Source: Okeania sp. SIO1F9 (GTDB lineage: Bacteria; Cyanobacteriota; Cyanobacteriia; Cyanobacteriales; Microcoleaceae). From it: 64,000 nucleotides of DNA. Location of the stretch: NCBI RefSeq assembly GCF_010672745.1, contig NZ_JAAHFW010000035.1:8973-72972 (forward strand). Reading direction: 5' to 3'. Shown one piece after another: positions 1 through 64,000 of this stretch. The position numbers and the translations under genes were made by a program. Each line of letters opens with the position of its first letter. Positions within the stretch are counted from its first letter, which is position 1. The notes below the pieces were generated by a model that did not search any database, was not told the origin of the DNA, and was given only the letters and a program-made list of their open reading frames with translations.

Positions 1-296
1 CTTTTGATAATAGTATTAGTCGGAGTGCTGTGAAAAATTATTGTGCCAATGCTAATATTTATTGTCTTCATGTAGGGTTAGCTTCTGAATATTCAGAGAT
101 AATTTGGAATGAAAATTATCGAGTACCTTCTCCAGTAAATGATGATATTTGTGATTATCCATTAGCGAGAAATTTAGTAATGTTAACTATTGCTGTTGCT
201 TGTGAAGTTGTGGTGAATTTTGCAGCGACAAAACAGCAGGATAATTTTACTGTGACTTTAGGAGATTTTGCTGTTAAGCCATTATTATTTATGTAG
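1..296 (+). CDS. Hypothetical protein. The frame is open to the window start, so this is probably the 3' end of a gene beginning upstream. It lies in the AT-rich island.
   Basis: The reading frame is open from position 1 (the ORF track starts it at a GTG at position 30). No recognisable motifs. Low GC, like the two adjacent genes. Confidence 0.2.
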   Translation, partial: FDNSISRSAVKNYCANANIYCLHVGLASEYSEIIWNENYRVPSPVNDDICDYPLARNLVMLTIAVACEVVVNFAATKQQDNFTVTLGDFAVKPLLFM

Positions 297-384
297 GATT
301 AAATCAATATATGCTATGCTGATTTAATGACTAAATTAAAGTTGATAATTGAATTACAAATATATAGCATAAAAGGTAAGATAA

Positions 385-1554
385 ATGACAACAAATATAG
401 ACATTCTTAAAGATGAAAGAGTTAACTGTTATTCTGTAATGATTCAGTTGAGAGTAGCAGAATATTTAGAAATGGTAGAAAAAGTTTTTAATGATAGAGG
501 AGGTTTAGAAGGACAAAGAGATACTTTAAAAACAAGAACAGCTATCAGGATTCGCAAAAGAATGATTGAAGACTTGGAAAAAGGAGCTATACTACCACCA
601 ATAGTTCTAGGAGTAATTACTTCAGCAGAAAAATTATCTAATATTAATAAATTAGATAAAGATAAATTATTAAATTTAATCAACGATAATTCTGAAAATA
701 GCATATCTATCATTGATGGAATGCAAAGAACAACTGCCTTATATGATGCGCAAAAAGATACTAATATTAGTGTTAATAAAGTTCGGATAGAATTCTGGAT
801 AGCATCGCAAGTAAATAGTTTAATATATCGGATGTTAGTATTAAATACAGGACAAATTCCTTGGAATTTGAGAAGACAAATTGAAACTGTTTTTCAAGCA
901 AATTTGAAGGAACTAAAAGCCAAATTTCCAGATATAGACATCATCAAAGTTGACGATCAAAAGAAACGTAAAAATTCTTGTCAGTATCAAGCAGATAAAG
1001 TCATTGAACTATTTTTAGTTTTCGGTGCTAGAAAGGAAAAAGTTGACCTACAAGAGAAATTAGCTGATGAATTTACGAGACAAGACTTTATAGAATCAGT
1101 AGCTAATCCTAATTTTACGAATATATTTTATGAAGTAATAGGATGTCTAGCTGACTTTGACTCAGCTCTATCTGCGTATGAGGATACAACTAAAGAAGGG
1201 TATTTCAAAAAAGGTAAAGACTTATTTCGTAGTCATCCAGCTTGTATTGGTTTTGTAACTTCTATCGCTTTATATGTACAAGGTAGACCTGGTAATGATT
1301 ATTGTTTAGAAAAACAAAATAAAAGATGGAGTGAAATTAAAAATAATGCAAATAAACTGTTTGAAAAAGTCAAAGAAATGAAACATAGCGAAATAGGTGA
1401 TTTTTTAGATTTTCCAACACTTAACGAACTGATTAGTAAAAAAACGGGTAAATCTACTAACTTTGAAAGAGCGTTTTTCTTAGAAGCTTTTAAGGTCTTA
1501 ATAGAAGAAGATTTCGACGTTAAAACAATGACACCATGTTGGAGAGCTTACTGA
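385..1554 (+). CDS. DGQHR/DUF262-like (ParB/Srx-fold, DndB-like) domain protein
   Basis: An N-terminal 'EGQRDTL...ILPPIVLGV' segment followed by 'SIIDGMQRTTALYDA' resembles the QR ... DGQ(H/Q)R signature pair of the DndB/DUF262 family. Very AT-rich (about 30% GC) against roughly 40% elsewhere. An 8-bp gap to the next gene suggests an operon. Confidence 0.5.
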   Translation: MTTNIDILKDERVNCYSVMIQLRVAEYLEMVEKVFNDRGGLEGQRDTLKTRTAIRIRKRMIEDLEKGAILPPIVLGVITSAEKLSNINKLDKDKLLNLINDNSENSISIIDGMQRTTALYDAQKDTNISVNKVRIEFWIASQVNSLIYRMLVLNTGQIPWNLRRQIETVFQANLKELKAKFPDIDIIKVDDQKKRKNSCQYQADKVIELFLVFGARKEKVDLQEKLADEFTRQDFIESVANPNFTNIFYEVIGCLADFDSALSAYEDTTKEGYFKKGKDLFRSHPACIGFVTSIALYVQGRPGNDYCLEKQNKRWSEIKNNANKLFEKVKEMKHSEIGDFLDFPTLNELISKKTGKSTNFERAFFLEAFKVLIEEDFDVKTMTPCWRAY

Positions 1555-1561
1555 TACCAAG

Positions 1562-2650
1562 ATGTCTAGAAATATGATCGAAGCTAATGAATATATCTTC
1601 AATAAATTAGCTGATTTTTTTGAAGTAAGTAATATAGACATCGTTATAGATGAGCAAAAAAAACGTTATATTGAGACTGATGATGAAGAAAAAGAATGGT
1701 TAAAAAAATTAAAAATAATTAACCAAAAATATCAGATTTTACCCAACTTTGCAACAGCGTCTTTTCAATATGGTGGTAATGATTATTTTGTAGCCATTGG
1801 TTCCCAAGAATATTTAGAAAATAATCAAGAAGTCATCCAGTTTATAGAATTGAATGCAGGCATAGTTACAGCTTTATTGTTTGAATTAAAAATATCAGTG
1901 GCTCGAAAAGCTAGTCCCTATGATATTGCAGATAAAATTTTTTATCCATCTCAAAAAGAAAGAATCGGATATGATTTTTCTACAGTCAGAGACTTATTTG
2001 AACCAATTTTTGTTTATAAAATCCCAGAAAATTCTCCTTTTTTGAATTTAGATGATATAACTTTGATTAGAATTTCTGGTTTTTATGCTAAAAATAGTCA
2101 ACTGGTTTCATTAAATTTTTCATCAAATACTCTGAATGAATTTGAAAAGCTATTTATTGAAGGTTCAAAAAATATACCTTATGAAAACTTACTACTCAGC
2201 TTAGTTTCTGTTTATTGGAAATATTCATTTCTCGATATCTATAGATGTATCGAAAGATTATTTCCCATATCAGAACTAGAAGACCTGCACACAAAATTAA
2301 ATATTCAAGATTCCCTATTAAACTTTGCCGATAATATTGAATCTTATATCGGTTGGAAACCAAAAGAAAATGAAGCACTAAATAAACTGATTAAAGATTC
2401 TCCCAATTCAGCACGTCAGATACTTCGTCAAGTAAAAGCTAATATTAACAATGTAGAAGAGGGAAATCTTGGAAATTTTGTCTATAAAATTCGTAATTCG
2501 ATTGTGCATTTTAGACCTGCTATAAAGCAAATTAAATTCAACGATAATAATTGGGATATGTTAATCCATTCATCTTTGCTAGTTATTGAACATTGGTATG
2601 ACAAATATGAACAACAACTTGCAGATAGTAATGTTGATAACGATAACTAA
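1562..2650 (+). CDS. HEPN-domain protein (C-terminal Rx4H motif) with an unknown N-terminal domain
   Basis: The C-terminal 'VYKIRNSIVHFRP' matches the canonical HEPN Rx4-6H motif and lies in a predicted helical region. Tightly coupled to the upstream DGQHR-like gene. AT-rich. Confidence 0.45.
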   Translation: MSRNMIEANEYIFNKLADFFEVSNIDIVIDEQKKRYIETDDEEKEWLKKLKIINQKYQILPNFATASFQYGGNDYFVAIGSQEYLENNQEVIQFIELNAGIVTALLFELKISVARKASPYDIADKIFYPSQKERIGYDFSTVRDLFEPIFVYKIPENSPFLNLDDITLIRISGFYAKNSQLVSLNFSSNTLNEFEKLFIEGSKNIPYENLLLSLVSVYWKYSFLDIYRCIERLFPISELEDLHTKLNIQDSLLNFADNIESYIGWKPKENEALNKLIKDSPNSARQILRQVKANINNVEEGNLGNFVYKIRNSIVHFRPAIKQIKFNDNNWDMLIHSSLLVIEHWYDKYEQQLADSNVDNDN

Positions 2651-2745
2651 GGTGAAACTCAGAATAATTAAGATATTATCTCTATCCAACCAATTACAGC
2701 ATATTTCAGTCAAATGATGTACGAGGTAAATGGTGAAAATCTTGT

Positions 2746-2767
2746 AGTGCGGGCATCTTGCCCGCGA
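2746..2767. repeat. Short GC-rich hairpin repeat (AGTGCGGGCATCTTGCCCGCGA). A second copy lies at 4531..4552 and a related one near 46318..46345.
   Basis: Near-identical inverted-repeat hairpins at three sites. Confidence 0.4.
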
Positions 2768-2965
2768 TGGGTGTACTTCATAGAGTCGCAAAGTGCTGTA
2801 TTTCATCACCCATTAAATTACCAAAAGCAGCAGAAATTATCTTTTCCACCACAAATTAAAATCATGCAAAATCTAATGTAGAAAAGCAACCCCAAAAACT
2901 ATTGGAGATTACTTTCCTATGGCAGTGATTTTATAGTAAGTTATCAGTCAGATTTGATATATAGA

Positions 2966-3056
2966 AGTCGAAGGAAAAGTTAGGACAGATAAAAAGCTTA
3001 AAACTCAGACAAAGCAATTTTTCCCTCTTCCCTCTTCCTTCTTCCCTCTTCCTTCA
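2966..3056 (+). repeat. ~90-bp dispersed element ('GTCGAAGGAAARG..TAGGA..ATAAAAAGCTTAAAACTCAGACAAAG..ATTTTTCC' plus a TTCC/TCTTCC heptamer tail). Copy 1 of 4, immediately 3' of the rubrerythrin gene.
   Basis: Four copies in the same orientation (2966, 46514, 47763, 61316). Each lies just downstream of the stop codon of a minus-strand gene. Confidence 0.6.
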
Positions 3057-3069
3057 ACAAAAAAAATAC

Positions 3070-3783
3070 TTAAGCTGCAACCGCTTCTTCATAAGGAACA
3101 AAAGATTTCTTCTGCGCTCCACAAATAGGGCAAGACCAATCTTCAGGAATATCTTCAAATGCTGTACCAGGAGCAATACCAGAGTCAGAGTCGCCAACAA
3201 CTGGATCGTAAATCATCGAACACACCCGACAGATCCATTTACGGGTTGCAGCTTCCTTTCCAGCAGCTTTTTGTTTCGGTGCAACACCATTCAAACCTTC
3301 GAGAGCTTCTGTATATTGATCCGCGTGATGATGCTCAATGCTAGTCAATAAACCAAACTTATGAGTTGCTTGGCGAAACATCGAAGCGTGTTCCCGAGAC
3401 TCTTCTTCTTGCTCCTTAAATTCTGCTGCTGCTGCACTATCACGATCTACCCGTGCTTGTTCGGCAAATTCTGGGTACATAGTTGTATATTCATAAGTCT
3501 CTCCTTCAATTGCTAACTCTAGACAACGAGAAGCGATCGCTTTTTTCTGCTCTTCAGTCAAAGTAGATGGGTCGTCTACCACTAACTCTGGGTGAAGTAG
3601 GCGAAAGTGGGAAAAGGCGTGTTGAGTTTCTTGGTTAGCTGTTTCCCGGAAAAGTTTGGCTAAATCTTCCATGCCCAATTTCTTGGTTACTTCGGCAAAG
3701 AAAAGGTATTTACGGTTAGCCATTGATTCTCCTCCAAAAGCATCAGACAAGTTTTTGGCGGTGTTAGAGTTGGACAAGTCCAT
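3070..3783 (-). CDS. rbr: Rubrerythrin (ferritin-like di-iron domain plus C-terminal rubredoxin-type CxxC...CxxC)
   Basis: Di-iron ferritin-like ExxH motifs, and C-terminal '[10 protein letters not shown]...[10 protein letters not shown]' rubredoxin-like zinc/iron knuckles. Confidence 0.85.
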
Positions 3784-3942
3784 GATGTTCTCCTGAATTC
3801 TTTCTTTTACTCTGTTATATCTAAGAATAATTCTTATTTAATAAAATGTCAAGGAAAAGATTAATTTTAAATTAACAACCAATATTTGTTGAGATGTGTT
3901 ATAATCTGAAGTTGGTATAAAATCTATTAATAAGCCTAAATA

Positions 3943-4377
3943 ATGAACAGTAACTATACTGCAACAAATATTAAGAAAGAAATGCAATCTAAAGGACTGA
4001 GAATCACTCCTCAGCGGTTTGCAGTTTACGCTAATCTTTTATCTCGTTCAGACCATCCGACAGTAGAGGAGATACTGAGTGAAGTCAACCGTGAGTTACC
4101 AATTTCTTCCAAGGCAACTATTTATAGCGCCTTAACAGTGTTACGAGAAGTAGGGTTAGTTAAGGAAGTATTGTTGGAAGAGGGAGTAACTCGTTATGAC
4201 GCTAACGTTAAACCTCATCATCATTTTTGCTGTCAAAAGTGTGGCGCGATCATTGATATCGACTGGGAAACTTTTAGTAATTTGCAAATGGATCGTTTAC
4301 CACCAGGAATTTATCCTGAAAGTTATGAGGTTATTCTTAGGGGTACGTGCAGTCGTGAAAGTTGTAATAAAGCATAG
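3943..4377 (+). CDS. Fur-family transcriptional regulator, PerR-like
   Basis: The 'TPQR..V' winged-helix, an 'HHHF' metal site and 'CxxC' motifs are typical of Fur/PerR. It is divergent from rubrerythrin, a peroxide-regulon partner. Confidence 0.75.
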   Translation: MNSNYTATNIKKEMQSKGLRITPQRFAVYANLLSRSDHPTVEEILSEVNRELPISSKATIYSALTVLREVGLVKEVLLEEGVTRYDANVKPHHHFCCQKCGAIIDIDWETFSNLQMDRLPPGIYPESYEVILRGTCSRESCNKA

Positions 4378-4379
4378 GC

Positions 4380-4700
4380 ATTGAAGAAGGAAGAAGGAAG
4401 AAGAAAGAAGGAAGAAGGAAGAAAGAGGAGATACTAAAAAGTTGACAACCCTCGAATGATACCCAACCAATTCTAGATACCGTGGGTGAGGTTGGGGTAT
4501 TAAACCCATCAGGGAAAAGATAAATTTGATAGTGCGAGCATCTTGCTCGCGAATATTTTAGTATCGCTAAAAAAGAAGGAAGAAGAAAGAAGGAAGAAGG
4601 AAGAAGGAAGAAAGAATAAGAGAAAAGTGGATGGGGATACTAAAAAGTTGCCACGACTCTCGATCACTCCCCAACCAATTGTTCCTTCTGCCTTCGTTTA
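4380..4700. repeat. Composite repeat region: two tandem units of (GAAGGAA)n STRR plus a ~100-bp element carrying 'GGGGTATTAAACCC..AGGGAAAAGATAAATTTGA'
   Basis: GAAGGAA heptamer tracts lie at 4380-4432 and 4567-4611. The conserved element at 4494-4530 recurs at 12617-12652 and 42325-42360. Confidence 0.7.
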
Positions 4701-4747
4701 TGATATTCTTTTTGTTAATTACTATTGCCAATTATTAGAATTACCCT

Positions 4748-5134
4748 ATGAAAATCAAAAGCTTCAATCACGTTGCAATTATTTGCTCTAATTATGAAAA
4801 ATCAAAACATTTTTATGTGAATATTTTAGGATTTGAAATTATTCAAGAAACTTGGAGAAAAGCACGCAATTCTTATAAGTTAGATTTACTTGTAGGAAAT
4901 GGCGATCGCATTGAATTATTTTCATTTCCCAACCCTCCAAAAAGATTAACTCGTCCAGAAGCTTGTGGTTTGAGACATTTAGCTTTAGAAGTAGATAATA
5001 TTGATGAATCTGTCGATTATTTGAAATCTCACAATATAGAAGTAGAAAATATTAGAATTGATGAAATAACTAGCAAACGTTTTACTTTCTTTCCCGACCC
5101 AGATGGGTTGCCTCTGGAAATTTATGAAAGTTGA
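4748..5134 (+). CDS. VOC family protein (glyoxalase/bleomycin-resistance fold)
   Basis: The N-terminal 'FNHVAIICSNYEKSKHFY' is typical of VOC/glyoxalase I-like proteins. 128 aa. Confidence 0.7.
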   Translation: MKIKSFNHVAIICSNYEKSKHFYVNILGFEIIQETWRKARNSYKLDLLVGNGDRIELFSFPNPPKRLTRPEACGLRHLALEVDNIDESVDYLKSHNIEVENIRIDEITSKRFTFFPDPDGLPLEIYES

Positions 5135-5282
5135 AAAAGGCGATTAATAATTAATAATTCATAATTAATAATTGCCTCTTATTTTCAAGTAGAAATAATT
5201 ATTGATGGTTTACTTCCCCTCCTGGGAGTTGCTATGGGAACATTGCATGCAACGTCCCTACTGCCACTCAAGAAGGAGTTTG

Positions 5283-5400
5283 AGTACCCATCCATTTTTT
5301 CCTTGCTTCCTTCTTCCTTGCTTCCTTCTTCTTTGCTTCCTTCTTCCTTCTTCCTTCTTCCTTCTTCCTTCTTCCTTCTGACTTCTTTCTTCTTCCTTCA
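5283..5400. repeat. STRR heptamer tract (TTCCTTG/TTCCTTC)n
   Basis: Direct tandem heptamers. The overlapping ORF 5234..5464 is a translation artefact of the repeat. Confidence 0.8.
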
Positions 5401-5444
5401 AATAAATGCTAGGATTGTTCATAAAACAATTAATTTAGAGTGTA

Positions 5445-6710
5445 ATGGAACAAGAAATCTATAAGCAAGCAGTAGCAAAATCTCGTGCTAAAGACTATGA
5501 GGCAGCAATTCAATATTTTAGTAGAGTTATAGAAATTAATCCTAATTTTGCTGAAGCTTATTATGGCCGAGGTTTAGCAAAGTTTGATTTAGGAAACAAC
5601 AAAGAAGCCATTGTTGATTATACTCAAGCTTTAGCAATTAATCCTAATTATATAGATGCTTATTTAGCTCGTGGTATTGCTAAGTTGGCAGTAAAAGATA
5701 TTTCGGAAACTATTGCAGATGCAAATCAAATAATTGCTATTAATAATAACTATGCTCCGGCATATAAATTGTTGGGTAATGCTTATCGTCAACAACATAA
5801 TCAAGCAGATGCCATAGATAATTTTAAGCGAGGAGCAGAATTGTATTTAGAACAGAAAGATGTAGTTAATTGTCGGAAATGTTTGGATAATATTAAGCAA
5901 ATACAATCTGTATCTACTACTGCTGTAAAAGTTGAAAATAATCTCCAAAAAGGTGATAGTAAAACATTTTTAAATAAGATTTTAAGAAAATTTGAAAAAG
6001 GCGATCGACAGGGAGTAATAGCAGATTTAAACTGGGCTTTACAAGTAGACCCAGAAGATTCTCAAGCCTATTGTTGTCGGGGAATTATTCGTTATAAACA
6101 AGGGGAGAATTTAGGTGCAATATCAGATTTTAATCAAGCTTTGCAATTTAACGACCGAGATATTTTAGCTTATCAAAATCGAGGGATAATTCGCAGTAAA
6201 ATGGGAGATTTTAAAGGAGCGATCGCTGACCTTGATGCAGCTTTAAAAATTGAACCGAATAATTCGCTTATTTATGTAAGTCGGGGAAATACTTATCGGG
6301 ATATGGGAGCATATCAAGAGGCAATAAAAGATTATGAACAAGCATTAAAAATTAACCCTAATGAAGCCAAAGCTTTTTATCATCGAGGCATTGTTTATTT
6401 CCGTTTAGAAGAAATGAAAAAAGCCATAGATGATTATCAGAATGCTGCTAAATTATTCGGGGATGCTGAAGATTGGAATAACTATAAAAAAACCTTAGAT
6501 GACTTGAAGAAAATTCACGGAACTGTTCCTAGTCAAAATCAGAACCTTAACGAAGATAATCAATATAAACAACTACAACAAAAACTTTTAAAAATGGTTG
6601 GTGGGCATTGGGAAATGGCAGAAAGATTAATCGCAAAAGTTCGAGAAAAATATCCTGGAAGGGATAAGATTTGGTATTTGGAAAAAGTTATATCTGATTA
6701 TCAACAATAG
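5445..6710 (+). CDS. Tetratricopeptide (TPR) repeat protein
   Basis: Multiple 34-aa repeats with a 'A..Y..G.....G....A...Y..AL..NP' pattern. Confidence 0.8.
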   Translation: MEQEIYKQAVAKSRAKDYEAAIQYFSRVIEINPNFAEAYYGRGLAKFDLGNNKEAIVDYTQALAINPNYIDAYLARGIAKLAVKDISETIADANQIIAINNNYAPAYKLLGNAYRQQHNQADAIDNFKRGAELYLEQKDVVNCRKCLDNIKQIQSVSTTAVKVENNLQKGDSKTFLNKILRKFEKGDRQGVIADLNWALQVDPEDSQAYCCRGIIRYKQGENLGAISDFNQALQFNDRDILAYQNRGIIRSKMGDFKGAIADLDAALKIEPNNSLIYVSRGNTYRDMGAYQEAIKDYEQALKINPNEAKAFYHRGIVYFRLEEMKKAIDDYQNAAKLFGDAEDWNNYKKTLDDLKKIHGTVPSQNQNLNEDNQYKQLQQKLLKMVGGHWEMAERLIAKVREKYPGRDKIWYLEKVISDYQQ

Positions 6711-6783
6711 TCATTTCAGTTATCAGTTATCAGTTATCAGTACCTCTAAAACTCAACTTCCCCCTTCTTCGCTCCTCCTTCTA

Positions 6784-7344
6784 CTATAAATTCAACCTAA
6801 AACCAGGCAATAAATTTTCACCCGATAATTCAGTTGGAAGATTTCTTACTTCCACATCCTTTGCCAAACGATAAATTTCTACTTGTTGCTGCTGAGGATT
6901 AATTAACCATCCTAAATTTACTCCAGCATCCATATATTCTTGCATTTTGTCGCGCAACATTTCCAAATCATCTGTTCCTGACCTTAATTCAATTACAAAA
7001 TCCGGTGCAATGGGAGGAAACTTGCGCCGTTGTTCAGGTGTTAATGCTTCCCAACGTTCCCGTTTTATCCAAGCAACATCTGGGGAACGGTTAGCACCAT
7101 TTGGCAACTTAAAAACAGTAGATGAACTGAAAGTAAAACCAAGTTTTGTTTGCCGATTCCAGATGCCCAAATCAATAATTAATTCAGCTTCTCGATTACC
7201 ACTATCCCCACCAACTGGTGGCATAATAATTAATACTCCTTTAGCCGTTATTTCAAAGTTAAAATCGCAGTTATTTTGACATAACTGATAGAATTGTTCG
7301 TCTGTGAGATTAACAGTATCTAAATTTAATGTCAAAGTACTCAT
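6784..7344 (-). CDS. Uma2-family (DUF820) putative restriction-endonuclease-like protein
   Basis: A 'PDVAW...' core and overall similarity to the abundant cyanobacterial Uma2 family. The ATG at 7344 (MSTLTL...) is preferred over the extended ORF start at 7449. Confidence 0.7.
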   Translation of the reverse strand: MSTLTLNLDTVNLTDEQFYQLCQNNCDFNFEITAKGVLIIMPPVGGDSGNREAELIIDLGIWNRQTKLGFTFSSSTVFKLPNGANRSPDVAWIKRERWEALTPEQRRKFPPIAPDFVIELRSGTDDLEMLRDKMQEYMDAGVNLGWLINPQQQQVEIYRLAKDVEVRNLPTELSGENLLPGFRLNL

Positions 7345-7530
7345 AATTTTATACTTATTTAGAATTTTTATAAATATTATATGAGGAACTTTCCTACGGA
7401 ATGCTACGCAAATGTTATCAGCTTGTAGGGGCGAATGGCATTCGCCCATACTTGAGTTTAAATCTCCTTCTAAAAGTTTACTGCTGAAAGCTGAAAGCTG
7501 AGTGCTGAAATGCTGACAGCTTTTTTAAAA

Positions 7531-8397
7531 TTAGCCAATTTCCGCAGTCATACTAATAACTGTTTCCACAGTTTTACCAGGTTCAGCAATTAATAAACTT
7601 TCCCCAGTATTCATAGCATTACGAGGTGCAGTCCAAGGTTCTAAACAATAAAAATCTTTACCTTTGACAGTCCAAAAAACTAGAGTAGAGTAATTACTAT
7701 CGTAGTTAATAGTTAACTTCAAATTACGACTTTTATCAGTAACTACTGCTGATTGTTTTGACAAATTAACAAACGCCCAATCAATTTCTTCGGCATTAAA
7801 ATCAAACTCTCCAGAAAAAGTATTAACAGTTTGTTCGCCCTTAAGTTTATACTCATTTGAAGGTAAATCAAACTCTAATTGACTCTTATCAGTTACAGCA
7901 AAATAAGGATGAATTCCTGTAGCAAATGGCATAGGTTTCTGAGACAAATTCGTGTGAGAATATCGCATCTCTAGAGTATTACCCCGCAATATATATGTAT
8001 AATTCAACTCAAAATTAAATGGATATACTGCCCGAGTTTCATCACTGCTGCGGAGAGTCACAGTAATACTTGCGCCATTCTCGGTAGACTGTTGTGTAAC
8101 TTCCCAAGGGAGGGTACGAGCAAAACCATGTTGCTTGATTTTGTAGCTTTCTCCATCTAACGTATAGGTATCGTCAACCACGTTGCCACAAATAGGGAAC
8201 AGTAAAGGAATACCACCGCGTACCGAAAGAGTGGGGTCAGCAAAACGTTCCTTATCAAGATAAAATATTTTTTGGTCTTGAGTACGCCAGTCAGTAATGA
8301 TGCCACCTCGTTCGGGAACAACAACTACCATAGACTGAGTAGTTTCATCAGAAAGGATATAGGGTTGATTTTGATTTTGTCCAACATTAGCAGGCAT
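7531..8397 (-). CDS. Aldose 1-epimerase family protein (galactose mutarotase-like)
   Basis: The 'GGIPLLFPICGN', 'HGFAR' and 'F.L' motifs are characteristic of aldose-1-epimerase/glucose-6-phosphate 1-epimerase. Confidence 0.7.
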   Translation of the reverse strand: MPANVGQNQNQPYILSDETTQSMVVVVPERGGIITDWRTQDQKIFYLDKERFADPTLSVRGGIPLLFPICGNVVDDTYTLDGESYKIKQHGFARTLPWEVTQQSTENGASITVTLRSSDETRAVYPFNFELNYTYILRGNTLEMRYSHTNLSQKPMPFATGIHPYFAVTDKSQLEFDLPSNEYKLKGEQTVNTFSGEFDFNAEEIDWAFVNLSKQSAVVTDKSRNLKLTINYDSNYSTLVFWTVKGKDFYCLEPWTAPRNAMNTGESLLIAEPGKTVETVISMTAEIG

Positions 8398-8941
8398 AGA
8401 TAATTTACCTAAAACAACTGCTATTAAATTCTCATAGAATAGTCTGAAAAACTATTCATTTTGGACATAATACGAATTTGATAAACGTTTGCTACAAATA
8501 TCTAGGGGATTTTTTAGGAGTCAGGAGTCAGGAGGCACGGAAGGAAGAGAATTTAGAAAGATTTGGCAATGGCGCTGAGGATGGAACATTTTTTTATACC
8601 GAACCCGAGCGGATTTTATATAAAATATTGCTTAAACCTTTAACCATATCATTTAAGTGAACTGAAAACAAGTCTAAACTTAGTGCTACTAATATCAGTT
8701 ACCAACATCAAAAAATTAGGTAGTGCATAAGTTCTGAACTTAAGGAAATATATCTAGCGATCGCAGGACTTATACAATAGACATCTGGTGATCATCAAAA
8801 ATAAAATCAATTATTGCATATAAATTATCAATTATTTCCCCCTACTCCCTACTTCCTACTCCCTCTTTTCCGGAGATAACTAATATATGAGGTCTAAACA
8901 CTAAATATATAAAACGTTATAGTTTTGATTGACTATATCAA

Positions 8942-10198
8942 TCATCGATAAACTGGTAAAGTAAACTGAAAACAACTACCATTATTTGGACTAGACTCTA
9001 CCCAAATTTTGCCGTAGTGGGATAAAATAATCCTTTGACATAAAGCTAGACCAATACCATAACCTTCTTGTGACTCATCACGCTTGAGTCTAAAACTATC
9101 TTCAAAAATACGACCGTGATTTTCTTTAGGAATACCAGGACCACTATCACAAATTGTCACTTGAATCTTTTGAGTAGTGCGATCGAGGATTAAAACCTGT
9201 ATTTTTCCTTGTTTAGGAGTATACTTTATGGCATTATCCAGCAAATTAACTATTACCTGACGTATTCTTTCTCGGTCAGCATAAACTAACGGTAAATCAT
9301 TAGGAATATCCGTTTTCAACTGCAAATCTTTTGACTTAAGTCGGTCTCGAAAACTAATTATCACCTCGCGACACAATGCCCCCAAATCTAATTTTTCAGG
9401 CTGAATTTGTAACTGCGTACTTTTGCCTCTTGGCCTCTCCAGAATATCTGTAATCATTCTGTCAATCACACGAACTTGGTAACGTGCCTGCTTAATTAGC
9501 CTTTCCATAAGAGTCGGAGAGCTTCTAGGAAACTCACTATTAACAGTTTTTTGAGTTGATTCTAAAGTCTCTAGAGCCAATGAAACTGCTGTCAGAGGGT
9601 TGCGTAAGTCATGAGCCAACATGGCCACAATACGGTCTTTAAATCTTAGTTGAGCTTGAAGTTGTTCCTTTTCCTGTTTGAGACGAAAAATTTCATCTGA
9701 CATTTGCATTAATTCTGCAGCACAGTCGATGGAATTAACAGATAATTTTTGATTAACAACCTGTTTAGACTGAGGTTGAGAGTTATGAGTGTGCCAATAT
9801 TCGGCGATGGAACGTTGCCAGCGTGGCCACCAATATTCCAATTTGGCAATTAAATCTGTACCAGTTAGGGTTTGTCTCGGTTCAGGATAAATTTTGAGTA
9901 GAGCAGGAGTAGCAATTAACTTGAAGTGCTCTGCCATATAGGGTTGCTCTTGTACGTCAATGACTTGAAATTCAAAGGGATAATCATAATCTTTTTCTAA
10001 ATTGTTGAGGGACTTACGAATGGCTTGAATTTGCTCTTGAGAGCCAGGACGTTTGTTGATAAACAATAAAATCTGTAAAAATCCCTGCTCATTACTATTA
10101 TTATTATTATTAGATTTTTCTGAAGACACCTGTAAAAAATTTCTAGGTAAGTGGGATAGGCTATTAGCATCTCTTTTGCAAATAGAATAATTTACCAT
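8942..10198 (-). CDS. sasA: Adaptive-response sensor histidine kinase SasA-like (N-terminal KaiB-like domain plus HisKA and HATPase)
   Basis: The N-terminal 'LLFINKRPGSQEQIQAIRKSL...EQPYMAEHFKLIATPALLKIYPEPRQTLTG' matches the KaiB-like fold of SasA. The H-box is 'MLAHDLRNPLTAVSLALETLE'. G-box: 'DSGPGIP...GYGIGL'. Confidence 0.65.
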   Translation of the reverse strand: MVNYSICKRDANSLSHLPRNFLQVSSEKSNNNNNSNEQGFLQILLFINKRPGSQEQIQAIRKSLNNLEKDYDYPFEFQVIDVQEQPYMAEHFKLIATPALLKIYPEPRQTLTGTDLIAKLEYWWPRWQRSIAEYWHTHNSQPQSKQVVNQKLSVNSIDCAAELMQMSDEIFRLKQEKEQLQAQLRFKDRIVAMLAHDLRNPLTAVSLALETLESTQKTVNSEFPRSSPTLMERLIKQARYQVRVIDRMITDILERPRGKSTQLQIQPEKLDLGALCREVIISFRDRLKSKDLQLKTDIPNDLPLVYADRERIRQVIVNLLDNAIKYTPKQGKIQVLILDRTTQKIQVTICDSGPGIPKENHGRIFEDSFRLKRDESQEGYGIGLALCQRIILSHYGKIWVESSPNNGSCFQFTLPVYR

Positions 10199-10643
10199 TT
10201 AGTAGTAATCCATATTGAATATTCCCGCCTACCTAGATACTTGGCCCTATGCTGTAAGCGGGGCGGGGTTTACCACTTACGATTAAAAAACTAATTGGAT
10301 GAATTTTATATTTTTCTATTAATGGCCTATAAAAGAAAATTAGTTTCTGAGATAATTTAATATCTATTTCATATTGTGACACTAATACTTTCAATTCGCG
10401 TTCTAGAGTATATTGAGATTATCTAATGCTGACTTGACATAATTGATATTTTATAGTAAGTGAATACAGATAAATCTTACCAGTGGTTATGATGACTCAA
10501 GTGAGGGAGAATTTTCTGGTAAGTGGTATACTGCAAGCTTAAATTTTATAGTAGTTGGAGGTTTGCTGAGGATACTCTCAGAACTTCATGTCTCAGTTGT
10601 CAAAAAAATGTAATTTTAAATTTTGAAATATTGCTAAAAATGG

Positions 10644-12296
10644 ATGAAGTTGGTTAGCTGGCAAAAAAATCAGTCCCTCAGAGTGGTGCTTGTGGCGGCG
10701 ATCGCCTTCTTTGTTCTCTGTCTATTATTTAATTTGCACCGCTATTATAGTTTTTACGCCTCTTACGACCAAGGTATATTTAACCAGGTCTTTTGGAATA
10801 GTATACACGGTCGTTTTTTTCAAAGTTCTCTCTCTTCTGCTCTTTCTACAAATGTAGTTCACCAAGGCCAAGTACCAGAAGTATACTATCACCGCTTAGG
10901 CCAACATTTTACTCCAGCTCTATTATTGTGGTTGCCAATATATGCTCTATTTCCATATCCTGTCACCCTAACAGTATTACAGGTCACATTAGTTACTGGT
11001 GCTGGTTTAGTTTTATACATTTTAGCTAGGCACTATCTCCAGCCACCCTTATCAGCCATAATTACCATTAGCTTCTATTGTGCTAATGCAGTAATTGGCC
11101 CTACTCTCGGAAATTTCCATGATATTTGTCAGATACCTATATTTGTATTTAGCTTACTACTGGCAATGGAAAAACGCTGGTGGCCTCTATTTTGGATTTT
11201 AGTAGTATTAATTTTAGCTGTTAGAGAAGATGCAGGAGTAGTTTTATTTGGAGTAGGATTCTATCTAATTTTGAGTAAACGCTACCCCAAAATAGGTTTA
11301 GCTATTTGTACTTTCAGTTTTGTTTATATGGTAGCTTTAACAAATCTGATTATGCCCCTATTTTCCGAAGACATTTCCCAGAGATTTATGATGGAAAGAT
11401 TCGGTCAATATGCAGAAGGAGATGAAGCTTCGACTTTGGAAATTATTTGGGGTATGATTAGTAACCCTTGGCGGTTAATAGCAGAAATTTTCACTCCATT
11501 TTTTGGCACTATCAAGTATTTATTAGGTCAATGGTTACCTTTAGCATTTGTACCTGCTGTTGCTCCCGCTTCTTGGATGATAGCAGGGTTTCCTTTACTG
11601 AAATTATTTTCTGCTCAAGGTTTGTCTGTACTGTCAATTACAATTCGCTACGCTATGACAGTAGTACCTGGATTATTTTACGGTGCAATTCTATGGTGGG
11701 GAAAGAGAGAATCAGAAGTTGAAAACTCACCACTGCCATCAGGAAAGTTTCGCCGTTTTTGGGTAATTTGTATTTGCTTGTCGCTATTTTTTACATTTAC
11801 ATCTAATCCTAATCGCACTTTTTATTTTTTAGTACCAGATTCAGTTAAACCTTGGGTTTATGTTCCCGCACACCAACAATGGCAACACGTTGGTAAAATG
11901 CGACCATTGTTAGGAAAAATTCCTGATGATGCAAGTGTGGCAGCAACAACTTATATTATTCCTCACTTATCAAGTCGTCGAGCAATTTTGCGGTTTCCTA
12001 GAATGCAATTTAGAAATGATGCTAGAGAGGTGGAAAAGGTGCAATATATTATTGTTGATCTGTGGCGGTTGAATAGATATCGGGTCGCATTTAAGAGCGA
12101 TCGCCAACGGTTAGAGAAAATTGTACCGCGAATTGAAGAACTTTATAATTCTGGTGAATATGGAATTACTGATTTTAGAGATGGTGTGGTTTTGATGGAA
12201 AAAGGAGTAGTTTCTGATTTGGATGCTCTGGATGGATGGGAAAATTTCCGCATGAAGAAGGAGTCAGGAGACAGGAGTCAGGAGTCAGTCAAGTAG
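10644..12296 (+). CDS. Polytopic integral membrane protein, DUF2079-like
   Basis: About 12 hydrophobic segments. An N-terminal 'YDQGIFNQVFWN' motif is reminiscent of DUF2079 membrane proteins. Confidence 0.45.
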   Translation: MKLVSWQKNQSLRVVLVAAIAFFVLCLLFNLHRYYSFYASYDQGIFNQVFWNSIHGRFFQSSLSSALSTNVVHQGQVPEVYYHRLGQHFTPALLLWLPIYALFPYPVTLTVLQVTLVTGAGLVLYILARHYLQPPLSAIITISFYCANAVIGPTLGNFHDICQIPIFVFSLLLAMEKRWWPLFWILVVLILAVREDAGVVLFGVGFYLILSKRYPKIGLAICTFSFVYMVALTNLIMPLFSEDISQRFMMERFGQYAEGDEASTLEIIWGMISNPWRLIAEIFTPFFGTIKYLLGQWLPLAFVPAVAPASWMIAGFPLLKLFSAQGLSVLSITIRYAMTVVPGLFYGAILWWGKRESEVENSPLPSGKFRRFWVICICLSLFFTFTSNPNRTFYFLVPDSVKPWVYVPAHQQWQHVGKMRPLLGKIPDDASVAATTYIIPHLSSRRAILRFPRMQFRNDAREVEKVQYIIVDLWRLNRYRVAFKSDRQRLEKIVPRIEELYNSGEYGITDFRDGVVLMEKGVVSDLDALDGWENFRMKKESGDRSQESVK

Positions 12297-12510
12297 GTTG
12301 TGTTAGCGTTTGCGCAGTATTCCGCACCGAAAGCGTAACGCACCGAGATCTTTGAGATAGCTACAAACTATTCAACGGTGCGTTACGGCGCAACGTAATA
12401 TTTGACAGTTCAACAGTATTTTGTAGTAAGCGCCTAACTCACCCTACTGTACTACTACGGAGGCGATGGCACTGACTCCTTAAATTAACAATGAGTAATC
12501 TTCTTGAAGA

Positions 12511-12563
12511 AGGCAGAAGGCAGAAGGCAGAAGGCAGAAGGCAGAAGGCAGAAGGCAGAAGGG
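12511..12563. repeat. STRR heptamer tract (GGCAGAA)n, about 7.5 copies
   Basis: Perfect tandem heptamers. Confidence 0.85.
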
Positions 12564-12616
12564 AAAATTGTTTGGGGTTAGAATCCCAAACAATTTTAAG
12601 CACCCCCGTTGACGGT

Positions 12617-12652
12617 GGGGTATTAAACCCATAAGGGAAAAGATAAATTTCA
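12617..12652. repeat. Copy of the dispersed 'GGGGTATTAAACCCATAAGGGAAAAGATAAATTT' element
   Basis: Near-identical to 4494-4530 and 42325-42360. Confidence 0.6.
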
Positions 12653-13289
12653 AATCAGATGAGGAGAACTTTTATTAGAAAAATTTGCTGCTCCTCCGGA
12701 AGATGTCTTAGGAGAATTGTCTTATTTTGAAATGGGAATTAGGCGTTTTTGTTACTGGTGCGATCGCCCCATCTTGATCGAAATAGGCAAAGAACAAATC
12801 AAAGTATTTTTAGACCCCGATATCTCTATGCTCCTGGAAGAAGATTTACCTACAAAAATCCACCAGTTATCGCGAGGGGAAACAATACGGTTAGAATTTG
12901 TTGATAGTTTTTGCCTCACAATAGAATTAGTACCTCTTGGCAACAAGGTTAACTGCAACTTACGATATTTTGGCTATTGAGATAGCAATAAAAACTTTTC
13001 TCTAGATAGCAGTTACAAACAATATTTCCTTGAGAGTAGGGAGTAGGAAGTAGGGAGTAGGGTGAAAAGAGGTAAGATATCTTGGTTTAATGCCGATAAT
13101 CGTTATAAACATTACTAAACGATTATTATTACTTAATAACTGAAGTTCATCGGAAGTATAGCATTAATGCATGGTAATTGATATGAGACCTATTAAAAGA
13201 ACAAGGTAAAGGAGAAGATGTAGAAAAAATCGAGAAAGCAATACAAAGAACTCAAGCAGAATCTTAAGAGAAATATAGGTAAAAAAATA

Positions 13290-13330
13290 TAGCGGTTTGT
13301 GATTAATTTATATGCAAACCACTATTTTTT
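13290..13330 (+). terminator. Candidate rho-independent terminator (stem GCGGTTTG / CAAACCAC followed by TATTTTTTTG) on the plus strand
   Basis: Stem-loop followed by a T-run. No convincing plus-strand gene lies immediately upstream, so its function is uncertain. Confidence 0.25.
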
Positions 13331-13413
13331 TGTTAGTTTTTCAGGCAAAGCATTGCTAATGCTACAGTTGTTATTGCCTTGATTAGGAAAACAGTGTCAC
13401 CTTATCCATTAGA

Positions 13414-14178
13414 CTATACAGCGAAAGTATCTACAAATACTGAACCTGTCGTGTTACCATTAATAGTTGAGAGTGATAAAGTAGTGTCGTCACTTTGCGG
13501 GAATGTGAACCCATCTAATAGATCGTTATACAATGTGTGAGCGTAGCTGTGATTACCTACAAAACTAAAGGAACCTGGTTGGAATAGATCGTCCCAGTTA
13601 ATATATACATCTAAGTCAGCTAATGGGTCATCGTATCCCAATGTACTGCTTGTATGGAAAGCAACAACTCTATCCGCATCACTTGGATCTAAGCGATCGT
13701 CTGTGGGGTTAGCACTAGAGAACCAACCTCCTTCAAACTCAGGACCTGCTGGATCGAGACCAATAAGTTGATCGACTTCGCCACTTCGTTCGCGAAATTC
13801 TTCTCCTGCTTCACCCATCACATGAGCACCTAAACTGTGACCGATAAGAGTAGTATCGGTAGGATTAACACCTTGACTCAACAAATAGTCTGCTACCTCA
13901 ACTCCCACATCATCAACTCTATCAGCAGCAGCAAAATAATTGAGAGTATTAGCGCCTTCTTGCCAATCTACTAACAAAATGTTAGCATCATTGCCTTCCA
14001 AATCTCGTATATTTTGTGCCATTTCTGACATCCAACTTTGAGGGGTGAAATTATTACCTGGATTTCCACCCGTACTTTGGAAACCATGTACGATTACATA
14101 AGTAGGATCGCTTGTGTCTATAGAGCGTGAATTATTTAATCCCCCATTATCCCAAGTATTAAAGAAAACATCTACCAT
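13414..14178 (-). CDS. Lipase / alpha/beta-hydrolase family protein (GHSLG nucleophile elbow)
   Basis: 'IGHSLGAHV' around a serine nucleophile, and 'YVIVHGF' oxyanion-hole region. Similar to the class-3 / pancreatic-like lipase fold. Confidence 0.6.
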   Translation of the reverse strand: MVDVFFNTWDNGGLNNSRSIDTSDPTYVIVHGFQSTGGNPGNNFTPQSWMSEMAQNIRDLEGNDANILLVDWQEGANTLNYFAAADRVDDVGVEVADYLLSQGVNPTDTTLIGHSLGAHVMGEAGEEFRERSGEVDQLIGLDPAGPEFEGGWFSSANPTDDRLDPSDADRVVAFHTSSTLGYDDPLADLDVYINWDDLFQPGSFSFVGNHSYAHTLYNDLLDGFTFPQSDDTTLSLSTINGNTTGSVFVDTFAV

Positions 14179-14568
14179 ATTTTTAGTTTGTTCTCATGTA
14201 TAAGTGTTTACTGAAAATATTATGCTTTGTGTTGAGTTCCATTTTGGAACTGCTACAATAGTCCTACAAACTTTTGCTGTGTAAGCACTAGCTATTGCTA
14301 GGCAAAAAAGCTAGGAATTATGGCTATGTCCAGTTTTGATGGATTTTTTCCATCTATATTATTTACAAGTTTTTTATAGCATTTTCAGGACGGGGGGCAA
14401 ATATGCGTTGAAAAGGCTATATGTAGGGATTAATGTCCTTCGCTATCACTATATTTAGTTTCCGTGCGTAAGTTGTGAAAATATAAGTAGAACTCTCAAA
14501 AAAAATCAAGCAAAGATTTAGAAGCTGAATTCCGTGCTTGATAAGTTAGCTATGAGAAATTTTTCTTG

Positions 14569-14724
14569 TTATTTTTTCTGCTGCTTTTTTCGGGATAAGG
14601 CTGCGATCGCAACGGTGCCTGCTATTCCTAAGAGTGATGATGGTTCTGGTGTTGATTTAGGGTCAGGTGTTGATTGAGTATTAGTGGTAAACAGGTAAGC
14701 TGAACCACTGTCTTCTCCGTTGTC
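14569..14724 (-). pseudogene. Remnant of a PEP-CTERM protein (C-terminal sorting signal only, no start codon)
   Basis: Minus-strand translation reads '...TPEPSSLLGIAGTVAIAALSRKKQQKK*'. This is a PEP motif, a hydrophobic helix and a basic tail. An in-frame TAG lies ~50 codons upstream and there is no ATG. Confidence 0.35.
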
Positions 14725-14933
14725 TTTGTTATCAAATTCCTCCCTATCCTATATGCTCCCCCCCCAGGTGTCAACTACATTTTGCCTACTTCATCAAATC
14801 TTCATAATACTTATGTTCGATAAACTAAATAGGAGGCCCACCACAATCCCTGAGATTGCTTCCCTCCTCTCCGTTCCAGTCGCAATAACTTACAATAACT
14901 AATAGTCCGAAGTAGTTGCGCAAACTAAATTTA

Positions 14934-17546
14934 TCACAAACTCATCGGATCGACATCCACAGTTAAACTTACCGCTGGCGGGCAAAAATTAATCAACTTA
15001 GTCAAATCGGGTACATCCTCACATCCCGATAATAATTTTAACAAAATCTGCCACCGATAACGATTAGCGACTCTAGCAATAGGAGCAGGTGCAGGCCCCA
15101 ATAAATCGTATTTTCCTGCTTCCGCTTTTTCCATTAACACACTTGCTAACTTTTGAGCAGTTACCGCTACTTCAGTCGGGTCATAACTACTCAAACGCAA
15201 CAAAATTAACCGCCCATAAGGAGGATATAGTAACTCTGCTCTCGTCTGTAATTCAGTCTCCACAAAAGACTCATAATCATTACGTTGCACTGCTTGAATC
15301 ACAGGATGTTCGGGAGTATAAGTCTGAATAATTACCTGCCCCGGATTATCTCCACGACCAGCACGTCCCGCTACTTGCAACAATGTTTGAAAAGCACGTT
15401 CATTGGCACGATAATCTGAAAAATGTAGTAACCCATCGGCAGAAACAACTCCTACTAATGTTACTTGGGCTAAATCTAAACCTTTGGTCAACATTTGAGT
15501 ACCAATTAATAAATCTGCTTCTCCATTAGCAAACTGAGTTAACAATATTCGATGTGCATCTTTGGTGCGAGTAGTGTCGCTATCATATCTAATACATCGT
15601 AAATCGGGAAATTGTCTAGTTAACTCTTGAGTTACCTTTTGAGTACCACTGCCAAAAAATTTAAAAAAAGGAGAATCACATTCAGGGCAACGTTGGGGTT
15701 GTAGTTGAGTGTAATTGCAGTAATGACAACGTAACAGTTGAGTCCCCCCTTCGTGAGTATAATGATAGGAAAGTGAAACGTCGCAATGGGGACATTCCAT
15801 TACATAACCGCAACTACGACAAGATACAAATGTGCTGTGACCGCGACGGTGGATGAATAAAATGCCTTGTTGTTTTGTTTCCTGTAACTGTTGCAGTGCT
15901 TCTTGTAGAGGATAGCTGAACATTGTCCGGTTTCCCTGTCGCAGTTGTTGGCGCATATCCACTATTTCTATAGGTGGCATTGGTCGTGAGTGGACGCGCT
16001 CTGGTAATGACAGGTAGTAGGTTTTAGGTGTTAGGTTTTGGGTGTTAGGTTTTGGGGAAACATTTTCATCTACATTTTCTCCTAGATTAAGATCTCCTTG
16101 ACTCAAGTTTTCTGGGTGGTATTCTCTTGTTTCTAACCAACTTTCTAAAGAGGGTGTTGCGGAACCTAATATTAATGGGCAGTTTTCGAGTTCAGCTCGC
16201 CATTTTGCTACGGTGCGAGCATGATAACAAGGAGTGGGGCGGTCTTGTTTGAAACTATTATCGTGTTCTTCGTCTAATACAATTAAACCTAATTTTGGTA
16301 ATGGAGCAAAGATGGCGGAGCGAGTGCCAATAATAACTTGAGGAATACCCCATGTCATATTACGCCAGGTATCGTAACGTTCCCCCGGAGACAGAGCGCT
16401 ATGGTAAACGTAGACTTTGTTTCCGAAACGAGCGCGAAATCTATCGGTCAGTTGGGGTGTTAGACCAATTTCAGGAACAAGTACAAGAGCAGATTTGCCA
16501 TTTTCCAGGATGGGAGCGATCGCCTGTAAGTATACTTCTGTTTTTCCAGACCCCGTAACTCCATGCAACAGCACTTGAGCAAATTCTTGTATTTGGGTAA
16601 TAGTTGTTAATGCTTCTGCTTGATATGGGGTCAGTATTTTGATTTCATCTCTGATATTGCCTCTACCCTCTTCTCGTCGCAACACCTCCTGTGCTTCTAT
16701 GATGACATAGCCTTTTTCTTCTAGTTTTCTGACCACAGAAGAATTAGTTTTGCAACTGTTAAGCAATTCAGTTAACCATGTTTCCCCACCGTTTCGCCGT
16801 AGTACTTCCATTACTTCTTGTTGACGTGGGGTTAAATCTCTCGGTAAGTTTTGAACAACTAAAGTTACAGCTTGTCTCAATTTTGGTTTTGGAGGAGAAG
16901 GAGGTTCGAGATAACTTTCTACCCAACCTCGTTGGAGTAAATCTTTTAATCCTCTGTTAGCACTTTTGACTTGACGTTGGATATATTGCCAGGTGTAATC
17001 TTTGGTTTTAGAATTTTGCAGAACTTCCAGAATTTTTTTAGCGGTAGCATTGAGAAAAATTTCTGCACCTGTTGGTATTGCTTCTTCTATAATGCGGATG
17101 CGTCGTTGACTACGTTTGAGTAACCCTGGTGGTAGAGCGGTGCGAATAACTCTAATAATAGGTGTTTGATAATAACTAGCAACTTTTTCTATAAGTTGCC
17201 AATAAGTGGGAGGGAAAAAACCTCTAGTAATAATGTCCGATACATTTTTGATGCGATCGCTCGTTAACCCTTCTGGTAGTTGGGAGGTTTTGCGAATGGC
17301 GATCGCCCCTACCTGTTGACTGCCAAAGGGTACTGTTAAAATGTCTCCTGGTTGAATGTCCAGATCGGGAGGTATTTTGTAGGTAAATAACTTTTCCTCA
17401 TCTTCAGCATCATCTGTTGAAGTTTTGAAAGGAACATCAACTAAAACTTCCACCCACTCTTGCGACTCTTGAGGATGGTTGTTCATGTAAGACGATCCAG
17501 GTTCAGCCAATATTGGTTTTGAGAGTGCTTGAGTAGTTTGGGACAT
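14934..17546 (-). CDS. priA: Primosomal protein N' (PriA helicase)
   Basis: Walker A 'GVTGSGKTEVY', a DEEH box, a Cys-rich zinc-binding insertion 'CRSCGYVMECPHCDVSLSYH...CHYCNY...CPECDS', and a length of 870 aa. Confidence 0.9.
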   Translation of the reverse strand: MSQTTQALSKPILAEPGSSYMNNHPQESQEWVEVLVDVPFKTSTDDAEDEEKLFTYKIPPDLDIQPGDILTVPFGSQQVGAIAIRKTSQLPEGLTSDRIKNVSDIITRGFFPPTYWQLIEKVASYYQTPIIRVIRTALPPGLLKRSQRRIRIIEEAIPTGAEIFLNATAKKILEVLQNSKTKDYTWQYIQRQVKSANRGLKDLLQRGWVESYLEPPSPPKPKLRQAVTLVVQNLPRDLTPRQQEVMEVLRRNGGETWLTELLNSCKTNSSVVRKLEEKGYVIIEAQEVLRREEGRGNIRDEIKILTPYQAEALTTITQIQEFAQVLLHGVTGSGKTEVYLQAIAPILENGKSALVLVPEIGLTPQLTDRFRARFGNKVYVYHSALSPGERYDTWRNMTWGIPQVIIGTRSAIFAPLPKLGLIVLDEEHDNSFKQDRPTPCYHARTVAKWRAELENCPLILGSATPSLESWLETREYHPENLSQGDLNLGENVDENVSPKPNTQNLTPKTYYLSLPERVHSRPMPPIEIVDMRQQLRQGNRTMFSYPLQEALQQLQETKQQGILFIHRRGHSTFVSCRSCGYVMECPHCDVSLSYHYTHEGGTQLLRCHYCNYTQLQPQRCPECDSPFFKFFGSGTQKVTQELTRQFPDLRCIRYDSDTTRTKDAHRILLTQFANGEADLLIGTQMLTKGLDLAQVTLVGVVSADGLLHFSDYRANERAFQTLLQVAGRAGRGDNPGQVIIQTYTPEHPVIQAVQRNDYESFVETELQTRAELLYPPYGRLILLRLSSYDPTEVAVTAQKLASVLMEKAEAGKYDLLGPAPAPIARVANRYRWQILLKLLSGCEDVPDLTKLINFCPPAVSLTVDVDPMSL

Positions 17547-18094
17547 TTTGCCAAATTAACTAGAGGACAAGTAGGGTGTTTTGCTAATGTATCTCCCTAA
17601 ATTTGTTTGCACTAGCTTACTATATCTGGCAAGATTTTGCTAGCAACGTCATGGATGTTTTAGGGAAGTTCCATGGTATGAAACATTTATATAGTATTCG
17701 GATAATTAGTTATCGTATAACTCAGGAGTCAGGAGAAAGGAAGCAGAAAGGAAGCAGAAAGGAGGGAAAAATCTGGGGATATTCCGGCATTTTATGTGTG
17801 CATTGAATGGAAGTAGAGAGTGCGATAACTATATAACCGGATTTTATATTACAGCAGTTTTCGAGTTGATCAGGTACAAGGTACAAGGTACAAAGTTTTA
17901 TGCTTTTAGGGAATAGAGAACAGGGAACAGCGGTGCCACCCCGCGTCAGCGACAGACGCAAGCGGTCGGAATCCGTCTTTTGCTCCCGCAAAGCTCCGCT
18001 TTATATGTTGCAGAGCAAAAGGTAAACTACAGACAAAATATAAGTATCTTTGAAGTTTAATAATTACAGACTTAATAACTGTATTCTATGTTAA

Positions 18095-18610
18095 TGAAAA
18101 CTGCTATAAAATGACGGTTATTTAAGTTTTTATGGATAGATATAGAATCAGAAATACTGGGCGATCGCTCTGTTAAAATTATAGCGTTAGCGGAGCTTTG
18201 CGTCAGCAATCGCTCTATTTGCAATGCGCCATATATAGTGTCTTTCCCTAAGTCCTGACTATTTATCAACTCAAACATCAATTATTATCCAAATATCTAG
18301 TATCAGAGCTCAAATATCCTAGGCGTTGGTGATGCGTGGTTATGATTGTGCTTGAATGGCAATTGTCTAACTATTAACTGAAAAACATTTTATATTTGGC
18401 TAAATTTAGGTTTCATAGCTTGATTCACCAACGCCATATCCTACAATTAAAATGACGGTTATTTAAGTTTTTATGGATAGATATAGAATCAAAAATAGTA
18501 GGTGATCGCTGACAAAAATCATAGCGTTAGCGGAGCTTTGCGTCAGCAATCGCTCTATTTACCATGCGCTATATATAGTGTCTTTGCGTAAGTCCTGATG
18601 TATTTAATTT
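18095..18610. mobile_element. Two ~155-bp direct copies (18095-18255 and 18453-18610) of a partial MITE of the 'CAGGACTTACGCAAAGACACTATATAT' TIR family, separated by a spacer with its own inverted repeat
   Basis: Each copy ends in 'ATATATAGTGTCTTTSCSTAAGTCCTGA'. It contains 'AGCGTTAGCGGAGCTTTGCGTCAGCAATCGC', which is the reverse complement of the internal sequence of the element at 34313-34478. Confidence 0.6.
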
Positions 18611-18675
18611 AATTGCTGAATTTAATTGCTGTAAATATGTCGGCGACAGTCGAAACAGACCGTAGAGCATGTCAA

Positions 18676-19077
18676 TTAATGTGGATTTTTTTTCAGAGCA
18701 GTAATAATCTGACTATTTGCTTGAGGAAATGTAAATTGCTCGATATTATCTAAAGTTACCCACTTAAACTCATCACATTCTATAGTTTTTGGTGTTCCCC
18801 GCAAATAGCGACAATGATAGACATGAAGTGTTACTTTAACTTCAGAATAACTATGTTCTATAGTAATTAAATGTTCTTCTACTGCAATCTCAATTCCTAA
18901 CTCCTCTAAGATTTCTCTTTTAATACAATCTTCTATTGTTTCCCCTGCTTCTATTTTGCCACCTGGAAATTCCCATAAACCGCCAAATGCACCCCCAGGT
19001 AGTCGTTTATCAATTAAAATTTGTCCTGCTTCATTCCAGATGACAGCAACACCAATTAACTTATGAGGCAATATCAT
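18676..19077 (-). CDS. NUDIX hydrolase (MutT-like)
   Basis: Nudix box 'GGKIEAGETIEDCIKREILEELGI'. Confidence 0.8.
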   Translation of the reverse strand: MILPHKLIGVAVIWNEAGQILIDKRLPGGAFGGLWEFPGGKIEAGETIEDCIKREILEELGIEIAVEEHLITIEHSYSEVKVTLHVYHCRYLRGTPKTIECDEFKWVTLDNIEQFTFPQANSQIITALKKNPH

Positions 19078-19149
19078 ATTTTAATCTTTTCTATTTCAAA
19101 CAAAAATCCCCTGGTTAATTAACCAAGAGGACGATCAAAACTTAATTAA

Positions 19150-19491
19150 TTAACCTTCATTATTGCTGATTTGATTTCCTGGCAAAGATTTTTCAAATGT
19201 CATTCTCTGTTCAGCATTTCTGAGAAAATAACCACTGATCATTGCTGAAGCTAATAACTTACCTAAATTTTCTCTACTGGTTGTTACACTTACATTAAAT
19301 TGTTCTGAGGGTAGATTGCCTAAAAGTCCAACAATGTTTCTTTCCATCACTTGAAAAACTTCTTGAGAATTTGGCTTTGATAATTGAGAAACTGTGTCTG
19401 AACTCATAGATTGGACATATTCCCAGAGTAAATTACTTCCTTCTGAACTTTCTTCAAAAAACTCTCGGGTTTGATTTCTTCTATTGGTCAC
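19150..19491 (-). CDS. Conserved hypothetical protein, DUF760-like (cyanobacteria/plastid lineage)
   Basis: The 'LLASAMISGYFLRNAEQR' segment resembles DUF760 family proteins. 113 aa. Confidence 0.4.
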   Translation of the reverse strand: MTNRRNQTREFFEESSEGSNLLWEYVQSMSSDTVSQLSKPNSQEVFQVMERNIVGLLGNLPSEQFNVSVTTSRENLGKLLASAMISGYFLRNAEQRMTFEKSLPGNQISNNEG

Positions 19492-20827
19492 TTTACTAAC
19501 TCCGTTTCAGAAACTTTGTTTATATCGACAAATCAAATGTGGTTGATTGACTTAACCACATAATATATTGGGGTTGTTAATATTCTTACTTCCTATAAAC
19601 TAATGTAACAGCATAATTGTCACATCAAAGTAGATATAACCGAAATTATTACTTCAGGTATTTCCAATGTCCATTATTTAAAAGCTAGCTTAAAATGTGC
19701 GTAGAAATTATGGCAGCTAGAATATTAACCATTGGTTGGGACAAAATTTGCATATCATTTTAATAGGCTCTATAAGTATATATTATGTAATAATACATTT
19801 TGAAGCTTTAAATGTCAATATAACTCAAGTCCGACAGCATCGGTATGATCGAGTGCAAGCAATAACAAATTCAAAAAAGGTAGTGACATCTTAATTGGTA
19901 ATTGATTCCGACAATAAAAAATCATCAATTCCATAAATTATAAAAATTCAACACTTTTTCCTCTTTTTAATCCTGTTTTTCTTTCCCTGTTCCCTGTTCC
20001 CTATGTTGTGACTGTAGCAATATTTTATGAACTATAAGGAAGAAAGAAAAAGTAGAGATTTACCAAGTTTTTATACAAACTATACCAATGGACATGATAT
20101 GATTGATAAATTGATTTAGAATCTGAGAAAGCTAAAGCAGAGAAAAAGTATTTTATTTCCTCTGCTTCTTGTTCTATTTCTTTACAGGGTTATTGACATC
20201 CTCACTCGTTAAGTCGCTCGATTATAACGAGGAATTCCCAAACCTCATGATTTAGGTTTACTGCTTGAGTGGCACTTATCTAGATTGTTTCCAACCCCCG
20301 ACAGTGCGCCTACACAGTCAATTTGTTGAACCACTATCTGTAAAGGCGGCAGTAACACCTCAATGACAAATCACTTTTGCAACTGACACATGACGCATTA
20401 TTTCGTGATTATAACATAATTCGGTAGTGGTGTACAAGTAGCAATCTTCTTAAAAAAATTAAGTGGGCAAGCAAATACTATTCCGATAAAACGATTGAAT
20501 TAGATATATTTTCTCTTGCCTTTTGCCAGATGAGTGGTGTTAAGTTAGACTCTTGCAAATCAAGGTCAGTATCTGTTTTTATTTTGGTCACGATTCACCT
20601 TCCGGTAAATCTAAGATTATACCGAGAGTCCTCTCGCTCCATTTTAGATAGGTTTTGATAAACTCCCGACGCTACACTTGAGCAACAACGCGGGATTAAC
20701 CCGCAGAAGAGTTGCAGCTTGTATAGAGGTAATGTCTTCCCCCTATGCCCATTAGTATTCCATATTATGGCTCTCCCATAGGGCTCTGAATCAAATATTA
20801 TAGGGTGGGGACTTTCCGCCAGAAAAG

Positions 20828-21784
20828 TTAACTAGCTAAATAATCATTCATATCTTGTTTTCTTTTACGAAGTTTACTTAGAGCTTCTCTTTCTATTTGT
20901 CGTACTCTTTCACGACTAATATTTAGGCGATCGCCAATTTTTGAGAGAGTCATACTTTGTCCATCCTCTAAGCCAAATCTTAATGCCAAAACTTGCTTTT
21001 GTTGGGGAGTCAGGTCAGTCATAATTGATTCTAAATCACTACGCATGGAAGATTGGAGAGCATAATCTTCTGGAGAAGCTCCTGTATCTTCTAGTAGGTC
21101 TCCTAACTCCGTATCTTGATTGTCCCCTACCCGTAAATCTAGTGATAGAGGTAAGCGAGCGCGTTCCAAACATTCACGAATTTGTTTTGGAGTGAAACCT
21201 AGTTCTTCTGCTATTTCATGGGTAGTGGCAGAGCGTCCTAACTCTTGAGTTAGTTGGCGTTGGGCTTTTTTGATCTTATTCAGCTTTTCTGTAATGTGAA
21301 TCGGCAAACGAATTGTACGACCTTTTTCTGCTATGGCCCTAGTTATGGCCTGGCGAATCCACCAATAAGCATAAGTGGAAAATCTATAGCCCTTGGTAGG
21401 GTCAAATTTTTCTACCCCTCTCTGCATACCGATAGTGCCTTCCTGTATTAAGTCAAGCAAATCTACATTTCGTTTGATATACTTTTTAGCAACAGATACT
21501 ACCAATCGTAGATTGGCCTCCACCATTTTTCGTTTGGCTCTTTCACCTTCGCGAACAATTCGCTGCAATTCATGACTAGATAAGTTTGTGGCCTCAGCCC
21601 ATTCTGCTATTGTCGGTTCGCGGCCTAAACTTTCGGTGAGGGTCTTATTTACTTCATGCAAAGCTGTGAAGCGTTGTACTTGTTTTCCATAAAGAATTTC
21701 TTCTTCATGGGTTAATAGGGGGACACGGCCAATTTCTCTGAGGTAAGTGCGTACAGAATCGGTGTCTGAGATTTTTGTCTTCAT
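20828..21784 (-). CDS. RNA polymerase sigma-70 family factor, group 2 (SigB/C/D/E-like)
   Basis: Regions 1.2-4.2 are present ('[12 protein letters not shown]', '[37 protein letters not shown]', '[19 protein letters not shown]'). The probable start is the ATG at 21784 (MKTKISD...). A ~1.3-kb AT-rich leader lies upstream. Confidence 0.85.
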
Positions 21785-22548
21785 AACTCTTCTCCCGCTA
21801 GATATCTCTACTGGTAGGGTTTCGAGCGCCCTGTTTTGAGTTAGCAAGAAAAGCGGGCGGGTATTGCGCTTTCCTTGGATTTTTTTTAAGAAGTTTGTTC
21901 TATGGCCATTTGATATAATTAATTTGGCCTACAGAAATTCTAAATTATAAATTTGATATTTCTGAGATTTTAGATCTGGTCAAAAAACCAAATTATCTTT
22001 TATCTTTTGAATCTATTTGTAAGAATTTGTGGACAATAAAAGAAGTTTTACTATTTTTTGAGAATTTAGATTAGATTTTGACTAAGATTCAAGTGCTTTA
22101 GTACAGAATCCAGATTGGATTGGCCTAAAGTACAGCTTTTTCGTTTCTTATCTATTCAGATAATTATGATGGCCTTTACACTACTCAATACTATGTTAAG
22201 AATGTTAACATTTATTACGTCTTATGGCTATACCTATAAGGATGATTTTTCAGATGAATGAGTTTAATTACCTAAATTAGTTAAATTATCTATAAGAGGG
22301 TACTCATAAATTCTTAAAAAAATTGCATCCTGCACAACAAAATCACAAAAATTTTGCAAAAATACTTAAACAAGGTCAAAAAAAGAGTATATGAAGTATA
22401 TTTACTTGACTTTTGACTTTCAATTTTAAACTTTTGACTATCTTGAGTATGTCTTTAATTCTGTTTGCATAACATTTCGCAGCGAAATGTTTGCTCAGAA
22501 TTACTTAGTCATTTTTGGCTTCCGCGAAGCGGTTGAGTTACTTAATAT

Positions 22549-23208
22549 ATGACTTATTGCCTTGGTATTATTACTGAATCTGGTATTTAAATGGCCTCTG
22601 ACTCTCGTACTAATGCGGGAGTAGACTATATTTCCACTTACCTGAAGCTATTTGATTTTTCTCTGACTGGAGAGCGGGTTATCCTCATCAGCACTTCTGG
22701 AAATTTGTCAATTACTCAAGGAGTAATCACTGAACTAAAAAAAGACTTCAAGATTTCTGAGGATACTAATCTTCATACTATTCCTACCCTTTACGAAATT
22801 GCTCGCTATATTGGGAGTAAAATTCGACAGATTCAAGAAAAAGACCGCTCTTGGCTACAAAAGGATCGAATTGACACTGGATGCAGTATATTACTAGGGG
22901 GTCAAATTAAAGGACAAGATCCTGAATTATTTTTGATTTATTCTCAAGGGAATTGTATTTCTGCTACAAAAGAAACACCTTTTCTACAAATAGGTGAGAC
23001 TAAGTATGGCAAACCAATTTTAGACCGTGCTTTAAGTTTTTATACTTCTTTAGAAGCTGCTGCTAAATGTGCTTTAGTTTCTCTAGATTCTACAATGAAA
23101 TCTAATCTTTCTGTGGGACCTCCGATTAATTTGGTGATGTATGAAAAGGATAGTTTTCAAATTCGGCATCGCCTGCAAATGCGTCTGGGCGATCCTTCAT
23201 TTAGCTAA
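22549..23208 (+). pseudogene. Proteasome-type (Ntn-hydrolase, COG3484-like) protease interrupted by an in-frame TAA at 22588-22590
   Basis: The ATG at 22549 encodes 'MTYCLGIITESGI*' and continues in the same frame with 'MASDSRTNAGVDYISTYLKLF...'. Together these reconstitute the conserved N-terminus of COG3484 proteins (MTYC....SD.RTNAGVD). The stop replaces an expected hydrophobic codon. Confidence 0.5.
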
Positions 23209-23969
23209 AGTGCGAAAGTTATGGGAGGAGTCTATCAAACAAGTTCTTGATGAAATTCCAGATTTAAACTGATTACATGATTCTCAAGAATCTCAGGAAG
23301 ATATTTTGATTGATTGAACAACACAAGGGAGTGGAGGAGTGGGGGAGTACGGGAGTCAGGGAGTGGGGGAGTGGGGGAGAAATAAACATCAGAATTACCA
23401 CTTACACAGTACAACGTATTTCCGGAATGCTCCGCAAACGAGAACATCTCAAAAAAAATCTGCTGAAAGCTGTTTGCGCAGCATTCCGCAGGAAAAGCTG
23501 AACGCTGAGGTGCTTCTTTAATAATTTAAATGCTACCTAAGTTAAGCATTAATTCATGGTAATTGGTATAAATTAATCGAATTAAGCGATCGCGCAAGTA
23601 GAACAGAATTCTATCCCTCTAATATAGTTTCACCCCCATCGCGGAGTGTCTTTTTGGACGATAAATCTTGATCGTTGGTAAAAAAATTTAGATGCGTTGT
23701 AATACTACAAGAACTTGGTTAGGACATTTTTCAATCCTAAAATCCTTTTACAGTTTGTGATTCCCTATTCCCTGATCCCTACTCCCTAGCGCGTAGGGCT
23801 ATAATTTTTCAGTTTTCCCCATTTGTGGTTGTCAATAGTATAGTTAGAAAGAATTGGTTAGGACATAGACTAATGACGAATCTTAGACTAGAAAATTTTT
23901 TTCCAACTGTCCCCTGTTCCCTGTTCCCTGCTATACAATGTAACGGTTGTTTTAATTTTATTATAGAGT

Positions 23970-25265
23970 GTGATTGAACGTTACACCTTGCCCGAAATGG
24001 GTGAACTTTGGACTGAGAATGCCAAGCTAAAAACTTGGTTACAAGTAGAAATAGCTGTCTGTGAAGCTCAGGCAGAACTTGGGTACATACCTGCTGAGGC
24101 AGTAGAAGAAATCAAGGCCAAGGCTAATTTTGACCCAAAGCGGGTTCTCGAAATTGAGGCAGAAGTCCGCCATGATGTGATTGCTTTCTTGACAAATGTG
24201 AATGAGTATGTTGGTGATGTTGGGCGGTATATTCACTTAGGGTTGACAAGTTCTGACGTTTTGGATACTGCATTAGCATTACAGATGGTTGCGAGTCTGG
24301 ATCTGTTGTTGTCATGTGTTGAAGAGTTGGGACAAGCAATTCGCTATCAGGCACAACAGCATCGGGAAACTGTGATGGTAGGTCGTTCCCATGGTATTCA
24401 TGCGGAACCTATAACTTTTGGTTTTAAGTTGGCAGGATGGTTGGCAGAAGTTTGTCGCAACCGCCAGAGATTGGTAAAAATGCGTGATAATATTGCTGTG
24501 GGTAAGATTTCTGGAGCAGTGGGAACCTATGCAAATATTGACCCACGAGTTGAGGCGATCGCCTGCCAAAAACTGGGACTTCAACCGGATACTGCATCTA
24601 CTCAAGTAATTTCACGCGATCGCCATGCTGAGTATGTGCAAACTTTAGCGTTGCTGACTGCTTCTATAGAACGTTTTGCTGTAGAAGTTCGTAACCTTCA
24701 ACGTACCGATGTTTTAGAGGTTGAGGAATATTTTTCTAAGCGTCAAAAAGGCTCGAGCGCCATGCCCCACAAACGCAACCCCATTCGTTCGGAAAGGTTA
24801 ACGGGAATGGCGAGAATTGTGCGGGGTCATGCCGTTGCCGCTTTGGAAAATGTTGCTCTCTGGCACGAACGAGATATTTCCCATAGTTCTGTTGAAAGAG
24901 TGATTTTGCCGGATGCTTGCATTTTAACTCATTTTATGCTCAAAGAAACTACTAATTTAGTCAAAAATTTGTTAGTTTACCCAGAAAACATGAAGCGAAA
25001 TATGAATGTTTATGGAGGGGTAATTTTTAGTCAGCGAGTGCTTTTGGCATTAGTAGAAAAAGGCATGATTCGAGAGGATGCTTATCAAATTGTTCAGTCT
25101 TGCGCCCATCAAGCTTGGAATCAACCAAATGGTAATTTTCAGGATTTAATTTGCAAAAATGAAGAAATTAAAAGTAAGTTATCTGAGGCAGAAATTGCAG
25201 CTTGTTTTGACCCGAAACATCATTTAAAACATTTGGATGATGTGTATCAAAGATTAGGTATTTGA
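23970..25265 (+). CDS. purB: Adenylosuccinate lyase
   Basis: The N-terminus 'MIERYTLPEMGELWTENAKLKTWLQVE' and the 'SSAMPHKRNP' fumarate-lyase signature. Confidence 0.9.
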   Translation: MIERYTLPEMGELWTENAKLKTWLQVEIAVCEAQAELGYIPAEAVEEIKAKANFDPKRVLEIEAEVRHDVIAFLTNVNEYVGDVGRYIHLGLTSSDVLDTALALQMVASLDLLLSCVEELGQAIRYQAQQHRETVMVGRSHGIHAEPITFGFKLAGWLAEVCRNRQRLVKMRDNIAVGKISGAVGTYANIDPRVEAIACQKLGLQPDTASTQVISRDRHAEYVQTLALLTASIERFAVEVRNLQRTDVLEVEEYFSKRQKGSSAMPHKRNPIRSERLTGMARIVRGHAVAALENVALWHERDISHSSVERVILPDACILTHFMLKETTNLVKNLLVYPENMKRNMNVYGGVIFSQRVLLALVEKGMIREDAYQIVQSCAHQAWNQPNGNFQDLICKNEEIKSKLSEAEIAACFDPKHHLKHLDDVYQRLGI

Positions 25266-25581
25266 AGTTTTATTTTGAGTATGTAGAGATTTTTTCCCTT
25301 GATAGTGACTTTCAAATGTTGAGCGATCAAGATAAGATACACCAAGAAAATACTTGGCTGTTTTTACAAGTTAGGTTGAATTATTGAAGCTATAACTTAC
25401 TTATTTATTCATACCAAATTTAACGCTATAATTTGGTGAAATTGTTTTTGGTTCTGAATTAATCAGTAATTCCAATTAAGAATTTCGGTAGCTCCTAAAC
25501 TGAAGTTTCTATAAGAAAAAATCTCAATTTGTAGTTCCGCTAACTGCACCCAATTAAAGTAAGACCGGGTTGAGCGGAACT

Positions 25582-25737
25582 ATGAGTTTGGTGATAATTA
25601 GTAAAAATTCATCACGCGCTAATCACGAAACTAATGCTCCAACAGCAACTGGTGGTGCTACTACTGCAACTATTGGAGCGATCGCTAATGCTTTACCAAG
25701 CTTACCTATTAGTAGACTAATAAGCTTAAAAATGTAG
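25582..25737 (+). CDS. Small ORF (51 aa), Thr/Gly/Ala-rich peptide. Speculative.
   Basis: It translates to 'MSLVIISKNSSRANHETNAPTATGGATTATIGAIANALPSLPISRLISLKM'. It is flanked by inverted repeats (TAGTTCCGCT/AGCGGAACTA) and lies next to a subtilase remnant. Below the ORF-track size cut-off. Confidence 0.15.
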   Translation: MSLVIISKNSSRANHETNAPTATGGATTATIGAIANALPSLPISRLISLKM

Positions 25738-25923
25738 GTTGGGTTGAGCGGTAGCAAAACCCAACAAAAAGTTACTGGTTTTGAGTTTGTCTGAATCATG
25801 AGATTATTTTAGATATTCGCTATGCCACTACAAATAATTTCCTCAACCAAAAATTATACCCTGTAGCAAAATGTGCTTGAAGAAAAGAAGTAGCAGAAAA
25901 ATTATCACAAGTCCAGGCAGATT

Positions 25924-26325
25924 TAAAAATAATAGGATTAGGTTTAAAAGTTTATGATTGCTATCGACCTCTATCAGTGACAAAAAAGATGTGGGAAGTT
26001 TTGCCAGATTCTTGTTATTTTGCTAATCCTGAGAAAGGTTCTCGACATAATCGTGGTGCTGCAGTTGTCGTCTGCTTCTACTTGTTCCTCAATGATGCAA
26101 GTTGACCAGTTTCATAACGTGATGGCAGGTACGAGTATGGCAACGCCGTTTATTACTGGGTTGGTAGTGTTACTGTTGGAAAAGGAGCCGCAGTTAACCC
26201 CTGAAGAAATTAAGCAACGTTTGCATTCAAGTAGTTTTATTCCTGGAAAACCTGTTGGCAGTTTCGACCCAAAATGGGGTTTTGGTTTGATCGATGCTGA
26301 AAAATTATTGACGTTGGTGAATTAG
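25924..26325 (+). pseudogene. Gene remnants: a D-Ala-D-Ala dipeptidase (VanX/M15-like) fragment ('GLGLKVYDCYRP...GSRHNRGAAV') followed out of frame by a subtilisin-like S8 peptidase C-terminal fragment ('GTSMATPFITG')
   Basis: Both fragments lack start codons and sit in overlapping frames. The conserved SxHxxGxAxD (VanX) and GTSMAxP (subtilase catalytic Ser) motifs are recognisable. Confidence 0.45.
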
Positions 26326-27046
26326 TGTATGATATTAATCTTAATTATTTTAGGAGTCAACTCACCCCTCGCCCCTCCCCCTCCCAGGAGGGAAATTCAG
26401 GAGTCAGGAGTCAGGAGGCATCGAAGGAAGAGAATTGAGAAAGATTTAGCAATGACTAAAGATATAGCAGTATGCGCTAGTATATTCACAAATTGCAGGA
26501 ACTACCCAATAGATAAAAGTCTGATATAACTCCTAAGAAATAGCCTAGCTATTTGCTGATAGTATTTCTCACAAACATCGATCGTGCTTGTTATTACTAA
26601 TGATATTAAATCCGGTTGAATACTTATCATATATTTGGGAGTGGGGAGTAGGAGAGTAGGGGCGAATGGCATTAGCGAACGCTCTCAGTAGATTTAGTAT
26701 CCGTGCAGAGGATCGGTTTTTCCCAGGCTGCTATTAAACAAATGGACATGATATAAGTCCTAAAATATGTTTAAGAACTTATTAAGAATCTATATCAATA
26801 AAATTAAGGTTATGTTAGGTGATTTTTTGAATAAATTATAAATAATATCACCCATAAAAAAAAGGATTGTGCATGATGAACATTTCTTGCTACTAGGACT
26901 ACTAAACTAATTGTTTCTTATATATCTCCTAGATTTTCCTGCTATTTCTTACTTGCTCTCCAACCCCAACTCAATTGATGTAACAGATACCCCTTAATAA
27001 AACTTCATATTTTATTGTTGATAAAAAATATTAATTGTGTTCAAAT

Positions 27047-27073
27047 AAAATTATTGATAATAAAGCTCAATTA
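27047..27073. promoter_or_regulatory. Candidate Fur (iron) box upstream of the isiA-like cluster
   Basis: 'AAATTATTGATAATAAAGCTCAATTAT' resembles the GATAAT-type Fur box. The isiA promoter of Anabaena is a known FurA target. Confidence 0.2.
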
Positions 27074-27236
27074 TAGTAGTCCTATTTCCGCTATGTAGAA
27101 AATATCCAACAGAGCAAAGGTATAAGGAATAATCATCATCAAAATTTTTATTCTACTTTGGGATTTTTACAAATTATTTAGGACTGCTATAGAGCCTTCT
27201 TTAACTGATCTTCATCAGACTGAGGACCAAATCTCT

Positions 27237-28088
27237 ATGCAAACACTTGGCAATTACGAGCAAAAACTAATATTACTACCTCATCTAGCAACATTAGGTA
27301 TTGGTATCGAAGCAGGGGTACAAACAATCGACACCTATCCCTACTATGTCATCGGTATGCTGCATCTCATCAGTTCTGCTGTTTTGGGAGCAGGAGGTAT
27401 CTACCATGCAGTTTTAGGGCCGAAACAGCTTGATGAGAAAGGTTTTGGCTACGACTGGGAAGATGGCAACAAGATGACTACTATTTTGGGTATTCATCTA
27501 GTGCTGTTGGGGGTGGGAGCATCTCTATTGGTCATTAAAGCAACGGTTTTAGGTGGTATTTACGATCCACTAATAGAACAAGTAAGGTTAATACAGCCTA
27601 ATCTCGATCCCGTAAGAATTTTCGGTTATCTGTTTGGCTTTAGTCCTAATGGTTGGACAATTACTGGCATGGCTAGCGTAGATAATCTCGAAGATGTGGT
27701 CGGTGGTCATGTCTGGGTGAGCCTACTCTGCACTGTTGGTGGTCTATTTCACATTATTTCCAAACCTACGGGTTGGGCAAAACAAATACTAATTTGGTCC
27801 GGAGAGGCTTACTTGTCTTACAGTTTAGGGGCACTTGCGATCGCAGGATTTAGCGTAGCTGTCTTTATCTCCACCAACGAAACTGTTTATCCTAGCGTGT
27901 TTTATAGTCCTATTGGCAGCGACTCTGTGCGAACTGCTCTTGCTACCGTTCATGCTGGATTAGGTTTCCTAGCTTTGCTCGGACATTTATGGCACGCTTA
28001 CCGAGCGCGAGCTGCTACTCGTAAAGTATTTTATGGAACGTTCTTTGACTTTATGGCTAAGAATGTTACACCTATTACACCTGCTTGA
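27237..28088 (+). CDS. isiA: Chlorophyll-binding protein of the CP43/IsiA/Pcb family, N-terminally truncated copy (lacks helix I)
   Basis: '[21 protein letters not shown]...[27 protein letters not shown]' matches IsiA from helix II onward. The upstream in-frame sequence is not IsiA-like. Confidence 0.75.
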
Positions 28089-28137
28089 ATAGAAGTCAAA
28101 ATCTAAGTTCAATCATTATATAAGGAGAACAATAGTA

Positions 28138-29166
28138 ATGACTGTCGTAACTGATGATAATCTGCAAATCCCTTGGCGGGCAGGTAATGCTCGGCTTGTT
28201 AACCTATCTGGTAAGCTATTGGGCGCTCATGTAGCCCATGCTGGCTTAATTGTACTCTGGGCTGGAGCTATTACTTTGTTTGAAGTTGCCAACTTTGATT
28301 CCTCCCTACCAATGTACGAACAGGGCTTAATTGTACTGCCTAATCTAGCCCGCTTGGGATTTGGAGTTGGTGAAGGAGGTGTCATTGATACCTACCCCTA
28401 CTTTGTGATTGGGGTACTGCATTTGATTAGTTCGGCGTTTTTAGGAGCAGGTGGTATATTCCACGCTCTCAGAGGTCCAGCCAAACTAGAAGACAAATTT
28501 TCCTTCTTTGGCTATAGCTGGGATAATCCAGGTAAAATGACAACTATTCTAGGTATACATTTAGTCTTATTAGGAATCGGAGCATTTTTACTTGTAGCAA
28601 AAGCGATTGCATTTGGAGGGTTATACGATCCAGTAGTTCAAAATGTACGAGTAATATCAAGTCCCACTCTAAATCCTACTACCATTTTCGGCTACTTCTT
28701 CGGTACAGAAGGACGTTTCTGGCTGGCTGGTGTTAACTCTTTAGAAGATGTAGTAGGCGGTCACATTTGGATTGGTGCTATCTGCATTTTGGGTGGTATC
28801 TGGCATATTCGCACCGTACCCTTTGACTGGGCTAAAGGCTTATTTGTCTGGTCAGGAGAAGCATATTTGTCTTACAGTATTGGCGCAGTCAGCTTAATGG
28901 CATTTGTCGCAACATTGTTTGTGTCCGTTAACTCCCTGGTATTTCCCACAGAATTTTTCGGACCAACTTTGACTCTGGTGTTCGATCGCTTTCCTGTGTT
29001 TGTTAGTACTGATGGAGCCTTGACTGCAAGAGTATGGTTGGCAAATGCTCACTTCTGGTTAGGATTTTTCTTCCTGCAAGGACATATATTCCACGCCCTC
29101 CGGGCAGCAGGTTATAGCTTCACCGAAGGCAGAGTAGTCACATTTACAAGAGGTCAAGTAAGCTAG
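28138..29166 (+). CDS. isiA: Iron-stress-induced chlorophyll-binding protein IsiA (CP43')
   Basis: Full-length, 342 aa, six helices. '[37 protein letters not shown]' is the classic IsiA N-terminus. Confidence 0.85.
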
Positions 29167-29168
29167 TT

Positions 29169-30734
29169 ATGACTGTAACTAAATCAAATCCATTAAAGTT
29201 TTTAGGCTTTTCCACAGATAATAATGTTGATGTTGCGAACTATGTTAGTGATTCCCAAGAACCTTATTCTTGGTGGGCAGGTAATTTTCGCTTTGTTAAC
29301 TTGTCTGGAAAATTATTGGGAGCGCACATTGCTCATGCAGGGTTGATCGTACTCTGGGCTGGAGCAATGACTCTGTTTGAGCTATCAAAATTCGATCCTA
29401 GTCTAGCCATGTACGACCAAGGACTGATTTTGCTGCCCCACATGGCGACTCTGGGTATAGGGGTTGGCGCAAATGGTGAAATTATTGATACTTATCCCTA
29501 CTTTGCTATTGGTGTTATCCATCTCGTTAGTTCAGCAATTCTAGGCGCTGGTGGCATTTTCCATGCCGTGCTTGGACCTGACAAACTTGATGAAAAGGGA
29601 TTTGGCTATCAGTGGAATGATGGCAAGAAAATGACTACTATCCTTGGTATTCATCTACTGCTACTGGGGATGGGAGCATTTTTGCTAGTAGCCAAAGCTA
29701 TGTATTTTGATGGTTTGTATGACCCGGCGATCGCCAATGTGCGACTGATTACTGAACCCACTCTCAACCCACAGACTATCTTCGGTTACCTCGTCGGTAT
29801 CACCCCTGATGGCTGGACGTTGAAGGGTATGGCTGCTGTCAACTCTTTAGAAGATGTGATAGGCGGTCACATTTGGATTGGTAGTATCTGTATTCTGGGT
29901 GGTCTCTGGCATATTAATACTGCTCCTACAAAATGGGCTAAGGGTCTTTTTGTCTGGTCGGGAGAGGCATATCTTGCCTATAGTCAGGCAGCTCTGGCTT
30001 ATATGGGTTTTTTCGCAGCCTACTTTGTCTGGGTGAATGATACAGTCTATCCTTCAGTATTTTATGGTCCTGTAGGTGTGACTAATGTTGATGGTACAAT
30101 CACTCCTCGCACCTGGCTGATGTTGTTCCAACTCATCTTTGCCTGTCTGCTACTGGCAGGTCACTTTTGGCATGGTCTCAGAGCTAGAGCGATCGCGAGT
30201 GGATTTGTCTTCAGTAATATGAAGTTCAATCCCGGTGCCCTCTATGGAGACACTCAGTTTAATAACGAATCTCTAGTGACTGGTATTGTACAGCCTTTCC
30301 AGAACGATCCCCAGTTGGGGAATTTGGCAACCCCAATTAATTCCAGTCAGCTTACCATCACTTGGGTTAAGAACTTACCCATTTATCGGAATGGTTTATC
30401 CCCTATTGCACGGGGTCTGGAAATTGGCATGGCTCACGGATACCTATTATTAGGGCCGTTCCTCAAACTCGGACCATTGCGCAACACCGACCAAGCTCTT
30501 CTAGCTGGAGGTGGTAGTGCATCTGGCTTAGTAGTGATTTTAAGTATCTGTCTGTTTGTTTATGGGGCGGTAGTGTTTCAAGGTTCTAGTAAACCAAGAG
30601 GCGTTTTGCCGGAGAACCTGCAAACTTATCAGGAATGGAGTCTATTTACTTCTGGTTTTCTCATTGGAGGAATAGGCGGTGTGATTTTTGCCTGCTTTAT
30701 CCTTATAGAAATCGGGCGATCGGGAATTTTATAA
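29169..30734 (+). CDS. IsiA (CP43')-PsaL fusion protein
   Basis: The N-terminal ~340 aa are IsiA-like. The C-terminal ~170 aa carry PsaL signatures ('[38 protein letters not shown]'). Such fusions are known in Anabaena 7120 (all4002) and Leptolyngbya JSC-1. Confidence 0.8.
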
Positions 30735-30949
30735 CTTTGTTTGCTTGAGCAGGGGAATAGGGACAGAAGTTAATATTCCTAATTTTTATCAGGAAAGGCA
30801 GAAGGCAGGAGGCAGAAGGCAGAAGGGAATTCTTACTCGTCTGTTACCTTTAGGGGAACAAGGGTATAAAAACCCCATCCAATTGTTCCTTCTGCCCTCT
30901 GCTCTCAGCATAGCTGCCTTAGTTCATCGGATATTTACTATGTTTCCTG

Positions 30950-31075
30950 CTCTATAAAACTGACACAAAGCGTCAAATAACGTGACAAATTGATAGCGTA
31001 GCTCCTCCGTAGGAGGCTGTTTACTTCCTGCTTCAAGTGAGGCCGTCGGCGGTTACTCATCCACAGGCATTGACG
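30950..31075 (+). repeat. ~125-bp dispersed repeat ('CTCTATAAAACTGAYACAAAGCGTCAMATAAMGTGACAAATTGA...GAGGCCGTCGGCGGTTACTCATCCACARGCATTKACGGTCRAGCCRACCGCA'). Second copy at 58868-58990.
   Basis: Two copies with ~90% identity in the same orientation. Both are intergenic. Both contain the GTCACATAAAGTGAC imperfect palindrome. Confidence 0.65.
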
Positions 31076-31669
31076 GTCAAGCCAACCGCATCTGTTGAGT
31101 CTATACCTACATTTAAGTCTTTGTCAATCAACATCAGAAAAAATCCTCAAACCCTGACTGCGCCCTTCCTAGTAGGGAGCGGGATTTCTTCTGAGGTCTA
31201 TGTCTATATAGATAGACTGCCAGAAATGTTTAAGTCGCGATTAGTGCAGAAGATACAAAGCGTCACCATCGTTACTACTTGCCTGTGAGAACTAGCGTAT
31301 TATTTCGCGCTCCGTATCGCAAATTGTTAACTAAGTCGAAACTCTCCTGCTTCAGTTAACAGCTCAAAAATGTTTTGACAACTCTATTACCTAGAAGTTG
31401 TTTGTAAATAATTATAAAGTGTTTTTACTCCTCACCAATTTATAACTCTCTGATAATTAATCTCAAACCCTTGTACTACCTGGGCAAAAACTTCACTTCT
31501 GGAGATGTATATTGAGTATTTCAGAGTACAAAGTTTGGAATAAATAACTAAATTAAAGGTGTTCCTTTACCTTACAAAAATTTACAAACAGTCTCTTTGG
31601 AATTTTTAGGTAATTCACTCTATGATATAGTCGAATCTTATAATTTTTAGTTTTTACAGGATTTTATCA

Positions 31670-32383
31670 ATGACAATTCCTTTAATGTACTACCCACTCT
31701 CTAGTCAAAACCATCGGGTTCAAAAATTTGATGTTCCAGGAGATGAATATCCTAAACAATACACTTTAGAGAACCTGCCTACTGCTACAGAGATGGATGA
31801 GATTATCTGGGCAGCCTATCGGCAAATTTTCAATGAGCAGCAAATGATCGCAGCACATCGACAGGTTGCTCTGGAGTCCCAACTGCGCAATGGTCAGATT
31901 ACAATGAAAGATTTCATTCAAGGTTTGTTGCTTTCTGAGTCATTCCGGCGACTGATCTATGATAGCAACAGTAACTATCGTTGTGTTGAGCTTTGTATTC
32001 AAAGGGTTTTAGGACGTCCTGTCTATAACAATCAAGAGAAACTTGCCTGGTCTATTGTATTGGCAACAAAAGGACTTCAGGGTTTTGTCAATGACCTGTT
32101 AAACAGCGAAGAATATGACAAGTATTTTGGCTATAACTTTGTTCCCTATCAACGTTGCCGAATTTTACCCCAACGCACTCAGGGAGAGTTACCTTTTGCT
32201 CGAATGGCTCGTTACGACAGCTATTACCTAGAGCAGTTATATCAAACAGGGCAACTACGGAAATTTTATCCAGGTATGTTAGATAGTAGCGCTCGTGCTT
32301 ATCGCAAAGCTCTATCATTTGTGGGAATACTCTCTGTAGCAGTGTTATTAGTTACTCTGATTCTAGTACTTTCGCCCAAATAA
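31670..32383 (+). CDS. cpcG: Phycobilisome rod-core linker of the CpcG family with a C-terminal hydrophobic anchor (CpcL/CpcG2-type)
   Basis: The N-terminus 'MTIPLMYYPLSSQNHRVQKF' and the PBS-linker domain ('AAYRQIFNEQQ...LESQLRNGQITMKDFIQGLLLSESFRRL') are present. The C-terminal transmembrane tail 'VGILSVAVLLVTLILVLSPK' is typical of the PSI-associated CpcL. Confidence 0.65.
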   Translation: MTIPLMYYPLSSQNHRVQKFDVPGDEYPKQYTLENLPTATEMDEIIWAAYRQIFNEQQMIAAHRQVALESQLRNGQITMKDFIQGLLLSESFRRLIYDSNSNYRCVELCIQRVLGRPVYNNQEKLAWSIVLATKGLQGFVNDLLNSEEYDKYFGYNFVPYQRCRILPQRTQGELPFARMARYDSYYLEQLYQTGQLRKFYPGMLDSSARAYRKALSFVGILSVAVLLVTLILVLSPK

Positions 32384-32922
32384 TATCAATAATCAGGACT
32401 TAGGCAAAATATGAAATCATACACCATCTGTAGTTAAAATTGTACTTTTCCTCTACTATATGTGGTAATTATGCGTAAGCCCTGTAATAAATGTAACATT
32501 ATGACAAACATCACAAAAACTTACATATCTACTTCACTCGATCGACACCAAAAAATCACGGTTGGTTGTACCATTAATCACTACCAAATCAGGAAAAAGA
32601 GTGGATGATTAAAATATAGAATTCAAGGTTAATCTTATGCTTCAAATTAACTTACTTCCCGGTGCAATCAACGAAATTATGGCTTCTGCTGCCAAAAGTG
32701 GCTTTCTCACAAAATTAGACTGCTATGGCCTCATGGCTGCTGTATTAGACGATTCTCTAAGCACAGAAGATCGTTCTACTGTTAAGCGACTTTCATATTT
32801 TGTACTCAGAGGATGGGTACGAGTAGAGTAGACATAGAGTTGGCGATCGATACTTTGTCTAAATGTTATGCCTCAACAAATTCATCAGGAAATGCTTACC
32901 TTCTTCCTTCTTCCTTCTTTTC

Positions 32923-33843
32923 CTAAAACAAAAAAATCATCCGAATAATTCCCACAGTAATAGTGTCATTATCTTCATCATGTTCGGGATTAATAACTAC
33001 TAAAACTCCCGGATTAATTGAAATATTGTCATTAATTTGATAACGATAAAAACCCTCTAAATGCCAAGCTGTATCATCATCATCTGGACCATTATCAGTA
33101 TCAGTTACTTTAGGTGGATTTCCAATTACAAAACCAAGCAAACTTCCCTGTTTACCTAAGTCAGTAAATCCTAAAGTAACTGCCCAATTAAAAATAGTTG
33201 CTTCATCTCCTTCCTTAACAAGACCAACAGATTTTTCAGCATCAGCAAAACTCCATCCAGTCCAACCGGAAACTGTGAAATTATTCAAAGCACGCCAACT
33301 TCCTTGAATACCTAAATGATCTGCGGAAGTGGGAACTAAATTACCAAAGGGTGCATTTGCTCTTCTACTACCTGTTGCTGCTGAGACAAATAACTTTCTT
33401 TTTGGATAGTAAGAACGTACATAAGTAACGCCAAAACGGAGGCGATCGCTTGGTCGAATATCTAGTTGTGCTAAACCTGCATTACTACCATTAAAAAATC
33501 CATTACTTTCTGTTGGGTTTTCCGGATCTCTTGCTAAATATCCTAATGATAAACTGACCGATTTATTAATATTATAAACAACTGTTACTCCAGCACCTCG
33601 TGCCCCTTGAGCATAGATAGGATTGAAGCGTCCAAACCTAGAAATTGCCCCTGATATTCTCTTTGCAAAAAGTCTGTTGAAGTTATCAGAAACATTCATA
33701 TTAAACCTACCACCAATAGCATCAACATGAACTCTAAATTTTTTCCCAATGGGAAAACGATAGAATAATTTACCAATATCAACAGTATTATTAGTATTTC
33801 TTTGAAACGCTAAACGAGTCATATTTGTTCCAGTTATTGGCAC
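32923..33843 (-). pseudogene. OprB-family outer-membrane porin, C-terminal beta-barrel portion only (the N-terminal SLH/coiled-coil half is missing)
   Basis: The barrel ends in a terminal aromatic residue ('...GIIRMIFLF') and contains motifs of cyanobacterial OprB-type porins. At 306 aa it is far short of the usual >500 aa. There is no room for the N-terminal domain before the next gene remnant. Confidence 0.5.
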
Positions 33844-33931
33844 TCCATAGGCAACTATCCTCTACAATCAATTTGGCTCACTTCCTGAAGTTACACCTTT
33901 TCTAGATGGGATTAAACCAGTTGTTCTATCC

Positions 33932-34285
33932 TTAATTTTTAGGTGGTACTCCTTGCAAAGCAGTAATCAGAGGTCTGACCGCTCGACTAATCAAAGGTTT
34001 TATACCAGCTATTATTCCGAGGAAACTGCCACTTAATGTTGCTATTGTGAAGCCACTAATTGCATTTAAACTAGTAGTTAAAATAGCTAAAGTTAATTTA
34101 TTTGCCGTTGCCAAATTTTTCAGAGCGACTAGAGTTTCTAGAGGAGAAGGTAGAATGATTGAACTATAGTGCATTGCTAGTAGTTGCCATATAGTTATAA
34201 ATCCTAAAAAGCCGATTAATTCAGGTAAAATAACTTGAATTAGTTTGAATATATTTTTATCAAATTTATCAGATTGAATCATCAA
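33932..34285 (-). pseudogene. ABC-transporter permease (NitT/TauT family-like), N-terminal 117 aa only
   Basis: Permease-like N-terminus with transmembrane helices, cut off after ~117 aa where full-length proteins run to ~260 aa. It abuts the porin remnant, consistent with a deletion joining the two. Confidence 0.4.
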
Positions 34286-34312
34286 CTTGACTATGTTATT
34301 TTAAACTTGAAC

Positions 34313-34478
34313 AGGACTTACGCAAAGACACTATATATAGCGTTTACCAATTTAGGCGATTGCTGACGCAAAGCTCCGCTAACGCTTAAAAAATCAAGTG
34401 CGATCGCCTCAAGATTTTGGGCATTTTTCAAACAAGAGTAAAAACACTTAATATAGTGTCCTTGCGTAAGTCCTGATT
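34313..34478. mobile_element. MITE / IS-end element bounded by 27-29-bp terminal inverted repeats (CAGGACTTACGCAAAGACACTATATAT ... ATATAGTGTCCTTGCGTAAGTCCTG)
   Basis: Perfect inverted termini. The internal sequence is shared, in opposite orientation, with 36497-36771 and with the 18.1-18.6 kb partial copies. Confidence 0.65.
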
Positions 34479-34640
34479 AAAATACATTTTAAGACATAGT
34501 TGTTTAACTTCAGGGTGATATGCTTTGGGTTTAGGAGATTCAACAAATTGATGTCCACAGTCGTGACAACGATAAGATTGTTTTTGCCGACGAAAACCAT
34601 TTTTCTTATAACGAGAAGATTGGCATTTGGGACAGTACAT
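34479..34640 (-). pseudogene. Remnant of an IS transposase N-terminus (InsA-like zinc ribbon)
   Basis: 'MYCPKCQSSRYKKNGFRRQKQSYRCHDCGHQF' is a CxxC...CxxC zinc-ribbon typical of IS1-family InsA and ORFA proteins. It stops after ~55 aa upon entering the MITE. No downstream transposase body is present. Confidence 0.45.
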
Positions 34641-34882
34641 TTTTTCTTGAGTTTGACAACAATTTTATTCTATAGCATTCTATATTCACTAACGCCTGAA
34701 AGTTTACATTAGGCATCTCCAATAATCAAAAATAAAATCAATTATCATACATAAATCATCAATTATTTCCCCCTACTCCCTACTCCCTACTCCCTACTCC
34801 CTCTTTTCCGGAGATGTCTATTTTTGAGAGTTGAATAGAGTGTAAGATGGTTAATCAGTTGTTGAATATAACTAAGATTATT

Positions 34883-36280
34883 ATGGCTCAGTCTCTAAAC
34901 GATCACCTTCACCTTTCTATCATTGCATGTGGTCACGCTGGTTCCGGTAAGTCCACCACCCTATGACACTTGATCTACAAATGCGGCTCGATTACCAAGC
35001 GTCAGATATCTACGTTTGAGAAAGAGTCTCTTGAAATGGGAAAGGGGTCTTCCAAGTATGCCTGGGTCATGGATAGAACTCCGGAGGAACGCGAGCGAGG
35101 TATGACCCTAGAGGTGAACTACTGGAGAATAAAAACGGAGAAATATTTCTGCCATCTCATTGATGTTCCCCATGCCATTGATCAAGTGATTAGTGCGGCC
35201 TCCCAAGCTGATGCTGCGATACTCATGGTTGATGCCAAAAAAGGAAGCTTTGAAGCTGGCTATGCTATGGACGGACAAACTCGCCAACACGCTTTCATAC
35301 TCTATTGCCTTGGTGTCAAGCAGCTTATTGTTGCTGTCAATCAGATGGATGCTGTTAACTATGACCAAGAGCGCTACAACGAGATTGTTCTAGAAATGAG
35401 TGAACTTCTCAAAAAAATTGGCTACAATCCGAAAGCAATTAGGTTTATTCCTATCTCTGGATGGACAGGTGAGAACTTCTTGGAACCAGCAAGTAATATG
35501 AGTTGGTATCAAGGTACTCATATTGAGATGATGAACAGGTACGGGAATTTGGTACGAGCTTCTTTTAAAACCCTCTTCGAGGCTATTAATACCTTTCTTC
35601 TACCTTCAGATGACTCTGGACCCATGCGTACCTGTGTCTCTAGAGTATTTCAACCCGGGGACGACCATAACCTACAGATTGGTAATGGTCGATTTTCATT
35701 TATGGGACATGTTGAACGTGGAATCCTTAAGCCGGGAGATGAAGTTGTCTTTTACCCCACTCACACCAACTCCAACCCTTGCACAGCTAGAATTACCAAT
35801 CTAGAGATTAGCCATGAGGAGACCACCTCCGCTAAGAAGGGTAACATTGTCAATTTTATTCTCGATGGTATTTCCCATGCTAACTCGCCCCATGTTGGTG
35901 ATGTCATGGTTCATAAATCCGACTCCTCTATTGGCAGGATTCGGAGCTTCCAAGCTCAGGTTATTGTGCAATCTCATTGTGGTTCGATTGAAGTTGGCTA
36001 CCAGACCACAGTCCTTATCAATAGTGCCCAGGTTGTAGTCCGCCTCACTGCTATCGAGCGTCAACTAGATAGAAGGGGTCGCACCATCGCTGAGAACCCC
36101 GCTAAGATTGAGGAAGGAGATGGTGCCATTGTTACATTTGAAGTCCAAGAACCTTTAACGGCAGAGCCATTCAAGGATTGTTCAGGACTGGGTCGGTTGA
36201 TTCTGATGGACGGTAATAAGAATTCTGAGGGCGTTGCCAATTTAATAGTTGGTGTCATCCGAGAGGTTGAACGTGTTTGA
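34883..36280 (+). pseudogene. Eukaryote/archaeon-type translation elongation factor 1-alpha (eEF1A/aEF1A)-like gene with degenerate GTPase motifs and an in-frame TGA at 34964-34966
   Basis: '[76 protein letters not shown]...' aligns residue-for-residue with eEF1A ('[61 protein letters not shown]'). The G-motifs are altered: GHVDSGKST to [9 protein letters not shown], DAPGH to DVPHA, and NKMD to NQMD. Domains II and III are recognisable through to 'GVIREVERV'. GC is higher than in the flanks and there is no HIP1 site. Confidence 0.7.
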
Positions 36281-36496
36281 CCTACCCATTGACATCCTCT
36301 CCCGCTAAATCGAAGATTATAGCGGGAGATTCCCAAACATCGCTATTTGGGTTCCGGGTTTAAGTAGCAATTGTGCAAGAAACCCCGTTAAGGTATTTGC
36401 GATCGCGCTCTCCAATTAAACCTCTCTGAGAAAAAACCCTGAGACCCTTGATTTATCGTTATAAATTTCTGCACCAAATAAACTACAGTTTATTAA

Positions 36497-36771
36497 CAGG
36501 ACTTACGCAAGGACACTATATATGGTGCTTAGCGTTCAGACTATCTCTATATTGGCACTGCTTACTAGGTTCCTCTGAGCGATCGCCTGAACTCCAAAAC
36601 ATAACTAATAGATATCTCCGAAAAAGAATCTGAAATCCCTGTGTATAGGTAAAAATATAATTTCTAGAGATGTTTAATGGAATATTCACTAACATAGGCG
36701 ATCGCACTTGATTTTTTAAGCGACCGCCTAAATTGGTAAACTCTATATATAGTGTCTTTGCGTAAGTCCTG
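36497..36771. mobile_element. MITE of the same family (TIRs CAGGACTTACGCAAGGACACTATATAT ... ATATATAGTGTCTTTGCGTAAGTCCTG), ~275 bp
   Basis: Inverted termini. The internal segment 'GGCGATCGCACTTGATTTTTTAAGCGACCGCCTAAATTGGTAAA' is the reverse complement of the core of the 34313-34478 copy. Confidence 0.65.
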
Positions 36772-37026
36772 TTGAATATAATCTTGACAGGATTTATCGC
36801 AGAAGGAACACAGAGTAATATAATTCCCTTGATCATCATACAATGCGTAGGGGCGAATGGCCATTTGTGCTCCGCAAAGCTCCGAATGGCGCCCCTACAA
36901 TATAGACTCTTAATCTTAAACAATGCTGAATAACACTGATGCGACCAGATTTGAGATCAAACCCTTGTAGGAATGTTCCATGGAACGCCCCTACATTCTT
37001 TTTCGGAAGGAAAGCAAGTTGAAAAC

Positions 37027-38514
37027 CTACGAAGCACTTCCAATTACAATATCGCGCACCCGCACAGGTACACAACTATGAGTCATTTGAGCTATCTGCA
37101 TCGGTTCCCCTTTCCCACAAATATTAGTACCACACTGCTCCCTTTCTGCAACAGTTCCCACCGCATCAACACTATTCCAAAAATCTGTTGTCATCGAATG
37201 ATAAGTCACATCTTTCAACATTCCCACAACTTTGCCTTTTTTCACCTGCCAAAAAGCATCTCCACCAAATTGAAAATTCCGTCGCTGTTGGTCAATAGAA
37301 AAACTACCAACACCATCAATTAAAATCCCATCTTCAGTATCAGCAATCATTTCATCTAAACTAGCAGTATGACTACCACCATCAGGACCCGCTTCTAACC
37401 CCAAATTCGGAATGCGTACCATCGGTACACTCGACCAACTGTCAGCAAAAGCACAACCATTACTACTACCACGTCCAAGTCGGTAAGCTGTTTCTCGGTC
37501 TGTGAGATAATCAACTAATATCCCATCCTTAACAACATACCATTCTTGTGACTTCACACCCTCATCATCATATCCCATTGTACTACGACCACCTGGTTGA
37601 GTGCGATCGCATTTAAAATTAACCCAGGGAGCAGCATATTGAAGTTTACCCATTTTATCGGTAGTGGCAAAACTTGTACCAGCAAAATTAGATTCATAAC
37701 CATAAACCCTATCTAATTCGGTGGGGTGTCCAACAGATTCGTGGATGGTTAAAAATAGATTCGTTGGTTTTAAAATTAGGGTGGAGCGAACATCCGCAGG
37801 TCCTTTGGGAGCATAAACTTTTGCAATTGCTTCCTCAGCAACCCGTTCTACTTGACTCAATAGATCCGTGGGGTTAATATGCTCATAACCAATATTCAAA
37901 GGAGGTCGTTCGTAACTGCGACTTTGAGCATCACCATTAGCAATAGCTGTACAAGTAAACCCAGGATAACTACGGTAAATTGTTTGCTCAATTAAGGAAT
38001 CATTTGTAGAAGCAAATATTTTCTCTTCTTTAGTAAACCGGAGAAAAGAAGCAGCTTTTTTCACTCCTCGCTCCTCATAACTCAATAATTTCTCATTCAA
38101 ATTTAGAAGTAATTCTGCTTTTTCCCCAATGGGTACTGTAAAAGGGTCAATTTCAATCGGAGTAATATAACTATCGCGGTGGGTTTCCACAGGTACTAAC
38201 TTTACAGGTGTTTGTTGACAGAGACGACTACCCTTAGCAATATCTACTGCCAGAGCAACAACTCTAGCTACCTCTTCTAGACTTTGGCGATGACTGGCAG
38301 CAAAACCCCATGCACCATTGAGCAAAACTCTCACCCCAAAACCAGAATTGACCTTATCTTCTAATCTGTTGAGAGAGCGATCGCGAGCTGTTAAATTTTG
38401 AGAACGATAAATACATAAGCGAATATCTCCATATTCACATCCGGACTGACGAATTAAGTCTATTGCGAAGGTAGCTAATTCTGTAGTTTTAATCTTTGCT
38501 GGTGCTTGTACCAT
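37027..38514 (-). CDS. tldD: TldD/PmbA-family metalloprotease (TldD-like)
   Basis: ~495 aa. The N-terminus 'YGDIRL...' and the C-terminal 'GxxxE...HSC' region are typical of the TldD/PmbA family. Confidence 0.75.
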   Translation of the reverse strand: MVQAPAKIKTTELATFAIDLIRQSGCEYGDIRLCIYRSQNLTARDRSLNRLEDKVNSGFGVRVLLNGAWGFAASHRQSLEEVARVVALAVDIAKGSRLCQQTPVKLVPVETHRDSYITPIEIDPFTVPIGEKAELLLNLNEKLLSYEERGVKKAASFLRFTKEEKIFASTNDSLIEQTIYRSYPGFTCTAIANGDAQSRSYERPPLNIGYEHINPTDLLSQVERVAEEAIAKVYAPKGPADVRSTLILKPTNLFLTIHESVGHPTELDRVYGYESNFAGTSFATTDKMGKLQYAAPWVNFKCDRTQPGGRSTMGYDDEGVKSQEWYVVKDGILVDYLTDRETAYRLGRGSSNGCAFADSWSSVPMVRIPNLGLEAGPDGGSHTASLDEMIADTEDGILIDGVGSFSIDQQRRNFQFGGDAFWQVKKGKVVGMLKDVTYHSMTTDFWNSVDAVGTVAEREQCGTNICGKGEPMQIAQMTHSCVPVRVRDIVIGSAS

Positions 38515-38642
38515 TCTATGTTAATCTGAATTTTATCTAATTTATTTTATATAATGCACCATTTTTGTCCAAAATTTTAGTTTGTAGGTTGTAGGTTAAT
38601 CAAAAATGATTGTAGATTTGAGAGAATCGTGAGGAGTTTGCT

Positions 38643-40109
38643 ATGCCTAATCAATATTTATCTCCAAAAAATCTGTTAAAATCAAAATTTTTATTAAAAT
38701 TTATTGGATTAGTAGGAACACTGGTAATTAATTGGAGTTTTACTCGGCCAGTTTTTGCAGCCTTCTTAACAAACTGGTTTTTTGACCCAGACAATAATCA
38801 ACTCCAGTTTACTCTCCCATCAGGTACAGCTCCTAGTTTTTCTTTAGAAAATAAACCAGCTCGTCTAATTGTATACATTCCCAATACAGAGGTTAGTGTA
38901 GATGTGACTGAGTTATATCCGGCAGGTTTGGTGCGCCGAGTTAGTCTTTCTCAAGAGCAACCAGAACAAGCAAAAGTTATTATAGATTTTGCTCCAGAAG
39001 TGGTTATCTCTAGCAAACAAGTACAATTAGAACAAGTCGAACCACAGGAAAATAGTTGGCAGTTAAGTTTGCTTGTAGCTGAAGGGGAATTTTCAGAGCC
39101 AGCAGAGGCCATAATTTCAGGGCCGACTGAGCCAGAAAATACAGAATTAGAAAATGCTCAAACTACCAACCAACAGCTAACTGAGCCAGAAAATACAGAA
39201 TTAGAAAATGCTCAAACTACCCAAGAAGAAGAAAATAATCAAACTTCTACTCAACCAAAGCAAGATAGTGTAGGTTTATTAGACACTGCTCCGGAACAAG
39301 AATCTCCTTTACCAAACCCAGGCCCTTCTGCGGAGCCTTCCGTACCATTTCTGGTCATTCCCACTGACAGGCCAGGTAGATTTAGATCTCCAATAGTAGA
39401 TGCTTTTGATAATGAAAAGCCTGAAACGGAAACTTCTCAGGTTGTAGAAACACCGACACTTCAGACTAGAGAGGAACAAGAGACGGTTATTTCACTTCCT
39501 CCAGAGTCCAGAGAAAAATCAAAATACAATACTACAGAATCAGTAGGTGTAATTACTTTTGGAGAACCTTTGCCGGGGTCATCGGGACAAAAACAATCTG
39601 AAGATGATTCTTCCATATTAATTGAGGAAGGAGAAGTTGTAGGTTTAATTTATCCATCTCAAGATGTTACATTACCACGAGATATTGAGATACAGGAAGT
39701 TTTGCTGCTCAAAGAGGCGATCATTGACGAATCTGGTAGAGTTATAGTACCAGCTAGAACGCCTGTAGTTGGTGGTTTTGATACTACTACTCAGGGAAGT
39801 AAATTTATCGCCAGGGCTATATATGTAGATGAGCGCTTAATTCCTTTTTCTGCTGAATCAGAATTACTCCGAGGCCATCGTAATATAAATGAAAAAGTTT
39901 TGGCTGCCAGTAGCGCTGGTGGGGGGTTAGGATTATTACTGCTGACGGGTTCAGGTTTTGGTTTTCTGGCAGGAGCAGCTCTTGGTGCTGGTAGTGTTGT
40001 TCTTACTTCTCCTCGTTCTGTTACCCTAGAAGGCGATAATATCATAGAAGTTCGTGTAGTTGAGGATTTACCTCGTTCTAGGTTCTACGAAGATATTGGC
40101 AGTTTTTAG
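38643..40109 (+). CDS. Exported or membrane-anchored repeat protein with a possible TrbI/VirB10-like C-terminal domain
   Basis: An N-terminal hydrophobic segment, then an acidic/Thr-rich linker with a 2x54-bp direct repeat ('TEPENTELENAQTT'). The C-terminal 'VVGLIYPSQDVTLPRD...GRVIVPARTPVVGG' loosely resembles the VirB10/TrbI beta-barrel domain. Confidence 0.3.
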   Translation: MPNQYLSPKNLLKSKFLLKFIGLVGTLVINWSFTRPVFAAFLTNWFFDPDNNQLQFTLPSGTAPSFSLENKPARLIVYIPNTEVSVDVTELYPAGLVRRVSLSQEQPEQAKVIIDFAPEVVISSKQVQLEQVEPQENSWQLSLLVAEGEFSEPAEAIISGPTEPENTELENAQTTNQQLTEPENTELENAQTTQEEENNQTSTQPKQDSVGLLDTAPEQESPLPNPGPSAEPSVPFLVIPTDRPGRFRSPIVDAFDNEKPETETSQVVETPTLQTREEQETVISLPPESREKSKYNTTESVGVITFGEPLPGSSGQKQSEDDSSILIEEGEVVGLIYPSQDVTLPRDIEIQEVLLLKEAIIDESGRVIVPARTPVVGGFDTTTQGSKFIARAIYVDERLIPFSAESELLRGHRNINEKVLAASSAGGGLGLLLLTGSGFGFLAGAALGAGSVVLTSPRSVTLEGDNIIEVRVVEDLPRSRFYEDIGSF

Positions 40110-40156
40110 AGGTAGAGATATTTTCTACTCCCTACTCCCTGGTATAGTTAAATCAA

Positions 40157-40666
40157 CTAGAAGTTATTTTCAGGTGCATTCCCCCCAGGTCCTAACTGAC
40201 CGGGCAAGAAAAGGTTTTGAGCACTATCGTTTTGATAGATACAATTAATCTCTGGATCGTCATTAATATTTCCTGTATAACCAAAGGTATTCATGCGGTT
40301 TTTACAATCACGTACTTGCTCATTGTTGACTAAGTTTCTTTTCTCTAGAATTGACCAGTTATTTCTGCGGATGACACACCCTGGTTTTATGTTTGGTTGA
40401 GATACATATACATTAAAAGGATTTAGAGTCAAGAAAACTCTCATATTCATTACCATAGCACTAGCTCCAAACTGTACACAAAGTTCTGGGTTTGGTACGC
40501 TGCGATCGATAAATTCACGAGAGGCCACATTTTGGGGAGTAAAGTTAGCGGTAGAGCTAAAGGCAATGCCAATGCCAATACCTAAAACAAATACTCCTCC
40601 TAAAATTGCTATAGTGGCATAGTTGAATCTAGATGGTTGGGTGGTAGTTTGAGGTCTACGTTTCAT
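40157..40666 (-). CDS. Conserved hypothetical membrane protein (single N-terminal transmembrane helix), DUF3172-like
   Basis: A basic N-terminus, a transmembrane helix 'IAILGGVFVLGIGIGIAF', and a conserved 'CVQFGASAMV' block. 169 aa. Confidence 0.35.
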   Translation of the reverse strand: MKRRPQTTTQPSRFNYATIAILGGVFVLGIGIGIAFSSTANFTPQNVASREFIDRSVPNPELCVQFGASAMVMNMRVFLTLNPFNVYVSQPNIKPGCVIRRNNWSILEKRNLVNNEQVRDCKNRMNTFGYTGNINDDPEINCIYQNDSAQNLFLPGQLGPGGNAPENNF

Positions 40667-41178
40667 ATAAATAAAAGTTAAGTTATGGAGCTTAGGCTAT
40701 AAACTAATAGTGGACGAGCTAAATTTAGATTTTTACTTTCCTAGTTTGACAAGCAAGTATGTATAATTTTACCAGGTAGGTTATTTGTCCTTAAGTAAGC
40801 ATAAATAACCATCAGTAAATTACCTAATTTGGAAATTTTTTGATTAATACTATCATAATTCTCAAATTAGAACGATTAAGTCAAAATTTAAAGGTCAAAA
40901 GTCAGATAACCCCCTAGTTGAGTAATGTTAAGTTTTATGTTATAATATTTCCAATATATGCTCATAATTTTTGAGTGTAGGCCAAAATATATATCAAATA
41001 ATATTTAGCTATATGTTTGTTTTCGGGTAAGTTCTAATGAGTTAGCATTCCTGAAAGGTAAAATATTTGGCAAATATTATTGAACAGAGTTAAGTATTTC
41101 TACTTTATGTCTAGCCTAAGCATTGGTCTAGACTAATGTGTCTATGTCGTATTAGAATTTTTTAATCAGGATAGAGTA

Positions 41179-41466
41179 GTGTCTGTCGAGACTATAGAAA
41201 AGCGTTCCACTTCCACAGTCCGTAAACCTGCACCACGTTATCGTGTTTTACTCCATAACGATGATTTTAATAGTATGGAGTATGTAGTGCAAGCATTGAT
41301 GAAGACAGTGCCGAGTCTAACTCAACCCCAAGCTGTCGATATTATGATGGAAGCTCACAGTAATGGTATTGCATTGGTGATTACCTGCGCTTTAGAACAC
41401 GCTGAGTTTTATTGCGAAAATTTAAAAAATCAGGGACTAACTAGCACTATAGAACCTGATGAGTGA
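41179..41466 (+). CDS. clpS: ATP-dependent Clp protease adaptor ClpS
   Basis: 'RYRVLLHNDDFNSMEYVVQALMK' matches the ClpS core. ~95 aa. Confidence 0.85.
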   Translation: MSVETIEKRSTSTVRKPAPRYRVLLHNDDFNSMEYVVQALMKTVPSLTQPQAVDIMMEAHSNGIALVITCALEHAEFYCENLKNQGLTSTIEPDE

Positions 41467-41527
41467 TTTAATTGTAATATAGAAGCCGAGTTTCTACCTT
41501 GAGAAGCTCGGTTTCTCATTTGTATAG

Positions 41528-42565
41528 GTGTTGGTAGTGCCTAATTTATCATTTGGCAAAATTGCAAAGTTTTCGGTTTCTATCAGAATAGGAATTTTTA
41601 TTTTAACATTATTTCTGGGTTGGATACCACTAGCAGCACCAATATATTTTTTTGGGCGAGATGCAAATTTAGCGAGTATATTGGCGATCGCTCTATTATA
41701 TATAGAGTTTATTATTTTAGTCCAGTTTTGGGGAAAGAAAGTTTATCAACAACCACACCTACTACGTCACTACGGTTTAGAAATAAGTAGGGTCAACTTT
41801 CAGAATTTTTTTCAAGGTTTAGGAATAGGTTTAGTTAGTCTGTTTGGTTTTTTTATTTTAGAAACGTTTCTGGGATGGGTAATATGGCAGTCACCTTCAG
41901 CAAAGTTACCTCAATTTATTCTGGAAGGTTTATTGGTATCTGTGGGTATTGGTTTTGCTGAGGAGTTACTATTTCGAGGGTGGTTATTGGATGAGTTGGA
42001 GCGAGACTACAAACCAAAAGTAGCTTTGTGGGTAAGTAGTATTGTGTATGCCTTACTACACTTTATTAAACCAGTTGAGGAAATTTTGCGGATTTGGTTT
42101 CAGTTTCCTGGTTTGGTGTTGTTAGGTTTAATCTTTGTTTGGGCAAAACGTGGATCAGTTGAAGAAGGAAGAAGGAAGAAGGAAGAAGGAAGAAGGCATC
42201 CCCCCTTGCCCCCCTTTGAAAGGAAGAAGGAAGAAGGCATCCCCCCTTGCCCCCCTTTGAAAGGAAGAAGGAAGAAGTGGATGGTGACTCAAAACCCAAC
42301 TAATTATCAACACCGTGTAGATAGCGGGGTATTAAACCTAAAAGAAAAAGATAAATTGATTTCTTCTCAACAAGAATTATTGGGTTTGCCTATTGGTATT
42401 CATGCTGGTTTTGTGTGGGGTTATTACATTATTAATGTGGGTGGTTTAGTTAAGTATTCTAGTGTAGTTGGAGAGTGGATAGTTGGGATAAATGGTAATC
42501 CTTTGGCAGGTGTAATGGGGTGGTTTTTTTTAGGGGCGATCGCTTTGTTTATTCAGCGAAAGTGA
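41528..42565 (+). CDS. CPBP-family (CAAX) intramembrane metalloprotease carrying an in-frame ~195-bp repeat insertion
   Basis: The 'EELLFRGWL' motif 1 and 'ALLHF' are present. Codons 213-278 are encoded by (GAAGGAA)n STRR plus the GGGGTATTAAACC element. Confidence 0.65.
   Translation: MLVVPNLSFGKIAKFSVSIRIGIFILTLFLGWIPLAAPIYFFGRDANLASILAIALLYIEFIILVQFWGKKVYQQPHLLRHYGLEISRVNFQNFFQGLGIGLVSLFGFFILETFLGWVIWQSPSAKLPQFILEGLLVSVGIGFAEELLFRGWLLDELERDYKPKVALWVSSIVYALLHFIKPVEEILRIWFQFPGLVLLGLIFVWAKRGSVEEGRRKKEEGRRHPPLPPFERKKEEGIPPCPPLKGRRKKWMVTQNPTNYQHRVDSGVLNLKEKDKLISSQQELLGLPIGIHAGFVWGYYIINVGGLVKYSSVVGEWIVGINGNPLAGVMGWFFLGAIALFIQRK
42166..42360. repeat. STRR (GAAGGAA)n plus a 38-bp direct duplication plus a 'GTGGATGGTGACTC...GGGGTATTAAACCTAAAAGAAAAAGATAAATTGA' element, inserted in frame inside the CPBP gene
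   Basis: This is the same element family as 4440-4530 and 12600-12652. 'GAAGGAAGAAGGCATCCCCCCTTGCCCCCCTTTGAAAG' is duplicated in tandem. Confidence 0.7.
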
Positions 42566-42794
42566 ATTGGTATAACCTAGAGGTAGTTATAGTCATTTAA
42601 CTTTAGATTGAGACAAAGCTTTCTTGCTATGAGGGAGTTTCAGACGAAAAAACGTCTCATTTTTAAGTTAAACTACTATATATCATGTCTGGATAATAGC
42701 GTTCTGATTCAATATCAAATTGCTAATAGCTATAATGCTTATAGAACAAGTTTTTTGGGGAATTTATAATTTATAAAGCGACAAGTCTAATATT

Positions 42795-44168
42795 TTATAC
42801 AGTTGCAACAGAGGGAGGTTTTGTTTGTGACAGTATGCGTTTAGCTTTCATCAGCATTTTTACTCCTCCCTTGGGTCCTAAAGTTACTCCTCGACGTTGG
42901 GGTTTTACAGGTTGATTTTCTGCTAATTCCATCTCGAAATTAGATAATAGAGTTGCCAATACCAAGCGCATCTCAAAATCTGCTAGTGCCATTCCCAAAC
43001 AGCGACGACTGCCACCTCCAAATGGCAAATATTCATAGGGAGAAAACTTCTTCTCCAAAAATCGCTCTGGCTTAAACTTTTTCGGTTCTGGGTACAAATC
43101 TTCTCGTTGGTGAGTCAAATAAATAGAACCACGAATTGTTGTATCTGCTTCCAAGTGATAACCCTGCAACTCAACAGGTTGTTTTGTCCGACGAGGAAAT
43201 GTCATAACTACTACTGGATATATTCGTAAGGTTTCCTGACAAACTGCTGTGAGATAGGGTAAACGGAATATTGTCATGGGTTCAGCATCTATTTCCAGAG
43301 TTGTCAACTCTTCGATCAACTTTTGATACACTTGTGGTTGTTTATGAACCCAATAAACTGCCCAAGCTAGAGCTGTTGCAGTGGTTTCGTGACCAGCCAA
43401 TAACAATGTCATCAACTCATCCCGAATTTCTTGGTCTGTCATACCTTGACCTTCTTCATCTTGTGCTAATAGCATTAAGGTCAAGATATCAGTACGATTT
43501 GGATCTAGTTGAGAGCGGCGAGTGGCAATTTCTGTATATAGGAGTTCATTAAGTTTTTGTTGTTGACGCTGATACTTACCCCAAGGACTCCAAGGGCCTA
43601 AATCCTTTTGCAACCAGGGAAAAAATAATAAACTAGCTCGGAGTGGAGAAGCTGTGAGTTCAAGAAAATCTGTCAACATTGACCTAATTTGTGATAAGCG
43701 GGGGCTATCATATAGACCAAAAACAGTTTGGAGTATCACCTGCATCGTAATTTCTTGCATCAGTTTACGGGCAATAAATGTTTTACTCACTGTTAAGTTG
43801 CTGGCTACTTCTTTGGTGATGTTACAGATTAAATCACCATAGTTCCGCATTCTGTTGCCATGAAAGGGAGGCATTAATAATTTGCGTTCTCGACGGTGGC
43901 GATCACCTTCTAAGCAAGAAATTGAGTATTCCCCAAACACTGATTGTAAAAGTTTATTAGCAGGAACTTCATACTCATTATTATCCTTTGTCAATACCTC
44001 CTGCAAAGTTTGCGGACTGCTGACGAAGACAACTTCACCTACAGAAGTCATCATAGTAAAAATATCTCCATACTTCTTGGCATAAGATTCAAGAGTACTG
44101 AGTGGAGCGAGAACCAATTGCAGTCTCTGAAAAAGCGGTGGTGTTTTTGGTCCTTTGATTAATTTCAT
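42795..44168 (-). CDS. Cytochrome P450
   Basis: Heme-binding loop 'FGGGSRRCLGMALA', an 'ETLR' K-helix motif and the 'AGHETT' I-helix. Confidence 0.85.
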   Translation of the reverse strand: MKLIKGPKTPPLFQRLQLVLAPLSTLESYAKKYGDIFTMMTSVGEVVFVSSPQTLQEVLTKDNNEYEVPANKLLQSVFGEYSISCLEGDRHRRERKLLMPPFHGNRMRNYGDLICNITKEVASNLTVSKTFIARKLMQEITMQVILQTVFGLYDSPRLSQIRSMLTDFLELTASPLRASLLFFPWLQKDLGPWSPWGKYQRQQQKLNELLYTEIATRRSQLDPNRTDILTLMLLAQDEEGQGMTDQEIRDELMTLLLAGHETTATALAWAVYWVHKQPQVYQKLIEELTTLEIDAEPMTIFRLPYLTAVCQETLRIYPVVVMTFPRRTKQPVELQGYHLEADTTIRGSIYLTHQREDLYPEPKKFKPERFLEKKFSPYEYLPFGGGSRRCLGMALADFEMRLVLATLLSNFEMELAENQPVKPQRRGVTLGPKGGVKMLMKAKRILSQTKPPSVATV

Positions 44169-44891
44169 ATAGTTACTTGTGAATTTTTGGACTGTTTAAT
44201 ATTAGAAGTTAACAATAGCATTTTATCAGTTTTTTTGTCTCAAATTCAATGCCCTAGTGTTAGACAAATTTTTATGTTGGCGACTGCCGTTTGCGTAGCA
44301 TTCTGTAGGAAAATAATTAATAATTAATTATTACTTATCTTTGGCCAAGTTCTTTACATTGAAAAAGTTTGATCGACCAAGAGAAGAAAAAATTTTCATT
44401 ATTAGTCAATCCTCTTCTTTTCAAGTAGAGGTAATTATTAATTATAGCAATTCCCAAGAAGCGTGAGGTACGCGCATTCGTTGGTTCTAGGGAATAGGGA
44501 ACAGGGAATAGGGAATAGGAGACAAATCAAGATAGGTGTACTTCATTAGGTTGAGAAAAGCTATATTAATTATTAATTGTTGAAAGATACCCTCTAGTAA
44601 TTATTGCTCTGCTGATTAAATCTCAAAGCATTGATATATAAAGATATTAGCCTTTTTTAGCTGGAAATACCTGGTTTTGATCCCTTCACGCTCATGCATG
44701 GAGCGCATTTTGGGGTGACTATGGCAGAAAAATCACTCTTGCTATAATGAACAACCACCTTCTCTATAACTCCCTCGTTCCTCCTGACTCTTAACTACTC
44801 CCTACTCCCTACTCCCTACCTCAACAAAAAGACTTTCCATAAGCAAACCCTAATTAGTATTAGAAGGTAGAGAGTTGAAGCGTCATAAAAT

Positions 44892-45836
44892 TCAGATATC
44901 TTGTCTATTTCTGGCATCTAAAAATTTTAATTGTTGATACAACATCCCAATTTTATCTAGCTGAATACCTGCTGCACCTGCCATTCGTAAAGGGTTGCCA
45001 ATAATACTTTCTATTTCTAAAGGTTGTCGTCGCTCATAATCAATTTTCATGCTAGTTAAATAAGGGTTTAACTTGTCAGTATGGTCTAACATATTTTGAA
45101 TATAACTATTTGGAATTTCGCACTTACAACTTTTTGCACCCTCCAATACTTCTTGCATTATTTCTGTGATTAAGTTTCTAGTATTAGTATCTCCCATCAT
45201 TTCATCAGTTCGAGCATCTAGAATTACTGACAAGCTGTTATAAGGAATATTCCAAACTAATTTTTTCCATCTTTCTTGGAATAAATCTTCACTCAAATTA
45301 ACTTGTATTCCAGCACTTTCAAAATCTTGGGAAATTTCACGCATTTTATTAGTAATACCAGCAGGTTGATAATTTGTGGTATATTTTCCGATTCTAATCA
45401 AACCATAATCTACATGGCGAATATGACCATAACCTATTTTATTAGAAGCAATATTAGATACTCCTCCAATTACTCTTTCCTCACCAACAATTTTGGCTAT
45501 TTCAGGTTCTGTACCCAATCCATTTTGTAAGAGTAAGACAACGTTATTTTCTTGGCACAAAGGTGGGAGTAATTCTGGTAATAAATAGTTTTGCGTTGTT
45601 TTTAATGCTACGAGAATTACATCACATTTTGGCATTTTATTAGTATTGTTATAGGCGTTAATTTGAGGGAGGGTAAAGTCGCCATTTTTGGATTCTATGA
45701 TTAAGCCATTTTTGAGAACGTGCTGATAATCACTACGCAGTAAAAAATGAACTTCTAATCCTGCTTTTTGTAGTTTTGCACCGTAAAAACCTCCTAGTGC
45801 GCCACTGCCAATAATCGCGTAAGTATTTTTTGACAT
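44892..45836 (-). CDS. panE: 2-dehydropantoate 2-reductase (ketopantoate reductase, PanE/ApbA)
   Basis: N-terminal Rossmann 'YAIIGSGALGGFYGAKL' and the ApbA C-terminal domain. Confidence 0.7.
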   Translation of the reverse strand: MSKNTYAIIGSGALGGFYGAKLQKAGLEVHFLLRSDYQHVLKNGLIIESKNGDFTLPQINAYNNTNKMPKCDVILVALKTTQNYLLPELLPPLCQENNVVLLLQNGLGTEPEIAKIVGEERVIGGVSNIASNKIGYGHIRHVDYGLIRIGKYTTNYQPAGITNKMREISQDFESAGIQVNLSEDLFQERWKKLVWNIPYNSLSVILDARTDEMMGDTNTRNLITEIMQEVLEGAKSCKCEIPNSYIQNMLDHTDKLNPYLTSMKIDYERRQPLEIESIIGNPLRMAGAAGIQLDKIGMLYQQLKFLDARNRQDI

Positions 45837-46513
45837 TTTATTGAACTTAAATTCGACTCTGTTTCTATTTTATTGTAAGCATTTCCTACGGAATGCTGCG
45901 CAAACAGCTATTAGCTGTCAGCTCTCAACAACAAGACTCTCTCATATAGGACAGTGTTTAAATTAATATAGACTTTAAGGGCAAGGGAGCTAACTTTTGC
46001 AGTAAGACAATTAATAAAGCTTTTATCGTAAACTAAAAGCAATAGCTAATAGTTATGACTGACCGTTGAATGCTTCAATAAAAGTTTTATTTAAACTCTA
46101 TTATTAAGGGCGAAGTCTTAATTTTTTTTACTTCATATACTTGCATTTTGCTGTATTAAACTCAACTCTATCATTATTTTATCTGTTCAAATTTTTCAAC
46201 TTTAATTTTGCTACATGAATAGTCTTTCCATTATCCAGTTTAAAATTTTTCCTAAAGCAAATCCTCCTGCCAATGCTAAGAAAATATAATACAGTAGATT
46301 CCACTTTAATCAGATACACCCGTCGCTGGCAAGATGCCCGCACTAGAAACATTTAATTGTTAATCTCTGTACTTCTTATGGGAGGAATCTGCTGTAATTT
46401 ATATTTATAACTCCAGCTTAAGTTTCTAGAATGTTCTAAATAAAGAAAGATAGAAAAAAATAGCAGGCAAAAACAGTACTAAAACTAAAGTTATAGTGTT
46501 TATAAAAGTTATA

Positions 46514-46597
46514 GCAGTCGAAGGAAAGGTTAGGAGAAATAAAAAACTTAAAACTCAGACAAAGGAATATTTTTCCTTCTTCCCTCTTCCTTCTGCT
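46514..46597 (+). repeat. Copy 2 of the ~90-bp GTCGAAGGAAAGG...AAAACTCAGACAAAG element, immediately 3' of the thioesterase gene
   Basis: See 2966-3056. Confidence 0.6.
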
Positions 46598-46623
46598 ATA
46601 TACCAATTCCTAAAAATAATGCT

Positions 46624-47064
46624 CTACTTATATTCATTGTTAATTTTTGAATAACTAGGAAAACTCAATAACCATTTCCTCATTTCATCAGATAATTTTT
46701 GCCTACTTCTACTTTGAGGATGAATACAAACGTGCTTCGTAATAGCTCTTGCCCCCCACTTATCCTCTGTTTCTTTTAAAAAGACTTGATAGGAAATTTC
46801 AAACTCATCGTCTCTCCAACTTTTAGGAATTAATTCAATAGTTAACTCATCCCCACAAAACATCGGGCGACGAAAATCAACATTAGCATGAATAATTGGA
46901 ATAGCTATTTCTTGATTACTAAAAAAAACTTTCAGATTAATACCAAATTCTACTAAAGATGCTTCATAAGCTTCATGGCACATTGCTAAAACATTAGCAA
47001 AATAAACTACTCCAGCAGCATCGGTATCTTGAAAATGAACTATTCTTGTATAGTAAAAAGACAT
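46624..47064 (-). CDS. Hotdog-fold acyl-CoA thioesterase (4HBT/YbgC family). Possibly the DHNA-CoA thioesterase of phylloquinone synthesis.
   Basis: 'VHFQDTDAAGVVYFANVLAMCHEAYEASL' shows the 4HBT active-site Asp. Confidence 0.65.
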   Translation of the reverse strand: MSFYYTRIVHFQDTDAAGVVYFANVLAMCHEAYEASLVEFGINLKVFFSNQEIAIPIIHANVDFRRPMFCGDELTIELIPKSWRDDEFEISYQVFLKETEDKWGARAITKHVCIHPQSRSRQKLSDEMRKWLLSFPSYSKINNEYK

Positions 47065-47281
47065 TTATAGATATAGGTTTAATAATAATACCATTTCTCT
47101 ATGAATTTGCGCTGAATAAAAGATGATAATTATCAGAATAATAAGGTCAGGGCAAAAATTATTAAGTGCATCGTTACAAAGAAATGATATTAGATTGAAT
47201 AAAGTTTTAGGTAATAGGTATTAGGTTCAATTGAAGATTAAACTTTAACCAGTTATAGAAACCGTAAAGACAGTCATATTT

Positions 47282-47760
47282 TCTACACTTATAACCTGAC
47301 ACCTACCAGGAAGGGTAGGGAGGATAAATCATATATTTAGGAATTAGGCATTTTTGAGTTCTAAACACTACATATCTGTAACGTTATAGTTTTTCTCATT
47401 ATATATAGTCTGTTTACCTAAATTCGGAACTATAACGTTATAGTTTTTCTCGTTATATATAGTTTGTTGACCTAAATACTGATCGCCTGACAACTGCCAC
47501 TCAAGGAAGGTAGGGACAATAAATCATATATTTAGGACTTAAGTATTTTTGAGTTCTAGAGACTACATATCTGTAACGTTATAGTTTTTGCTCGTGATAT
47601 ATAGTCTGTTGACCTAAATACTGATCGCCTGACAACTGCCACTCAAGGAAGGTAGGGACAATAAATCATATATTTAGGAATTAGGGATTTTTGAGTTCTA
47701 GAGACTACATATCTGCAACGTTATAGTTTTTGCTCACCATATACATAATAGTAGTCGAAG
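47282..47760. repeat. Tandem array of ~3.5 copies of a ~130-bp unit ('CTGACAACTGCCACTCAAGGAAGGTAGGGACAATAAATCATATATTTAGGAMTTAGK..TTTTTGAGTTCTAGAGACTACATATCTGYAACGTTATAGTTTTTGCTCG..ATATATAGTCTGTTGACCTAAATACTGATCGC')
   Basis: Direct repeats at about 47282, 47500 and 47631. Copy 1 carries an internal duplication of the 'AACGTTATAGTTTTTCTC.TTATATATAGT' sub-motif. No unique spacers, so not a CRISPR. Confidence 0.7.
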
Positions 47761-47762
47761 CA

Positions 47763-47850
47763 AAGGGCACGGACATATCAAAAGCTGAAAACTAAGACAA
47801 TGCAAATTTTTTTGTCCTTCGCTCCTTCCTTCTTCCTTTTCTGAACAATG
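47763..47850 (+). repeat. Copy 3 (diverged) of the GTCGAAGSAAAGGG...AAAACTMAGACAATG element, immediately 3' of the TerB-like gene
   Basis: See 2966-3056. Confidence 0.5.
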
Positions 47851-47917
47851 AACAATCACTACAATAAAATTGAGTATTGTTCATTGAACATTCATCAGGA
47901 CTAATTTTGTAATTAAA

Positions 47918-48364
47918 TTAACCCTTATTTTTAATCATTATTACATCAATAATCTTAGTCGCTACTGCTTCGGAAATTTCCAAAGCATTATATAACTCAT
48001 TCAAAAGTTGTTCCTCCTCTTCAGCAAGGTCTCCATCTACTAAAACCAAGTCTGTACTAACAGCAAAAACTGTTTCCCTTAACTCCTTTGGAAGTTTAGC
48101 AACTGCAGCATCAAACAAAGGCTTAATTTCTTGATTTTTAATCATATCGAGAAGACGGTCTTGCATTTCTGTTTTACGTTCTTTTGGATAATCACTAAAC
48201 AGTTGCATACGAGAGAAAATATTATTAATACCTTGAGATTCACTCTTAGTAATAACACCATCAGCAGCAACAGCAATTAAAGCGATCGCTGCAAAAGCTT
48301 CTGCCGGTTCTAATTGAATATCAGTAGCTTGTATTGTTGTTGTTCCTTGATCGAAAAGACCCAT
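47918..48364 (-). CDS. TerB-like (tellurite-resistance TerB / DjlA-N-like) domain protein
   Basis: A helical bundle with the 'AALIAVAADGVITKSESQ' and 'DGDLAEEEEQLLNELYNAL' acidic pair typical of the TerB metal-binding domain. Confidence 0.5.
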   Translation of the reverse strand: MGLFDQGTTTIQATDIQLEPAEAFAAIALIAVAADGVITKSESQGINNIFSRMQLFSDYPKERKTEMQDRLLDMIKNQEIKPLFDAAVAKLPKELRETVFAVSTDLVLVDGDLAEEEEQLLNELYNALEISEAVATKIIDVIMIKNKG

Positions 48365-48478
48365 TTTAGTACCTCATTAATGATTTTTTTACCATCTCTA
48401 TTTTGGAAAAATATTAGGTGTTATTAAATAAGTTTTAGATTGAATCTACAACCTAAAATTTACCACCTACTACCTTCT

Positions 48479-49834
48479 TCAATACTTCTCAAAAACTGTT
48501 AAATTAGCTTTGAGAAAATCAATAAATTGTCGTGCCGTTCGCCCAGAGCGACCATTATATTTCGTAGCCCATTGTAAAGCTTGATAGTCTAAATCTTCAG
48601 GATTTAGATTAATTTTTGCCTGTTTTGCCAGATGTCTAACAATTGTTAAATAAGTATCCTGGTTAGCAGGTTCAAAAGTTAAAGTTAAGCCAAAGCGATC
48701 GCTAAAAGAAAGCTTTTCTTGAACTGTATCCCAATTATGAACCTCATCACTATCTTTTGGGCGAGGGCGATCGTTAAAAAATTCTCTAATTAAATGCCTT
48801 CTATTTGATGTAGCATAGACTACCACATTTGTTGGTCTAGCAGTTAAATTACCCTCTAAAACAACTTTAAGAGCTTTAAAAGTATCATCATCTTCTTCAA
48901 AGGAAAGGTCATCGACAAAGATAATAAATTTTTGTGGAATATCGCGTAATTTTTCTACAATTAATGGTAAATCTTTTAGGTTTGATTTAGCCACTTCGAC
49001 TAAACGAAGATTGCGTTGACTATACTCATTTAATAAGGCTTTTATTAAAGAGGATTTGCCAGAACCGCGACTACCATAAAGTAATATATTAAGGGCTGAA
49101 TATCCTGCTAGGAGAAATTCTGTATTTTTGATTAAGGCATCTTTTTGAAATTCATATCCGACCAATTCTTTTAATTCAACTGGGTCAGGGTAAGTAATAG
49201 TAAGTAGTTGACCGTTACGCCATTCAAAGGCAATTGATTCAGCAAATAAACCAGTGCCATTATGATGATAATGAGTGGCTAAGGTCTCAATGGCATCTGC
49301 CCAATTTTCTAATTTTTTTAACTCGTCGTAGATAGCTTCTTTTTGTTGTGATTGTATTTCCCACGCAATAGGGGGATTCTCTAATTTAGCTATTGTTTTT
49401 ACCCACTGACTAATTGTTTTACCACTGCACTGATAAAGATTTTGTAAAATTTGTAAATCATGTTTTGCAGCTGCAATTAAATTTGGAGATAGGCTGGTAA
49501 TATTTATTTTTTGAACTTGTTGACTAAAGGGATTATCATCTTGAATAATCTGAGCAATTAGATATTCTTGCCAGGAAATATTTTGACTAGCAATATTTAT
49601 AAACCAGTTACCATAAGCTTGAAGGCATTCTATAGCAACTCCATCATTTTTAGACAAAGATTCTAATAATTGGATAAAAGCTTCACCCACTGTTTTTTTT
49701 AGAACAGACTGATATAACAATAGAGATGCTATTTGCTGTTGTAAGTTTTGAATTTTGGCTAACACTTGGGAACCTAAACAAGACATAATTAATGATATGA
49801 TTGCCTTATTAAATAAAGGATCAGCACTTAGCAC
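48479..49834 (-). CDS. AAA-superfamily ATPase of the DUF815/COG2607 type
   Basis: C-terminal Walker A 'LLYGSRGSGKSSLIKAL' and Walker B 'IIFVDDLSFEEDDD'. The N-terminal ~230-aa domain is unknown. Follows the TerB gene by 115 bp on the same strand. Confidence 0.55.
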   Translation of the reverse strand: MLSADPLFNKAIISLIMSCLGSQVLAKIQNLQQQIASLLLYQSVLKKTVGEAFIQLLESLSKNDGVAIECLQAYGNWFINIASQNISWQEYLIAQIIQDDNPFSQQVQKINITSLSPNLIAAAKHDLQILQNLYQCSGKTISQWVKTIAKLENPPIAWEIQSQQKEAIYDELKKLENWADAIETLATHYHHNGTGLFAESIAFEWRNGQLLTITYPDPVELKELVGYEFQKDALIKNTEFLLAGYSALNILLYGSRGSGKSSLIKALLNEYSQRNLRLVEVAKSNLKDLPLIVEKLRDIPQKFIIFVDDLSFEEDDDTFKALKVVLEGNLTARPTNVVVYATSNRRHLIREFFNDRPRPKDSDEVHNWDTVQEKLSFSDRFGLTLTFEPANQDTYLTIVRHLAKQAKINLNPEDLDYQALQWATKYNGRSGRTARQFIDFLKANLTVFEKY

Positions 49835-50249
49835 TCAGCAATTAGTAGGAGCATTTTTTTTAGGTTTATAAGGGGATTTCAACTCCTACTAAACTATCTG
49901 AAACAATATTTGTTAGAGATTTTAACCCAAACTCAAAAAACTTTATAATAGCTGATAGCTTACCACTGGATACTTACCTATTTCTTTGGCGTAATGTAAA
50001 TCTATGTAATTCTATAATAAATTTTACTCTTTGTAGTTATAAACCACTATTTTTTTACATTTACTTAAGATGCAATTTAAGATCGAGAAATATTTCAAAA
50101 AATGTTATTGAATAGTTGAAAATTTCATTTTTAATCATAGTTTAATAATTATTGAATCTTGATTAAGCAATATTAAGTTTTGATAAATTGGCTAGCTATT
50201 GCCACAAATAAGCTGTATAAGTTAGTTTTAGTTTTAGGAGTTAATAATA

Positions 50250-50588
50250 ATGACTATAAATATCGCCATAATAGCAGCGATCGCCTATGGTATATTAGCC
50301 ATTGTTGGGGGCATTATTGGATATACGAAAGTAGGCAGCAAAATATCTTTAATATCTGGTAGTATCAGTGGTTTACTACTAATTGTTAGTGGAATTATTC
50401 AACTAATGGGCATGAATTGGGGTCTAATATTTTCTACCCTCATTACAACTATTCTAGTAATTACATTCATTATTCGTTTAGCAAAAACTCGTAAAATGAT
50501 GCCTGCGGGATTAATGATTTTAACTGGAGTTGCTGCTGTAGCAGTTATGGTTTATGAAATTACCATAAACAATTCAGCCACAATTTAA
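50250..50588 (+). CDS. Small four-transmembrane-helix protein, TMEM14-family-like
   Basis: Four hydrophobic helices. The 'GGIIGYTKVGS' / 'GSISG' glycine motifs resemble TMEM14/FAX-type proteins. 112 aa. Confidence 0.45.
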   Translation: MTINIAIIAAIAYGILAIVGGIIGYTKVGSKISLISGSISGLLLIVSGIIQLMGMNWGLIFSTLITTILVITFIIRLAKTRKMMPAGLMILTGVAAVAVMVYEITINNSATI

Positions 50589-51200
50589 AAAGAAACGTAA
50601 GTATTTAGCCGTCAGCTTTCAGCTCCATTAGAACTAATGACTATAGCCTTTAAAGCAGAAGTTACCATTGACAGATTTTATCTAATTAAAAATATGAATT
50701 AAAAGTTTCCCTAGTAACTTCTAAAGTCTTAAAAAATGCTTACTTCATTTATTAATCAAGATGAGAGCTGACCACTAATCACTGTTTGTGGAGCATTCAG
50801 GCACGGAAATCCTTATACCAATTTCATAAACTTGAGCTACTTAGGTTTGGAGTAGTCAGTAGTCAGTAGTCAGTAGTCAGGAGGTAAGGTGAGTAGCCTT
50901 ACTTTTTGAATTTGGTATTACAAAGAAACAAAGAATATGGAAGAGATAAAAAAGTAGAAACTTGCTCAATAGACATATAGATATCTCCAGAAAAGAGATA
51001 ACAGGTAACAGGAAGAAATAATAGAAATCATCAATTATTTCTCCCTACTCCCCTACTCCCCTACTCCCTGCTCCCTACTCCCTACTCCCTAAATTGGGAT
51101 TAATCAACCCATTAGCCGTACCAAAAAGATTAATTGGACTCTTACCATCAGTAATTAAAACACTCTGAAGACCAAGCCCCTACAACAACCTCGCCTGCAT

Positions 51201-52837
51201 TTATGGGCCAGCTTGAGCGATCGCCCGAATTGTCTCAGCCCCCAAAGCCTCCACTTTTTGCTGAAACTCAGTAGCAGTAATTTCAGCCATTTGCCTTGCC
51301 TTCTCAATCTCTAAATTATTCAGTGTCTGCTGATGGGCTAACTCAGTCTCCTGACGCGCCCTCAACTGAGCCATCTCAGCCTCATGGCGAATCCGTGCTG
51401 CTTCTACTTCCTGCTGCGCCAAATTCACCGCCAACTGGCCTTGAAAAGGAGATAACATATAAGCTTGAGGTCCATTGACTAATTTTAGTTCCCCACTTTG
51501 AACATCCCGTACATATATACCTTCATTTTTGTCTAGGGGAATAGCCTGAAGTTTTTCTAATACTTCTAATTCCACTGGGGGAATATAATCTCTTGGCCCA
51601 GTAATCATCCATAAATCTCCTGGTTGCCGAGTAATAACGTTTGCTCCTGTTCCCTCGGTGAAAGTTTCCTCAACTCTGATTAGGAGTGCTTCTTGTTCAC
51701 CAAGAATATAGACCTTTTTAATTCCTGTTTCTAAATCTTCTCCTGGGTGCAAAAAGAAAGATGTTCTGCCCTGACGCACTTCTTTCATACCCCACTGCGG
51801 TTTACCATCTGCATCTATGGGATTAGTTACTATGCACCATTCGCGATCGCTTAAAGTAGTGATTTTGACTTCTCCCACTACTTCTTCATAAACGTCGGGA
51901 ATATGAATTTCAGCATCTGCAAAAGTAACTAACTATTCATATCCCGCTTTGCGTTGCTGACCAAAAATATCAGTAAAAGTCCGTTTTGCTTTTAGATGTA
52001 GTGCTTGACGTTCGGTTAATACATAGGCATCAATAGTATCGACAATTTCTTCATCTACTCCAGGCAAATAAGCACCTTCTTCCCTGACCAACCATTATTC
52101 CCCAGTTCTACGTCTGTTACCTTGACGATCTATACAATTTTGTCGTGCCAGCAGTCGTAAGGCTTGGTTAGGTTTAATTATTTTAGCTATAACTGTGACT
52201 ACCACTTCAACTTCTACCCTGGGAGTGTAAGTTCCTGGCCCCTCAAATAACCATTCATCCCCTGTCGTACGAGTGACAGTTTGAGACTCTCCTGCAACGA
52301 TAACTGTATCAGTAAAATCTCGTATTGCTTTGAGACGTAGAGTTTGGTTTGTGTCAATTACTTGTAGTTGAGTTACATCTTCTTCGAGTATTTCTCCTGG
52401 ATATAGTGGGAAAGGGTCTTGAGCAAAGCGAATTTCCAGATCGCCATATTTGAGTCTAATTTAACCATACTCATCGGCCACAAGTTGATCTGAACTATAG
52501 CAATGTGCGCTGGCATATTTACACATTATTTTTTGTACACCTTTTCTAAAATGCACTTTGAACTGGGCCTTGTAAATACCTGAGCGCTCATTGCTATATT
52601 TCTTAGTACAGGGTTAGCTGCTACACAATAATGGCGAGGTGGAACTACAATTGTCAGTTGTGGTTGTCAGACTAACCTTTCTGCATCTCCAAGGGTAATG
52701 GTTTGAGGGCCTATTTCTAGTCTGATAACACCAGTGTTATTGTCAAGAACATGAATATACTGTTGTGGCTTCAGGAGAATTATACCATTGTTCTCTATTG
52801 TAATTGGATATTCTGTGGTACTTTTTATTTTACTCAT
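51201..52837 (-). pseudogene. Major Vault Protein (MVP) homologue, pseudogenised (in-frame TGA, TAA and TAG plus at least one frameshift). The shoulder domain is apparently absent.
   Basis: Minus-strand translation from the ATG at 52837 reads 'MSKIKSTTEYPITIENNGIILLKPQQYIHVLDNNTGVIRLEIGPQTITLGDAERLV*QPQLTIVVPPRHYC...', followed by '[28 protein letters not shown]...[12 protein letters not shown]...[26 protein letters not shown]...ALHLKAKRTFTD...GYE*LVTFADAEIHIPDVYEEVVGEVKITTLSDREWCIVTNPIDADGKPQWGMKEVRQGRTSFFLHPGEDLETGIKKVYILGEQEALLIRV...QAIPLDKNEGIYVRDVQSG' and a coiled-coil cap-helix ending 'EALGAETIRAIAQAGP'. This closely matches vertebrate MVP ('[50 protein letters not shown]', '[29 protein letters not shown]', '[22 protein letters not shown]', '[22 protein letters not shown]', 'MTEAIGPSTIRDLAVAGP'). 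Confidence 0.7.
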
Positions 52838-52900
52838 AGTTTAATAGTTTTGTAACTAGAAATCTTAAGTTATTCATTATCCATTATTAATTATCTCTTA

Positions 52901-55279
52901 CTATCGTCGCCAAATTTTAATAGTTCTGTCTTTACTACCACTAGCAATACTATTACCATCAGGACTAAAAGTAACTGTATAAATCTCATCTTTATGCCCG
53001 GTCAAAGTACTAACTAATTCTCCTGTTTCTAAATCCCATATCTTAATATTATTATCCTTACTGCCACTAGCAATATATCGACCATCTTCGCTAATATCAA
53101 CAGATACAACTTCAGCAGTATGACCAAGAATAGTTTTGATTAATTCTCCTGTTTTTAAGCTCCAAATTTTAATAGTATTATCGTAACTCCCACTCACTAT
53201 TTTTTCCCCATCTGGACTAATATCAACAGACCTAATTACTCCTTCATGTCCAGTCAATGTATTAATTAATTCTCCAGTATATAAATCTTCAATTTTTATA
53301 GTTTGATCTGCACTACCACTAACCAATATTCTGCCGTCAGGACTAATAGCAATAGAATAAACTACATCTGAGTGATCGGGGAAATTAAAAATTAAGAAAC
53401 CTGTTTCTAAATCCCAAACTTTAACTGTTTTATCTCCACTAGCACTAGCAATTGTTTGATTATCAGAACTCATAGCAACTGACCAAACAGGTGCCCAATG
53501 TTCAAATACTCGAAATAATTCTCCTGTTTCCAAATTCCAGATCATTACTCTCCAATCATAAGTACCTACCACTAATTTAGTACCATTATTATTCAAAGCA
53601 ACTGACCAAATTGGAGAATCATCTGCAGCTAATGTGTTGATAATTTTTCCTGTAGGAACTTCTAAAATTTTTACTGTTGTATCTCTACTTCCAGTAACTA
53701 AATTTTCGCCATTATCACTAAATGCAAGAGCGCCTATAGAAGCATTAAACCTAGACAAATCTTCAACTTGATAATTCTGCCAATTTAGACCTTGTTGACA
53801 ATTTTGTAAAAGAGATTGAGCTTCAGCAAAAATGCTAGATTTTTCACTAATTAAAGTTCCTTGATTGATACATTCTTCATAGTTGCGCTCTATGTATAAG
53901 TTTTTTACAAAATTAAATTTTGCCGATTCTTGTTCTTGCTGTTGTAATACTTGTTGTTGACGTAATTGTAAATAATTTTGGAATTTAAGATATCTATATA
54001 TAGCAAAGATTATTACAATTAAGGTAGCGATAAATCCTAAAATCAACTGCCAGTTAAAAGATGATTGTTTGTTATTATTGCTAAATATTTTTTTAAATTT
54101 AGTAAGTAGAGATTTTGGTAAAACTCTGTTTTCTATTAATTCTATATCTTCTTGAGTTAGTCCTAAAATTTGCTGTAGACGCTCTAACTCCTGGCGAGTT
54201 TCTTGACTAAAAGGATATTCTTCCTGAATCGCAGCTTTTAATGTTTCTTCATATCTTTCTCCTTTCATCCGATATTTACGGTAAGGATTTAATACTTCAT
54301 CCTCAATTATTTCCGTTTCTTCCCGGGAGAGTTCTAAACTTTCTCTAAGTTCATCTAAAATTCTTCTCCCGACAATAGAAATATCTCCTCTATCGCTAGC
54401 TCGACGAATAACCTCTTCCCGATAAATTTCTTTATTATCTGTAGCGAAACTTGGAAACTCATTAATTTTTTTTAAATCTGCTATAACTTCTGCTGCTGAC
54501 TGGTAACGTTCGTGAAAGTTATAGCGCACCATTTTATCTAAAATATCTGCTAGAGAAGTAGAACAATTTGTTAGGTATCGCCAAAAAATCTCTTTTTTTT
54601 CACCATTTTCATTATCCTTTAGTTTCGATAATTCGCTGCTAGGCAATCCCGTAATTGCCTGAATGCCAATCATTCCTAAAGCATAAATATCACTATTTAA
54701 TTGGGGATTATATTCAAATTGTTCAATTGGCATATATTCCATTGTGCCAATCCTAGCTGTAGGATTTTGCTGACCAATATTAATTTCTTTAACAGCTCCA
54801 AAATCAATTAATACTAATTGATTATCCGATTTTCTTCTAATTAAATTAGCAGGCTTAATATCTCGATGAATAACACTATTTTCATGCACAAATACTAAAA
54901 TTTCTAATACTTCATTGATAATTAAAATTACTTGTTTTTCAGATAGGGGTTTACCAGGTAATATTTCATTGTCTAAAGATTGACCAGGAATAAAAGATTG
55001 AACTAGAAAAAACTCTCGATCTTCTTCAAAATATGCAAGTAGTTTAGGAATTCGATCATGTTGAGAAAGCTTTTCTAGCATCTGTGCTTCTTTTTGAAAT
55101 CGATCGCGAACGATATTAATTAATCTTCGATCATAAATACTTGGTTGTAGATGCTTAATAAAACATTGTGCTTCTCCAGGACGACGAATGTCTAAGGCCA
55201 GATAAGCATGGCCAATTTCCCCTGATTCAATAATTTTAATAATTTGATAGCGTCCATCTAAAATATTACCAATCATCAT
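52901..55279 (-). CDS. Ser/Thr protein kinase with a central transmembrane/coiled-coil region and C-terminal WD40 repeats
   Basis: Kinase subdomains 'HRDIKPANL', 'DFGAVK' and 'GTMEYMPIEQ'. The transmembrane helix is 'LILGFIATLIVIIFAIY'. About 8 WD repeats ('GH...V.SV..S.DG..I.SGS.D.TIKIW'). Confidence 0.85.
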   Translation of the reverse strand: MMIGNILDGRYQIIKIIESGEIGHAYLALDIRRPGEAQCFIKHLQPSIYDRRLINIVRDRFQKEAQMLEKLSQHDRIPKLLAYFEEDREFFLVQSFIPGQSLDNEILPGKPLSEKQVILIINEVLEILVFVHENSVIHRDIKPANLIRRKSDNQLVLIDFGAVKEINIGQQNPTARIGTMEYMPIEQFEYNPQLNSDIYALGMIGIQAITGLPSSELSKLKDNENGEKKEIFWRYLTNCSTSLADILDKMVRYNFHERYQSAAEVIADLKKINEFPSFATDNKEIYREEVIRRASDRGDISIVGRRILDELRESLELSREETEIIEDEVLNPYRKYRMKGERYEETLKAAIQEEYPFSQETRQELERLQQILGLTQEDIELIENRVLPKSLLTKFKKIFSNNNKQSSFNWQLILGFIATLIVIIFAIYRYLKFQNYLQLRQQQVLQQQEQESAKFNFVKNLYIERNYEECINQGTLISEKSSIFAEAQSLLQNCQQGLNWQNYQVEDLSRFNASIGALAFSDNGENLVTGSRDTTVKILEVPTGKIINTLAADDSPIWSVALNNNGTKLVVGTYDWRVMIWNLETGELFRVFEHWAPVWSVAMSSDNQTIASASGDKTVKVWDLETGFLIFNFPDHSDVVYSIAISPDGRILVSGSADQTIKIEDLYTGELINTLTGHEGVIRSVDISPDGEKIVSGSYDNTIKIWSLKTGELIKTILGHTAEVVSVDISEDGRYIASGSKDNNIKIWDLETGELVSTLTGHKDEIYTVTFSPDGNSIASGSKDRTIKIWRR

Positions 55280-55591
55280 TATTGTGGTAGAGCCTTTTTT
55301 AGTTGATTATGGCATGAAACAATTTACTCATTTTGACATCTACAATTATAAAAAAAATAGTTTTAATTAAGAATATTTTCCTGATTCCAAAACTGAAAAT
55401 TAGAAGTTTAATTGTAACCCTTAATCATTAATTGATAGAGATATGTTACTCCAGAACACAAATTAATTCTGATAAAAAGTGTAATATAGAAACCAAAATA
55501 ATAATTTTGGCCACTCAAAACAAAAGCACAATTTTAACAGTGCTATCATAGACAGAAGCAAAGCTAAAATCAGGTATAGGGAGTTAAGTGG

Positions 55592-56041
55592 ATGAGCCAT
55601 GAAATAATAGCAATTAGGAGACCTGTTAGACCAAAACAGCCTATTGAGCCAAATTCTCCAAAGGAGGCGCTTCACGAACAAATTGAGTCAAAAGTAGAAA
55701 AACCAAATTCAATAAAAAATAGCCCCTCATCAAGAACAGAAGGTACGAATGAAAGGCAATTAGGAAAACCAATAAGTAAATCAGAAAGACCCAAAAAACC
55801 AGGAAAACCAAAGCTAAAAGAATCTATCCAACAAGTCACCAATGCTAACGGAAAAGTTTTTAGTTCGGGGGATAAGATTTTAGTATCAGCACCCTGGAGT
55901 AGTATTGTAGAAGCTGAAATTACGGGTTTTTATAAAAGTCCTGGAGGTTCAATCTGGGCAATTTTTCTTCCCCAAGAATCTCTACCTAAGTGGAAGTGGG
56001 AAAAAGGTTGCATCCGAGCTGAATTATTAAAACAAGCATAA
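55592..56041 (+). CDS. Hypothetical protein (Lys/Pro-rich N-terminal half, small C-terminal beta domain)
   Basis: ORF only. No recognisable family. Confidence 0.35.
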   Translation: MSHEIIAIRRPVRPKQPIEPNSPKEALHEQIESKVEKPNSIKNSPSSRTEGTNERQLGKPISKSERPKKPGKPKLKESIQQVTNANGKVFSSGDKILVSAPWSSIVEAEITGFYKSPGGSIWAIFLPQESLPKWKWEKGCIRAELLKQA

Positions 56042-57004
56042 TTAAGGCAAAAAAAATCTTAAATTCAGGATAATTTAGCATCTAAAAAAAATCCTAAAAA
56101 ATATAACAGGATGATTTGGGTTGTGTAGAAAATATCCTGAATCAAATTAAGAGGAAACAGGGAAAAAATATCCTGAATAAAGGGAGGGGGGAGAGGATAT
56201 ATTTTAAACTTTTCTCCTGTTCCATAAATATTTAATCAAACTTGATATAACTGATACTAAATCTGATTTAGATAGGTTACTTGTTAAGGTAGTAAATATT
56301 TATCCAAATGGTTAAATTCAAACAAATCAATTTCTTAAAGTGCTGAAAGTGTTAGTTTTTCAGGAGTTAATTCTTGAGCAAATTGGAAAACAAAATTTTC
56401 TTGCTGTTTAGTTTCTATTGTGTATTGAAGAGTTTCTCTGACCTTAGCGATCGCCTCACTATCAGTTCCGGTGCTCCCTACTCCCTCTCTTGGTGAGCGT
56501 TCCTTGCCTTGGTCGATTGGATATGGCGTTAGCGCAACGGATCTGCCAGAGCGGGTTTCCTCGCCATTTCACCCTACGGGAAGCTCCAAAGATCGACCGC
56601 TTGCGTCTGTCGCACCCCGCGGGGTCGCACCGCTGCTCCCTACTCCCTAAATTTTTGATTGTGGTTATTCAAACAGACATGATATAATAGTAAAAATCCT
56701 TAAAAAAAATTTAGAGACGCGATCGCCCACATCTCTAAAATTACTATTCGACTATTTCAGCCAGAATTGATATCCTCTCGACGTTGCGCTTAGGCGACAA
56801 CGTGGGATTCCTAACCATCACTGATTAGGTTTTTCTGTTCCCTCTTGCCTCCTCCGGAGGAGCTGCGCTAACAGAGGATCTGCCTCCGAGGTCTTTCCCT
56901 CTTTTTGGTCTTAAGGTCGCTCCACAGTACGTCACCAATCCGATGGCTCCCCTAGACACTGCTAGCCCAGCAGCCTCAATTTAAGTATTATAGCACATGG
57001 TTTG

Positions 57005-57031
57005 AAAAAAAAACCAATCAATATTGGTTTT
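57005..57031 (-). terminator. Rho-independent terminator of the DEAD-box helicase gene
   Basis: Minus-strand stem AACCAAT/ATTGGTT with a 4-nt loop followed by U9. A GC clamp hairpin CCCGCCCTCAGGAGAGTGCGGG lies just upstream at 57043-57064. Confidence 0.4.
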
Positions 57032-57093
57032 CCCATAGGATTATCCCGCACTCTCCTGAGGGCGGGTCTTCAACCAACGTTGAAATAAGTAAC

Positions 57094-58578
57094 TTAATTA
57101 TTGCGTGACACAGAAGCCTCTTCTACAAAATTGTCACCATCTCTCCTCTGATTTTTAGGAGAAGGTTTTTGATGACGAATCTTCGGTGAGCGTGGCTTTG
57201 GCTTTGGCTTCGGAGTTTCATAGACAGGGATTTCTTCCTCCTGAGCATAATCAGGCCCCATCCAAGCAGGACGAGTTTCATCATAAGCTATCTGTAAAGC
57301 TGCTGCAGCGATCGCATGGGGGTCATACTCTTCACCCAACTGAGCAATCAATGGTAAGAAAGAAGCCATTCGTTCCCCACTCAGAGCATCTCGTACCTTA
57401 TTCTGTAACTTCTGCAACTGTCGGGCTTCAATTTGAGACCGCTTAGGAATCGAGCGAGTATCCAAACGTTGACGTAGATGACGTTCTATCAACCGTAACT
57501 TCCGCTTATCTAAAGGATTAATTAACGAAATCGCTGTACCTTCACGACCTGCACGACCTGTACGACCAATACGGTGAACATAATTTTCCACACTATCAGG
57601 TAAATCGTAGTTAATCACATGAGTTAAGTGGTCCACATCTAAACCACGAGCTGCAATATCAGTTGCCACTACCCAACGTACTTGTTGATTACGAAAGCGA
57701 CTTAGCAACCGTTCTCGTTGGGATTGATTCAAGTTACCATGATATTCATCAACACTATGACCTGCTGACTGTAATTGGTTTGTTAGTTCAGCCGCTGCTT
57801 GCCTTGTCCGCACAAATATCAAAGCTGCTTCTGGGTCTTCGAGTTCTAGAACTGGCTGTAAGGCTTTAGCTTTCGGCCAACCACGAGGCACCATGTAAGC
57901 AATCTGAGAAATTCGCTTCGGAGTTGTCTTTTGTTGAGCAACTTTGACTGTTACTGGCGATCGCAAATATTTATTCACCAGTTTCTTGATTGAGTAGTCC
58001 ATGGTAGCAGAGAAGAAAGCTGTTTGATGTTCAGTGGGTGCTGCATCCAAAATTCTTTCTACATCCTGAATAAAACCCATACTCAACATTTCGTCAGCTT
58101 CGTCTAAAACCATCATTTTCAAACTATCTAGTTTTAAACTATTGCGACTCAGCATATCCAGAATCCGTCCTGGCGTTCCAACTACGATATGAACACCTCT
58201 TTGAAGGCGCTGAATCTGACGTTCAATAGATTGACCGCCATAAACAGTTAAGACCTGTAATCGATGTTTCGTTGGACTCTTGTTATCCAAACCAGCAATT
58301 TGACGAATCGCTTCTGTAACTTGCAGCGCTAACTCACGAGTGGGAGTCAAAATCAAAGCTTGAACTGCCTTTGTCTCCAGCTCAATTCTCTCCAATATGG
58401 GTAACGAAAACGCTGCGGTTTTACCTGTTCCTGTTTGGGCTTGACCTACAATATCGGTTCCTGCCAGCAAATGAGGTATTGCTTGGACTTGAATCGGAGT
58501 AGGTTCAGTAAAACCAATTGTTTCCAGATGATTTACACGCTCTTGTGAAATTCCTAAATTTGCAAACGATAAATCCAT
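57094..58578 (-). CDS. crhR: DEAD-box ATP-dependent RNA helicase (CrhR/CrhC-like)
   Basis: Q-motif 'TEPTPIQ', Walker A 'AQTGTGKT', 'DEAD', 'SAT' and 'HRIGRTGRAG'. A basic C-terminal tail. Confidence 0.85.
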   Translation of the reverse strand: MDLSFANLGISQERVNHLETIGFTEPTPIQVQAIPHLLAGTDIVGQAQTGTGKTAAFSLPILERIELETKAVQALILTPTRELALQVTEAIRQIAGLDNKSPTKHRLQVLTVYGGQSIERQIQRLQRGVHIVVGTPGRILDMLSRNSLKLDSLKMMVLDEADEMLSMGFIQDVERILDAAPTEHQTAFFSATMDYSIKKLVNKYLRSPVTVKVAQQKTTPKRISQIAYMVPRGWPKAKALQPVLELEDPEAALIFVRTRQAAAELTNQLQSAGHSVDEYHGNLNQSQRERLLSRFRNQQVRWVVATDIAARGLDVDHLTHVINYDLPDSVENYVHRIGRTGRAGREGTAISLINPLDKRKLRLIERHLRQRLDTRSIPKRSQIEARQLQKLQNKVRDALSGERMASFLPLIAQLGEEYDPHAIAAAALQIAYDETRPAWMGPDYAQEEEIPVYETPKPKPKPRSPKIRHQKPSPKNQRRDGDNFVEEASVSRNN

Positions 58579-58867
58579 TCATTCTCCTAAGTAAATTATT
58601 TTACATCTGGTTTTGTTACCCAACTTGGAGGCAGATTTATGCTCAACTATAGCTGCTTATCAGCCCTTGCTCACGATAAACCTGTAGTTATTTGGTAGGG
58701 CAGTATGCCTTTGCCAATCACAGTTTCTACTAAATCTACTAAACTGATAGCTAACATTTTAGTAGTGTCTGTATGTTCTCAACGGCTAGGTTTTAACCTG
58801 AAGATCGACGACAGAATTAAAGGCAAAATGCCTGTTCCTTTTCTCTCTAGTTGGGTATAGTGAAGTA

Positions 58868-58990
58868 CCTGCTCTATAAAACTGATACAAAGCGTCACAT
58901 AAAGTGACAAATTGACGTTTACTTCTTGCTTCAACTGAGGCCGTCGGCGGTTACTCATCCACAAGCATTTACGGTCGAGCCGACCGCATA
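58868..58990 (+). repeat. Second copy of the ~125-bp dispersed repeat seen at 30950-31075
   Basis: ~90% identity over ~120 bp. The ORFs overlapping either copy (31037..31288 +, 58779..59057 -) are on different strands and are probably spurious. Confidence 0.65.
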
Positions 58991-59904
58991 TCTCAAATTT
59001 ATACTGGCGTTTAAATCTCCTCAAAAGGAGAATCAGCGCAGCCACCCTGCTTCTCAAGGCGGATAAATTCTGATTTTTTTTGTAGAGGCTTTCCGATTTT
59101 ACAGGCAGACAAACATGAACATTATTAAGTTATGTAGTTTGTCTGATTACCTGAACTACCGCTAGTAGATATAATAGAAAATTTATATTGTTTCTACGAC
59201 CTTTTAAGTAAGTCAGGTAGGTTATCAACCACTACAATATAAAGATATAGAAATTACTACTGTCTCACACATATCAATCTCAGGAATTTTAAGCCCCTGC
59301 GATTAAGTTTCCTTTCGTCTCACTCCTAAACCTACGGCCATAGAGAGGAATTTCCTAGAGGGTCTGTTGAGAAAGGTTAGAGCCAATATTTGGCTATCGT
59401 TAAGCTGTTGTATATATCAAGTTTCCGTTGGACAAAGGAAGAAAAAATGACCTTAATTTTGAGGTTTTCCATGTCCCAGCGTATCTACCTACATTACCGT
59501 AGGTATTTTATGATACTTAACAGCTCCCTTTGGGTAGCTCGTCTTTATCTTCATAATGATTAACATAATAACAAATGACTTAACATTTGCCACATTTATT
59601 ACATATTTTCCTGGAATTAACTTAATTTTTTAGATTTTGTACATTGATGTAGAGGTTTTGGGACATTACACACTTTTTACAGAAGTTACTTAAAAGTGAT
59701 ACAGGCGTTACATGTAAAGTCTGTAAAGCAATCAAAGTTAAGAAGAATTTCTGATGTATATATTGTAATGTGTTAAGATTTTAAGTTGCGCAAGAAGCCC
59801 AGTATAGTTTATATCTTCATAAGTATCATTTAGTTGCAAGACTTTATGTGTCTAATGATGCTTTGGCAATCCCTAAAAATGTACCCTACACTTCAACTGA
59901 ATGA

Positions 59905-61236
59905 CTAATTGCTTGATTTACTCAAATCTACATAACCATACAAATCGTAAACATCTGCATCTGTAATCATCACTGGCACAATTGAACCCAAACGAGCTTT
60001 ACCTTGGAGATAAACAAGTCCATCCACTTCTGGAGAAAACCGTGGTGACCTACCAATCAACTCTCCTGTCTGAGGATTTTCCTGTTCAATCAGTACATCA
60101 ACTACTTGTCCCACTGATTTTTGATTCTGTTTTCCAGATATGGGCTGCTGGACTTGCATAATTTTTTCTCTACGGGTGTCCATCACTGCTTTGGGCAACT
60201 GATTAGGCAAACTATAGGCGGGGGTTCCTTCTTCTGGAGAGAAAGTAAATACCCCAACATGATCGAACTCGTGACGCTTGACAAATTTCACTAAATGTGC
60301 ATGATGATCTTCCGTTTCACCAGGGAAGCCCACTATAAAGGTTGTCCGCAACACGGCATTGGGCATAGCTGCTTTTATTTTTTCGATTATATCATCATTA
60401 ACCCGACCTTGCCAAGGTCTATTCATGGCCCGCAATATTTGGGGATGAGAATGTTGTAAAGGCAAGTCTAGATAGGGTAAAATATTGGGAGTTTCTTGAA
60501 TAGCAGCTATTACTTTGGGAGTCAAACCTGTAGGATAGGCATAGTGCATTCTAATCCAGGGTATATCAACTTTTCCTAGGGCGCGGAGAAGTTCGGCGAG
60601 TTTGGGTTCGCCATAAATATCGATTCCATAGTTAGTGGTTATTTGGGAGATGAGGATGATTTCTTTTACCCCTTGGTCTGCTAGTTGTTGAGCTTCAGTG
60701 ACAATAGATTCTATGGTGCGCGATCGCTGATTTCCTCGTAGATGAGGAATAATACAAAAAGCACAACGATAATCACAACCTTCAGCTATTCGCACATAAG
60801 CAACTCCTTCGGATGTGGTGCGGTAACGTGGGGTTGTTTCATCGGCAATATAGGTGGGTTGAGGGGAGACTTCTGTGACGCGATCGCCTTTTTCTACCCG
60901 TTGCATCACATCAACTATTTTATGATAATCACCAGTCCCCACAAGTGCTACTGCTTCTGGTAACTCTGCAAGTAATTCTTCTTGGAAGTGTTGCGCCATA
61001 CAACCTGCGATGACTATTTTTTTGTTAGCTTCTGCTAATTCTACCAAAGTACGAACAGATTCTTCTCTGGCAGTTTGAATAAAACTACAGGTGTTAACGA
61101 CTACATAATCTGCTAATTCTTCGTTAGCATCTACTTGATAACCCGCTTGTGCTAGTAAACCTATGATATGTTCGGTATCGATACGATTTTTTTCGCACCC
61201 TAAGTGAGAGAATGAAATGGTAGGTTTTGTAGACAT
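59905..61236 (-). CDS. rimO: Ribosomal protein S12 methylthiotransferase RimO (radical-SAM MTTase with a TRAM domain)
   Basis: The MTTase N-domain '[16 protein letters not shown]', the radical-SAM '[11 protein letters not shown]' and a C-terminal TRAM. The length and N-terminus fit RimO better than MiaB. Confidence 0.65.
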
Positions 61237-61315
61237 TTAGAGTTCTGAGTTATTAATTTTGATCGGGAATAGTCTTTATAATATAGCATATTACCTATGG
61301 CCAAATAAGGTATGG

Positions 61316-61428
61316 CAGTCGAAGGAAAGGGTGCGAACAGATCGAGAGCTTAAAACTCAGACAACACAATATTTTTTCTTTTTCCTTCTTCCTTCTTTAC
61401 TTCTTCCTTCTTCTTTCTGCTATAAAGC
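61316..61428 (+). repeat. Copy 4 of the GCAGTCGAAGGAAAGGG...AAAACTCAGACAACAC element with a long TTCCTTC tail, immediately 3' of the OmpA-like gene
   Basis: See 2966-3056. Confidence 0.6.
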
Positions 61429-61540
61429 AAGTCAAAGGTCTTAAACAGACAAAAACTGGCATTAAATCCTAGAATTTGGCATCTGCCAGTCGAAAAATAA
61501 GAGTTAAAAATTAATATTGATTTTGTGAAGAAGTTCAAAG

Positions 61541-62533
61541 TTAATTAGCGGGTGTCAAAATAATTACTGTTCGCTGATTGACATCAGCAGCAGGATCGCT
61601 ACCAGGGAGTGGTTGAGAAAATCCCATTCCTTTGCCAACAACCTGATATGGTAAATTCTGCTGTTTCAAATATTCGACTACTGCATTTGCTCGGTCTTGA
61701 GATATTTCTTGGTTTAACTGAGCACCACCGACCTGAGATGTATGACCTTCAACTCTAATCGTAACTTTATTAGGATCGTATTCTTTAATTTCTGAGATGA
61801 GACTATTTATAGTTTGCTCTGCTTGGGGAGATAATTCAAATTCATCAAATCCAAATTTTACTTGACCTAAAGTTTTGGCTTTACTCAAATTCTTGCCTTG
61901 TGGTTGAGATGTTGTAGATGTGTTAGTAGAGGTAGCAGCAGAAGTTTCGATTTCTGGCGATGATGTAGCAGTTGGTTGTGCAGTTCCAGATCCAGAGGTA
62001 GTAGTAATATTAGTAGTAGGTGATACGGTCGCAGATGGAGAAGTAGATACTGAGCTAGTAGTTGTTTCAGTGTCTGTGGTTTCTGTAGTTGTAGTTATAG
62101 ACTCTGCTTCAGTGGTTGTTGTATCAGTTGTAATAGGAGTGGGAGACTCTGCTGTAGTAGTTGTTTCGGTTTCTGTGGTTTCTGTAGTTGTAGTTATAGA
62201 CTCTGCTTCAGTGGTTGTTGTATCAGTTGTAATAGGAGTGGGAGACTCTGCTGTAGTAGTTGTTTCGGTTTCTGTAGTTTCTGTAGTTGTAGTTATAGAC
62301 TCTGCTTCAGTGGTTGTTGTATCAGTTGTTTCAGTTTCTATTCTTTGTACTTGAGTAACTTCTGTTTTATCATCTACATCTTCAGTTTCAGTCAATTGAA
62401 CATCAATAGTAGGTTTTTCAAAAGCTTTAGGACCTGCAAATGCCCAAGCACAAATCATCATAAAGCCCATACATCCTGCTAAGATACTAGGACTTAAAGT
62501 TTGTTGGTGATGTATTTTTTTTTCAGCAGTCAT
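61541..62533 (-). CDS. OmpA-family protein (N-terminal transmembrane anchor, Thr/Glu-rich repetitive linker, C-terminal OmpA peptidoglycan-binding domain)
   Basis: C-terminal 'TIRVEGHTSQVGGAQLNQEISQDRANAVVEYL'. The linker holds three tandem 32-aa repeats (TTTEAESITTTTETTETETTTTAESPTPITTD). Confidence 0.7.
   Translation of the reverse strand: MTAEKKIHHQQTLSPSILAGCMGFMMICAWAFAGPKAFEKPTIDVQLTETEDVDDKTEVTQVQRIETETTDTTTTEAESITTTTETTETETTTTAESPTPITTDTTTTEAESITTTTETTETETTTTAESPTPITTDTTTTEAESITTTTETTDTETTTSSVSTSPSATVSPTTNITTTSGSGTAQPTATSSPEIETSAATSTNTSTTSQPQGKNLSKAKTLGQVKFGFDEFELSPQAEQTINSLISEIKEYDPNKVTIRVEGHTSQVGGAQLNQEISQDRANAVVEYLKQQNLPYQVVGKGMGFSQPLPGSDPAADVNQRTVIILTPAN
62043..62333. repeat. Three tandem 96-bp coding repeats inside the OmpA-like gene
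   Basis: Near-perfect direct repeats visible in the DNA at about 62050, 62146 and 62242. Confidence 0.75.
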
Positions 62534-62834
62534 ATCTAATAATATAGCTCCAAACTAGGTTTATCTGAAATAACTTCTATTAAACTAATATGATATTGAT
62601 AGAATCAGCAACTGGCAAAAAATCCAAAATCATTGAGATTCTTGTTATTATTTATAGCAGCATTTTATGACAAATGGAATAAATCGTAAATTATTTTTTT
62701 TAAGTTCTTTATATCCTTTTAATATTACTATTTAATATTACTATATTCTAAATAAATTGGATTTTAATTGAAAATTAAATATCTTAAAGAGACGTTCCGC
62801 CAGAACGTCTCTAGAAAACTTGTATTGTTGTTAA

Positions 62835-62975
62835 CTAGCCAACTGTATAAGCGGTACTAAGTCCCCACAAAAGAAGAAAGACTATTGCACCTAGAATCAC
62901 AATCGCAGAAATGGCGATCGCGCTGGGAGTATCTGCTCCCTTAAATTTCATTATTCCACGGTCAAGGTCTGACAT
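62835..62975 (-). CDS. Small (46 aa) single-transmembrane-helix protein with a strong RBS, below the ORF-track cut-off
   Basis: An AGGAGA sits 8 nt upstream of the ATG. It encodes 'MSDLDRGIMKFKGADTPSAIAISAIVILGAIVFLLLWGLSTAYTVG'. It looks like the small photosystem/stress membrane peptides but does not match any I can name. Confidence 0.35.
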   Translation of the reverse strand: MSDLDRGIMKFKGADTPSAIAISAIVILGAIVFLLLWGLSTAYTVG

Positions 62976-64000
62976 AATATTTATCTCCTAATTATGTTTT
63001 TGATTTTAGCTAAGATTTTCTGGAAATATGTCTATATTGCTACTATATTTTCTCCCATTTCTGTTTATGATTTGTCTCTAATATTAAAATAATAATAAAG
63101 ATTGGCAATGGTCATATTTTAGGCCGTTTATAAATTAGATAATTCTATGATTTTGTCATCAGTGTTAATTAATTATTGACTGAGATCAGACTCAAATTGT
63201 TTCCTAATCTAATCAGGGGTGTTAAAAAAAGGGAAGATACTTCAGAATATGATAATTATTCTGGTAATTCTGAGCAGGTTAAAACTGAGGAGGAATCTGA
63301 GCAAATTAATGAAGTTTTGCATGTTTAAACAGCAGATTCTCAGGAGTTATCTCAAGATATTAGTTTGCTCAGGGATTTTTTATACTTATTTGTACGGTTC
63401 TCTTTACAATCCAAGGGCTTAATTTACTTTTTAAATGTTCGGGAAATTAAGAAGAATGGATTTTATGTTTTTTGAACGCAGCACATAAACAACCAGAATT
63501 AATGTTGATGATGATATTATTTATTCCAAGTATCACAGTTTCATTGTTTGTGATTTACTGGCTAATACTTCAGTTTATTAAAGCTCTGGCTTTGCTTAAG
63601 CAAAAGTTTCTTGAAATATACTTCTCCGACATTAACTTTAATCCCTTGTAATACCTGGGAAAAAACTTAGTTTCCGGAGATGAATAATCCAGAAATAGGA
63701 AGGTAAAAAACATCAAAAAATTCCCGAAAAAAAAATTATCTAAATGTTAGGTAGATTGCCTATAATAAATATAGAAGCTAGAAATAAGAATTGTTTAGAT
63801 AGATCGGTTCTGACAATATGTAGATAACGACTGTACAGATCTCTACATTTATAATGATAGCTTTTTGTCGAATATTGGACTTTGGACAAAAAGAAAAAGT
63901 GGTTAGCGTAAGTATTACACTAACTAATCGGTGATTGTATTAGAAATCAAATCTGGAATTATCTTCGTTTCTCACATTATTTATCATCCTGAAGATCATA

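Follow-up and report, generated by a model that had tools for sequence, protein, structure and literature searches.

Identification of a probable Dazbog-type cassette in Okeania

A pair of adjacent genes in the marine filamentous cyanobacterium Okeania sp. SIO1F9 probably represents a divergent, cyanobacterial form of the Dazbog antiphage system, with the two genes forming a self-contained, mobile dzbA-dzbB operon for which a sensor-RNase pair serves as the working model. The cassette lies within the 64,000-nucleotide stretch of DNA analyzed here (the window). Dazbog consists of a DUF262 gene (dzbA) and a second gene (dzbB), and its antiphage activity has been validated experimentally (Millman et al. 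2022, bioRxiv 10.1101/2022.05.11.491447), the verified hosts being Bacillus mycoides GOE9 and B. cereus FORC_013 (Millman et al. 2022; Stokar-Avihail et al. 2022). The initial annotation described the pairing as uncharacterized, which was wrong because the pair matches the Dazbog system; its guess of a defense or abortive-infection function holds up. Cyanobacterial instances of Dazbog, including some from Nostocales, were already listed in Table S15 of Millman et al. (2022), and the cassette would give Dazbog a marine cyanobacterial member from Okeania.

In Bacillus, Dazbog defends by abortive infection, with growth being arrested when the multiplicity of infection is high, and dzbA is required. 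The system turns toxic in the presence of the phage SPR cytosine methylase, its trigger is cytosine-5 methylation by a phage methylase, and phages that escape it lose CCGG methylation.

The features of the locus are as follows.

310 to 384, + strand: leader region upstream of dzbA, carried along with the cassette; similarity in other Okeania and Trichodesmium begins at 310 to 358
342 to 370, + strand: weak sigma-70-like match (TTGATA-17-TAGCAT) inside the leader
385 to 1554, + strand: dzbA (ORF1), 389 aa, DUF262/ParB-like (GmrSD_N-type)
514 to 519, + strand: codons of Q44-R45, the first of the DUF262 signature motifs, conserved without exception in 23 DzbA homologues
715 to 729, + strand: codons of D111-G112-M113-Q114-R115, corresponding to the DGQQR-type motif in proteins of the DUF262/DGQHR kind, invariant in the same 23 homologues
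1555 to 1561, + strand: spacer of 7 nt between the dzbA stop and the dzbB start, indicating tight coupling
1562 to 2650, + strand: dzbB (ORF2), 362 aa, with an alpha/beta N-terminal domain (about residues 1 to 185) and a C-terminal HEPN domain
2102 to 2647, + strand: all-helical C-terminal HEPN domain (residues 181 to 362)
2492 to 2509, + strand: Rx4H motif R311-N312-S313-I314-V315-H316 within KIRNSIVH, the HEPN catalytic motif

Both open reading frames were present on the same strand as originally described, with an intergenic gap of 7 nt (1555 to 1561) rather than the 8 bp first given. The same 7-nt spacing occurs in most cyanobacterial loci, and Bordetella and Devosia loci have 1 to 2 nt. 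The GC content was 29.1% for the cassette (385 to 2650) and 29.2% for positions 1 to 2700, versus 37.4% for the remaining window, confirming the AT-rich tract noted at the outset. Among 1,235 segments of 2,266 nt each, every one of the 10 with the lowest GC content overlapped the cassette region. The tract was also thought to extend past the start of the window, but it does not reach far, as the GC content of the source contig is 33 to 39% within about 400 nt upstream. The sigma-70-like match in the leader did not exceed chance expectation, as 15 such sites were expected and 9 were present, and promoter- and terminator-like sites were at or below chance.

DzbA is a DUF262-like protein

ORF1 matched the PADLOC DzbA model PDLC03835 (E = 3.1e-59; residues 5 to 387 on model positions 5 to 383 of 393). 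BLASTP aligned it to the verified DzbA of B. mycoides GOE9 at 30% identity (E = 4e-24) over residues 8 to 210, an alignment confined to the N-terminal 213 residues (about half of the protein), and the C-terminal half could not be aligned to Bacillus DzbA by this method. The Pfam GmrSD_N profile (PF03235) scored 27.3 bits on the protein from the window, under its cutoff of 33.2; several DzbA homologues with 84 to 92% identity carry a precomputed PF03235 assignment. A total of 2109 DzbA homologues were found. The 23 in which the QR and DGMQR motifs are invariant extend down to 38% identity and come from Cyanobacteria, Bacteroidota, Proteobacteria, and Firmicutes. The C-terminal tail of DzbA (CWRAY) is conserved as well. 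The QR and DGMQR motifs and the PADLOC match uphold the original assignment of ORF1 as DUF262/ParB-like (DGQHR-type), and DzbA is presumed to be the sensor/NTPase subunit of Dazbog.

Profile searches for a DUF1524 (HNH) domain gave no match in ORF1 or ORF2, and sequence searches of the PDB returned no solved relative of either protein. A tblastn search of plasmids with ORF1 found only six proteobacterial plasmids and none from Bacillus.

DzbB carries a C-terminal HEPN domain

The AF2 model of ORF2 (pLDDT 91) has an alpha/beta N-terminal domain of about 185 to 200 aa, shorter than the approximately 230 aa first estimated. The C-terminal domain is all-alpha with a four-helix core, as in the HEPN fold, and structurally it is closest to HepT. 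Neither R311 nor H316 varies in any of 95 DzbB homologues, with identities down to about 21%, and the early identification of a HEPN Rx4H motif in ORF2 holds. Y308, E231, and Y227 are likewise invariant across the 95 sequences; N312 and V315 show little or no variation, and S313 and I314 are invariant in the closer homologue set only. The verified Bacillus DzbB has an equivalent Rx4H motif (RNLYVH) that aligns with that of ORF2. The dyad is invariant in every DzbB examined, including two experimentally verified Bacillus proteins, which raises the possibility that Dazbog links the recognition of modified DNA by DUF262 to an RNase. No paper linking Dazbog or DzbB to HEPN was found in the literature searched.

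The relationship of ORF2 to the verified DzbB is distant. A profile search built from distant members did not reach Bacillus, and the link to verified Dazbog was drawn from the sequences in the supplement of Millman et al. A hidden Markov model of the ORF2 family scored 20.6 bits against the verified B. mycoides DzbB, and all 1000 shuffled sequences scored lower (maximum, 15.8 bits). This alignment covers the HEPN core only and is collinear, beginning at the Y..IE helix and ending at the Rx4H motif; the hhalign probability was only 53%. BLASTP of ORF2 against verified DzbB was not significant (E = 0.29), and its N-terminal domain could not be aligned by sequence with that of Bacillus DzbB.

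The homologues found for DzbB amounted to 812 representative clusters. The PADLOC DzbB model (PDLC03836) did not match ORF2 of the window even at E ≤ 10; it was matched by 42 of 45 family members at this threshold (best E = 2.6e-13) and, in a second scan, by 34 of 50 at E ≤ 1e-3. In neither scan of ORF2 homologues did any family other than PADLOC DzbB have matches in more than two members. A standard defense annotation model can therefore overlook the second Dazbog gene, and the clade may be undercounted in surveys because the Okeania DzbB is missed.

No curated HEPN profile scored above its threshold. The pEK499_p136 profile reached 19.5 bits (cutoff, 26.6), and HEPN_Apea reached 18.6 bits (cutoff, 24.4) when 10 members were scanned singly, with a best E value of 6.4e-4 across 45. 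The automatic UniRef annotations of DzbB homologues include “Apea-like HEPN,” for a close homologue, and “ApeA N-terminal domain.”

ApeA provides one alternative to direct control of DzbB by its partner: DzbA might make or release a small nucleotide ligand, such as one produced when its NTPase or nuclease activity acts on modified DNA, and this ligand would activate DzbB with no direct contact between the proteins. ApeA, a HEPN tRNA anticodon nuclease, is activated by 5'-phosphorylated deoxydinucleotides, which bind in a pocket that lies between the N-terminal domain and the HEPN domain, and DzbB has a conserved extra N-terminal domain. Weak HEPN_Apea matches in 10 of 45 family members, together with the UniRef names, point the same way. 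Nevertheless, such a ligand switch is improbable. ApeA is about 580 aa long, largely helical, and composed of three domains, and it acts alone, whereas DzbB is about 350 aa long, has an alpha/beta N-terminal domain, and is always downstream of DzbA. Furthermore, the Pfam ApeA_NTD match was not reproducible, and every HEPN_Apea score was below threshold.

Synteny and mobility of the cassette

dzbA and dzbB are strictly syntenic, in loci that span four phyla. In a set of 43 loci from Cyanobacteria, Desulfobacterales, Bacteroidota, Proteobacteria, and Firmicutes, dzbA was located directly upstream of dzbB on the same strand in 39, and the remaining four were contig-edge fragments; the conservation of the gene pair across genomes, proposed initially as a check, was thereby established. 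Nucleotide similarity of 82 to 86% with three Okeania/Trichodesmium loci (L003 to L005) is limited to positions ~310 to 2640, and the flanks are unrelated. What moves between related genomes of Okeania and Trichodesmium is the bare two-gene cassette, in support of the horizontal acquisition that the initial annotation had suggested from base composition.

A census of 144 neighboring open reading frames at 21 loci revealed no recurrent third gene or defense partner. The earlier observation that DndCDE, SspBCD, and DUF1524 partners are missing holds for the locus in the window and for this census, and that of no modification genes nearby holds for the locus in the window. In other genomes, cytosine methyltransferases account for three of the 144 neighboring reading frames, near three of the 21 loci. 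Colocalization with defense islands, another check suggested initially, was not seen here or at the other loci examined: the neighbors are housekeeping genes here, in Trichocoleus, and in Gloeothece, and a defense island setting was rejected on these grounds and on the lack of a recurrent defense partner among the 144 reading frames. In the rest of the window, the only PADLOC matches were a generic Ser/Thr kinase and a helicase. No mobile element boundaries were found: direct or inverted repeats in the flanks were not significant, and there was no tRNA gene.

Proposed mechanism and alternatives

DzbA, with its DUF262/ParB fold and intact QR and DGxQR nucleotide-binding motifs, would sense modified phage DNA, as the DUF262 domains of GmrSD, BrxU, and SspE sense DNA modification. 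It would control a separate partner, DzbB, unlike GmrSD and SspE, in which a DUF1524 DNase is fused. Once released or activated, the HEPN RNase of DzbB (R311/H316) would cut cellular RNA, causing growth arrest and abortive infection. DzbB is thus a presumed RNase effector, and DzbA and DzbB may form a complex.

There is about an even chance that the Dazbog effector is the DzbB HEPN RNase under the modification sensor DzbA, so that an infection-aborting RNase has taken the place of the DNase module found in type IV restriction enzymes, and that the cyanobacterial clade is a distinct subtype with a different trigger specificity, set by the N-terminal domain of DzbB and the C-terminal domain of DzbA. 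If the proposal is correct, hosts with heavily methylated DNA of their own would require such a difference in specificity. A point against the working model is that cyanobacteria usually have abundant endogenous m5C and m6A; a trigger based on m5C would have to be site specific or different in Okeania.

Alternatively, Dazbog could act like a type IV restriction system, in which DzbA, with or without DzbB, would cleave or nick methylated phage DNA and the HEPN domain would have no RNase role. DUF262 serves for sensing and as the NTPase domain in GmrSD, BrxU, and SspE, all of which cleave or nick DNA that carries modifications; the trigger of Dazbog is DNA methylation; and cytosine methyltransferases are found near the 3 of 21 loci mentioned above. 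We give this alternative little credence, as neither protein and none of the neighbors has a DUF1524/HNH or other recognizable DNase domain. In addition, the toxicity of the methylase alone to Dazbog cells and the growth arrest at high multiplicity indicate abortive infection, not phage-specific restriction.

Toxin-antitoxin-like roles that are the reverse of those proposed are unlikely, but less so than either of the preceding alternatives. DzbA, possibly a DNA nickase or an NTP-consuming DNA clamp, would then be toxic, and DzbB would restrain it until infection, with the HEPN domain acting as a regulator or auxiliary nuclease. The dzbB deletion could not be transformed, “possibly due to toxicity,” and is listed beside the antitoxin deletions psyrA, shosA, and rmrA (Millman et al. 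2022). This failure suggests that DzbA alone may be toxic and restrained by DzbB, and a simple model of DzbB as the toxin therefore fits poorly. ParB-fold domains linked to HEPN have also been treated as DNases (Anantharaman et al. 2013, PMC3710099). Furthermore, DzbA is far better conserved than DzbB (mean column identity, 53% versus 29 to 34%), as expected if DzbB is the fast-evolving, phage-facing part. Nevertheless, the failed transformation was taken no further by Millman et al. (2022), and HEPN is the toxic RNase in HepT, RnlA/LsoA, Csm6, and ApeA. The invariance of the Rx4H dyad, Y227, E231, and Y308 in 95 sequences, a feature common to verified DzbB, favors a catalytic HEPN domain over a mere inhibitor.

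Comparison with known systems

GmrSD, BrxU, and SspE resemble Dazbog in that their N-terminal sensing domain is DUF262/ParB-like, of the NTPase type, and contains a DGQQR-type motif, and in responding to modified DNA. Their DUF262 domain is fused to a DUF1524 HNH domain, whereas Dazbog lacks DUF1524 and its HEPN protein is separate; in addition, they cleave phage DNA, whereas the outcome in Dazbog is abortive infection or growth arrest. The pair does not fit this group, since no DUF1524 match was found in either protein or any neighbor.

DndB/DGQHR proteins (TIGR03187) share the ParB/DUF262-like fold and motif type with DzbA, which is labeled “DndB” in the table of Millman et al. DndB is, in contrast, a regulator of Dnd phosphorothioation, and no dndCDE or sspBCD genes are found near dzbA-dzbB. 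Assignment of ORF1 to DndB/Dnd was rejected on this basis and on its TIGR03187 score (17.7 bits; cutoff, 58.85).

The catalytic domain of ApeA is of the HEPN_Apea type and, like the DzbB C-terminal domain, is structurally closest to HepT; both proteins have an N-terminal accessory domain ahead of a C-terminal HEPN domain, and ApeA and Dazbog both act by abortive infection. ApeA (~580 aa, three domains) forms decamers or dodecamers, works alone, and is activated by deoxydinucleotides, whereas DzbB (~350 aa) has two domains, one of them alpha/beta, and is always paired with DzbA. Orthology of DzbB to ApeA was rejected on architecture, and the UniRef label “ApeA N-terminal domain” was not reproduced with Pfam.

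HEPN families in operons with ParB-fold genes, e.g., MAE_28990 and RiboL-PSP-HEPN, were cataloged in 2013 (Anantharaman et al., PMC3710099). They resemble the Okeania pair in the general theme of tying a HEPN RNase to a ParB-fold protein within a conflict system, and this theme was first noted in cyanobacteria (Microcystis) (PMC3710099). DzbB could not be placed in either of the two named families: MAE_28990 was not among the families listed as matching DzbB family members, and RiboL-PSP-HEPN matched one member (E = 0.33).

The Okeania cassette differs from Bacillus Dazbog in its marine filamentous cyanobacterial host, in a DzbB that escapes the PADLOC model, and in a DzbB N-terminal domain and a DzbA C-terminal half that cannot be aligned to the Bacillus proteins, so that function in the Okeania clade is extrapolated. 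The two nevertheless share a two-gene operon in the same order with proteins of similar length (394/357 aa in Bacillus and 389/362 aa here), without a third gene or a DNase domain in either. In both, the first gene encodes a DUF262 protein in which QR and DGxQR are both present (30% identity, E = 4e-24), and the second encodes a C-terminal HEPN core with a Y..IE helix and Rx4H at the same position.

Gene pair and base composition

The cassette consists of two genes in the same direction, separated by 7 nt rather than the 8 bp given in the initial annotation:

385..1554, same direction as ORF2, ORF1 (candidate dzbA), 389 aa
1562..2650, same direction as ORF1, ORF2 (candidate dzbB), 362 aa

Okeania is a marine filamentous cyanobacterium, and ORF2 is 100% identical to an annotated hypothetical protein of Okeania. 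The pair has 29.1% GC versus 37.4% in the remaining window, and all ten lowest-GC windows of 2,266 nt (of 1,235 in the window) overlap it, in agreement with the AT-rich stretch originally described. The larger island proposed to reach beyond the window start was not found, however; upstream of the cassette on the source contig (L044), GC is back up to 33 to 39% within a few hundred bases, so the AT-rich tract covers essentially the cassette together with the upstream gene's 3' end.

Assignment to Dazbog

Dazbog comprises two genes, encoding DzbA, with a DUF262 domain, and DzbB, and was validated in Bacillus (Millman et al. 2022, bioRxiv 10.1101/2022.05.11.491447). Verified proteins of B. mycoides GOE9 and B. 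cereus FORC_013, from the supplement of that study (DzbA, 394 aa; DzbB, 357 and 367 aa), served as references. ORF1 residues 5 to 387 match the PADLOC DzbA model (E=3.1e-59), and BLASTP aligns residues 8 to 210 only with verified B. mycoides DzbA (E=4e-24, 30% identity). Pfam GmrSD_N (DUF262) scores a sub-threshold 27.3 bits (cutoff, 33.2 bits); PF03235 is precomputed for several homologues at 84 to 92% identity. TIGR03187 (DGQHR) scores just 17.7 bits (cutoff, 58.85). Q44-R45 and D111-G-M-Q-R115 do not vary in an alignment of 23 homologues drawn from four phyla, nor do a YRMLVLNTGQVPW block and a C-terminal CWRAY tail; the QR ... DG(M)QR signature of the initial annotation is therefore real and under selection. 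Membership of DzbA in Dazbog is firm.

ORF2 has 136 close homologues, and a profile built on 45 of these matched 812 representative clusters, of which 704 had E<=1e-10, and nearly all matches were full-length at ~350 aa. The PADLOC DzbB model was matched by 42 of 45 and 34 of 50 relatives in two scans and was the sole family with more than two relatives matching in either; the window's own ORF2 gave no match to it even at E<=10. BLASTP of ORF2 against B. mycoides DzbB was not significant. hhalign of the ORF2 family against the same protein gave a probability of 53% (E=1.3e-4) across 60 collinear columns that run up to the Rx4H motif, and a 95-sequence family HMM scored 20.6 bits (shuffle maximum, 15.8 bits; n=1000), aligning HMM positions 218 to 317 with residues 222 to 328. 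Verified DzbB has its own Rx4H motif, YSIRNLYVH, and FYMLYQVIELL as the counterpart of FLDIYRCIERL. Support for DzbB membership comes only from the family as a whole and from the HEPN core. Dazbog hosts in Millman Table S15 (Anabaena, Dolichospermum, Aphanizomenon, Cyanobium, Lachnospiraceae, Pseudoalteromonas, and Rhodobacteraceae) recur among our homologues, a match at the level of taxa, not gene identifiers. On the comparisons with verified proteins and PADLOC models, we file the locus as a divergent Dazbog member.

Predicted HEPN domain of DzbB

The HEPN Rx4H motif recognized at the end of ORF2 holds up across the family: R311 and H316 never vary among 95 sequences reaching as low as ~21% identity, nor do Y227, E231, and Y308. 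Profile support for a putative HEPN domain is weak but consistent. Below curated thresholds, Pfam pEK499_p136 HEPN matches ORF2 (E=8.7e-4), HEPN_Apea matches 10 of 45 family members, and PADLOC Cas13a, CARF_HEPN, and Cas13-ApeA match single members. HEPN comparisons for ORF2 also name the HEPN toxins 7ae2 and 8xdj and, as a second group, AF0298, AbiA, RnlA, LsoA, Csm6, Csx1, sacsin HEPN, HI0074, and Cas13h. A UniRef cluster mate is auto-annotated as 'Apea-like HEPN domain-containing protein'. Orthology with ApeA was rejected; ApeA has ~580 aa and three domains and works alone.

Shortened or fragmented dzbB genes recur in several genomes (loci L020, L024, and L037; proteins P0036, P0076, and P0088; Millman Table S15), as ~250-aa proteins, as the HEPN end alone at one locus, or as 'Gene B is fragmented' in Table S15, which hints that a putative toxic effector is often inactivated.

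The initial annotation was correct in its domain calls (DUF262-type ORF1, HEPN ORF2) and in suspecting a defense module, now assigned to Dazbog, but not in considering the system undescribed: a 2013 catalogue already covers operon linkage of HEPN with ParB (PMC3710099), and the validation of Dazbog dates from 2022. Reviews call Dazbog largely uncharacterized. In the searchable literature, we found no paper tying Dazbog or DzbB to HEPN, and the two papers containing both words did not connect them in their passages on Dazbog. The new content is modest: a HEPN dyad that is invariant throughout the DzbB family, verified proteins included, and a cyanobacterial clade whose representative in the window is missed by the PADLOC DzbB model.

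Synteny, mobility, and neighborhood

Gene-neighborhood conservation of the pair was borne out, as an ORF1 relative lies directly upstream on the same strand in 39 of 43 loci encoding an ORF2 relative, the other four being contig-edge or fragmentary cases. Syntenic pairs occur in Cyanobacteria, Desulfobacterales, Flavobacterium, Chryseobacterium, Bordetella, Erythrobacter, Devosia, Microvirga, Lachnospiraceae, Oscillospiraceae, and Bacteroidales. Spacing within the pair is likewise short and conserved, at 7 nt in most cyanobacteria and 1 to 2 nt in some proteobacteria. ORF2 diverges faster than ORF1, for instance in Devosia (24% versus 41% identity to the window proteins).

Cassette flanks are common to same-species genomes (L001 and L002). 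In Trichodesmium and other Okeania (L003 to L005), 82 to 86% nucleotide similarity is limited to ~310/358..2640, with unrelated sequence on either side; the pair hence travels as a bare cassette, in line with the horizontal acquisition suggested earlier. Repeats, a tRNA gene, and an integrase were sought at the cassette ends and not found.

Co-localization with defense islands was not observed. Neighbors here are housekeeping genes (rubrerythrin, Fur, and glyoxalase), as in Trichocoleus and Gloeothece, a PADLOC census of 144 neighboring ORFs at 21 loci found no recurrent partner gene, and a scan of the remaining window rejected a defense island there. At window 52904-55279 (-), a 792-aa protein with an N-terminal Ser/Thr kinase domain matches PADLOC PD-T4-6 models (E=4e-90) and is likely a generic cyanobacterial kinase, not a defense gene; at 57097-58578 (-), a helicase has hits to the BrxH and DpdF helicase models (E about 1e-22).

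A stand-alone ThiF/E1-like gene (211 aa; window 1-296 [+], upstream part L044 8100-8735) is cut by the window start. Over its N-terminal ~130 residues, its product matches the E1 portion of PADLOC CBASS 'E1-E2' (Cap2) models (best E=5.9e-14). The gene is conserved beside the cassette in same-species genomes only (L001 and L002) and so lies outside Dazbog. In Okeania sp. SIO3B5 (L002), its 3' end (window 1-276) is doubled (5956-6231 and 6894-7170; ~940 nt apart, 93 to 97% identity), which suggests that a duplication or an insertion took place locally, in the sequence directly before the cassette. Farther upstream, L044 1-7700 carries an IS66-family transposase, an HTH gene, PatG-domain fragments (cyanobactin protease), a 23S_rRNA_IVP four-helix-bundle gene, and several hypothetical genes, and looks like a variable, mobile-element-rich region bordering housekeeping genes. 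A GC-rich hairpin, GTGCGGGCATCTTGCCCGCGAT (window 2744-2768), lies ~100 nt downstream of dzbB in AT-rich surroundings, beyond the block common to L003 to L005, and has no terminator call. Short intergenic pyrimidine-rich repeats of the CCCTCTTCC/TTCTTCC type (window 3020-3055, 4380-4680, and 5200-5420; also on L044) translate into spurious 'LLPSSFFLL' ORFs and probably constitute a dispersed family of cyanobacterial repeats.

Proposed mechanism

Dazbog acts by abortive infection, becomes toxic when the cytosine methylase of phage SPR is expressed, and is escaped by phages that have lost CCGG methylation (Stokar-Avihail et al. 2022, bioRxiv 10.1101/2022.08.27.505566). Cytosine-5/type II DNA methyltransferases account for 3 of the 144 ORFs lying no more than 6 kb from a Dazbog pair (raw count; 21 loci, L003 to L041), notable because cytosine methylation is the known Dazbog trigger.

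In the best-supported model, DzbA would sense modified DNA and control its partner, whose putative HEPN RNase domain would then halt growth. Deletion of the DUF262 gene abolishes defense. Transformation with a dzbB deletion failed, 'possibly due to toxicity' (Millman et al. 2022, bioRxiv 10.1101/2022.05.11.491447), a hint that DzbA alone is toxic; this is the main counterevidence and favors the chief rival, a role-reversed, toxin-antitoxin-like arrangement. Direct DNA restriction ranks lower, as does ApeA-like activation by a ligand, which draws on a HEPN tRNase activated by deoxydinucleotides (bioRxiv 10.64898/2026.01.26.701840). The sensor-to-HEPN model follows the pattern of GmrSD, BrxU, and SspE, whose DUF262 domains sense modified DNA, the role proposed here for DzbA, which would control a separate partner in place of a fused DUF1524 DNase.

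Follow-up and report, generated by a model that had tools for sequence, protein, structure and literature searches.

The window, the whole 64,000-nucleotide stretch of Okeania sp. SIO1F9 DNA analysed here, carries four repeats of about 90 nt in the same orientation, and direct reading of the sequence confirmed that all four lie on the plus strand (Table 1). The 17-mer GCTTAAAACTCAGACAA matched the window four times at three or fewer mismatches against 0.38 matches expected, a count reached in none of 100 shuffles, and a profile of the family run over the window returned exactly these four copies. An earlier note, made from the sequence alone, had the four sites right but not their boundaries, the start of copy 3 having been placed at 47763, some 15 nt late. 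Its claim of an STRR tail was confirmed, since a (TTCCTTC/TTCCCTC)n tract closes each of the four copies. Inverted octamers absent from that note, TATAGCAG or TATGGCAG on one side and CTGCTATA on the other, bound copies 2 and 4. The open reading frames that overlap the copies are chance ORFs of 41–62 aa only.

Each copy lies 3' of a minus-strand ORF, and the Pfam labels agree with the rubrerythrin, thioesterase, TerB-like and OmpA-like identities proposed before, but the gaps to the stop codons exceed the suggested range of 10–70 bp at copies 3 and 4 (Table 1). Because about 55% of the large ORFs of the window are on the minus strand, the occurrence of four out of four copies after minus-strand genes is not significant alone. 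Copy 4 also sits 74 nt upstream of the start of RimO (61236). The thioesterase and RimO of the window are identical to Okeania records, and a Pfam scan found no transposase among 20 window ORFs.

Table 1. Repeat copies, their neighbouring genes and a related element, in coordinates of the window.
Feature	Position	Strand	Description
Copy 1	2960–3055	+	Without 3' terminus CTGCTATA; head TATAGAAGTCGAAGGAAAAG, core GCTTAAAACTCAGACAAAGC, tail (TTCCCTC/TTCCTTC) x ~5; TRF period-7 array 3021–3052
Rubrerythrin ORF	stop 3070–3072	-	14 nt from copy 1 tail end; Pfam confirmed
Copy 2	46510–46600	+	Full length, 91 nt; TATAGCAG 46510–46517, heptamer tail ~46573–46592, CTGCTATA 46593–46600; TRF period-7 array 46573–46594
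4HBT thioesterase ORF	stop 46624	-	23 nt from copy 2; Pfam
Copy 3	47747–47841	+	Most diverged of the four; 3' terminus lost; head (TA)ATAGTAGTCGAAGC, core GCTGAAAACTAAGACAAT, tail ~47815–47841
TerB-like ORF	stop 47918	-	76 nt from copy 3; Pfam
Copy 4	61311–61424	+	Full length, 114 nt; TATGGCAG 61311–61318, tail 61374–61416, CTGCTATA 61417–61424; TRF period-7 array 61378–61418
OmpA-like ORF	stop 61541	-	116 nt from copy 4; Pfam
Sister element	23839–23935	+	Same architecture, other core and heptamer, outside the four-copy family; TATAGTTAGAAAGAATTGGTTAGGACA ... TTTTTTTCC AA (CTGTCCC/CTGTTCC)n CTGCTATA

The independent full-length copies, at least 17 after removal of orthologous duplicates, are 78–114 nt long (median 99) and follow the layout TA/TAGCAGTCGAAGGAAAGG - variable segment - AAAAGCTTAAAACTCAGACAAC - ATTTTTCC(TTCTTCC)n - TTCTGCTA/TA. 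The element is a non-coding unit with a conserved central segment and imperfect terminal inverted repeats (TAGCAGTCGAAGGAA... and ...TTCCTTCTGCTA) that fall at its exact boundaries, TATAGCAG(TCG)AAGGAA ... TTCCTTCTGCTATA, and the flanks of full-length copies are unrelated up to TATAGCAG and beyond CTGCTATA. Just inside the right end lies a heptamer microsatellite, (TTCCTTC)n, whose length varies and which travels with the element. This tail is an STRR or heptamer simple repeat by definition, being a 7-nt tandem array in an intergenic region of a filamentous cyanobacterium, but the whole element is not. Conservation is very high over the central 22 nt, a part that is dispensable for a MITE; this may represent ascertainment because the same motif was used to retrieve the copies. 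The termini are ends of the TAGCAGTCG type.

A wider search for the core, suggested in the earlier note, recovered dispersed copies with a positional bias toward stop codons. The core scan gave at least ~75 true copies (Okeania species, one Microcoleaceae MAG and one Cyanobacteriota MAG), and the profile search at least 103 copies at 80 or more independent sites in Okeania and related Microcoleaceae; the family is common in Okeania, a marine cyanobacterium. At one orthologous pair of sites, the empty site in record L082 reads AATTATCAT-TA-AAGGCC, with one TA (CAT-TA-AAGG) and no heptamer array, whereas the filled site in record L048 reads ...T(G)A followed by TAGTAGTCG...(CCTTCTT)3.5...CTGCTA and then TA AAGGCC, so that head, core, 3.5 heptamers and terminus stand as one block between two TA. 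This pair shows that the whole unit, including the tail, is the inserted piece. It is the one clean case of TA duplication, with an extra G at its left junction; at the other copies the flanking TA is indistinguishable from the ends of the inverted repeats because TA is its own inverted repeat.

The copies of the window differ in their distribution among relatives. Only the closest Okeania clade has copy 2, with the same site occupied in four other records (L121–L124). L122 and L123 share copy 3 with the window, and L124, a sister species, lacks it, although this filled/empty pair could equally be a deletion because the right terminus is missing; in L121 a 726-bp deletion (window 47099–47824) has one breakpoint inside the copy 3 tail. 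Copy 4, with its nested insertions, is an ancient one: three further Okeania species have it at the orthologous site, where an insertion of ~230 nt nested within it divides it in two and the array has expanded to up to ~28 units.

Position relative to genes was assessed with simple ORFs of at least 100 aa as gene calls. The element had been described as lying always immediately 3' of genes, and of this the stop-codon bias stood: a stop codon lies within 100 nt of the tail in 18 cases and of the head in 3 (p=0.0015, at least 80 independent sites), and arrays often begin 0–5 nt after the stop codon. However, all four configurations of flanking genes occur, with 26, 14, 12 and 9 representatives among the 61 listed sites with both neighbours called, and none of 80 listed independent sites is inside an ORF of at least 100 aa. 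These observations bear on the proposal of a 3'-UTR element that acts in cis, or of a small RNA. On this view either a hairpin of GAAGGAAAGG and CCTTCTTCC or, in the mRNA, a polypurine (GAAGGAA)n tract would terminate transcription or stabilise the transcript of the upstream gene, and the family is kept for that function. The tail-first bias, the arrays that start at the stop codon and the four window copies behind minus-strand genes all agree with it, as does the placement of the G-rich heptamers of Xanthomonas and Nostoc, which are likewise stop-proximal on the sense strand and mostly transcribed (PMC4692102). It accounts poorly for the 12 of 61 listed sites flanked by divergent genes, a setting that has no 3' UTR, for the 14 found in opposite sense between co-directional genes, and for the orthologous sites in sister species that lack the element and keep the gene. 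Heptamer arrays without the core (n=71) also show the same polarity (22 versus 3), which would make any such function a property of the array and not of the ~60-nt conserved part.

The RNA-level features expected of this proposal were sought in the copies themselves. Among the terminal pairs of the 17 independent full-length copies, 215 matched the consensus, and the 23 changed positions comprised 20 one-sided changes, 3 double non-complementary changes and no compensatory change, so that the covariance check does not support the hairpin pairing suggested before. No Rfam family reached its gathering threshold, the best scores on copies 2 and 3 being 12–25 bits against thresholds of 40–100, and with no compensatory change either, the element was not classed as an Rfam family or structured RNA. 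The Rfam matches in the window were three IsrR, all away from the copies. Copy 2 folds better than its shuffles (z=-3.3), but most copies have unremarkable fold z-scores, and copies 1, 3 and 4 fold no better than shuffles in the plus sense. An intrinsic (Rho-independent) terminator consists of a short G+C-rich stem-loop and then a U-tract; the stems of the element are A/G-rich and long-range, followed by GACUGCUAUA or a C/U tract, and a scan of 45800–48400, the region of copies 2 and 3, gave no terminator-like site with a G+C-rich stem and U-tract, so that this candidate was rejected. The same scan gave no promoter-like site inside either copy. The terminator, stability element or small RNA first envisaged is therefore improbable as the identity of the repeat, and secondary use of some copies is possible.

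The stop-proximal, tail-first placement is rather a statistical bias common to purine/pyrimidine-skewed heptamer arrays generally, and the same polarity with purines on the sense strand was published earlier for heptamer repeats of Nostoc and Xanthomonas (PMC4692102). Most likely it reflects what is tolerated beside genes, with orientation-dependent effects of polypurine tracts on transcription, or array-edge deletions that halt at the ORF, as possible causes; we regard it as less likely that the element has a dedicated 3'-UTR function. Random insertion at TA does not predict a bias of 18 to 3, and an extra assumption is needed on this point.

The sister element at 23839–23935 is located 34 nt upstream of the adenylosuccinate lyase ORF start and has a close relative in O. 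hirsuta (L016). In the sister families every core is paired with its own heptamer, which argues against a scheme in which (TTCCTTC)n arises beside genes alone and the ~60-nt head and core insert separately at the array edge, like small dispersed repeats of Nostoc. Such a scheme fits the five or more GAAGGAA/TTCCTTC-type arrays without a core in the window, the shared gene-relative polarity of core-less arrays, the lack of the CTGCTATA terminus beyond the tail in 7 of 11 stop-proximal copies, and, in the tails of 8 copies, a mini-insert of ~24 nt at a constant position. It does not fit the L048/L082 pair, in which the empty site is without any array and the filled site is a single block from head to terminus, nor the presence of CTGCTATA after the array in at least 17 independent full-length copies, nor its occurrence after pyrimidine-strand array ends 40 times versus once in reverse orientation. 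We consider separate assembly of array and core very unlikely.

We therefore interpret the repeat as probably a MITE with an internal heptamer microsatellite, moved in trans by a transposase of IS630/Tc1-mariner type. It is short and non-coding, has terminal inverted repeats at its boundaries, is dispersed in intergenic copies and shows filled and empty orthologous sites. The earlier note had offered the insertion preference of a small non-autonomous element as its alternative explanation, and this was essentially right in view of the inverted repeats, sharp boundaries, TA-flanked filled/empty pair, presence or absence between sister species and occurrence in every type of intergenic region. 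Insertion specific to TA with a 2-bp duplication defines IS630/Tc1-mariner (PMC2170065), and both are seen here in a single pair with a 1-nt blemish. A DDE transposase of this type would bind both ends in trans, and the element would be cut and pasted into TA dinucleotides; the tail would then lengthen and shorten through replication slippage, and ageing copies may lose a terminus, gain nested insertions or undergo tandem duplication. Judged from sequence, the termini appear to behave as two protein sites and not as a selected hairpin. A search of ~0.63 Mb of Okeania-clade DNA found no IS630-type transposase and no autonomous element with matching ends 0.6–3.5 kb apart around a transposase.

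A strand or orientation bias would also be explained by a single-stranded hairpin element moved by a Y1 transposase, either of REP/REPIN type with a RAYT or a palindrome associated with IS200/IS605. The element is indeed a long imperfect palindrome with a gene-relative orientation bias, and TnpB/OrfB_IS605 genes are found near the copy 4 orthologues in two records (L129 and L130). The hairpins of IS200/IS605 elements are subterminal, and their insertion produces no duplication. In the Okeania element a duplicated TA flanks inverted repeats that occupy the extreme ends, and no Y1 transposase is linked to any copy, so we give this route hardly any credence. REPs are 20–40 bp long with GTAG or CGTC tags (PMC3733652), and membership was rejected for an element of ~100 nt that begins TATAGCAG, has no such tag and duplicates TA.

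MITEs derived from IS630/Tc1-mariner, for which ISY100 of Synechocystis PCC 6803 is the autonomous reference (PMC2170065), are likewise small, non-coding, multicopy and intergenic, with terminal inverted repeats of ~17–30 bp and TA-flanked versus single-TA empty sites; the likeness is one of architecture, and the Okeania element differs in its internal heptamer microsatellite and in that no partner IS or transposase was found in the DNA searched. Nezha of Anabaena variabilis and Nostoc (Zhou et al. 2008, as summarised in PMC3184786) is also a cyanobacterial MITE, with terminal inverted repeats, flanking direct repeats, a stable predicted hairpin and filled and empty sites between close relatives. 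According to that summary it is ~130–170 bp long, belongs to Nostocales and has terminal inverted repeats in common with ISNpu3, whereas the present element is 78–114 bp long, occurs in Okeania and other Microcoleaceae, and has a heptamer tail and no known partner; it is set apart from Nezha as described by size and host. BrickBuilt of Porphyromonas gingivalis (PMC4596501) is a precedent for a MITE that contains a tandem repeat: it similarly has small inverted-repeat ends around a repeat of variable copy number and is always intergenic. BrickBuilt, however, belongs to a Bacteroidota host, encloses a 23-nt minisatellite and shows promoter activity, whereas the Okeania element has a 7-nt unit at one end and no promoter-like site in the scanned copies. 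As a tandem heptamer array in intergenic DNA, the tail resembles the STRR and heptameric simple repeats of filamentous cyanobacteria and Xanthomonas (the Calothrix heptamers cited in PMC4692102, and the GGGGAYT and GGGAATC repeats which that paper studied), and it shares their placement with the purine-rich strand sense near stop codons or antisense just upstream of ORFs. Those heptamers are described as free-standing and G4-forming, unlike the Okeania array, which lies inside a transposon-like unit and whose GAAGGAA lacks any run of three or more Gs.

Although real, the finding is a fairly ordinary one. Okeania sp. KiyG1 and O. hirsuta ranked first for MITE diversity when 183,232 genomes were surveyed (PMC11602168), and the repeat is a single family within the MITE repertoire of this genus, already known as the richest among prokaryotes. 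It should be annotated or masked as mobile DNA and not as an RNA gene.

To our knowledge, the origin of STRR-type heptamer arrays in filamentous cyanobacteria has been unexplained since their first description. A speculative and rather unlikely scenario is that such arrays were seeded and spread as the internal microsatellite of TA-inserting MITEs like the present family and its sisters, with the polypurine array co-opted as an orientation-dependent transcription barrier (R-loop or triplex, as for GAA repeats), which would explain the tail-first position right after stop codons. The array-less empty site, the separate heptamer of each sister family and the shared polarity are compatible with it, and its reach is limited because only ~6% of period-7 arrays bear the CTGCTATA terminus. 

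The element provides a concrete case in which a transposon-like unit delivers a cyanobacterial heptamer array to a new site, and with it a testable route of origin for at least some STRR arrays. The stop-proximal, purine-on-sense polarity of Nostoc and Xanthomonas extends to Okeania, which invites a test of these arrays as orientation-dependent transcription barriers.

Direct reading and alignment of the window revealed a head, AGTCGAAGGAAAGG, and a core, GCTTAAAACTCAGACAA, that are common to all four repeats. With up to three mismatches allowed, the core matches the window four times where 0.38 matches are expected, a number that was not attained in any of 100 shuffled sequences; the head alone, which is too short for significance, has seven matches against 5.2 expected. 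A profile of the family recovered exactly four copies, all on the plus strand, and period-7 tracts were reported at their 3' ends by Tandem Repeats Finder. The four repeats in one orientation described in the earlier note are thus real and well beyond chance; the heptamer tract is confirmed, and all four do lie 3' of minus-strand genes. The copies stand, but their limits required correction to those tabulated here, and the earlier description missed that copies 2 and 4 start with TATAGCAG/TATGGCAG and finish with the inverted CTGCTATA.

Features of the window and of comparison loci (L-numbers; mostly Okeania). In the consensus rows a slash marks the element boundary.
Feature	Location	Strand	Description
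Copy 1	window 2960-3055	+	14 nt from stop of minus-strand Rubrerythrin ORF (Pfam Rubrerythrin and Rubredoxin)
Copy 2	window 46510-46600	+	23 nt from stop of minus-strand 4HBT thioesterase ORF (Pfam)
Copy 3	window 47747-47841	+	76 nt from stop of minus-strand TerB-like ORF (Pfam)
Copy 4	window 61311-61424	+	116 nt from stop of minus-strand OmpA-like ORF (Pfam)
Consensus, left end			TA/TAGCAG TCG AAGGAAAGG
Consensus, variable segment			12-14 nt; TTAGGACAGATC, GCGCGGACATATC, TGTTTGACAGATC, others
Consensus, conserved core segment			AAAAGCTTAAAACTCAGACAAC, then ~6 variable nt
Consensus, right end			ATTTTTCC (TTCTTCC)n TTCTGCTA/TA
Mini-insert	L043 352, L047 636, L081 1786, L095 7638, L098 232, L105 3036, L116 350		also in 10 other contexts
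Sister element	window 23839-23935; near-identical in L016		TATAG..., GGTTAGGACA, T-run, array, CTGCTATA; other core, heptamer CTGTTCC
Third type	window 23700-23805; L116		heptamer ATTCCCT/CTATTCC
~90-nt module	window around 51434-51496, 59568-59616 (reverse-complement coordinates); L008, L016, L028, L051	minus (window)	ahead of heptamer arrays
142-nt minisatellite	window 47433-47735; L123 1637-2866; L124 1972-2690		adjoins copy 3 head
OmpA-RimO spacer	window 61237-61540; L128 1758-2500; L129 1837-2500; L130 1748-2500		304 nt in window, 672-761 nt in the three other species
TnpB/OrfB_IS605	L129 4632-4985 (fragment); L130 4756-5985 (full length)		downstream of RimO; absent in window
IsrR matches (three)	window 27456-29790	minus	119-131 bits; gathering score 52
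Three consecutive ORFs	window 27237-28088, 28138-29166, 29169-30734	+	each opposite one IsrR match
Adjoining ORF pair	window 385-2650	+	upstream of copy 1
Uma2-family endonuclease ORF	window 6784-7449		
ORF with Rce1-like domain	window 41528-42565	+	domain at residues 129-206
41-nt x 2.4 perfect repeat	window 42161-42277		(GAAGGAA)n plus CATCCCCCCTTGCCCCCCTTTGA

In copies that retain both ends, the flanks are unrelated up to TATAGCAG and immediately beyond CTGCTATA, and with the outward TA included the end type of the family reads TA/TAGCAGTCGAAGG. The ends are imperfect inverted repeats, with TATAGCAG matched by CTGCTATA, AAGGAA by TTCCTTC, and the inner GGACAGATC by GATTTTTCC. Among 17 independent full-length copies the length ranges over 78-114 nt (median 99), and the variation is almost wholly one of heptamer number. 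Variants of the family include copies whose 5' half differs, five core-plus-tail units of 69 bp in tandem (L054), arrays of whole copies spaced ~190 nt (L097), and copies broken up by other small elements. In eight copies a mini-insert of ~24 nt, (C)TCTCC TAGATAACTAAA NNCC, follows the first heptamer of the tail at the same position; it is present in L043 and absent from the orthologous copy in L117, and appears to resemble the very small dispersed repeats of Nostoc reportedly described by Elhai et al. in 2008. At the element centre the family consensus TATCAAAAGCTTA, as in the consensus-type copy of L119 (ATATCAAAAGCTTAAAAC), fits the IHF-site consensus, WATCAANNNNTTR; by hand estimate such a match is expected by chance ~0.01 times per element, a figure that applies to a match noticed after the fact. 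The four window copies diverge from TATCAAAAGCTTA around 2990-3001, 46540-46551, 47777-47789 and 61341-61352, respectively. The Correia elements of Neisseria likewise have an IHF site at their centre; cyanobacteria are generally thought to carry HU, not IHF.

Okeania is a filamentous marine cyanobacterium and a relative of Trichodesmium. The 4HBT thioesterase of the window occurs with identical sequence in two Okeania assemblies, and its RimO is 100% identical to a protein annotated as "MULTISPECIES [Okeania]", which assigns the window to a strain of this genus. Scanning species-representative genomes with CTKAAAACTMAGACAA gave at least 120 loci; the whole element was found in ~70 of the matches listed, from Okeania spp., one Microcoleaceae MAG and one Cyanobacteriota MAG. 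A profile search of the listed loci recovered at least 103 family copies, corresponding to at least 80 independent sites once orthologous sites and tandem arrays had been merged. Since these copies were retrieved by the core motif, its conservation among them is inflated. Listed matches from other phyla, which consist of the 16-mer without the rest of the element, were rejected as chance, as were 120 matches of the core in viral contigs, where two weak profile matches were not copies.

That a heptamer array can be delivered by a transposon-like unit is shown directly by a pair of orthologous sites, one filled and one empty. L048 (Okeania SIO3B5) contains a full-length copy of 96 nt that is lacking from its orthologue L082 (Okeania SIO1I7), with 87-89% identity in both flanks. 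The empty site reads AATTATCAT/TA/AAGGCC and has one TA, whereas the filled site reads AATTATCGT T(G)A, the element (TAGTAGTCGAAGG ... CCTTCTTCCTTCTTCCTTCTGCTA), then TA AAGGCC, so that the element is flanked by two. There is no heptamer array at the empty site, and the array therefore came with the element. Copy 3 forms a second such pair, being present in the window, L122 and L123 (Okeania SIO2C9) and missing in L124 (Okeania SIO1I7), whose flanking sequences join directly (...TTCAGAATATATATCGCGCAAAAAC...); its right terminus has been lost, and for this reason the pair is uninformative on TA duplication. Within the closest Okeania clade, five records have copy 2 at the same site; three relatives at a greater distance lack it, and their downstream sequence cannot be aligned. 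Copy 4 is old, the orthologous OmpA-RimO spacer of three other species (L128, L129 and L130) containing it as well. In these orthologues an insertion of ~230 nt flanked by duplicated AAAATATTG lies between tail and core, a small element with inverted ends ATCATGTCCGG...CCGGACATAAT adjoins the head, and the array of ~6 units has become one of up to ~28 that reaches the OmpA stop codon directly.

The extra spacer length in the three species consists of nested small elements and further heptamer arrays of the GGAGTCA and CTCCCCT types. Copy number also varies in the minisatellite beside copy 3, which has no unit in L121, ~5 units in L124 and ~10 in L123, while the window and L122 contain two complete units and a further match that is partial and diverged.

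Members of the IS630/Tc1-mariner superfamily insert almost exclusively at TA, which is duplicated (PMC2170065), and the TA duplication points to this superfamily. The family is thus most likely mobilised by an IS630-type transposase, an assignment resting on one junction pair. No transposase was found by Pfam among 20 ORFs of the window. In ~0.63 Mb of Okeania-clade DNA, a search for an autonomous partner with TATAGCAG-type end pairs 0.6-3.5 kb apart returned only neighbouring small elements, and the ORFs beside other TATAGCAGTCG termini yielded no partner transposase.

The pairing ends had previously been read as a long-loop hairpin. They exist and are the inverted repeat of the element. Scoring of 14 terminal pair positions in the 17 independent full-length copies gave 215 pairs of the consensus type, 20 changes on one side only, three non-pairing double changes and no compensatory change. 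This is the pattern of two decaying putative protein-binding sites and not of a helix under selection. Folding of single sequences on both strands gave a result clearly better than shuffled sequence for copy 2 alone, owing to the inverted repeat. Rfam gave no relevant match for the window at gathering thresholds or for copies 2 and 3 at relaxed thresholds, a tRNA scan of the window found none, and when 45800-48400 was scanned for promoter and terminator consensus sequences, terminator-like sites were absent throughout and promoter-like sites were absent from copies 2 and 3. These results, together with the sites between divergent genes described below, make a dedicated 3'-UTR RNA element (terminator, stability element or small RNA, as first proposed) less likely.

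Positions relative to genes were counted against non-overlapping ORFs of at least 100 aa, which are crude calls. None of the 80 independent sites among the matches listed falls inside an ORF. The strands of the head-side and tail-side genes relative to the element are -/- at 26 listed sites, +/+ at 14, -/+ at 12 and +/- at nine; with all four configurations present and 12 sites between divergent genes, the claim that the element always lies 3' of a gene does not survive the genome-wide search for the core. What does hold is a polarity of the tail toward stop codons. Among the 80 listed sites a stop codon lies within 100 nt of the tail end 18 times and of the head end three times (p=0.0015), and within 30 nt 11 times and once, respectively; in several copies only 0-5 nt separate the stop codon from the start of the array, or the gene terminates at the TAG of the element's own terminus. 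This bias is not peculiar to the family, however. The same test gives 22 against three for 71 heptamer arrays that are pyrimidine-rich, of any kind, and separated by more than 200 nt from every family copy. The polarity is therefore a genuine property of heptamer arrays at large, and the gene placement in the window is a sample of it. Rehm et al. reported such stop-proximal placement, with the purine-rich strand as the sense strand, for heptamer repeats of Nostoc and Xanthomonas (PMC4692102). The closeness of tails to gene starts is partly an artefact, since arrays without stop codons cause ORF starts to be over-extended toward them.

The polarity may reflect selection, if transcripts containing (GAAGGAA)n are impeded as GAA-repeat transcripts are; such an effect would do damage in a 5' UTR but would be harmless or useful past a stop codon. 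Alternatively, deletions may begin at the outer edge of the array, which is fragile, and extend as far as the end of an ORF, which is constrained. Consistent with edge deletion, the terminus is missing in seven of the 11 stop-proximal copies among the matches listed, the array abuts the OmpA stop in L128-L130, and in L121 a 726-bp deletion (window 47099-47824 against L121 2967-2968) takes out the core of copy 3, with one breakpoint within its heptamer tail and 2-nt microhomology, in aligned flanks that are 100% (left, 2,276 nt) and 99.9% (right, 2,256 nt) identical to the window. An insertion preference of the element could conceivably produce the same bias. The TerB-thioesterase spacer of L121 is only 125 nt, and a second indel of ~390 bp separates it from the window at window 44353-44843.

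The sister element and the third type share the head-core-array-terminus plan, and both have a conserved counterpart in one other Okeania genome. The window shows no enrichment of GGTTAGGACA as a general motif. At several sites, arrays of (CCTTCTG)n or (CCTTCTT)n come after a module of ~90 nt, GGGTTTAATACCCCACC..GGTGCTTAAAATTG..TGACTATCC, apparently one more family of elements that carry arrays, and the terminus TATAGCAGTCG(CCATTAC) heads other small elements too. Of 649 period-7 arrays, 40 (~6%) have a CTGCTATA-like terminus after their pyrimidine-strand end, and one has it in the opposite orientation; the terminus is therefore strongly polar. A terminus common to all heptamer arrays was rejected on these counts, which also give no support to carriage of every array by this element type.

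Elsewhere in the window, three strong Rfam matches to IsrR, the antisense RNA of isiA, are each antisense to one of three consecutive ORFs, which are for this reason presumably candidate isiA-type genes. The ORF pair upstream of copy 1 resembles a defence or restriction-type system: Pfam gives a GmrSD_N match below threshold for the first ORF and no match for the second. The Rce1-like domain finishes before the 41-nt repeat in the same ORF, which is probably artificially extended through this stop-free repeat.

Small, non-coding, multicopy and intergenic, with terminal inverted repeats and filled and empty sites, the family is a MITE with an internal heptamer microsatellite, following the working definition drawn from the description of Nezha and other MITEs (PMC3184786). 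It is not Nezha, from which it differs in size and host, and BrickBuilt, a MITE enclosing a tandem repeat (PMC4596501), provides a precedent for the combination. Okeania sp. KiyG1 (225 kinds) and O. hirsuta (221) had the greatest MITE diversity of all in a census covering 183,232 genomes (PMC11602168). The automatic catalogue of that census probably includes this family. No individual description of the family was found in the literature on Trichodesmium and Okeania MITEs, on STRR and transposable elements or on small dispersed repeats, and the repeats in the paper on the primary transcriptome of Trichodesmium are different ones. The modest interest of the family lies in the polarity from tail to stop codon and in the transposon-like delivery of a heptamer array.

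Follow-up and report, generated by a model that had tools for sequence, protein, structure and literature searches.

We found four open reading frames, all on the plus strand and at the coordinates assigned to them beforehand, in a 64-kb stretch of DNA from Okeania sp. SIO1F9 (the window) (Table 1). Exact protein matches assign the window to this strain. The first three (g1, g2 and g3) are IsiA-family genes in tandem, as the initial annotation had proposed, with PF00421 matching them at 150, 237 and 256 bits, respectively, and the fourth (g4) encodes a rod linker. Downstream of g4 there is no isiA5; the next features are a 64-aa open reading frame and a truncated OprB porin on the opposite strand. 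No flavodoxin gene (isiB) was found near the cluster. The surroundings hold pseudogene fragments: an S8 peptidase fragment, the truncated OprB and an IS1-like open reading frame.

Table 1. Features of the isiA-cpcL locus of Okeania sp. SIO1F9 (positions in the window).
Feature	Positions	Strand	Evidence
Conserved upstream block, likely promoter/operator of the isiA2-4 operon	26993-27098	+	three-genus alignment
g1, isiA2-type deletion allele, 283 aa	27237-28088	+	PF00421, TIGR03041
g2, isiA3-type, IsiA/Pcb family, 342 aa	28138-29166	+	TIGR03041
g3, isiA4-type IsiA-PsaL fusion, 521 aa	29169-30734	+	PF00421 + PF02605
isiA4-cpcL spacer, lineage-specific, 935 bp	30735-31669	+	no similarity to Trichodesmium/Dapis spacers
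g4, cpcL (older name cpcG2), membrane-anchored rod linker	31670-32383	+	PF00427 + C-terminal helix

With the NCBIfam model of the IsiA/Pcb (CP43') subfamily (TIGR03041, curated cut-off 335 bits), g2 (411.9 bits) and g3 (366.3 bits) scored above the cut-off, and g1 (276.7 bits) fell below it because 83 residues are deleted. None of the three is a true psbC, as the psbC equivalog TIGR01153 gave 282-391 bits (391 for g2) against its cut-off of 603. Both g2 and the IsiA part of g3 (about 345 aa) are shorter than CP43 chains (450-473 aa), and the alignments to CP43 chains end at about 304-314, where loop E starts; the proteins keep the CP43-like membrane core but not the large lumenal loop E of PsbC, as expected of IsiA/Pcb.

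The g2 product is of the six-helix chlorophyll-binding antenna type and is at least 90% identical to Trichodesmium Tery_2484 (P0018, same 90% cluster). It had been annotated as a canonical IsiA; however, its best solved relative is an Anabaena 'PsbC homolog' paralogue (9zjt_2, 515 bits), compared with 339-362 bits for IsiA1 chains. This score and the lack of an adjacent flavodoxin gene rule out the canonical IsiA1 that partners isiB, and g2 is instead an IsiA3-type paralogue. In the literature on this cluster, IsiA2, IsiA3 and IsiA4 form clades apart from IsiA1 (PMC12090762).

For g3, the open reading frame is continuous and encodes one polypeptide with an IsiA domain (residues ~33-345; PF00421 at 256 bits over residues 33-304 and beyond), a linker (~346-373) and a PsaL domain. 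PF02605 matches residues 374-513 at 190.5 bits and covers nearly the whole profile (positions 2-146 of 150). Hence, g3 is an IsiA-PsaL fusion with a complete C-terminal PsaL domain, as had been claimed. The protein database contains over 120 fusion clusters that combine the two domains. The g3 start lies 2 nt past the g2 stop, and the orthologues, Trichodesmium included, have the same spacing, which suggests translational coupling and would support reading the locus as an orthologue. Anabaena PCC 7120 IsiA2 (PDB 7y3f/9zjt) shares the two-domain architecture, and g3 aligns to its chain 7y3f_1 over residues 30-512 at 611 bits. However, Anabaena IsiA2 belongs to another fusion subclass (476 aa, no N-terminal extension, about 60% identity to g3), and the inter-domain linker of the Okeania IsiA4 class is about 20 residues longer. 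Cryo-EM in Anabaena found that the PsaL-like domain of the fusion replaces PsaL to give monomeric PSI-IsiA (PMC9938196, PDB 7y3f). By homology, g3 would likewise replace PsaL and give monomeric PSI-IsiA supercomplexes.

The alignment of g1 to g2 and g3, both of which retain helix I, begins in the loop after that helix; hence, g1 lacks helix I, as had been noticed. It had also been suspected of being a degenerate duplicate, but comparison with the 366-aa allele of sister strains showed instead a conserved isiA2 orthologue with a single fresh internal in-frame deletion of 249 bp (codons 7-89; junction at 27251-27255, relative to 6019-6267 of L001). The ancestral start (MQTLGN) is kept, and the deletion takes out the N-terminal extension and transmembrane helix I with its His-x-x-His motif (GAHVAHAG), leaving a protein without the full six helices and the two histidines of helix I. 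All of the remaining residues (283/283) are identical to full-length P0004. Since the remaining DNA of the gene matches the full-length allele at 99.9% identity, the deletion is very recent. The same allele is present in O. hirsuta (L086) and in L087, while other Okeania strains keep the full 366-aa isiA2. Most likely, g1 is a non-functional allele in SIO1F9, although the several Okeania strains that carry it could possibly express a five-helix IsiA2 and tolerate it as a shortened antenna subunit.

We considered whether the whole cluster is decaying in this lineage, with the isiA2 deletion and the spacer repeats as signs of relaxed selection and the functional PSI antenna perhaps lost. Such decay would fit the loss of helix I and its two conserved histidines from g1, a 142-bp indel in the g1-g2 spacer, a 574-aa PsaL-IsiA-PsaL product annotated in O. 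hirsuta (P0037) and the pseudogene fragments nearby. However, we regard it as very unlikely: g2, g3 and g4 are intact and full length and share at least 90% identity with proteins of Trichodesmium or of other Okeania, their family scores exceed the cut-offs, the upstream operator block is conserved, sister strains keep the full-length gene and the near identity of the remaining g1 DNA makes the deletion recent.

CpcL is the former CpcG2 of Synechocystis 6803 and CpcG3 of Anabaena 7120. In CpcL, a C-terminal hydrophobic helix replaces the core-binding C-terminal region of CpcG (PMC5737509), and we used this definition for g4. The PBS-linker domain, whose absence would have told against the annotation, is present by profile search (PF00427 PBS_linker_poly, 157.1 bits against a cut-off of 28.7; residues 39-162, profile positions 3-126 of 126), and the sole strongly hydrophobic segment is at residues 210-237 (Kyte-Doolittle 19-residue mean of 2.88). 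Hence, g4 is a CpcG-family linker of the CpcL type, as had been stated. Corroborating this assignment, Synechocystis CpcL (8hfq_n, 251 bits) scores best among its solved single-domain relatives, the ELPFARM segment after the domain matches CpcL at E = 1e-5 compared with E = 0.14 for CpcG, and the hydrophobic tail is found in 15/15 fusion-linked g4 orthologues. Residues 1-231 also align to 9wd5_1. The strain-specific NCBIfam models CpcG1-4 all scored under their cut-offs for g4, and no alternative start codon is available upstream in frame. In Anabaena and Synechocystis, CpcL forms core-less rods that pass energy to PSI (PMC5737509).

The same gene order and orientation are found in Trichodesmium IMS101 (Tery_2483-Tery_2486, isiA2-isiA3-isiA4-cpcG2). 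Okeania g2, g3 and g4 share 90% clusters with Trichodesmium and Okeania proteins (for Trichodesmium, g2 and g3 are in the shared clusters, and tblastn gives 78% identity for the g4 region). Trichodesmium isiA2 (368 aa) lacks the 249-bp deletion of g1, and the genes flanking the cluster differ. Leptolyngbya JSC-1 has isiA2-isiA3-isiA4-cpcG2-isiA5, where the third IsiA again carries a PsaL-like C-terminus and is followed by a CpcG2/CpcL linker; the terminal isiA5 is missing in Okeania, and one surveyed genome (L007) has a further isiA after cpcL. This cluster was reportedly described by Shen, Gan & Bryant in 2016 (Photosynth Res 128:325; cited in PMC12090762 and PMC9938196). Its induction under iron starvation is reported to be about 500-fold (PMC12090762).

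For Trichodesmium, the iron response is log2FC -7.9, -8.2 and -8.3 for Tery_2483-2485 and -4.8 for cpcG (Tery_2486) (PMC12090762 supplement). Hence, the orthologues are iron-regulated together, cpcG included, and the postulated co-regulation agrees with the literature. Because induction of cpcG is about 27-fold, compared with about 250-320-fold for the isiA genes, and its low-iron reads are about 8-fold lower (PMC12090762), isiA and cpcG regulation are linked but not identical. For the Okeania locus itself, iron regulation would follow by analogy with these orthologues.

Taken with the gene order, these data make it very likely that the four-gene locus of Okeania sp. SIO1F9 is orthologous to the isiA2-isiA3-isiA4-cpcL (cpcG2) cluster, which is induced by iron starvation in JSC-1 and Trichodesmium. 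The proposal of a co-regulated PSI antenna-remodelling locus that combines IsiA-PsaL with CpcL agrees with the evidence. The adjacency of cpcL, which had been considered worth noting, is already in the literature for JSC-1 and Trichodesmium IMS101. Hence, since the cluster has been described in other cyanobacteria, the locus is real but ordinary; earlier publications cover this type of cluster, how iron regulates it and what IsiA-PsaL does structurally, and the Okeania copy adds little new biology. The exception is the recent in-frame deletion of the first membrane helix of g1.

The g3-g4 distance, given as 650 bp in the initial annotation, is 935 bp from the g3 stop to the g4 start. This spacer holds a hairpin of heptamer (STRR-like) repeats (30795-30912), a short GC hairpin with a T-run that forms a terminator-like site (31004-31026) and a dispersed repeat (30946-31120) with a further copy at 58868-59018; the predicted fold of 30735-31030 has -89.8 kcal/mol (z = -2.6). 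The site TGATAATTAATCTCA at 31451 matches the 7-1-7 Fur consensus at 12/14, which ranks it within the top four of the window. Okeania, Trichodesmium and Dapis show no conservation upstream of cpcL, the 31451 site included, and because of this and the spacer hairpins, co-transcription in Okeania is uncertain.

Alternatively, cpcL might be its own transcription unit in Okeania, insulated by the repeat-filled spacer, with adjacency as inherited synteny and perhaps a response to light quality. The interval has grown from 71-208 bp in other lineages, the long hairpin and terminator-like site lie within it, the 31451 site could be a separate operator, and CcaS/R governs CpcL in other species (PMC5737509). 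We nevertheless consider independence unlikely, since the Trichodesmium spacer is longer still (1588 bp, of unrelated sequence) and its cpcG responds to iron, the 31451 site is not conserved, and no ccaS/ccaR genes flank cpcL. Linked regulation of cpcL with the isiA genes remains our preferred reading; unlike the CpcL under CcaS/R light-colour control, the Okeania cpcL is linked to an IsiA-PsaL fusion and, by orthology, would be iron-regulated.

Over 106 bp upstream of g1, 70% of the columns in an alignment of Okeania, Trichodesmium and Dapis are invariant, rising to 83% at 27040-27069; farther from the gene, the figure is 21%. The block holds two TTGATAA(A/T)A motifs (27018-27026 and 27054-27062), a 17-bp imperfect palindrome (TTGATAATAAAGCTCAA, 27054-27070) and a TATAGT -10-like hexamer (27072-27077). 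Trichodesmium has the same block, including TTGA(A/T)AATAAA(A/G)(C/G)TCAA; the window has a single exact copy of the motif, and every Okeania, Trichodesmium and Dapis locus carries it in the same relative place. The Fur box suggested at 27047-27073 has the sequence described and sits at the conservation peak, at a conserved position in the promoter of an operon whose Trichodesmium orthologue is iron-repressed. However, its match to Fur consensus is at background level: it agrees with the Anabaena consensus AAATAAATTCTCAATAAAT at 13 of 19 positions and with the E. coli box at 12 of 19, and the window holds 125 and 220 sites, respectively, that match equally well or better. Since three genera share the block and the site falls where its conservation is highest, the block is probably a real operator or promoter element, and we guess that Fur may be the factor that binds it. 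The isiA2-4 cluster is absent from the nine Fur-box genes of the Trichodesmium study (PMC12090762).

A regulator other than Fur (e.g. RpaB, a PfsR-like protein or an activator) could bind this element instead, or it could be just the core promoter. The chance-level likeness to the Fur consensus points that way, as do the -10-like hexamer and the additional control of Synechocystis isiA by RpaB and PfsR (PMC8634477). We think this rather improbable, since the orthologous operon has the strongest iron response of the Trichodesmium transcriptome, the TTGAT-N7-CTCAA palindrome is similar to the CTCAAT half-site found in Anabaena FurA boxes, and the orthologous cluster of L012 is preceded by a comparable TTGAG-N7-CTCAA. 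In Anabaena, all4003 is one of the isiA-family genes all4000-4003. A FurA box predicted at all4003 (PMC4005646) likewise argues for Fur.

The model for the antisense RNA IsrR (Rfam RF01419, gathering threshold 52 bits) gave 119-131 bits on the antisense strand of g1, g2 and g3 alike. However, since it also matches all isiA-like genes of the Trichodesmium, UBA2566 and Nostoc loci, its score is explained by homology of the coding sequence. Identity at synonymous codons of the matched stretches (0.40-0.71, compared with gene means of 0.51-0.60) does not support a constrained antisense transcript, nor does any convincing antisense promoter lie next to the 5' ends.

We propose that, upon iron limitation, the operon would be de-repressed from the conserved block, with Fur as the probable repressor. 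The PsaL-like domain of IsiA4 would insert into the PsaL site of PSI so that no trimer or tetramer forms, placing its own IsiA domain beside PsaA; we infer this step from the cryo-EM of the Anabaena homologue and the identity of about 60%. IsiA3, plus IsiA2 where intact, would extend the chlorophyll antenna arc around the PSI monomer, and CpcL, held by its C-terminal helix, would nucleate core-less phycocyanin rods that feed PSI, as expected from its family. The lower transcription of cpcL would most likely arise by partial read-through of the structured, non-conserved spacer.

In our survey, cpcL was found in the same gene order in 10/10 evaluable genomes with an Okeania-class fusion, from several orders (including Brasilonema, Aphanocapsa and Petrachloros); the isiA-isiA-fusion-cpcL order occurs in Trichodesmium too, and every linker has the C-terminal hydrophobic tail. 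In comparison, just 4/69 Anabaena-class fusions have a CpcL nearby. Nostocales-type loci place the fusion second, with two further isiA genes 2-5 kb downstream and no cpcL within 7 kb; the comparison that had been suggested with the Anabaena all4000-4003 region would thus reveal another gene order, lacking cpcL. Tentatively, the cpcL beside the 520-aa-class fusions may be a dedicated partner whose C-terminal helix docks on the IsiA4/PsaL-like module of monomeric PSI to form a PSI-monomer-IsiA-rod megacomplex. This would explain the linkage in one fusion class and its near absence in the Anabaena IsiA2 class.

The helix-I deletion allele segregating among Okeania strains is a natural variant for asking whether IsiA2 is dispensable. 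Also, the Trichodesmium/Okeania/Dapis lineage now has a defined, conserved promoter/operator block of 106 bp, which is of some applied interest because Trichodesmium and related cyanobacteria are important to nitrogen fixation in the sea when iron is limiting. Finally, constant cpcL linkage in one fusion subclass and its rarity in the other sharpen the hypothesis that CpcL rods act with IsiA4-PSI monomers; if true, the megacomplex would be a structure of a kind without structural description so far.

We recovered the three IsiA-family genes (g1, g2 and g3; isiA2-, isiA3- and isiA4-type), the PsaL domain of the third and the CpcL-type linker gene (g4; cpcL, older name cpcG2) that the initial annotation had read from this stretch, as open reading frames with Pfam and NCBIfam matches and, for the linker, a hydrophobic tail (table). 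The PsaL domain PF02605 is complete in g3 (residues 374-513, 190.5 bits, profile positions 2-146 of 150; Pfam). With the IsiA/Pcb subfamily model TIGR03041, g2 and g3 score above the cut-off and g1 below it, and the psbC equivalog falls far under its own cut-off for all three (NCBIfam). The profile check of the linker found the PBS-linker domain PF00427 in g4 at 157 bits. The only strongly hydrophobic stretch of g4 is its extreme C-terminus (residues 210-237), and the ELPFARM... segment that follows the linker domain matches Synechocystis CpcL (8hfq_n) better than CpcG chains. The gap between g3 and g4 is 935 bp, not 650 bp as first given.

Features of the cluster and its flanks (window positions)
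Feature	Positions	Strand	Details
S8 peptidase C-terminal piece	26020-26325	+	
Conserved upstream block	26993-27098		
Fur-box match	27047-27073		within the upstream block
g1	27237-28088	+	ORF, 283 aa; PF00421 (PSII/CP43 family)
IsrR (Rfam) match	27456-27630	-	inside g1; 119-131 bits over the three matches
g2	28138-29166	+	ORF, 342 aa; PF00421
IsrR (Rfam) match	28519-28696	-	inside g2
g3	29169-30734	+	ORF, 521 aa; PF00421 + PF02605
IsrR (Rfam) match	29613-29790	-	inside g3
Heptamer-repeat hairpin	30795-30912		g3-g4 spacer
Dispersed repeat, 175 bp	30946-31120		second copy at 58868-59018
Short GC hairpin, then T-run	31004		g3-g4 spacer
TGATAATTAATCTCA	31451-31465	+	219 bp upstream of cpcL; 12/14 vs 7-1-7 Fur consensus, among the window's four best
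g4 (cpcL)	31670-32383	+	ORF, 237 aa; PF00427 (phycobilisome linker)
OprB-family porin fragment	32923-33843	-	lacks about the first 100 profile positions
Hydrophobic ORF, 117 aa	33932-34285	-	no Pfam match; presumably a membrane-protein fragment
ORF with paired Cys-x-x-Cys motifs	34428-34640	-	taken by us to be IS1 InsA-like
GTPase-like ORF, 436 aa	34970-36280	+	TTG start; GTP_EFTU, D2, D3 and GTP-eEF1A_C domains

The four proteins are exact matches to NET78046-NET78049 of Okeania sp. SIO1F9, encoded on a 72,972-bp contig; Okeania belongs to the Microcoleaceae. Proteins identical to those of g1 and g4 also occur in O. hirsuta, and the 90% identity clusters of g2 and g3 also hold Trichodesmium proteins, including ABG51692 of T. 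erythraeum IMS101. The initial annotation had called g2 a canonical IsiA. We found that g2 is closer to the Anabaena 'PsbC homolog' 9zjt_2 (515 bits) than to CP43 chains (~410 bits) or IsiA1 chains (339-362 bits), and full-length g1 scores in a similar pattern. IsiA2, IsiA3 and IsiA4 form paralogue clades set apart from IsiA1 (PMC12090762), and, as judged from these scores, g2 is an IsiA3-type paralogue rather than IsiA1. No flavodoxin gene was found near the cluster.

The locus is the orthologue of a published system. In Trichodesmium IMS101, a 368-aa IsiA-like protein, a 343-aa IsiA-like protein, a 522-aa IsiA-PsaL fusion and a 236-aa linker are encoded in the same order; as in the window, the fusion starts 2 nt past the preceding stop and the linker carries a hydrophobic tail. 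These genes are named isiA2-isiA3-isiA4-cpcG2 (Tery_2483-2486; PMC12090762) and are syntenic with isiA2-isiA3-isiA4-cpcG2-isiA5 of Leptolyngbya JSC-1, as Shen et al. 2016 are quoted in PMC12090762. They show the largest iron response of the Trichodesmium transcriptome (PMC12090762); upon iron addition, the log2 fold change is -7.9, -8.2 and -8.3 in isiA2, isiA3 and isiA4 and -4.8 in cpcG (PMC12090762 supplement). Hence, the co-regulation proposed by the initial annotation holds for the orthologous cluster, cpcG included, and both CpcL adjacency and co-regulation are already published for this sister genus. Over the first ~30 codons of g3 (29169-29260), Okeania, Trichodesmium and Dapis share synonymous codons at an identity of ~0.9, compared to ~0.6 in the remainder of the gene; translational coupling to g2, an RNA structure or another nucleotide-level constraint may act at the g2/g3 junction.

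The structural counterpart of the fusion is Anabaena IsiA2 (7y3f_1), which aligns with g3 residues 30-512 at 611 bits; the inter-domain linker of g3 is ~20 residues longer, and g3 also has an N-terminal extension. In the Anabaena cryo-EM structure, the PsaL-like domain of IsiA2 fills the PsaL site, and PSI is a monomer whose PsaA side carries six IsiA subunits (PMC9938196).

The fusion is widespread: IsiA and PsaL domains occur together in over 120 clusters at 90% identity. We surveyed the linkage of the fusion to cpcL by scanning one genome per species and keeping the best 80 fusion-encoding loci. Fusions like g3 (66-92% identical, ~515-524 aa) were found in ten loci from diverse taxa (Dapis, Brasilonema, Aphanocapsa, Petrachloros, Leptolyngbyaceae and several MAGs), and the order isiA-isiA-fusion-cpcL, in one orientation, was present in all ten; an eleventh g3-like locus, cut by a contig end, was left out of this count. 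The other 69 of the best 80 loci encode the shorter Anabaena-type fusion (50-60% identity), usually with one isiA upstream and further isiA genes downstream or divergently upstream. A CpcG-like gene lies within 7 kb in only 4 of these 69, in a different arrangement. Hence, the comparison with Anabaena all4000-4003 suggested by the initial annotation would show synteny that is not conserved with respect to cpcL. All 15 fusion-linked linkers examined have the C-terminal hydrophobic tail. The strict linkage in the g3-like class hints that the cluster-linked CpcL may serve the IsiA4 module as a dedicated docking partner.

The interval between the fusion and cpcL is 71-208 bp in most lineages but 622 bp in Dapis, 935 bp in the window and 1588 bp in Trichodesmium. 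The Okeania spacer has no similarity to those of Trichodesmium or Dapis. Searches of it for a conserved promoter, small ORFs and Rfam RNA families yielded only sub-threshold Rfam noise and lineage-specific repeats. We infer that cpcL is transcribed by partial read-through from the isiA promoter, which fits the low-iron read counts of Trichodesmium cpcG, ~8-fold below those of isiA (PMC12090762 supplement). Alternatively, cpcL could have a separate promoter of its own; the Fur-box-like TGATAATTAATCTCA was considered as a conserved element of such a promoter and rejected, as its conservation does not extend to Trichodesmium or Dapis. The window is also rich in short heptanucleotide tandem repeats (STRR-like; e.g. 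5299-5399, 12508-12562 and 26397-26417), often as hairpins in intergenic spacers.

Upstream of g1, the initial annotation had noted a possible Fur box. This site matches 13 of 19 positions of the Anabaena FurA consensus (PMC4005646) and 12 of 19 of the E. coli box; since 125 and 220 sites, respectively, match equally well or better in the AT-rich window, the match is not significant by sequence alone. Scans with three Fur-box consensus sequences gave nothing above background. However, the site lies in a sharply bounded conserved block in which 70% of the columns aligned among Okeania, Trichodesmium and Dapis are invariant, compared to 21% further upstream, and conservation peaks on the site itself (83% at 27040-27069). 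Two TTGATAA(A/T)A motifs lie in the block, together with a TATAGT hexamer and TTGATAATAAAGCTCAA, an imperfect palindrome. The palindrome motif is found nowhere else in the window, and each of the eight loci from Okeania, Trichodesmium and Dapis has it at the same relative position. More distant orthologous clusters have Fur-like AT-rich palindromes upstream that are only marginally beyond chance (e.g. TTGAGTTTAATTCTCAA in the comparison locus L012). Among published predictions, all4003 of the Anabaena isiA-family genes all4000-4003 has a FurA box (PMC4005646), and the Fur-box gene list of the Trichodesmium paper is without this operon (PMC12090762). Judged from its conservation, the block is probably a genuine cis-element; it may plausibly be an operator for Fur that overlaps the promoter.

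We rejected the hits to IsrR, the antisense RNA of isiA, as independent evidence for an antisense regulator. The model also hits the isiA-like genes of Trichodesmium, Nostoc and a Leptolyngbya-like MAG, without exception, and no excess synonymous-site conservation was seen in the matched segments. The hits probably reflect coding-sequence homology.

The initial annotation was right that g1 lacks helix I, but we found a recent deletion where it had suspected a degenerate duplicate. The g1 orthologues of other Okeania strains are 355-370 aa, and g1 equals the 366-aa protein of a sister strain (P0004) minus residues 7-89, with the start MQTLGN kept and the remaining 283 of 283 residues identical. 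At the DNA level, 249 bp are absent relative to a sister strain (L001 6019-6267); outside this gap, the gene is 99.9% identical. The lost segment codes for helix I with its GAHVAHAG histidines and for the N-terminal extension. CAATG occurs at both ends of this segment; because these copies are 248 bp apart and 249 bp were lost, clean recombination between repeats was rejected, and the one extra base lost kept the frame. A weak resemblance to helix I upstream of g1 (tblastn and three-frame translation) was dismissed as spurious, since the full-length allele reveals an internal deletion with the original start codon retained.

A second difference is a 142-bp element with GGAGACA heptamer repeats (L001 7125-7266), carried by sister Okeania strains and missing from the g1-g2 spacer (28089-28137). 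O. hirsuta (L086) resembles the window in having the helix-I deletion and lacking the element. Another assembly (L087) has the deletion and retains the element; hence, the two losses arose independently and are no artefacts of assembly. On these alignments, g1 is a very young deletion allele of a conserved isiA2, not an old degenerate duplicate. Its five-helix product is probably non-functional, since the remaining helices would need an inverted topology. Outside the window, a 574-aa O. hirsuta product (P0037, WP_445974445.1) consists of a PsaL domain, IsiA from mid-helix I and a second PsaL domain, which suggests a partial isiA4 duplication or rearrangement in that strain, or an assembly or annotation artefact.

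Apparent gene fragments flank the cluster, and the neighbourhood looks to be decaying. The 436-aa EF-Tu/eEF1A-like ORF matches only from profile position 24 and has DVPHAIDQV at what we take to be the place of the DxxG switch motif; the ORF may encode a degenerate GTPase or be a pseudogene.

The interpretation as a PSI antenna-remodelling locus is correct, and the locus is an orthologue of the published system. Elsewhere, the PsaL-like domain of a fusion homologue replaces PsaL and prevents PSI oligomerisation (PMC9938196), and linkers of the CpcL type fix core-less rods at the membrane and hand energy on to PSI. Judged from orthology and conserved synteny, iron limitation would induce the Okeania operon, as it does the orthologous operon elsewhere, with all four genes driven from the conserved promoter/operator. 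On monomeric PSI, IsiA4 would be the seed of an IsiA arc that IsiA3 would lengthen, as would IsiA2 where its gene is intact, and CpcL rods would add phycobilin absorption.

Follow-up and report, generated by a model that had tools for sequence, protein, structure and literature searches.

A decayed major vault protein gene in the cyanobacterium Okeania

The minus strand of the 64-kb window (the whole stretch of DNA analysed here) carries at 51078-52837 what is left of a broken major vault protein (MVP) gene. We read this remnant, with a probability of about 0.93, as a pseudogene of the cyanobacterial MVP gene in Okeania that still sits at its ancestral chromosomal position. The remnant is homologous to MVP, carries multiple lesions, is syntenic with an intact orthologue and is reproduced across assemblies. 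With lesions defined against an intact orthologue in the same chromosomal position, it would be a unitary pseudogene of a vertically inherited gene. The MVP architecture of animals self-assembles into a 78-subunit vault shell, in which a half-vault is closed and 39-fold. The features of the locus are collected in Table 1.

Table 1. Coordinates of the MVP relic, its lesions and other features of the window
Feature	Coordinates	Strand	Remarks
Whole MVP pseudogene	51078..52837	-	ATG at 52837, final TAG 51080-51078
In-frame TGA	52667..52669	-	Codon 57; TTA Leu in other Okeania copies, Leu in cyanobacteria, Phe in rat MVP
101-nt insertion: 99-bp MITE plus duplicated TA target	52497..52597	.	Terminal inverted repeats TAGCAATGAGCGCT...AGCGCACATTGCTA
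In-frame TAA	52461..52463	-	Codon 92; CAA Gln in relatives and rat MVP
In-frame TAA	52095..52097	-	Codon 214; GAA Glu of the conserved GEEWLV motif
In-frame TAG	51933..51935	-	Codon 268; Trp of the conserved G(D/E)EWLVT motif
225-aa GTG-start ORF, fragment joining repeats 6-8 directly to the final third of the cap helix	51201..51878	-	Ends at TAA 51203-51201
Junction of in-frame 948-bp deletion	51445..51446	-	L053 nt 9457-10404; TT microhomology at junction
In-frame TAA	51201..51203	-	Codon 512; Glu in relatives
In-frame TAG	51180..51182	-	Codon 519; GAG Glu in relatives, Gln in rat
Heptamer tandem array CTCCCTA x7, STRR-type	51041..51091	.	Overlaps 3' end of relic
Ser/Thr kinase-WD40 gene, intact, 792 aa	52901..55279	-	63 nt upstream of MVP relic, same strand
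eEF1A-like gene	34883..36283		15 kb from MVP relic; own in-frame TGA at codon 28

Homology to MVP and the lesions of the relic

In a three-frame translation, a first MVP frame runs from the initial ATG to ~52598 and a second from ~52496 to the end of the relic. Excision of the insertion that lies between them leaves a single frame of 553 codons with six internal stops. The repaired conceptual translation (52837..52598 joined to 52496..51078, stops masked) matches rat MVP collinearly over residues 5-410 and 735-850 (E=2e-159); the first segment spans rat repeats 1-8, and the second leads from the last part of the cap helix into the cap ring. Of the N-terminal repeat array, which Pfam describes in MVPs by Vault (PF01505), Vault_2, Vault_3 and Vault_4, repeat 9 is deleted in the relic. 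The original prediction, which had recognised MVP similarity starting at repeat 1 and reaching the cap at the C-terminus, is thus borne out, and with repeats 1-8 matched as well, the similarity is not confined to the coiled coil. The limits then given were 51201-52837; the relic runs on to 51078, ~120 nt past the lower coordinate.

The single open frame of ~850-930 aa that is expected for an MVP is not present in the relic. The longest ORF on the minus strand of 51078-52837 is 225 aa; in 51879-52837 the longest on that strand is 56 aa, in agreement with the earlier statement that ~1 kb is free of ORFs of 60 aa or more. Two mini-ORFs upstream of the 225-aa ORF also match Pfam Vault.

Comparison with intact orthologues (tblastn, blastn and codon alignment) served to locate the lesions. 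There are six single-base nonsense changes, each on a conserved residue, in line with the TGA, TAA and TAG codons that had been called from the sequence at conserved Phe/Leu, Glu and Trp codons. The same alignment with intact orthologues revealed no small frameshifting indels in the relic.

A frameshift had also been predicted near 52500. The change of frame is real, but its cause is not a small indel: it is the 101-nt insertion, which changes the MVP frame by +2. The 99-bp element within it has terminal inverted repeats of at least 14 nt and a hairpin fold (z=-3.9). Okeania sp. SIO3I5 (locus L053), Okeania sp. SIO2F4 (L061) and a metagenomic Okeania-type contig (L004) all have an empty orthologous site. 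Copies of the element were found on 13 metagenome contigs, in about ten different places, with TA on both sides each time. Given the inverted repeats, the TA duplication, the empty sites in relatives and the multiple unrelated sites of insertion, we identify the element as a MITE. Inverted repeats, TA duplication, hairpin and multiple copies are features that it has in common with the TA-duplicating MITEs that are non-autonomous derivatives of IS630/Tc1-mariner elements; unlike for these, no autonomous partner element was identified. By its TA duplication, the element would belong to the IS630 superfamily.

The largest lesion is the in-frame deletion of 948 bp, or 316 codons, which correspond to approximately residues 487-802 of the 926-aa orthologue of SIO3I5 and to ~411-734 of rat MVP. 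With it went what remained of repeat 8, all of repeat 9 and the shoulder, as well as the cap helix over its first ~90 residues, roughly half of its length. A deletion of the shoulder had been proposed, and it is real, but the loss is larger than claimed, extending to the end of the repeat array and to about half of the cap helix. The shoulder domain (Pfam MVP_shoulder, PF11978) is missing from the window, its position falling within the deletion; it is found in the intact SIO3I5 orthologue (181 bits) and in the gene fragments of L004 and SIO2F4. Of the cap region, only the final third of the helix and the beginning of the cap ring (rat 735-850) survive, and two stops interrupt this remainder. 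The last codons of the relic (NPNLGSRE, then the stop) come from the STRR array, and the SIO3I5 and SIO2F4 genes end instead in NPVMPQVNNE and a stop.

The parent gene would have encoded a protein of ~880-930 aa in which nine vault repeats at the N-terminus were followed by a shoulder domain and the coiled coil of the cap helix, and its ancestral position would be the one between the kinase-WD40 gene and a Tmemb_14 gene. It would have been knocked out in this Okeania lineage and have drifted since, the damage consisting of the six nonsense substitutions, the frame-shifting MITE insertion and the 948-bp deletion, which would have taken the shoulder together with that stretch of the coiled coil on which assembly depends.

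The same locus in other Okeania

In Okeania sp. SIO3I5, an intact 926-aa gene with all five MVP Pfam domains lies in the same position. Intact orthologues in related genomes, for which the original prediction had proposed to look, do exist. The SIO3I5 gene is 84-94% identical to the window at the nucleotide level, and the kinase-WD40, Tmemb_14, DUF815 ATPase and TerB-like genes are neighbours common to both. A second intact relative (L077) is 91% identical. The closest relatives of the relic have an acidic loop of 20-55 aa after the residues PGEYLE, which is missing from the window. We considered whether a 55-aa insertion in the SIO3I5 gene might be a transposon scar and rejected this, as an acidic loop of variable length is found at that site throughout the subclade; for the same reason, the SIO3I5 gene is treated as intact.

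Two further Okeania copies are damaged. The metagenomic contig L004 has a stop at codon 9 and a W268C change, and an IS605-type TnpB gene replaces residues 335-640. SIO2F4 shares this codon-9 stop; its copy has also lost 1 nt near codon 134, and it is interrupted past the acidic loop by a reverse-transcriptase/TnpB element. Alignment of the loci revealed no lesion common to the window and either of these copies, so MVP has been lost at least two times independently in Okeania. Among the close matches of a full-length protein search, there was no full-length MVP from the Okeania species of the window.

Between genera, intact cyanobacterial MVPs have a dN/dS of 0.04-0.10; the intact gene is therefore strongly maintained, and an open frame is the norm. 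Between the window and SIO3I5, dN/dS is 0.17, and the intact flanking genes of the same pair give 0.22-0.38. Stops apart, the relic sequence is still well conserved. When changes were polarised with outgroups, the window branch had 38 missense changes and 6 stops (44 in all) against 35 changes on the SIO3I5 branch, both small numbers. Given that the changes on the window branch barely exceed those on the other, the knock-out appears recent relative to the strain split; as judged from these substitution patterns, either the inactivation would be recent or the fragments may still be weakly constrained. Six stops in 44 non-synonymous changes is slightly more than expected from neutral drift (P=0.04-0.12 under a conservative model in which all changes are neutral), and the count is less probable still if most of the missense changes predate the knock-out. 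This excess of nonsense changes is marginal, and it is probably a small-number oddity, not evidence for a special mechanism.

As predicted, the relic lies next to a Ser/Thr kinase-WD40 gene; the two are on the same strand. Clustering of the ORFs that flank MVP at 59 species-level loci (described below) revealed no universally conserved neighbour of MVP. Conservation of the kinase-WD40 gene upstream of MVP is limited to the Okeania-containing subclade, which is also the one with the acidic loop: an orthologue of this gene lies directly upstream of MVP, at 80-135 nt, at three loci (L051, L056 and L057), and ~1.1 kb upstream in SIO3I5. This arrangement is suggestive of a functional kinase-WD40/MVP pairing in the acidic-loop subclade. 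A vault link from the WD40 repeats to TEP1 was also considered and rejected, the Pfam TEP1 beta-propeller matches being generic (dozens of WD40 families match, many of them scoring higher). The neighbourhood clustering of the 59 loci contained no TEP1 or vPARP gene, and an Rfam scan at gathering thresholds found no vault RNA in the window, where its only matches were three to IsrR. A broader proposal would be that the kinase-WD40 gene and MVP form a functional two-gene module in the Okeania subclade, with the WD40 part loosely recalling TEP1, and that the varied knock-outs in three lineages and the apparent excess of nonsense changes reflect selection against the vault protein and not neutral decay. 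We regard this proposal as speculative and unlikely to hold.

Alternative readings of the locus

The 225-aa ORF matches solved MVP structures (E=7e-63), and its Pfam scores for Vault (59 bits), Vault_2 (39) and Vault_4 (35) are all above the gathering score. It is identical to an NCBI protein named 'MULTISPECIES: hypothetical protein [Okeania]'. The large deletion being in frame, and small frameshifting indels being absent, an ORF of this length is left, and NCBI has annotated it as a protein.

This ORF, or another fragment, could be a functional truncated mini-MVP made of repeats 6-8 and the end of the cap helix, a reading to which we give a very small chance. The in-frame nature of the deletion would suit it, as would the Pfam scores, the low overall dN/dS relative to SIO3I5 and an open frame that is identical in three assemblies. 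However, the three assemblies are identical over the whole 9 kb, so the identity of the ORF is uninformative on selection. Both of its ends are products of the lesions: the internal GTG serves as a start only because a TAG destroyed a conserved Trp 18 codons upstream of it, and its end is a TAA that replaces a conserved Glu, beyond which lie 41 further homologous codons and another stop. Such a protein would have no shoulder, with about half of its coiled coil missing as well, and neither the search with the 225-aa fragment nor the full-length protein search found the same architecture in any protein of other genomes. The 225-aa ORF is a by-product of the positions of the stops. On the pseudogene reading, the leftover ORFs, including the annotated one, would give no working product, and the relic most likely does nothing.

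Programmed recoding, in which the MVP gene would not be dead but expressed through read-through or suppression of its stop codons, is more improbable still. The six point lesions are all clean single-base nonsense changes in one frame, and stops are mildly over-represented relative to missense changes, as recoding might predict. Yet all three stop codons are used (one TGA, three TAA and two TAG), ordinary stops end the neighbouring genes, and orthologues have sense codons at all six positions; moreover, the 101-nt MITE insertion breaks the frame, and the deletion takes domains required for assembly.

There remains the quality and origin of the DNA itself. Contig RCBZ01000114.1 of GCA_003838225.1 matches the window at 100% identity. 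This assembly and two other independent Okeania assemblies, derived from other samples (GCA_010672625.1 and GCA_010672505.1), are identical over the full relic; the lesions are therefore not errors of sequencing or assembly. One of these two, L001, was compared base by base, and differences start only ~2.5 kb downstream of the relic. Synteny of the contig with other Okeania contigs extends over more than 9 kb, and the flanking genes are cyanobacterial, which excludes eukaryotic contamination; the original prediction had called this unlikely on the strength of the STRR and HIP1 context. It had also taken HIP1 sites in the gene as a sign of residence in a cyanobacterial genome, and this agrees with what we found: two HIP1 sites lie inside the gene (at 51217 and 51843), a density like that of the window as a whole (2 in the 1.76-kb relic versus 41 in 64 kb), and, with the MITE and the STRR array embedded in it, the relic is resident DNA. 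The GC content of the relic region, 37%, is like that of the rest of the window. Eukaryotes are the best-known source of MVP, and a draft assembly can be faulty, but a reading of the stops and frame change as sequencing or assembly errors, or of the segment as contaminating eukaryotic DNA, is for practical purposes refuted by the agreement of the assemblies, the synteny, the HIP1 sites, STRR array, cyanobacterial MITE and GC content, and by the relic's nearest matches, which are cyanobacterial MVPs at 75-90% identity as against ~55% (by eye) for rat MVP.

Vault proteins in cyanobacteria

The MVP family is already known and is common among filamentous cyanobacteria; what is new here is one dead member. 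A scan of species-representative genomes with a trimmed three-sequence alignment gave 59 species-level loci, ~50 of which have an open frame of 850-950 aa. Among the cyanobacterial genera are Moorena, Symploca, Caldora, Microcoleus, Oscillatoria, Laspinema, Microseira, Aerosakkonema and Hormoscilla. Metagenome-assembled genomes labelled Thiomargarita, Ca. Parabeggiatoa, Thiotrichaceae and Anaerolineae have copies that are 69-75% identical to the cyanobacterial query. Moorena bouillonii PNG (L023), too, has a disrupted MVP copy.

A protein search with the full-length query returned 2634 proteins at E<=1e-30; the best 120 of these 2634 are all 860-932 aa long, and all have the five MVP Pfam domains. 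In NCBI they go under the name 'colicin uptake protein', in JGI under 'major vault protein'. There is no MVP model in NCBIfam, which accounts for the uninformative NCBI names. The idea that cyanobacterial MVPs are generally broken arose because the short 225-aa query gave only 14 matches, all of them fragments. It was rejected: the genome scan and the full-length query found intact MVPs, and so the fragment-only matches were an artefact of search sensitivity. Given these numbers, and a literature that dates from 2013, the original description of bacterial homologues as rare is an overstatement.

Daly et al. 2013 (PMC3762200) described three cyanobacterial MVPs, noted their 'colicin uptake' annotation and suggested transfer from a eukaryote; Sokolskyi 2019 (bioRxiv 10.1101/872010) argues for the opposite direction of transfer. 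Assembly of cyanobacterial MVPs appears in the literature as in-silico docking only (PMC3762200). MVP-like proteins of Myxococcales, Cytophagales/Saprospirales and Herpetosiphon, which both papers discuss, are bacterial homologues as well, with only ~16% identity to the cyanobacterial ones (Daly et al. 2013, PMC3762200).

The relic belongs to the same family and orthologous lineage as the cyanobacterial MVPs, such as that of Moorena producens 3L / 'Lyngbya majuscula' (F4Y3B4), and in its retained parts it is 73-79% identical at the amino acid level to the intact genes of other genera. It differs from them in being dead, with its six stops, MITE and 948-bp deletion, and in lacking the 20-55-aa acidic loop. 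The relic also aligns collinearly with the MVP of eukaryotes (rat/human; PDB 4V60, 4HL8, 7PKZ), which forms the shell of the vault particle, and differs from it in being bacterial, interrupted and without an equivalent of rat ~411-734. Intact cyanobacterial MVPs are predicted to assemble into vault-like shells.

An eEF1A-like gene elsewhere in the window had been counted with the relic as making two eukaryote-type genes in one window, and this gene is confirmed: its best matches in structural databases are eukaryotic eEF1As (E=1e-99), ahead of archaeal aEF1A. In a search of 5.8 billion sequences, its nearest proteins outside Okeania are likewise eukaryotic eEF1As, at only ~40% identity, and its GTPase motifs look degenerate by eye (DVPHA for DAPGH, NQMD for NKMD). 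Highly divergent and restricted to Okeania, this gene is more unusual than the MVP relic.

By itself, the relic matters little, as another dead gene whose largest fragment is listed as a 'hypothetical protein'. Its wider meaning lies in the family from which it comes. In filamentous cyanobacteria, full-length MVPs are widespread and evolve under strong purifying selection; they occur also in giant sulfur bacteria and Anaerolineae. In Okeania, natural knock-outs stand beside intact alleles at the same locus, a setting in which the function of a bacterial vault protein may be asked about.

Substitutions and repeats in the MVP relic

The major vault protein (MVP) gene relic at 51078-52837 carries 6 nonsense changes and 38 missense changes derived in the window, with nonsense changes seemingly somewhat in excess, and small indels are absent from this interval. 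Between the relic and its intact orthologue, overall dN/dS falls below the values for the adjoining intact genes. The final codons of the relic are provided by the STRR-type heptamer array at 51041-51091, an ending also found in the metagenomic Okeania-type contig L004; the MVP genes of Okeania sp. SIO3I5 and SIO2F4 end otherwise. The MITE family represented within the relic is 99-103 bp in length, has conserved ends (TAGCAATGAGCGCTCAGGTATTTACAA...) and a TA target duplication, and occupies about ten distinct sites across 13 metagenome contigs (L064-L076, JAAUX/JAAUY series). No autonomous transposase was found to go with this family.

Coordinates of features in the window and in the loci compared (L053, Okeania sp. 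SIO3I5; L061, Okeania sp. SIO2F4)
Feature	Locus and position	Strand	Details
IsrR, three Rfam matches	window 27456-29790	-	119-131 bits, ~1.1 kb spacing
STRR-type heptamer arrays	window 51041-51091, 50851-50880, ~34770-34805		CTCCCTA, AGTAGTC, CCCTACT
eEF1A-like gene	window 34883-36283	+	in-frame TGA at 34964-34966 (codon 28)
MITE copy inside MVP relic	window 52497-52597		TA target duplication
Ser/Thr kinase-WD40 gene	window 52901-55279; L051 5404-7917; L056 5331-7865; L057 609-3125; L053 4473-6851
Intact MVP	L053 8001-10778		926 aa
Mobile elements within MVP	L061 1257-2557; L004 8894-10093		two other Okeania-type genomes

Disrupted MVP genes in other genomes

In both SIO2F4 and L004, MVP is broken by mobile elements at the site of the acidic loop. 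The element in L004 is an IS605-type TnpB, and that in SIO2F4 is a reverse transcriptase (RVT_1), the last ORF of which runs on into a TnpB/Cas12f-like TNB domain. This juxtaposition of reverse transcriptase and TnpB is odd. The MVP frame of Moorena bouillonii PNG (L023) is interrupted by a gap from residues 476 to 600 and one stop. Hormoscilla (L039) and a further locus (L060) have one frame change apiece in MVP, which could be long-read assembly error.

Other genes and RNAs of the window

A PDB search with the eEF1A-like gene placed eukaryotic eEF1A1/2 at the top (E=1e-99), with archaeal aEF1A behind (1e-81). Its only close relative in a large protein search is its own Okeania cluster, and the remaining matches are all eukaryotic eEF1A, at about 40% identity. 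It is a divergent eukaryote-type gene confined to one lineage; its GTPase motifs G3 (DVPHA) and G4 (NQMD) appear degenerate, and it is possibly also decaying, like the MVP relic. Elsewhere in the window, the three IsrR matches, spaced as listed above, imply three tandem isiA-type genes, with an antisense RNA for each.

Naming, distribution and gene neighborhood of MVP

No NCBIfam model recognises MVP, and none matches the intact SIO3I5 protein; it and its relatives are named 'major vault protein' by JGI but 'colicin uptake protein' by NCBI, an annotation inconsistency that still stands. MAGs assigned to giant sulfur bacteria (L045, L049, L050 and L052; Thiotrichaceae, Thiomargarita and Ca. Parabeggiatoa) and to Anaerolineae (L047, L054 and L055) contain full-length MVP genes that share 69-75% identity with the cyanobacterial query. 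Their presence suggests that MVP has been transferred across phyla of filamentous bacteria, with carriers known from MAGs, in which mis-binning is possible.

Directly preceding MVP on the same strand is a Ser/Thr kinase-WD40 gene, an adjacency limited to the MVP subclade that also carries the acidic loop after 'PGEYLE'. The kinase-WD40 gene is still intact at loci with a decayed MVP. The two may constitute a two-gene module.
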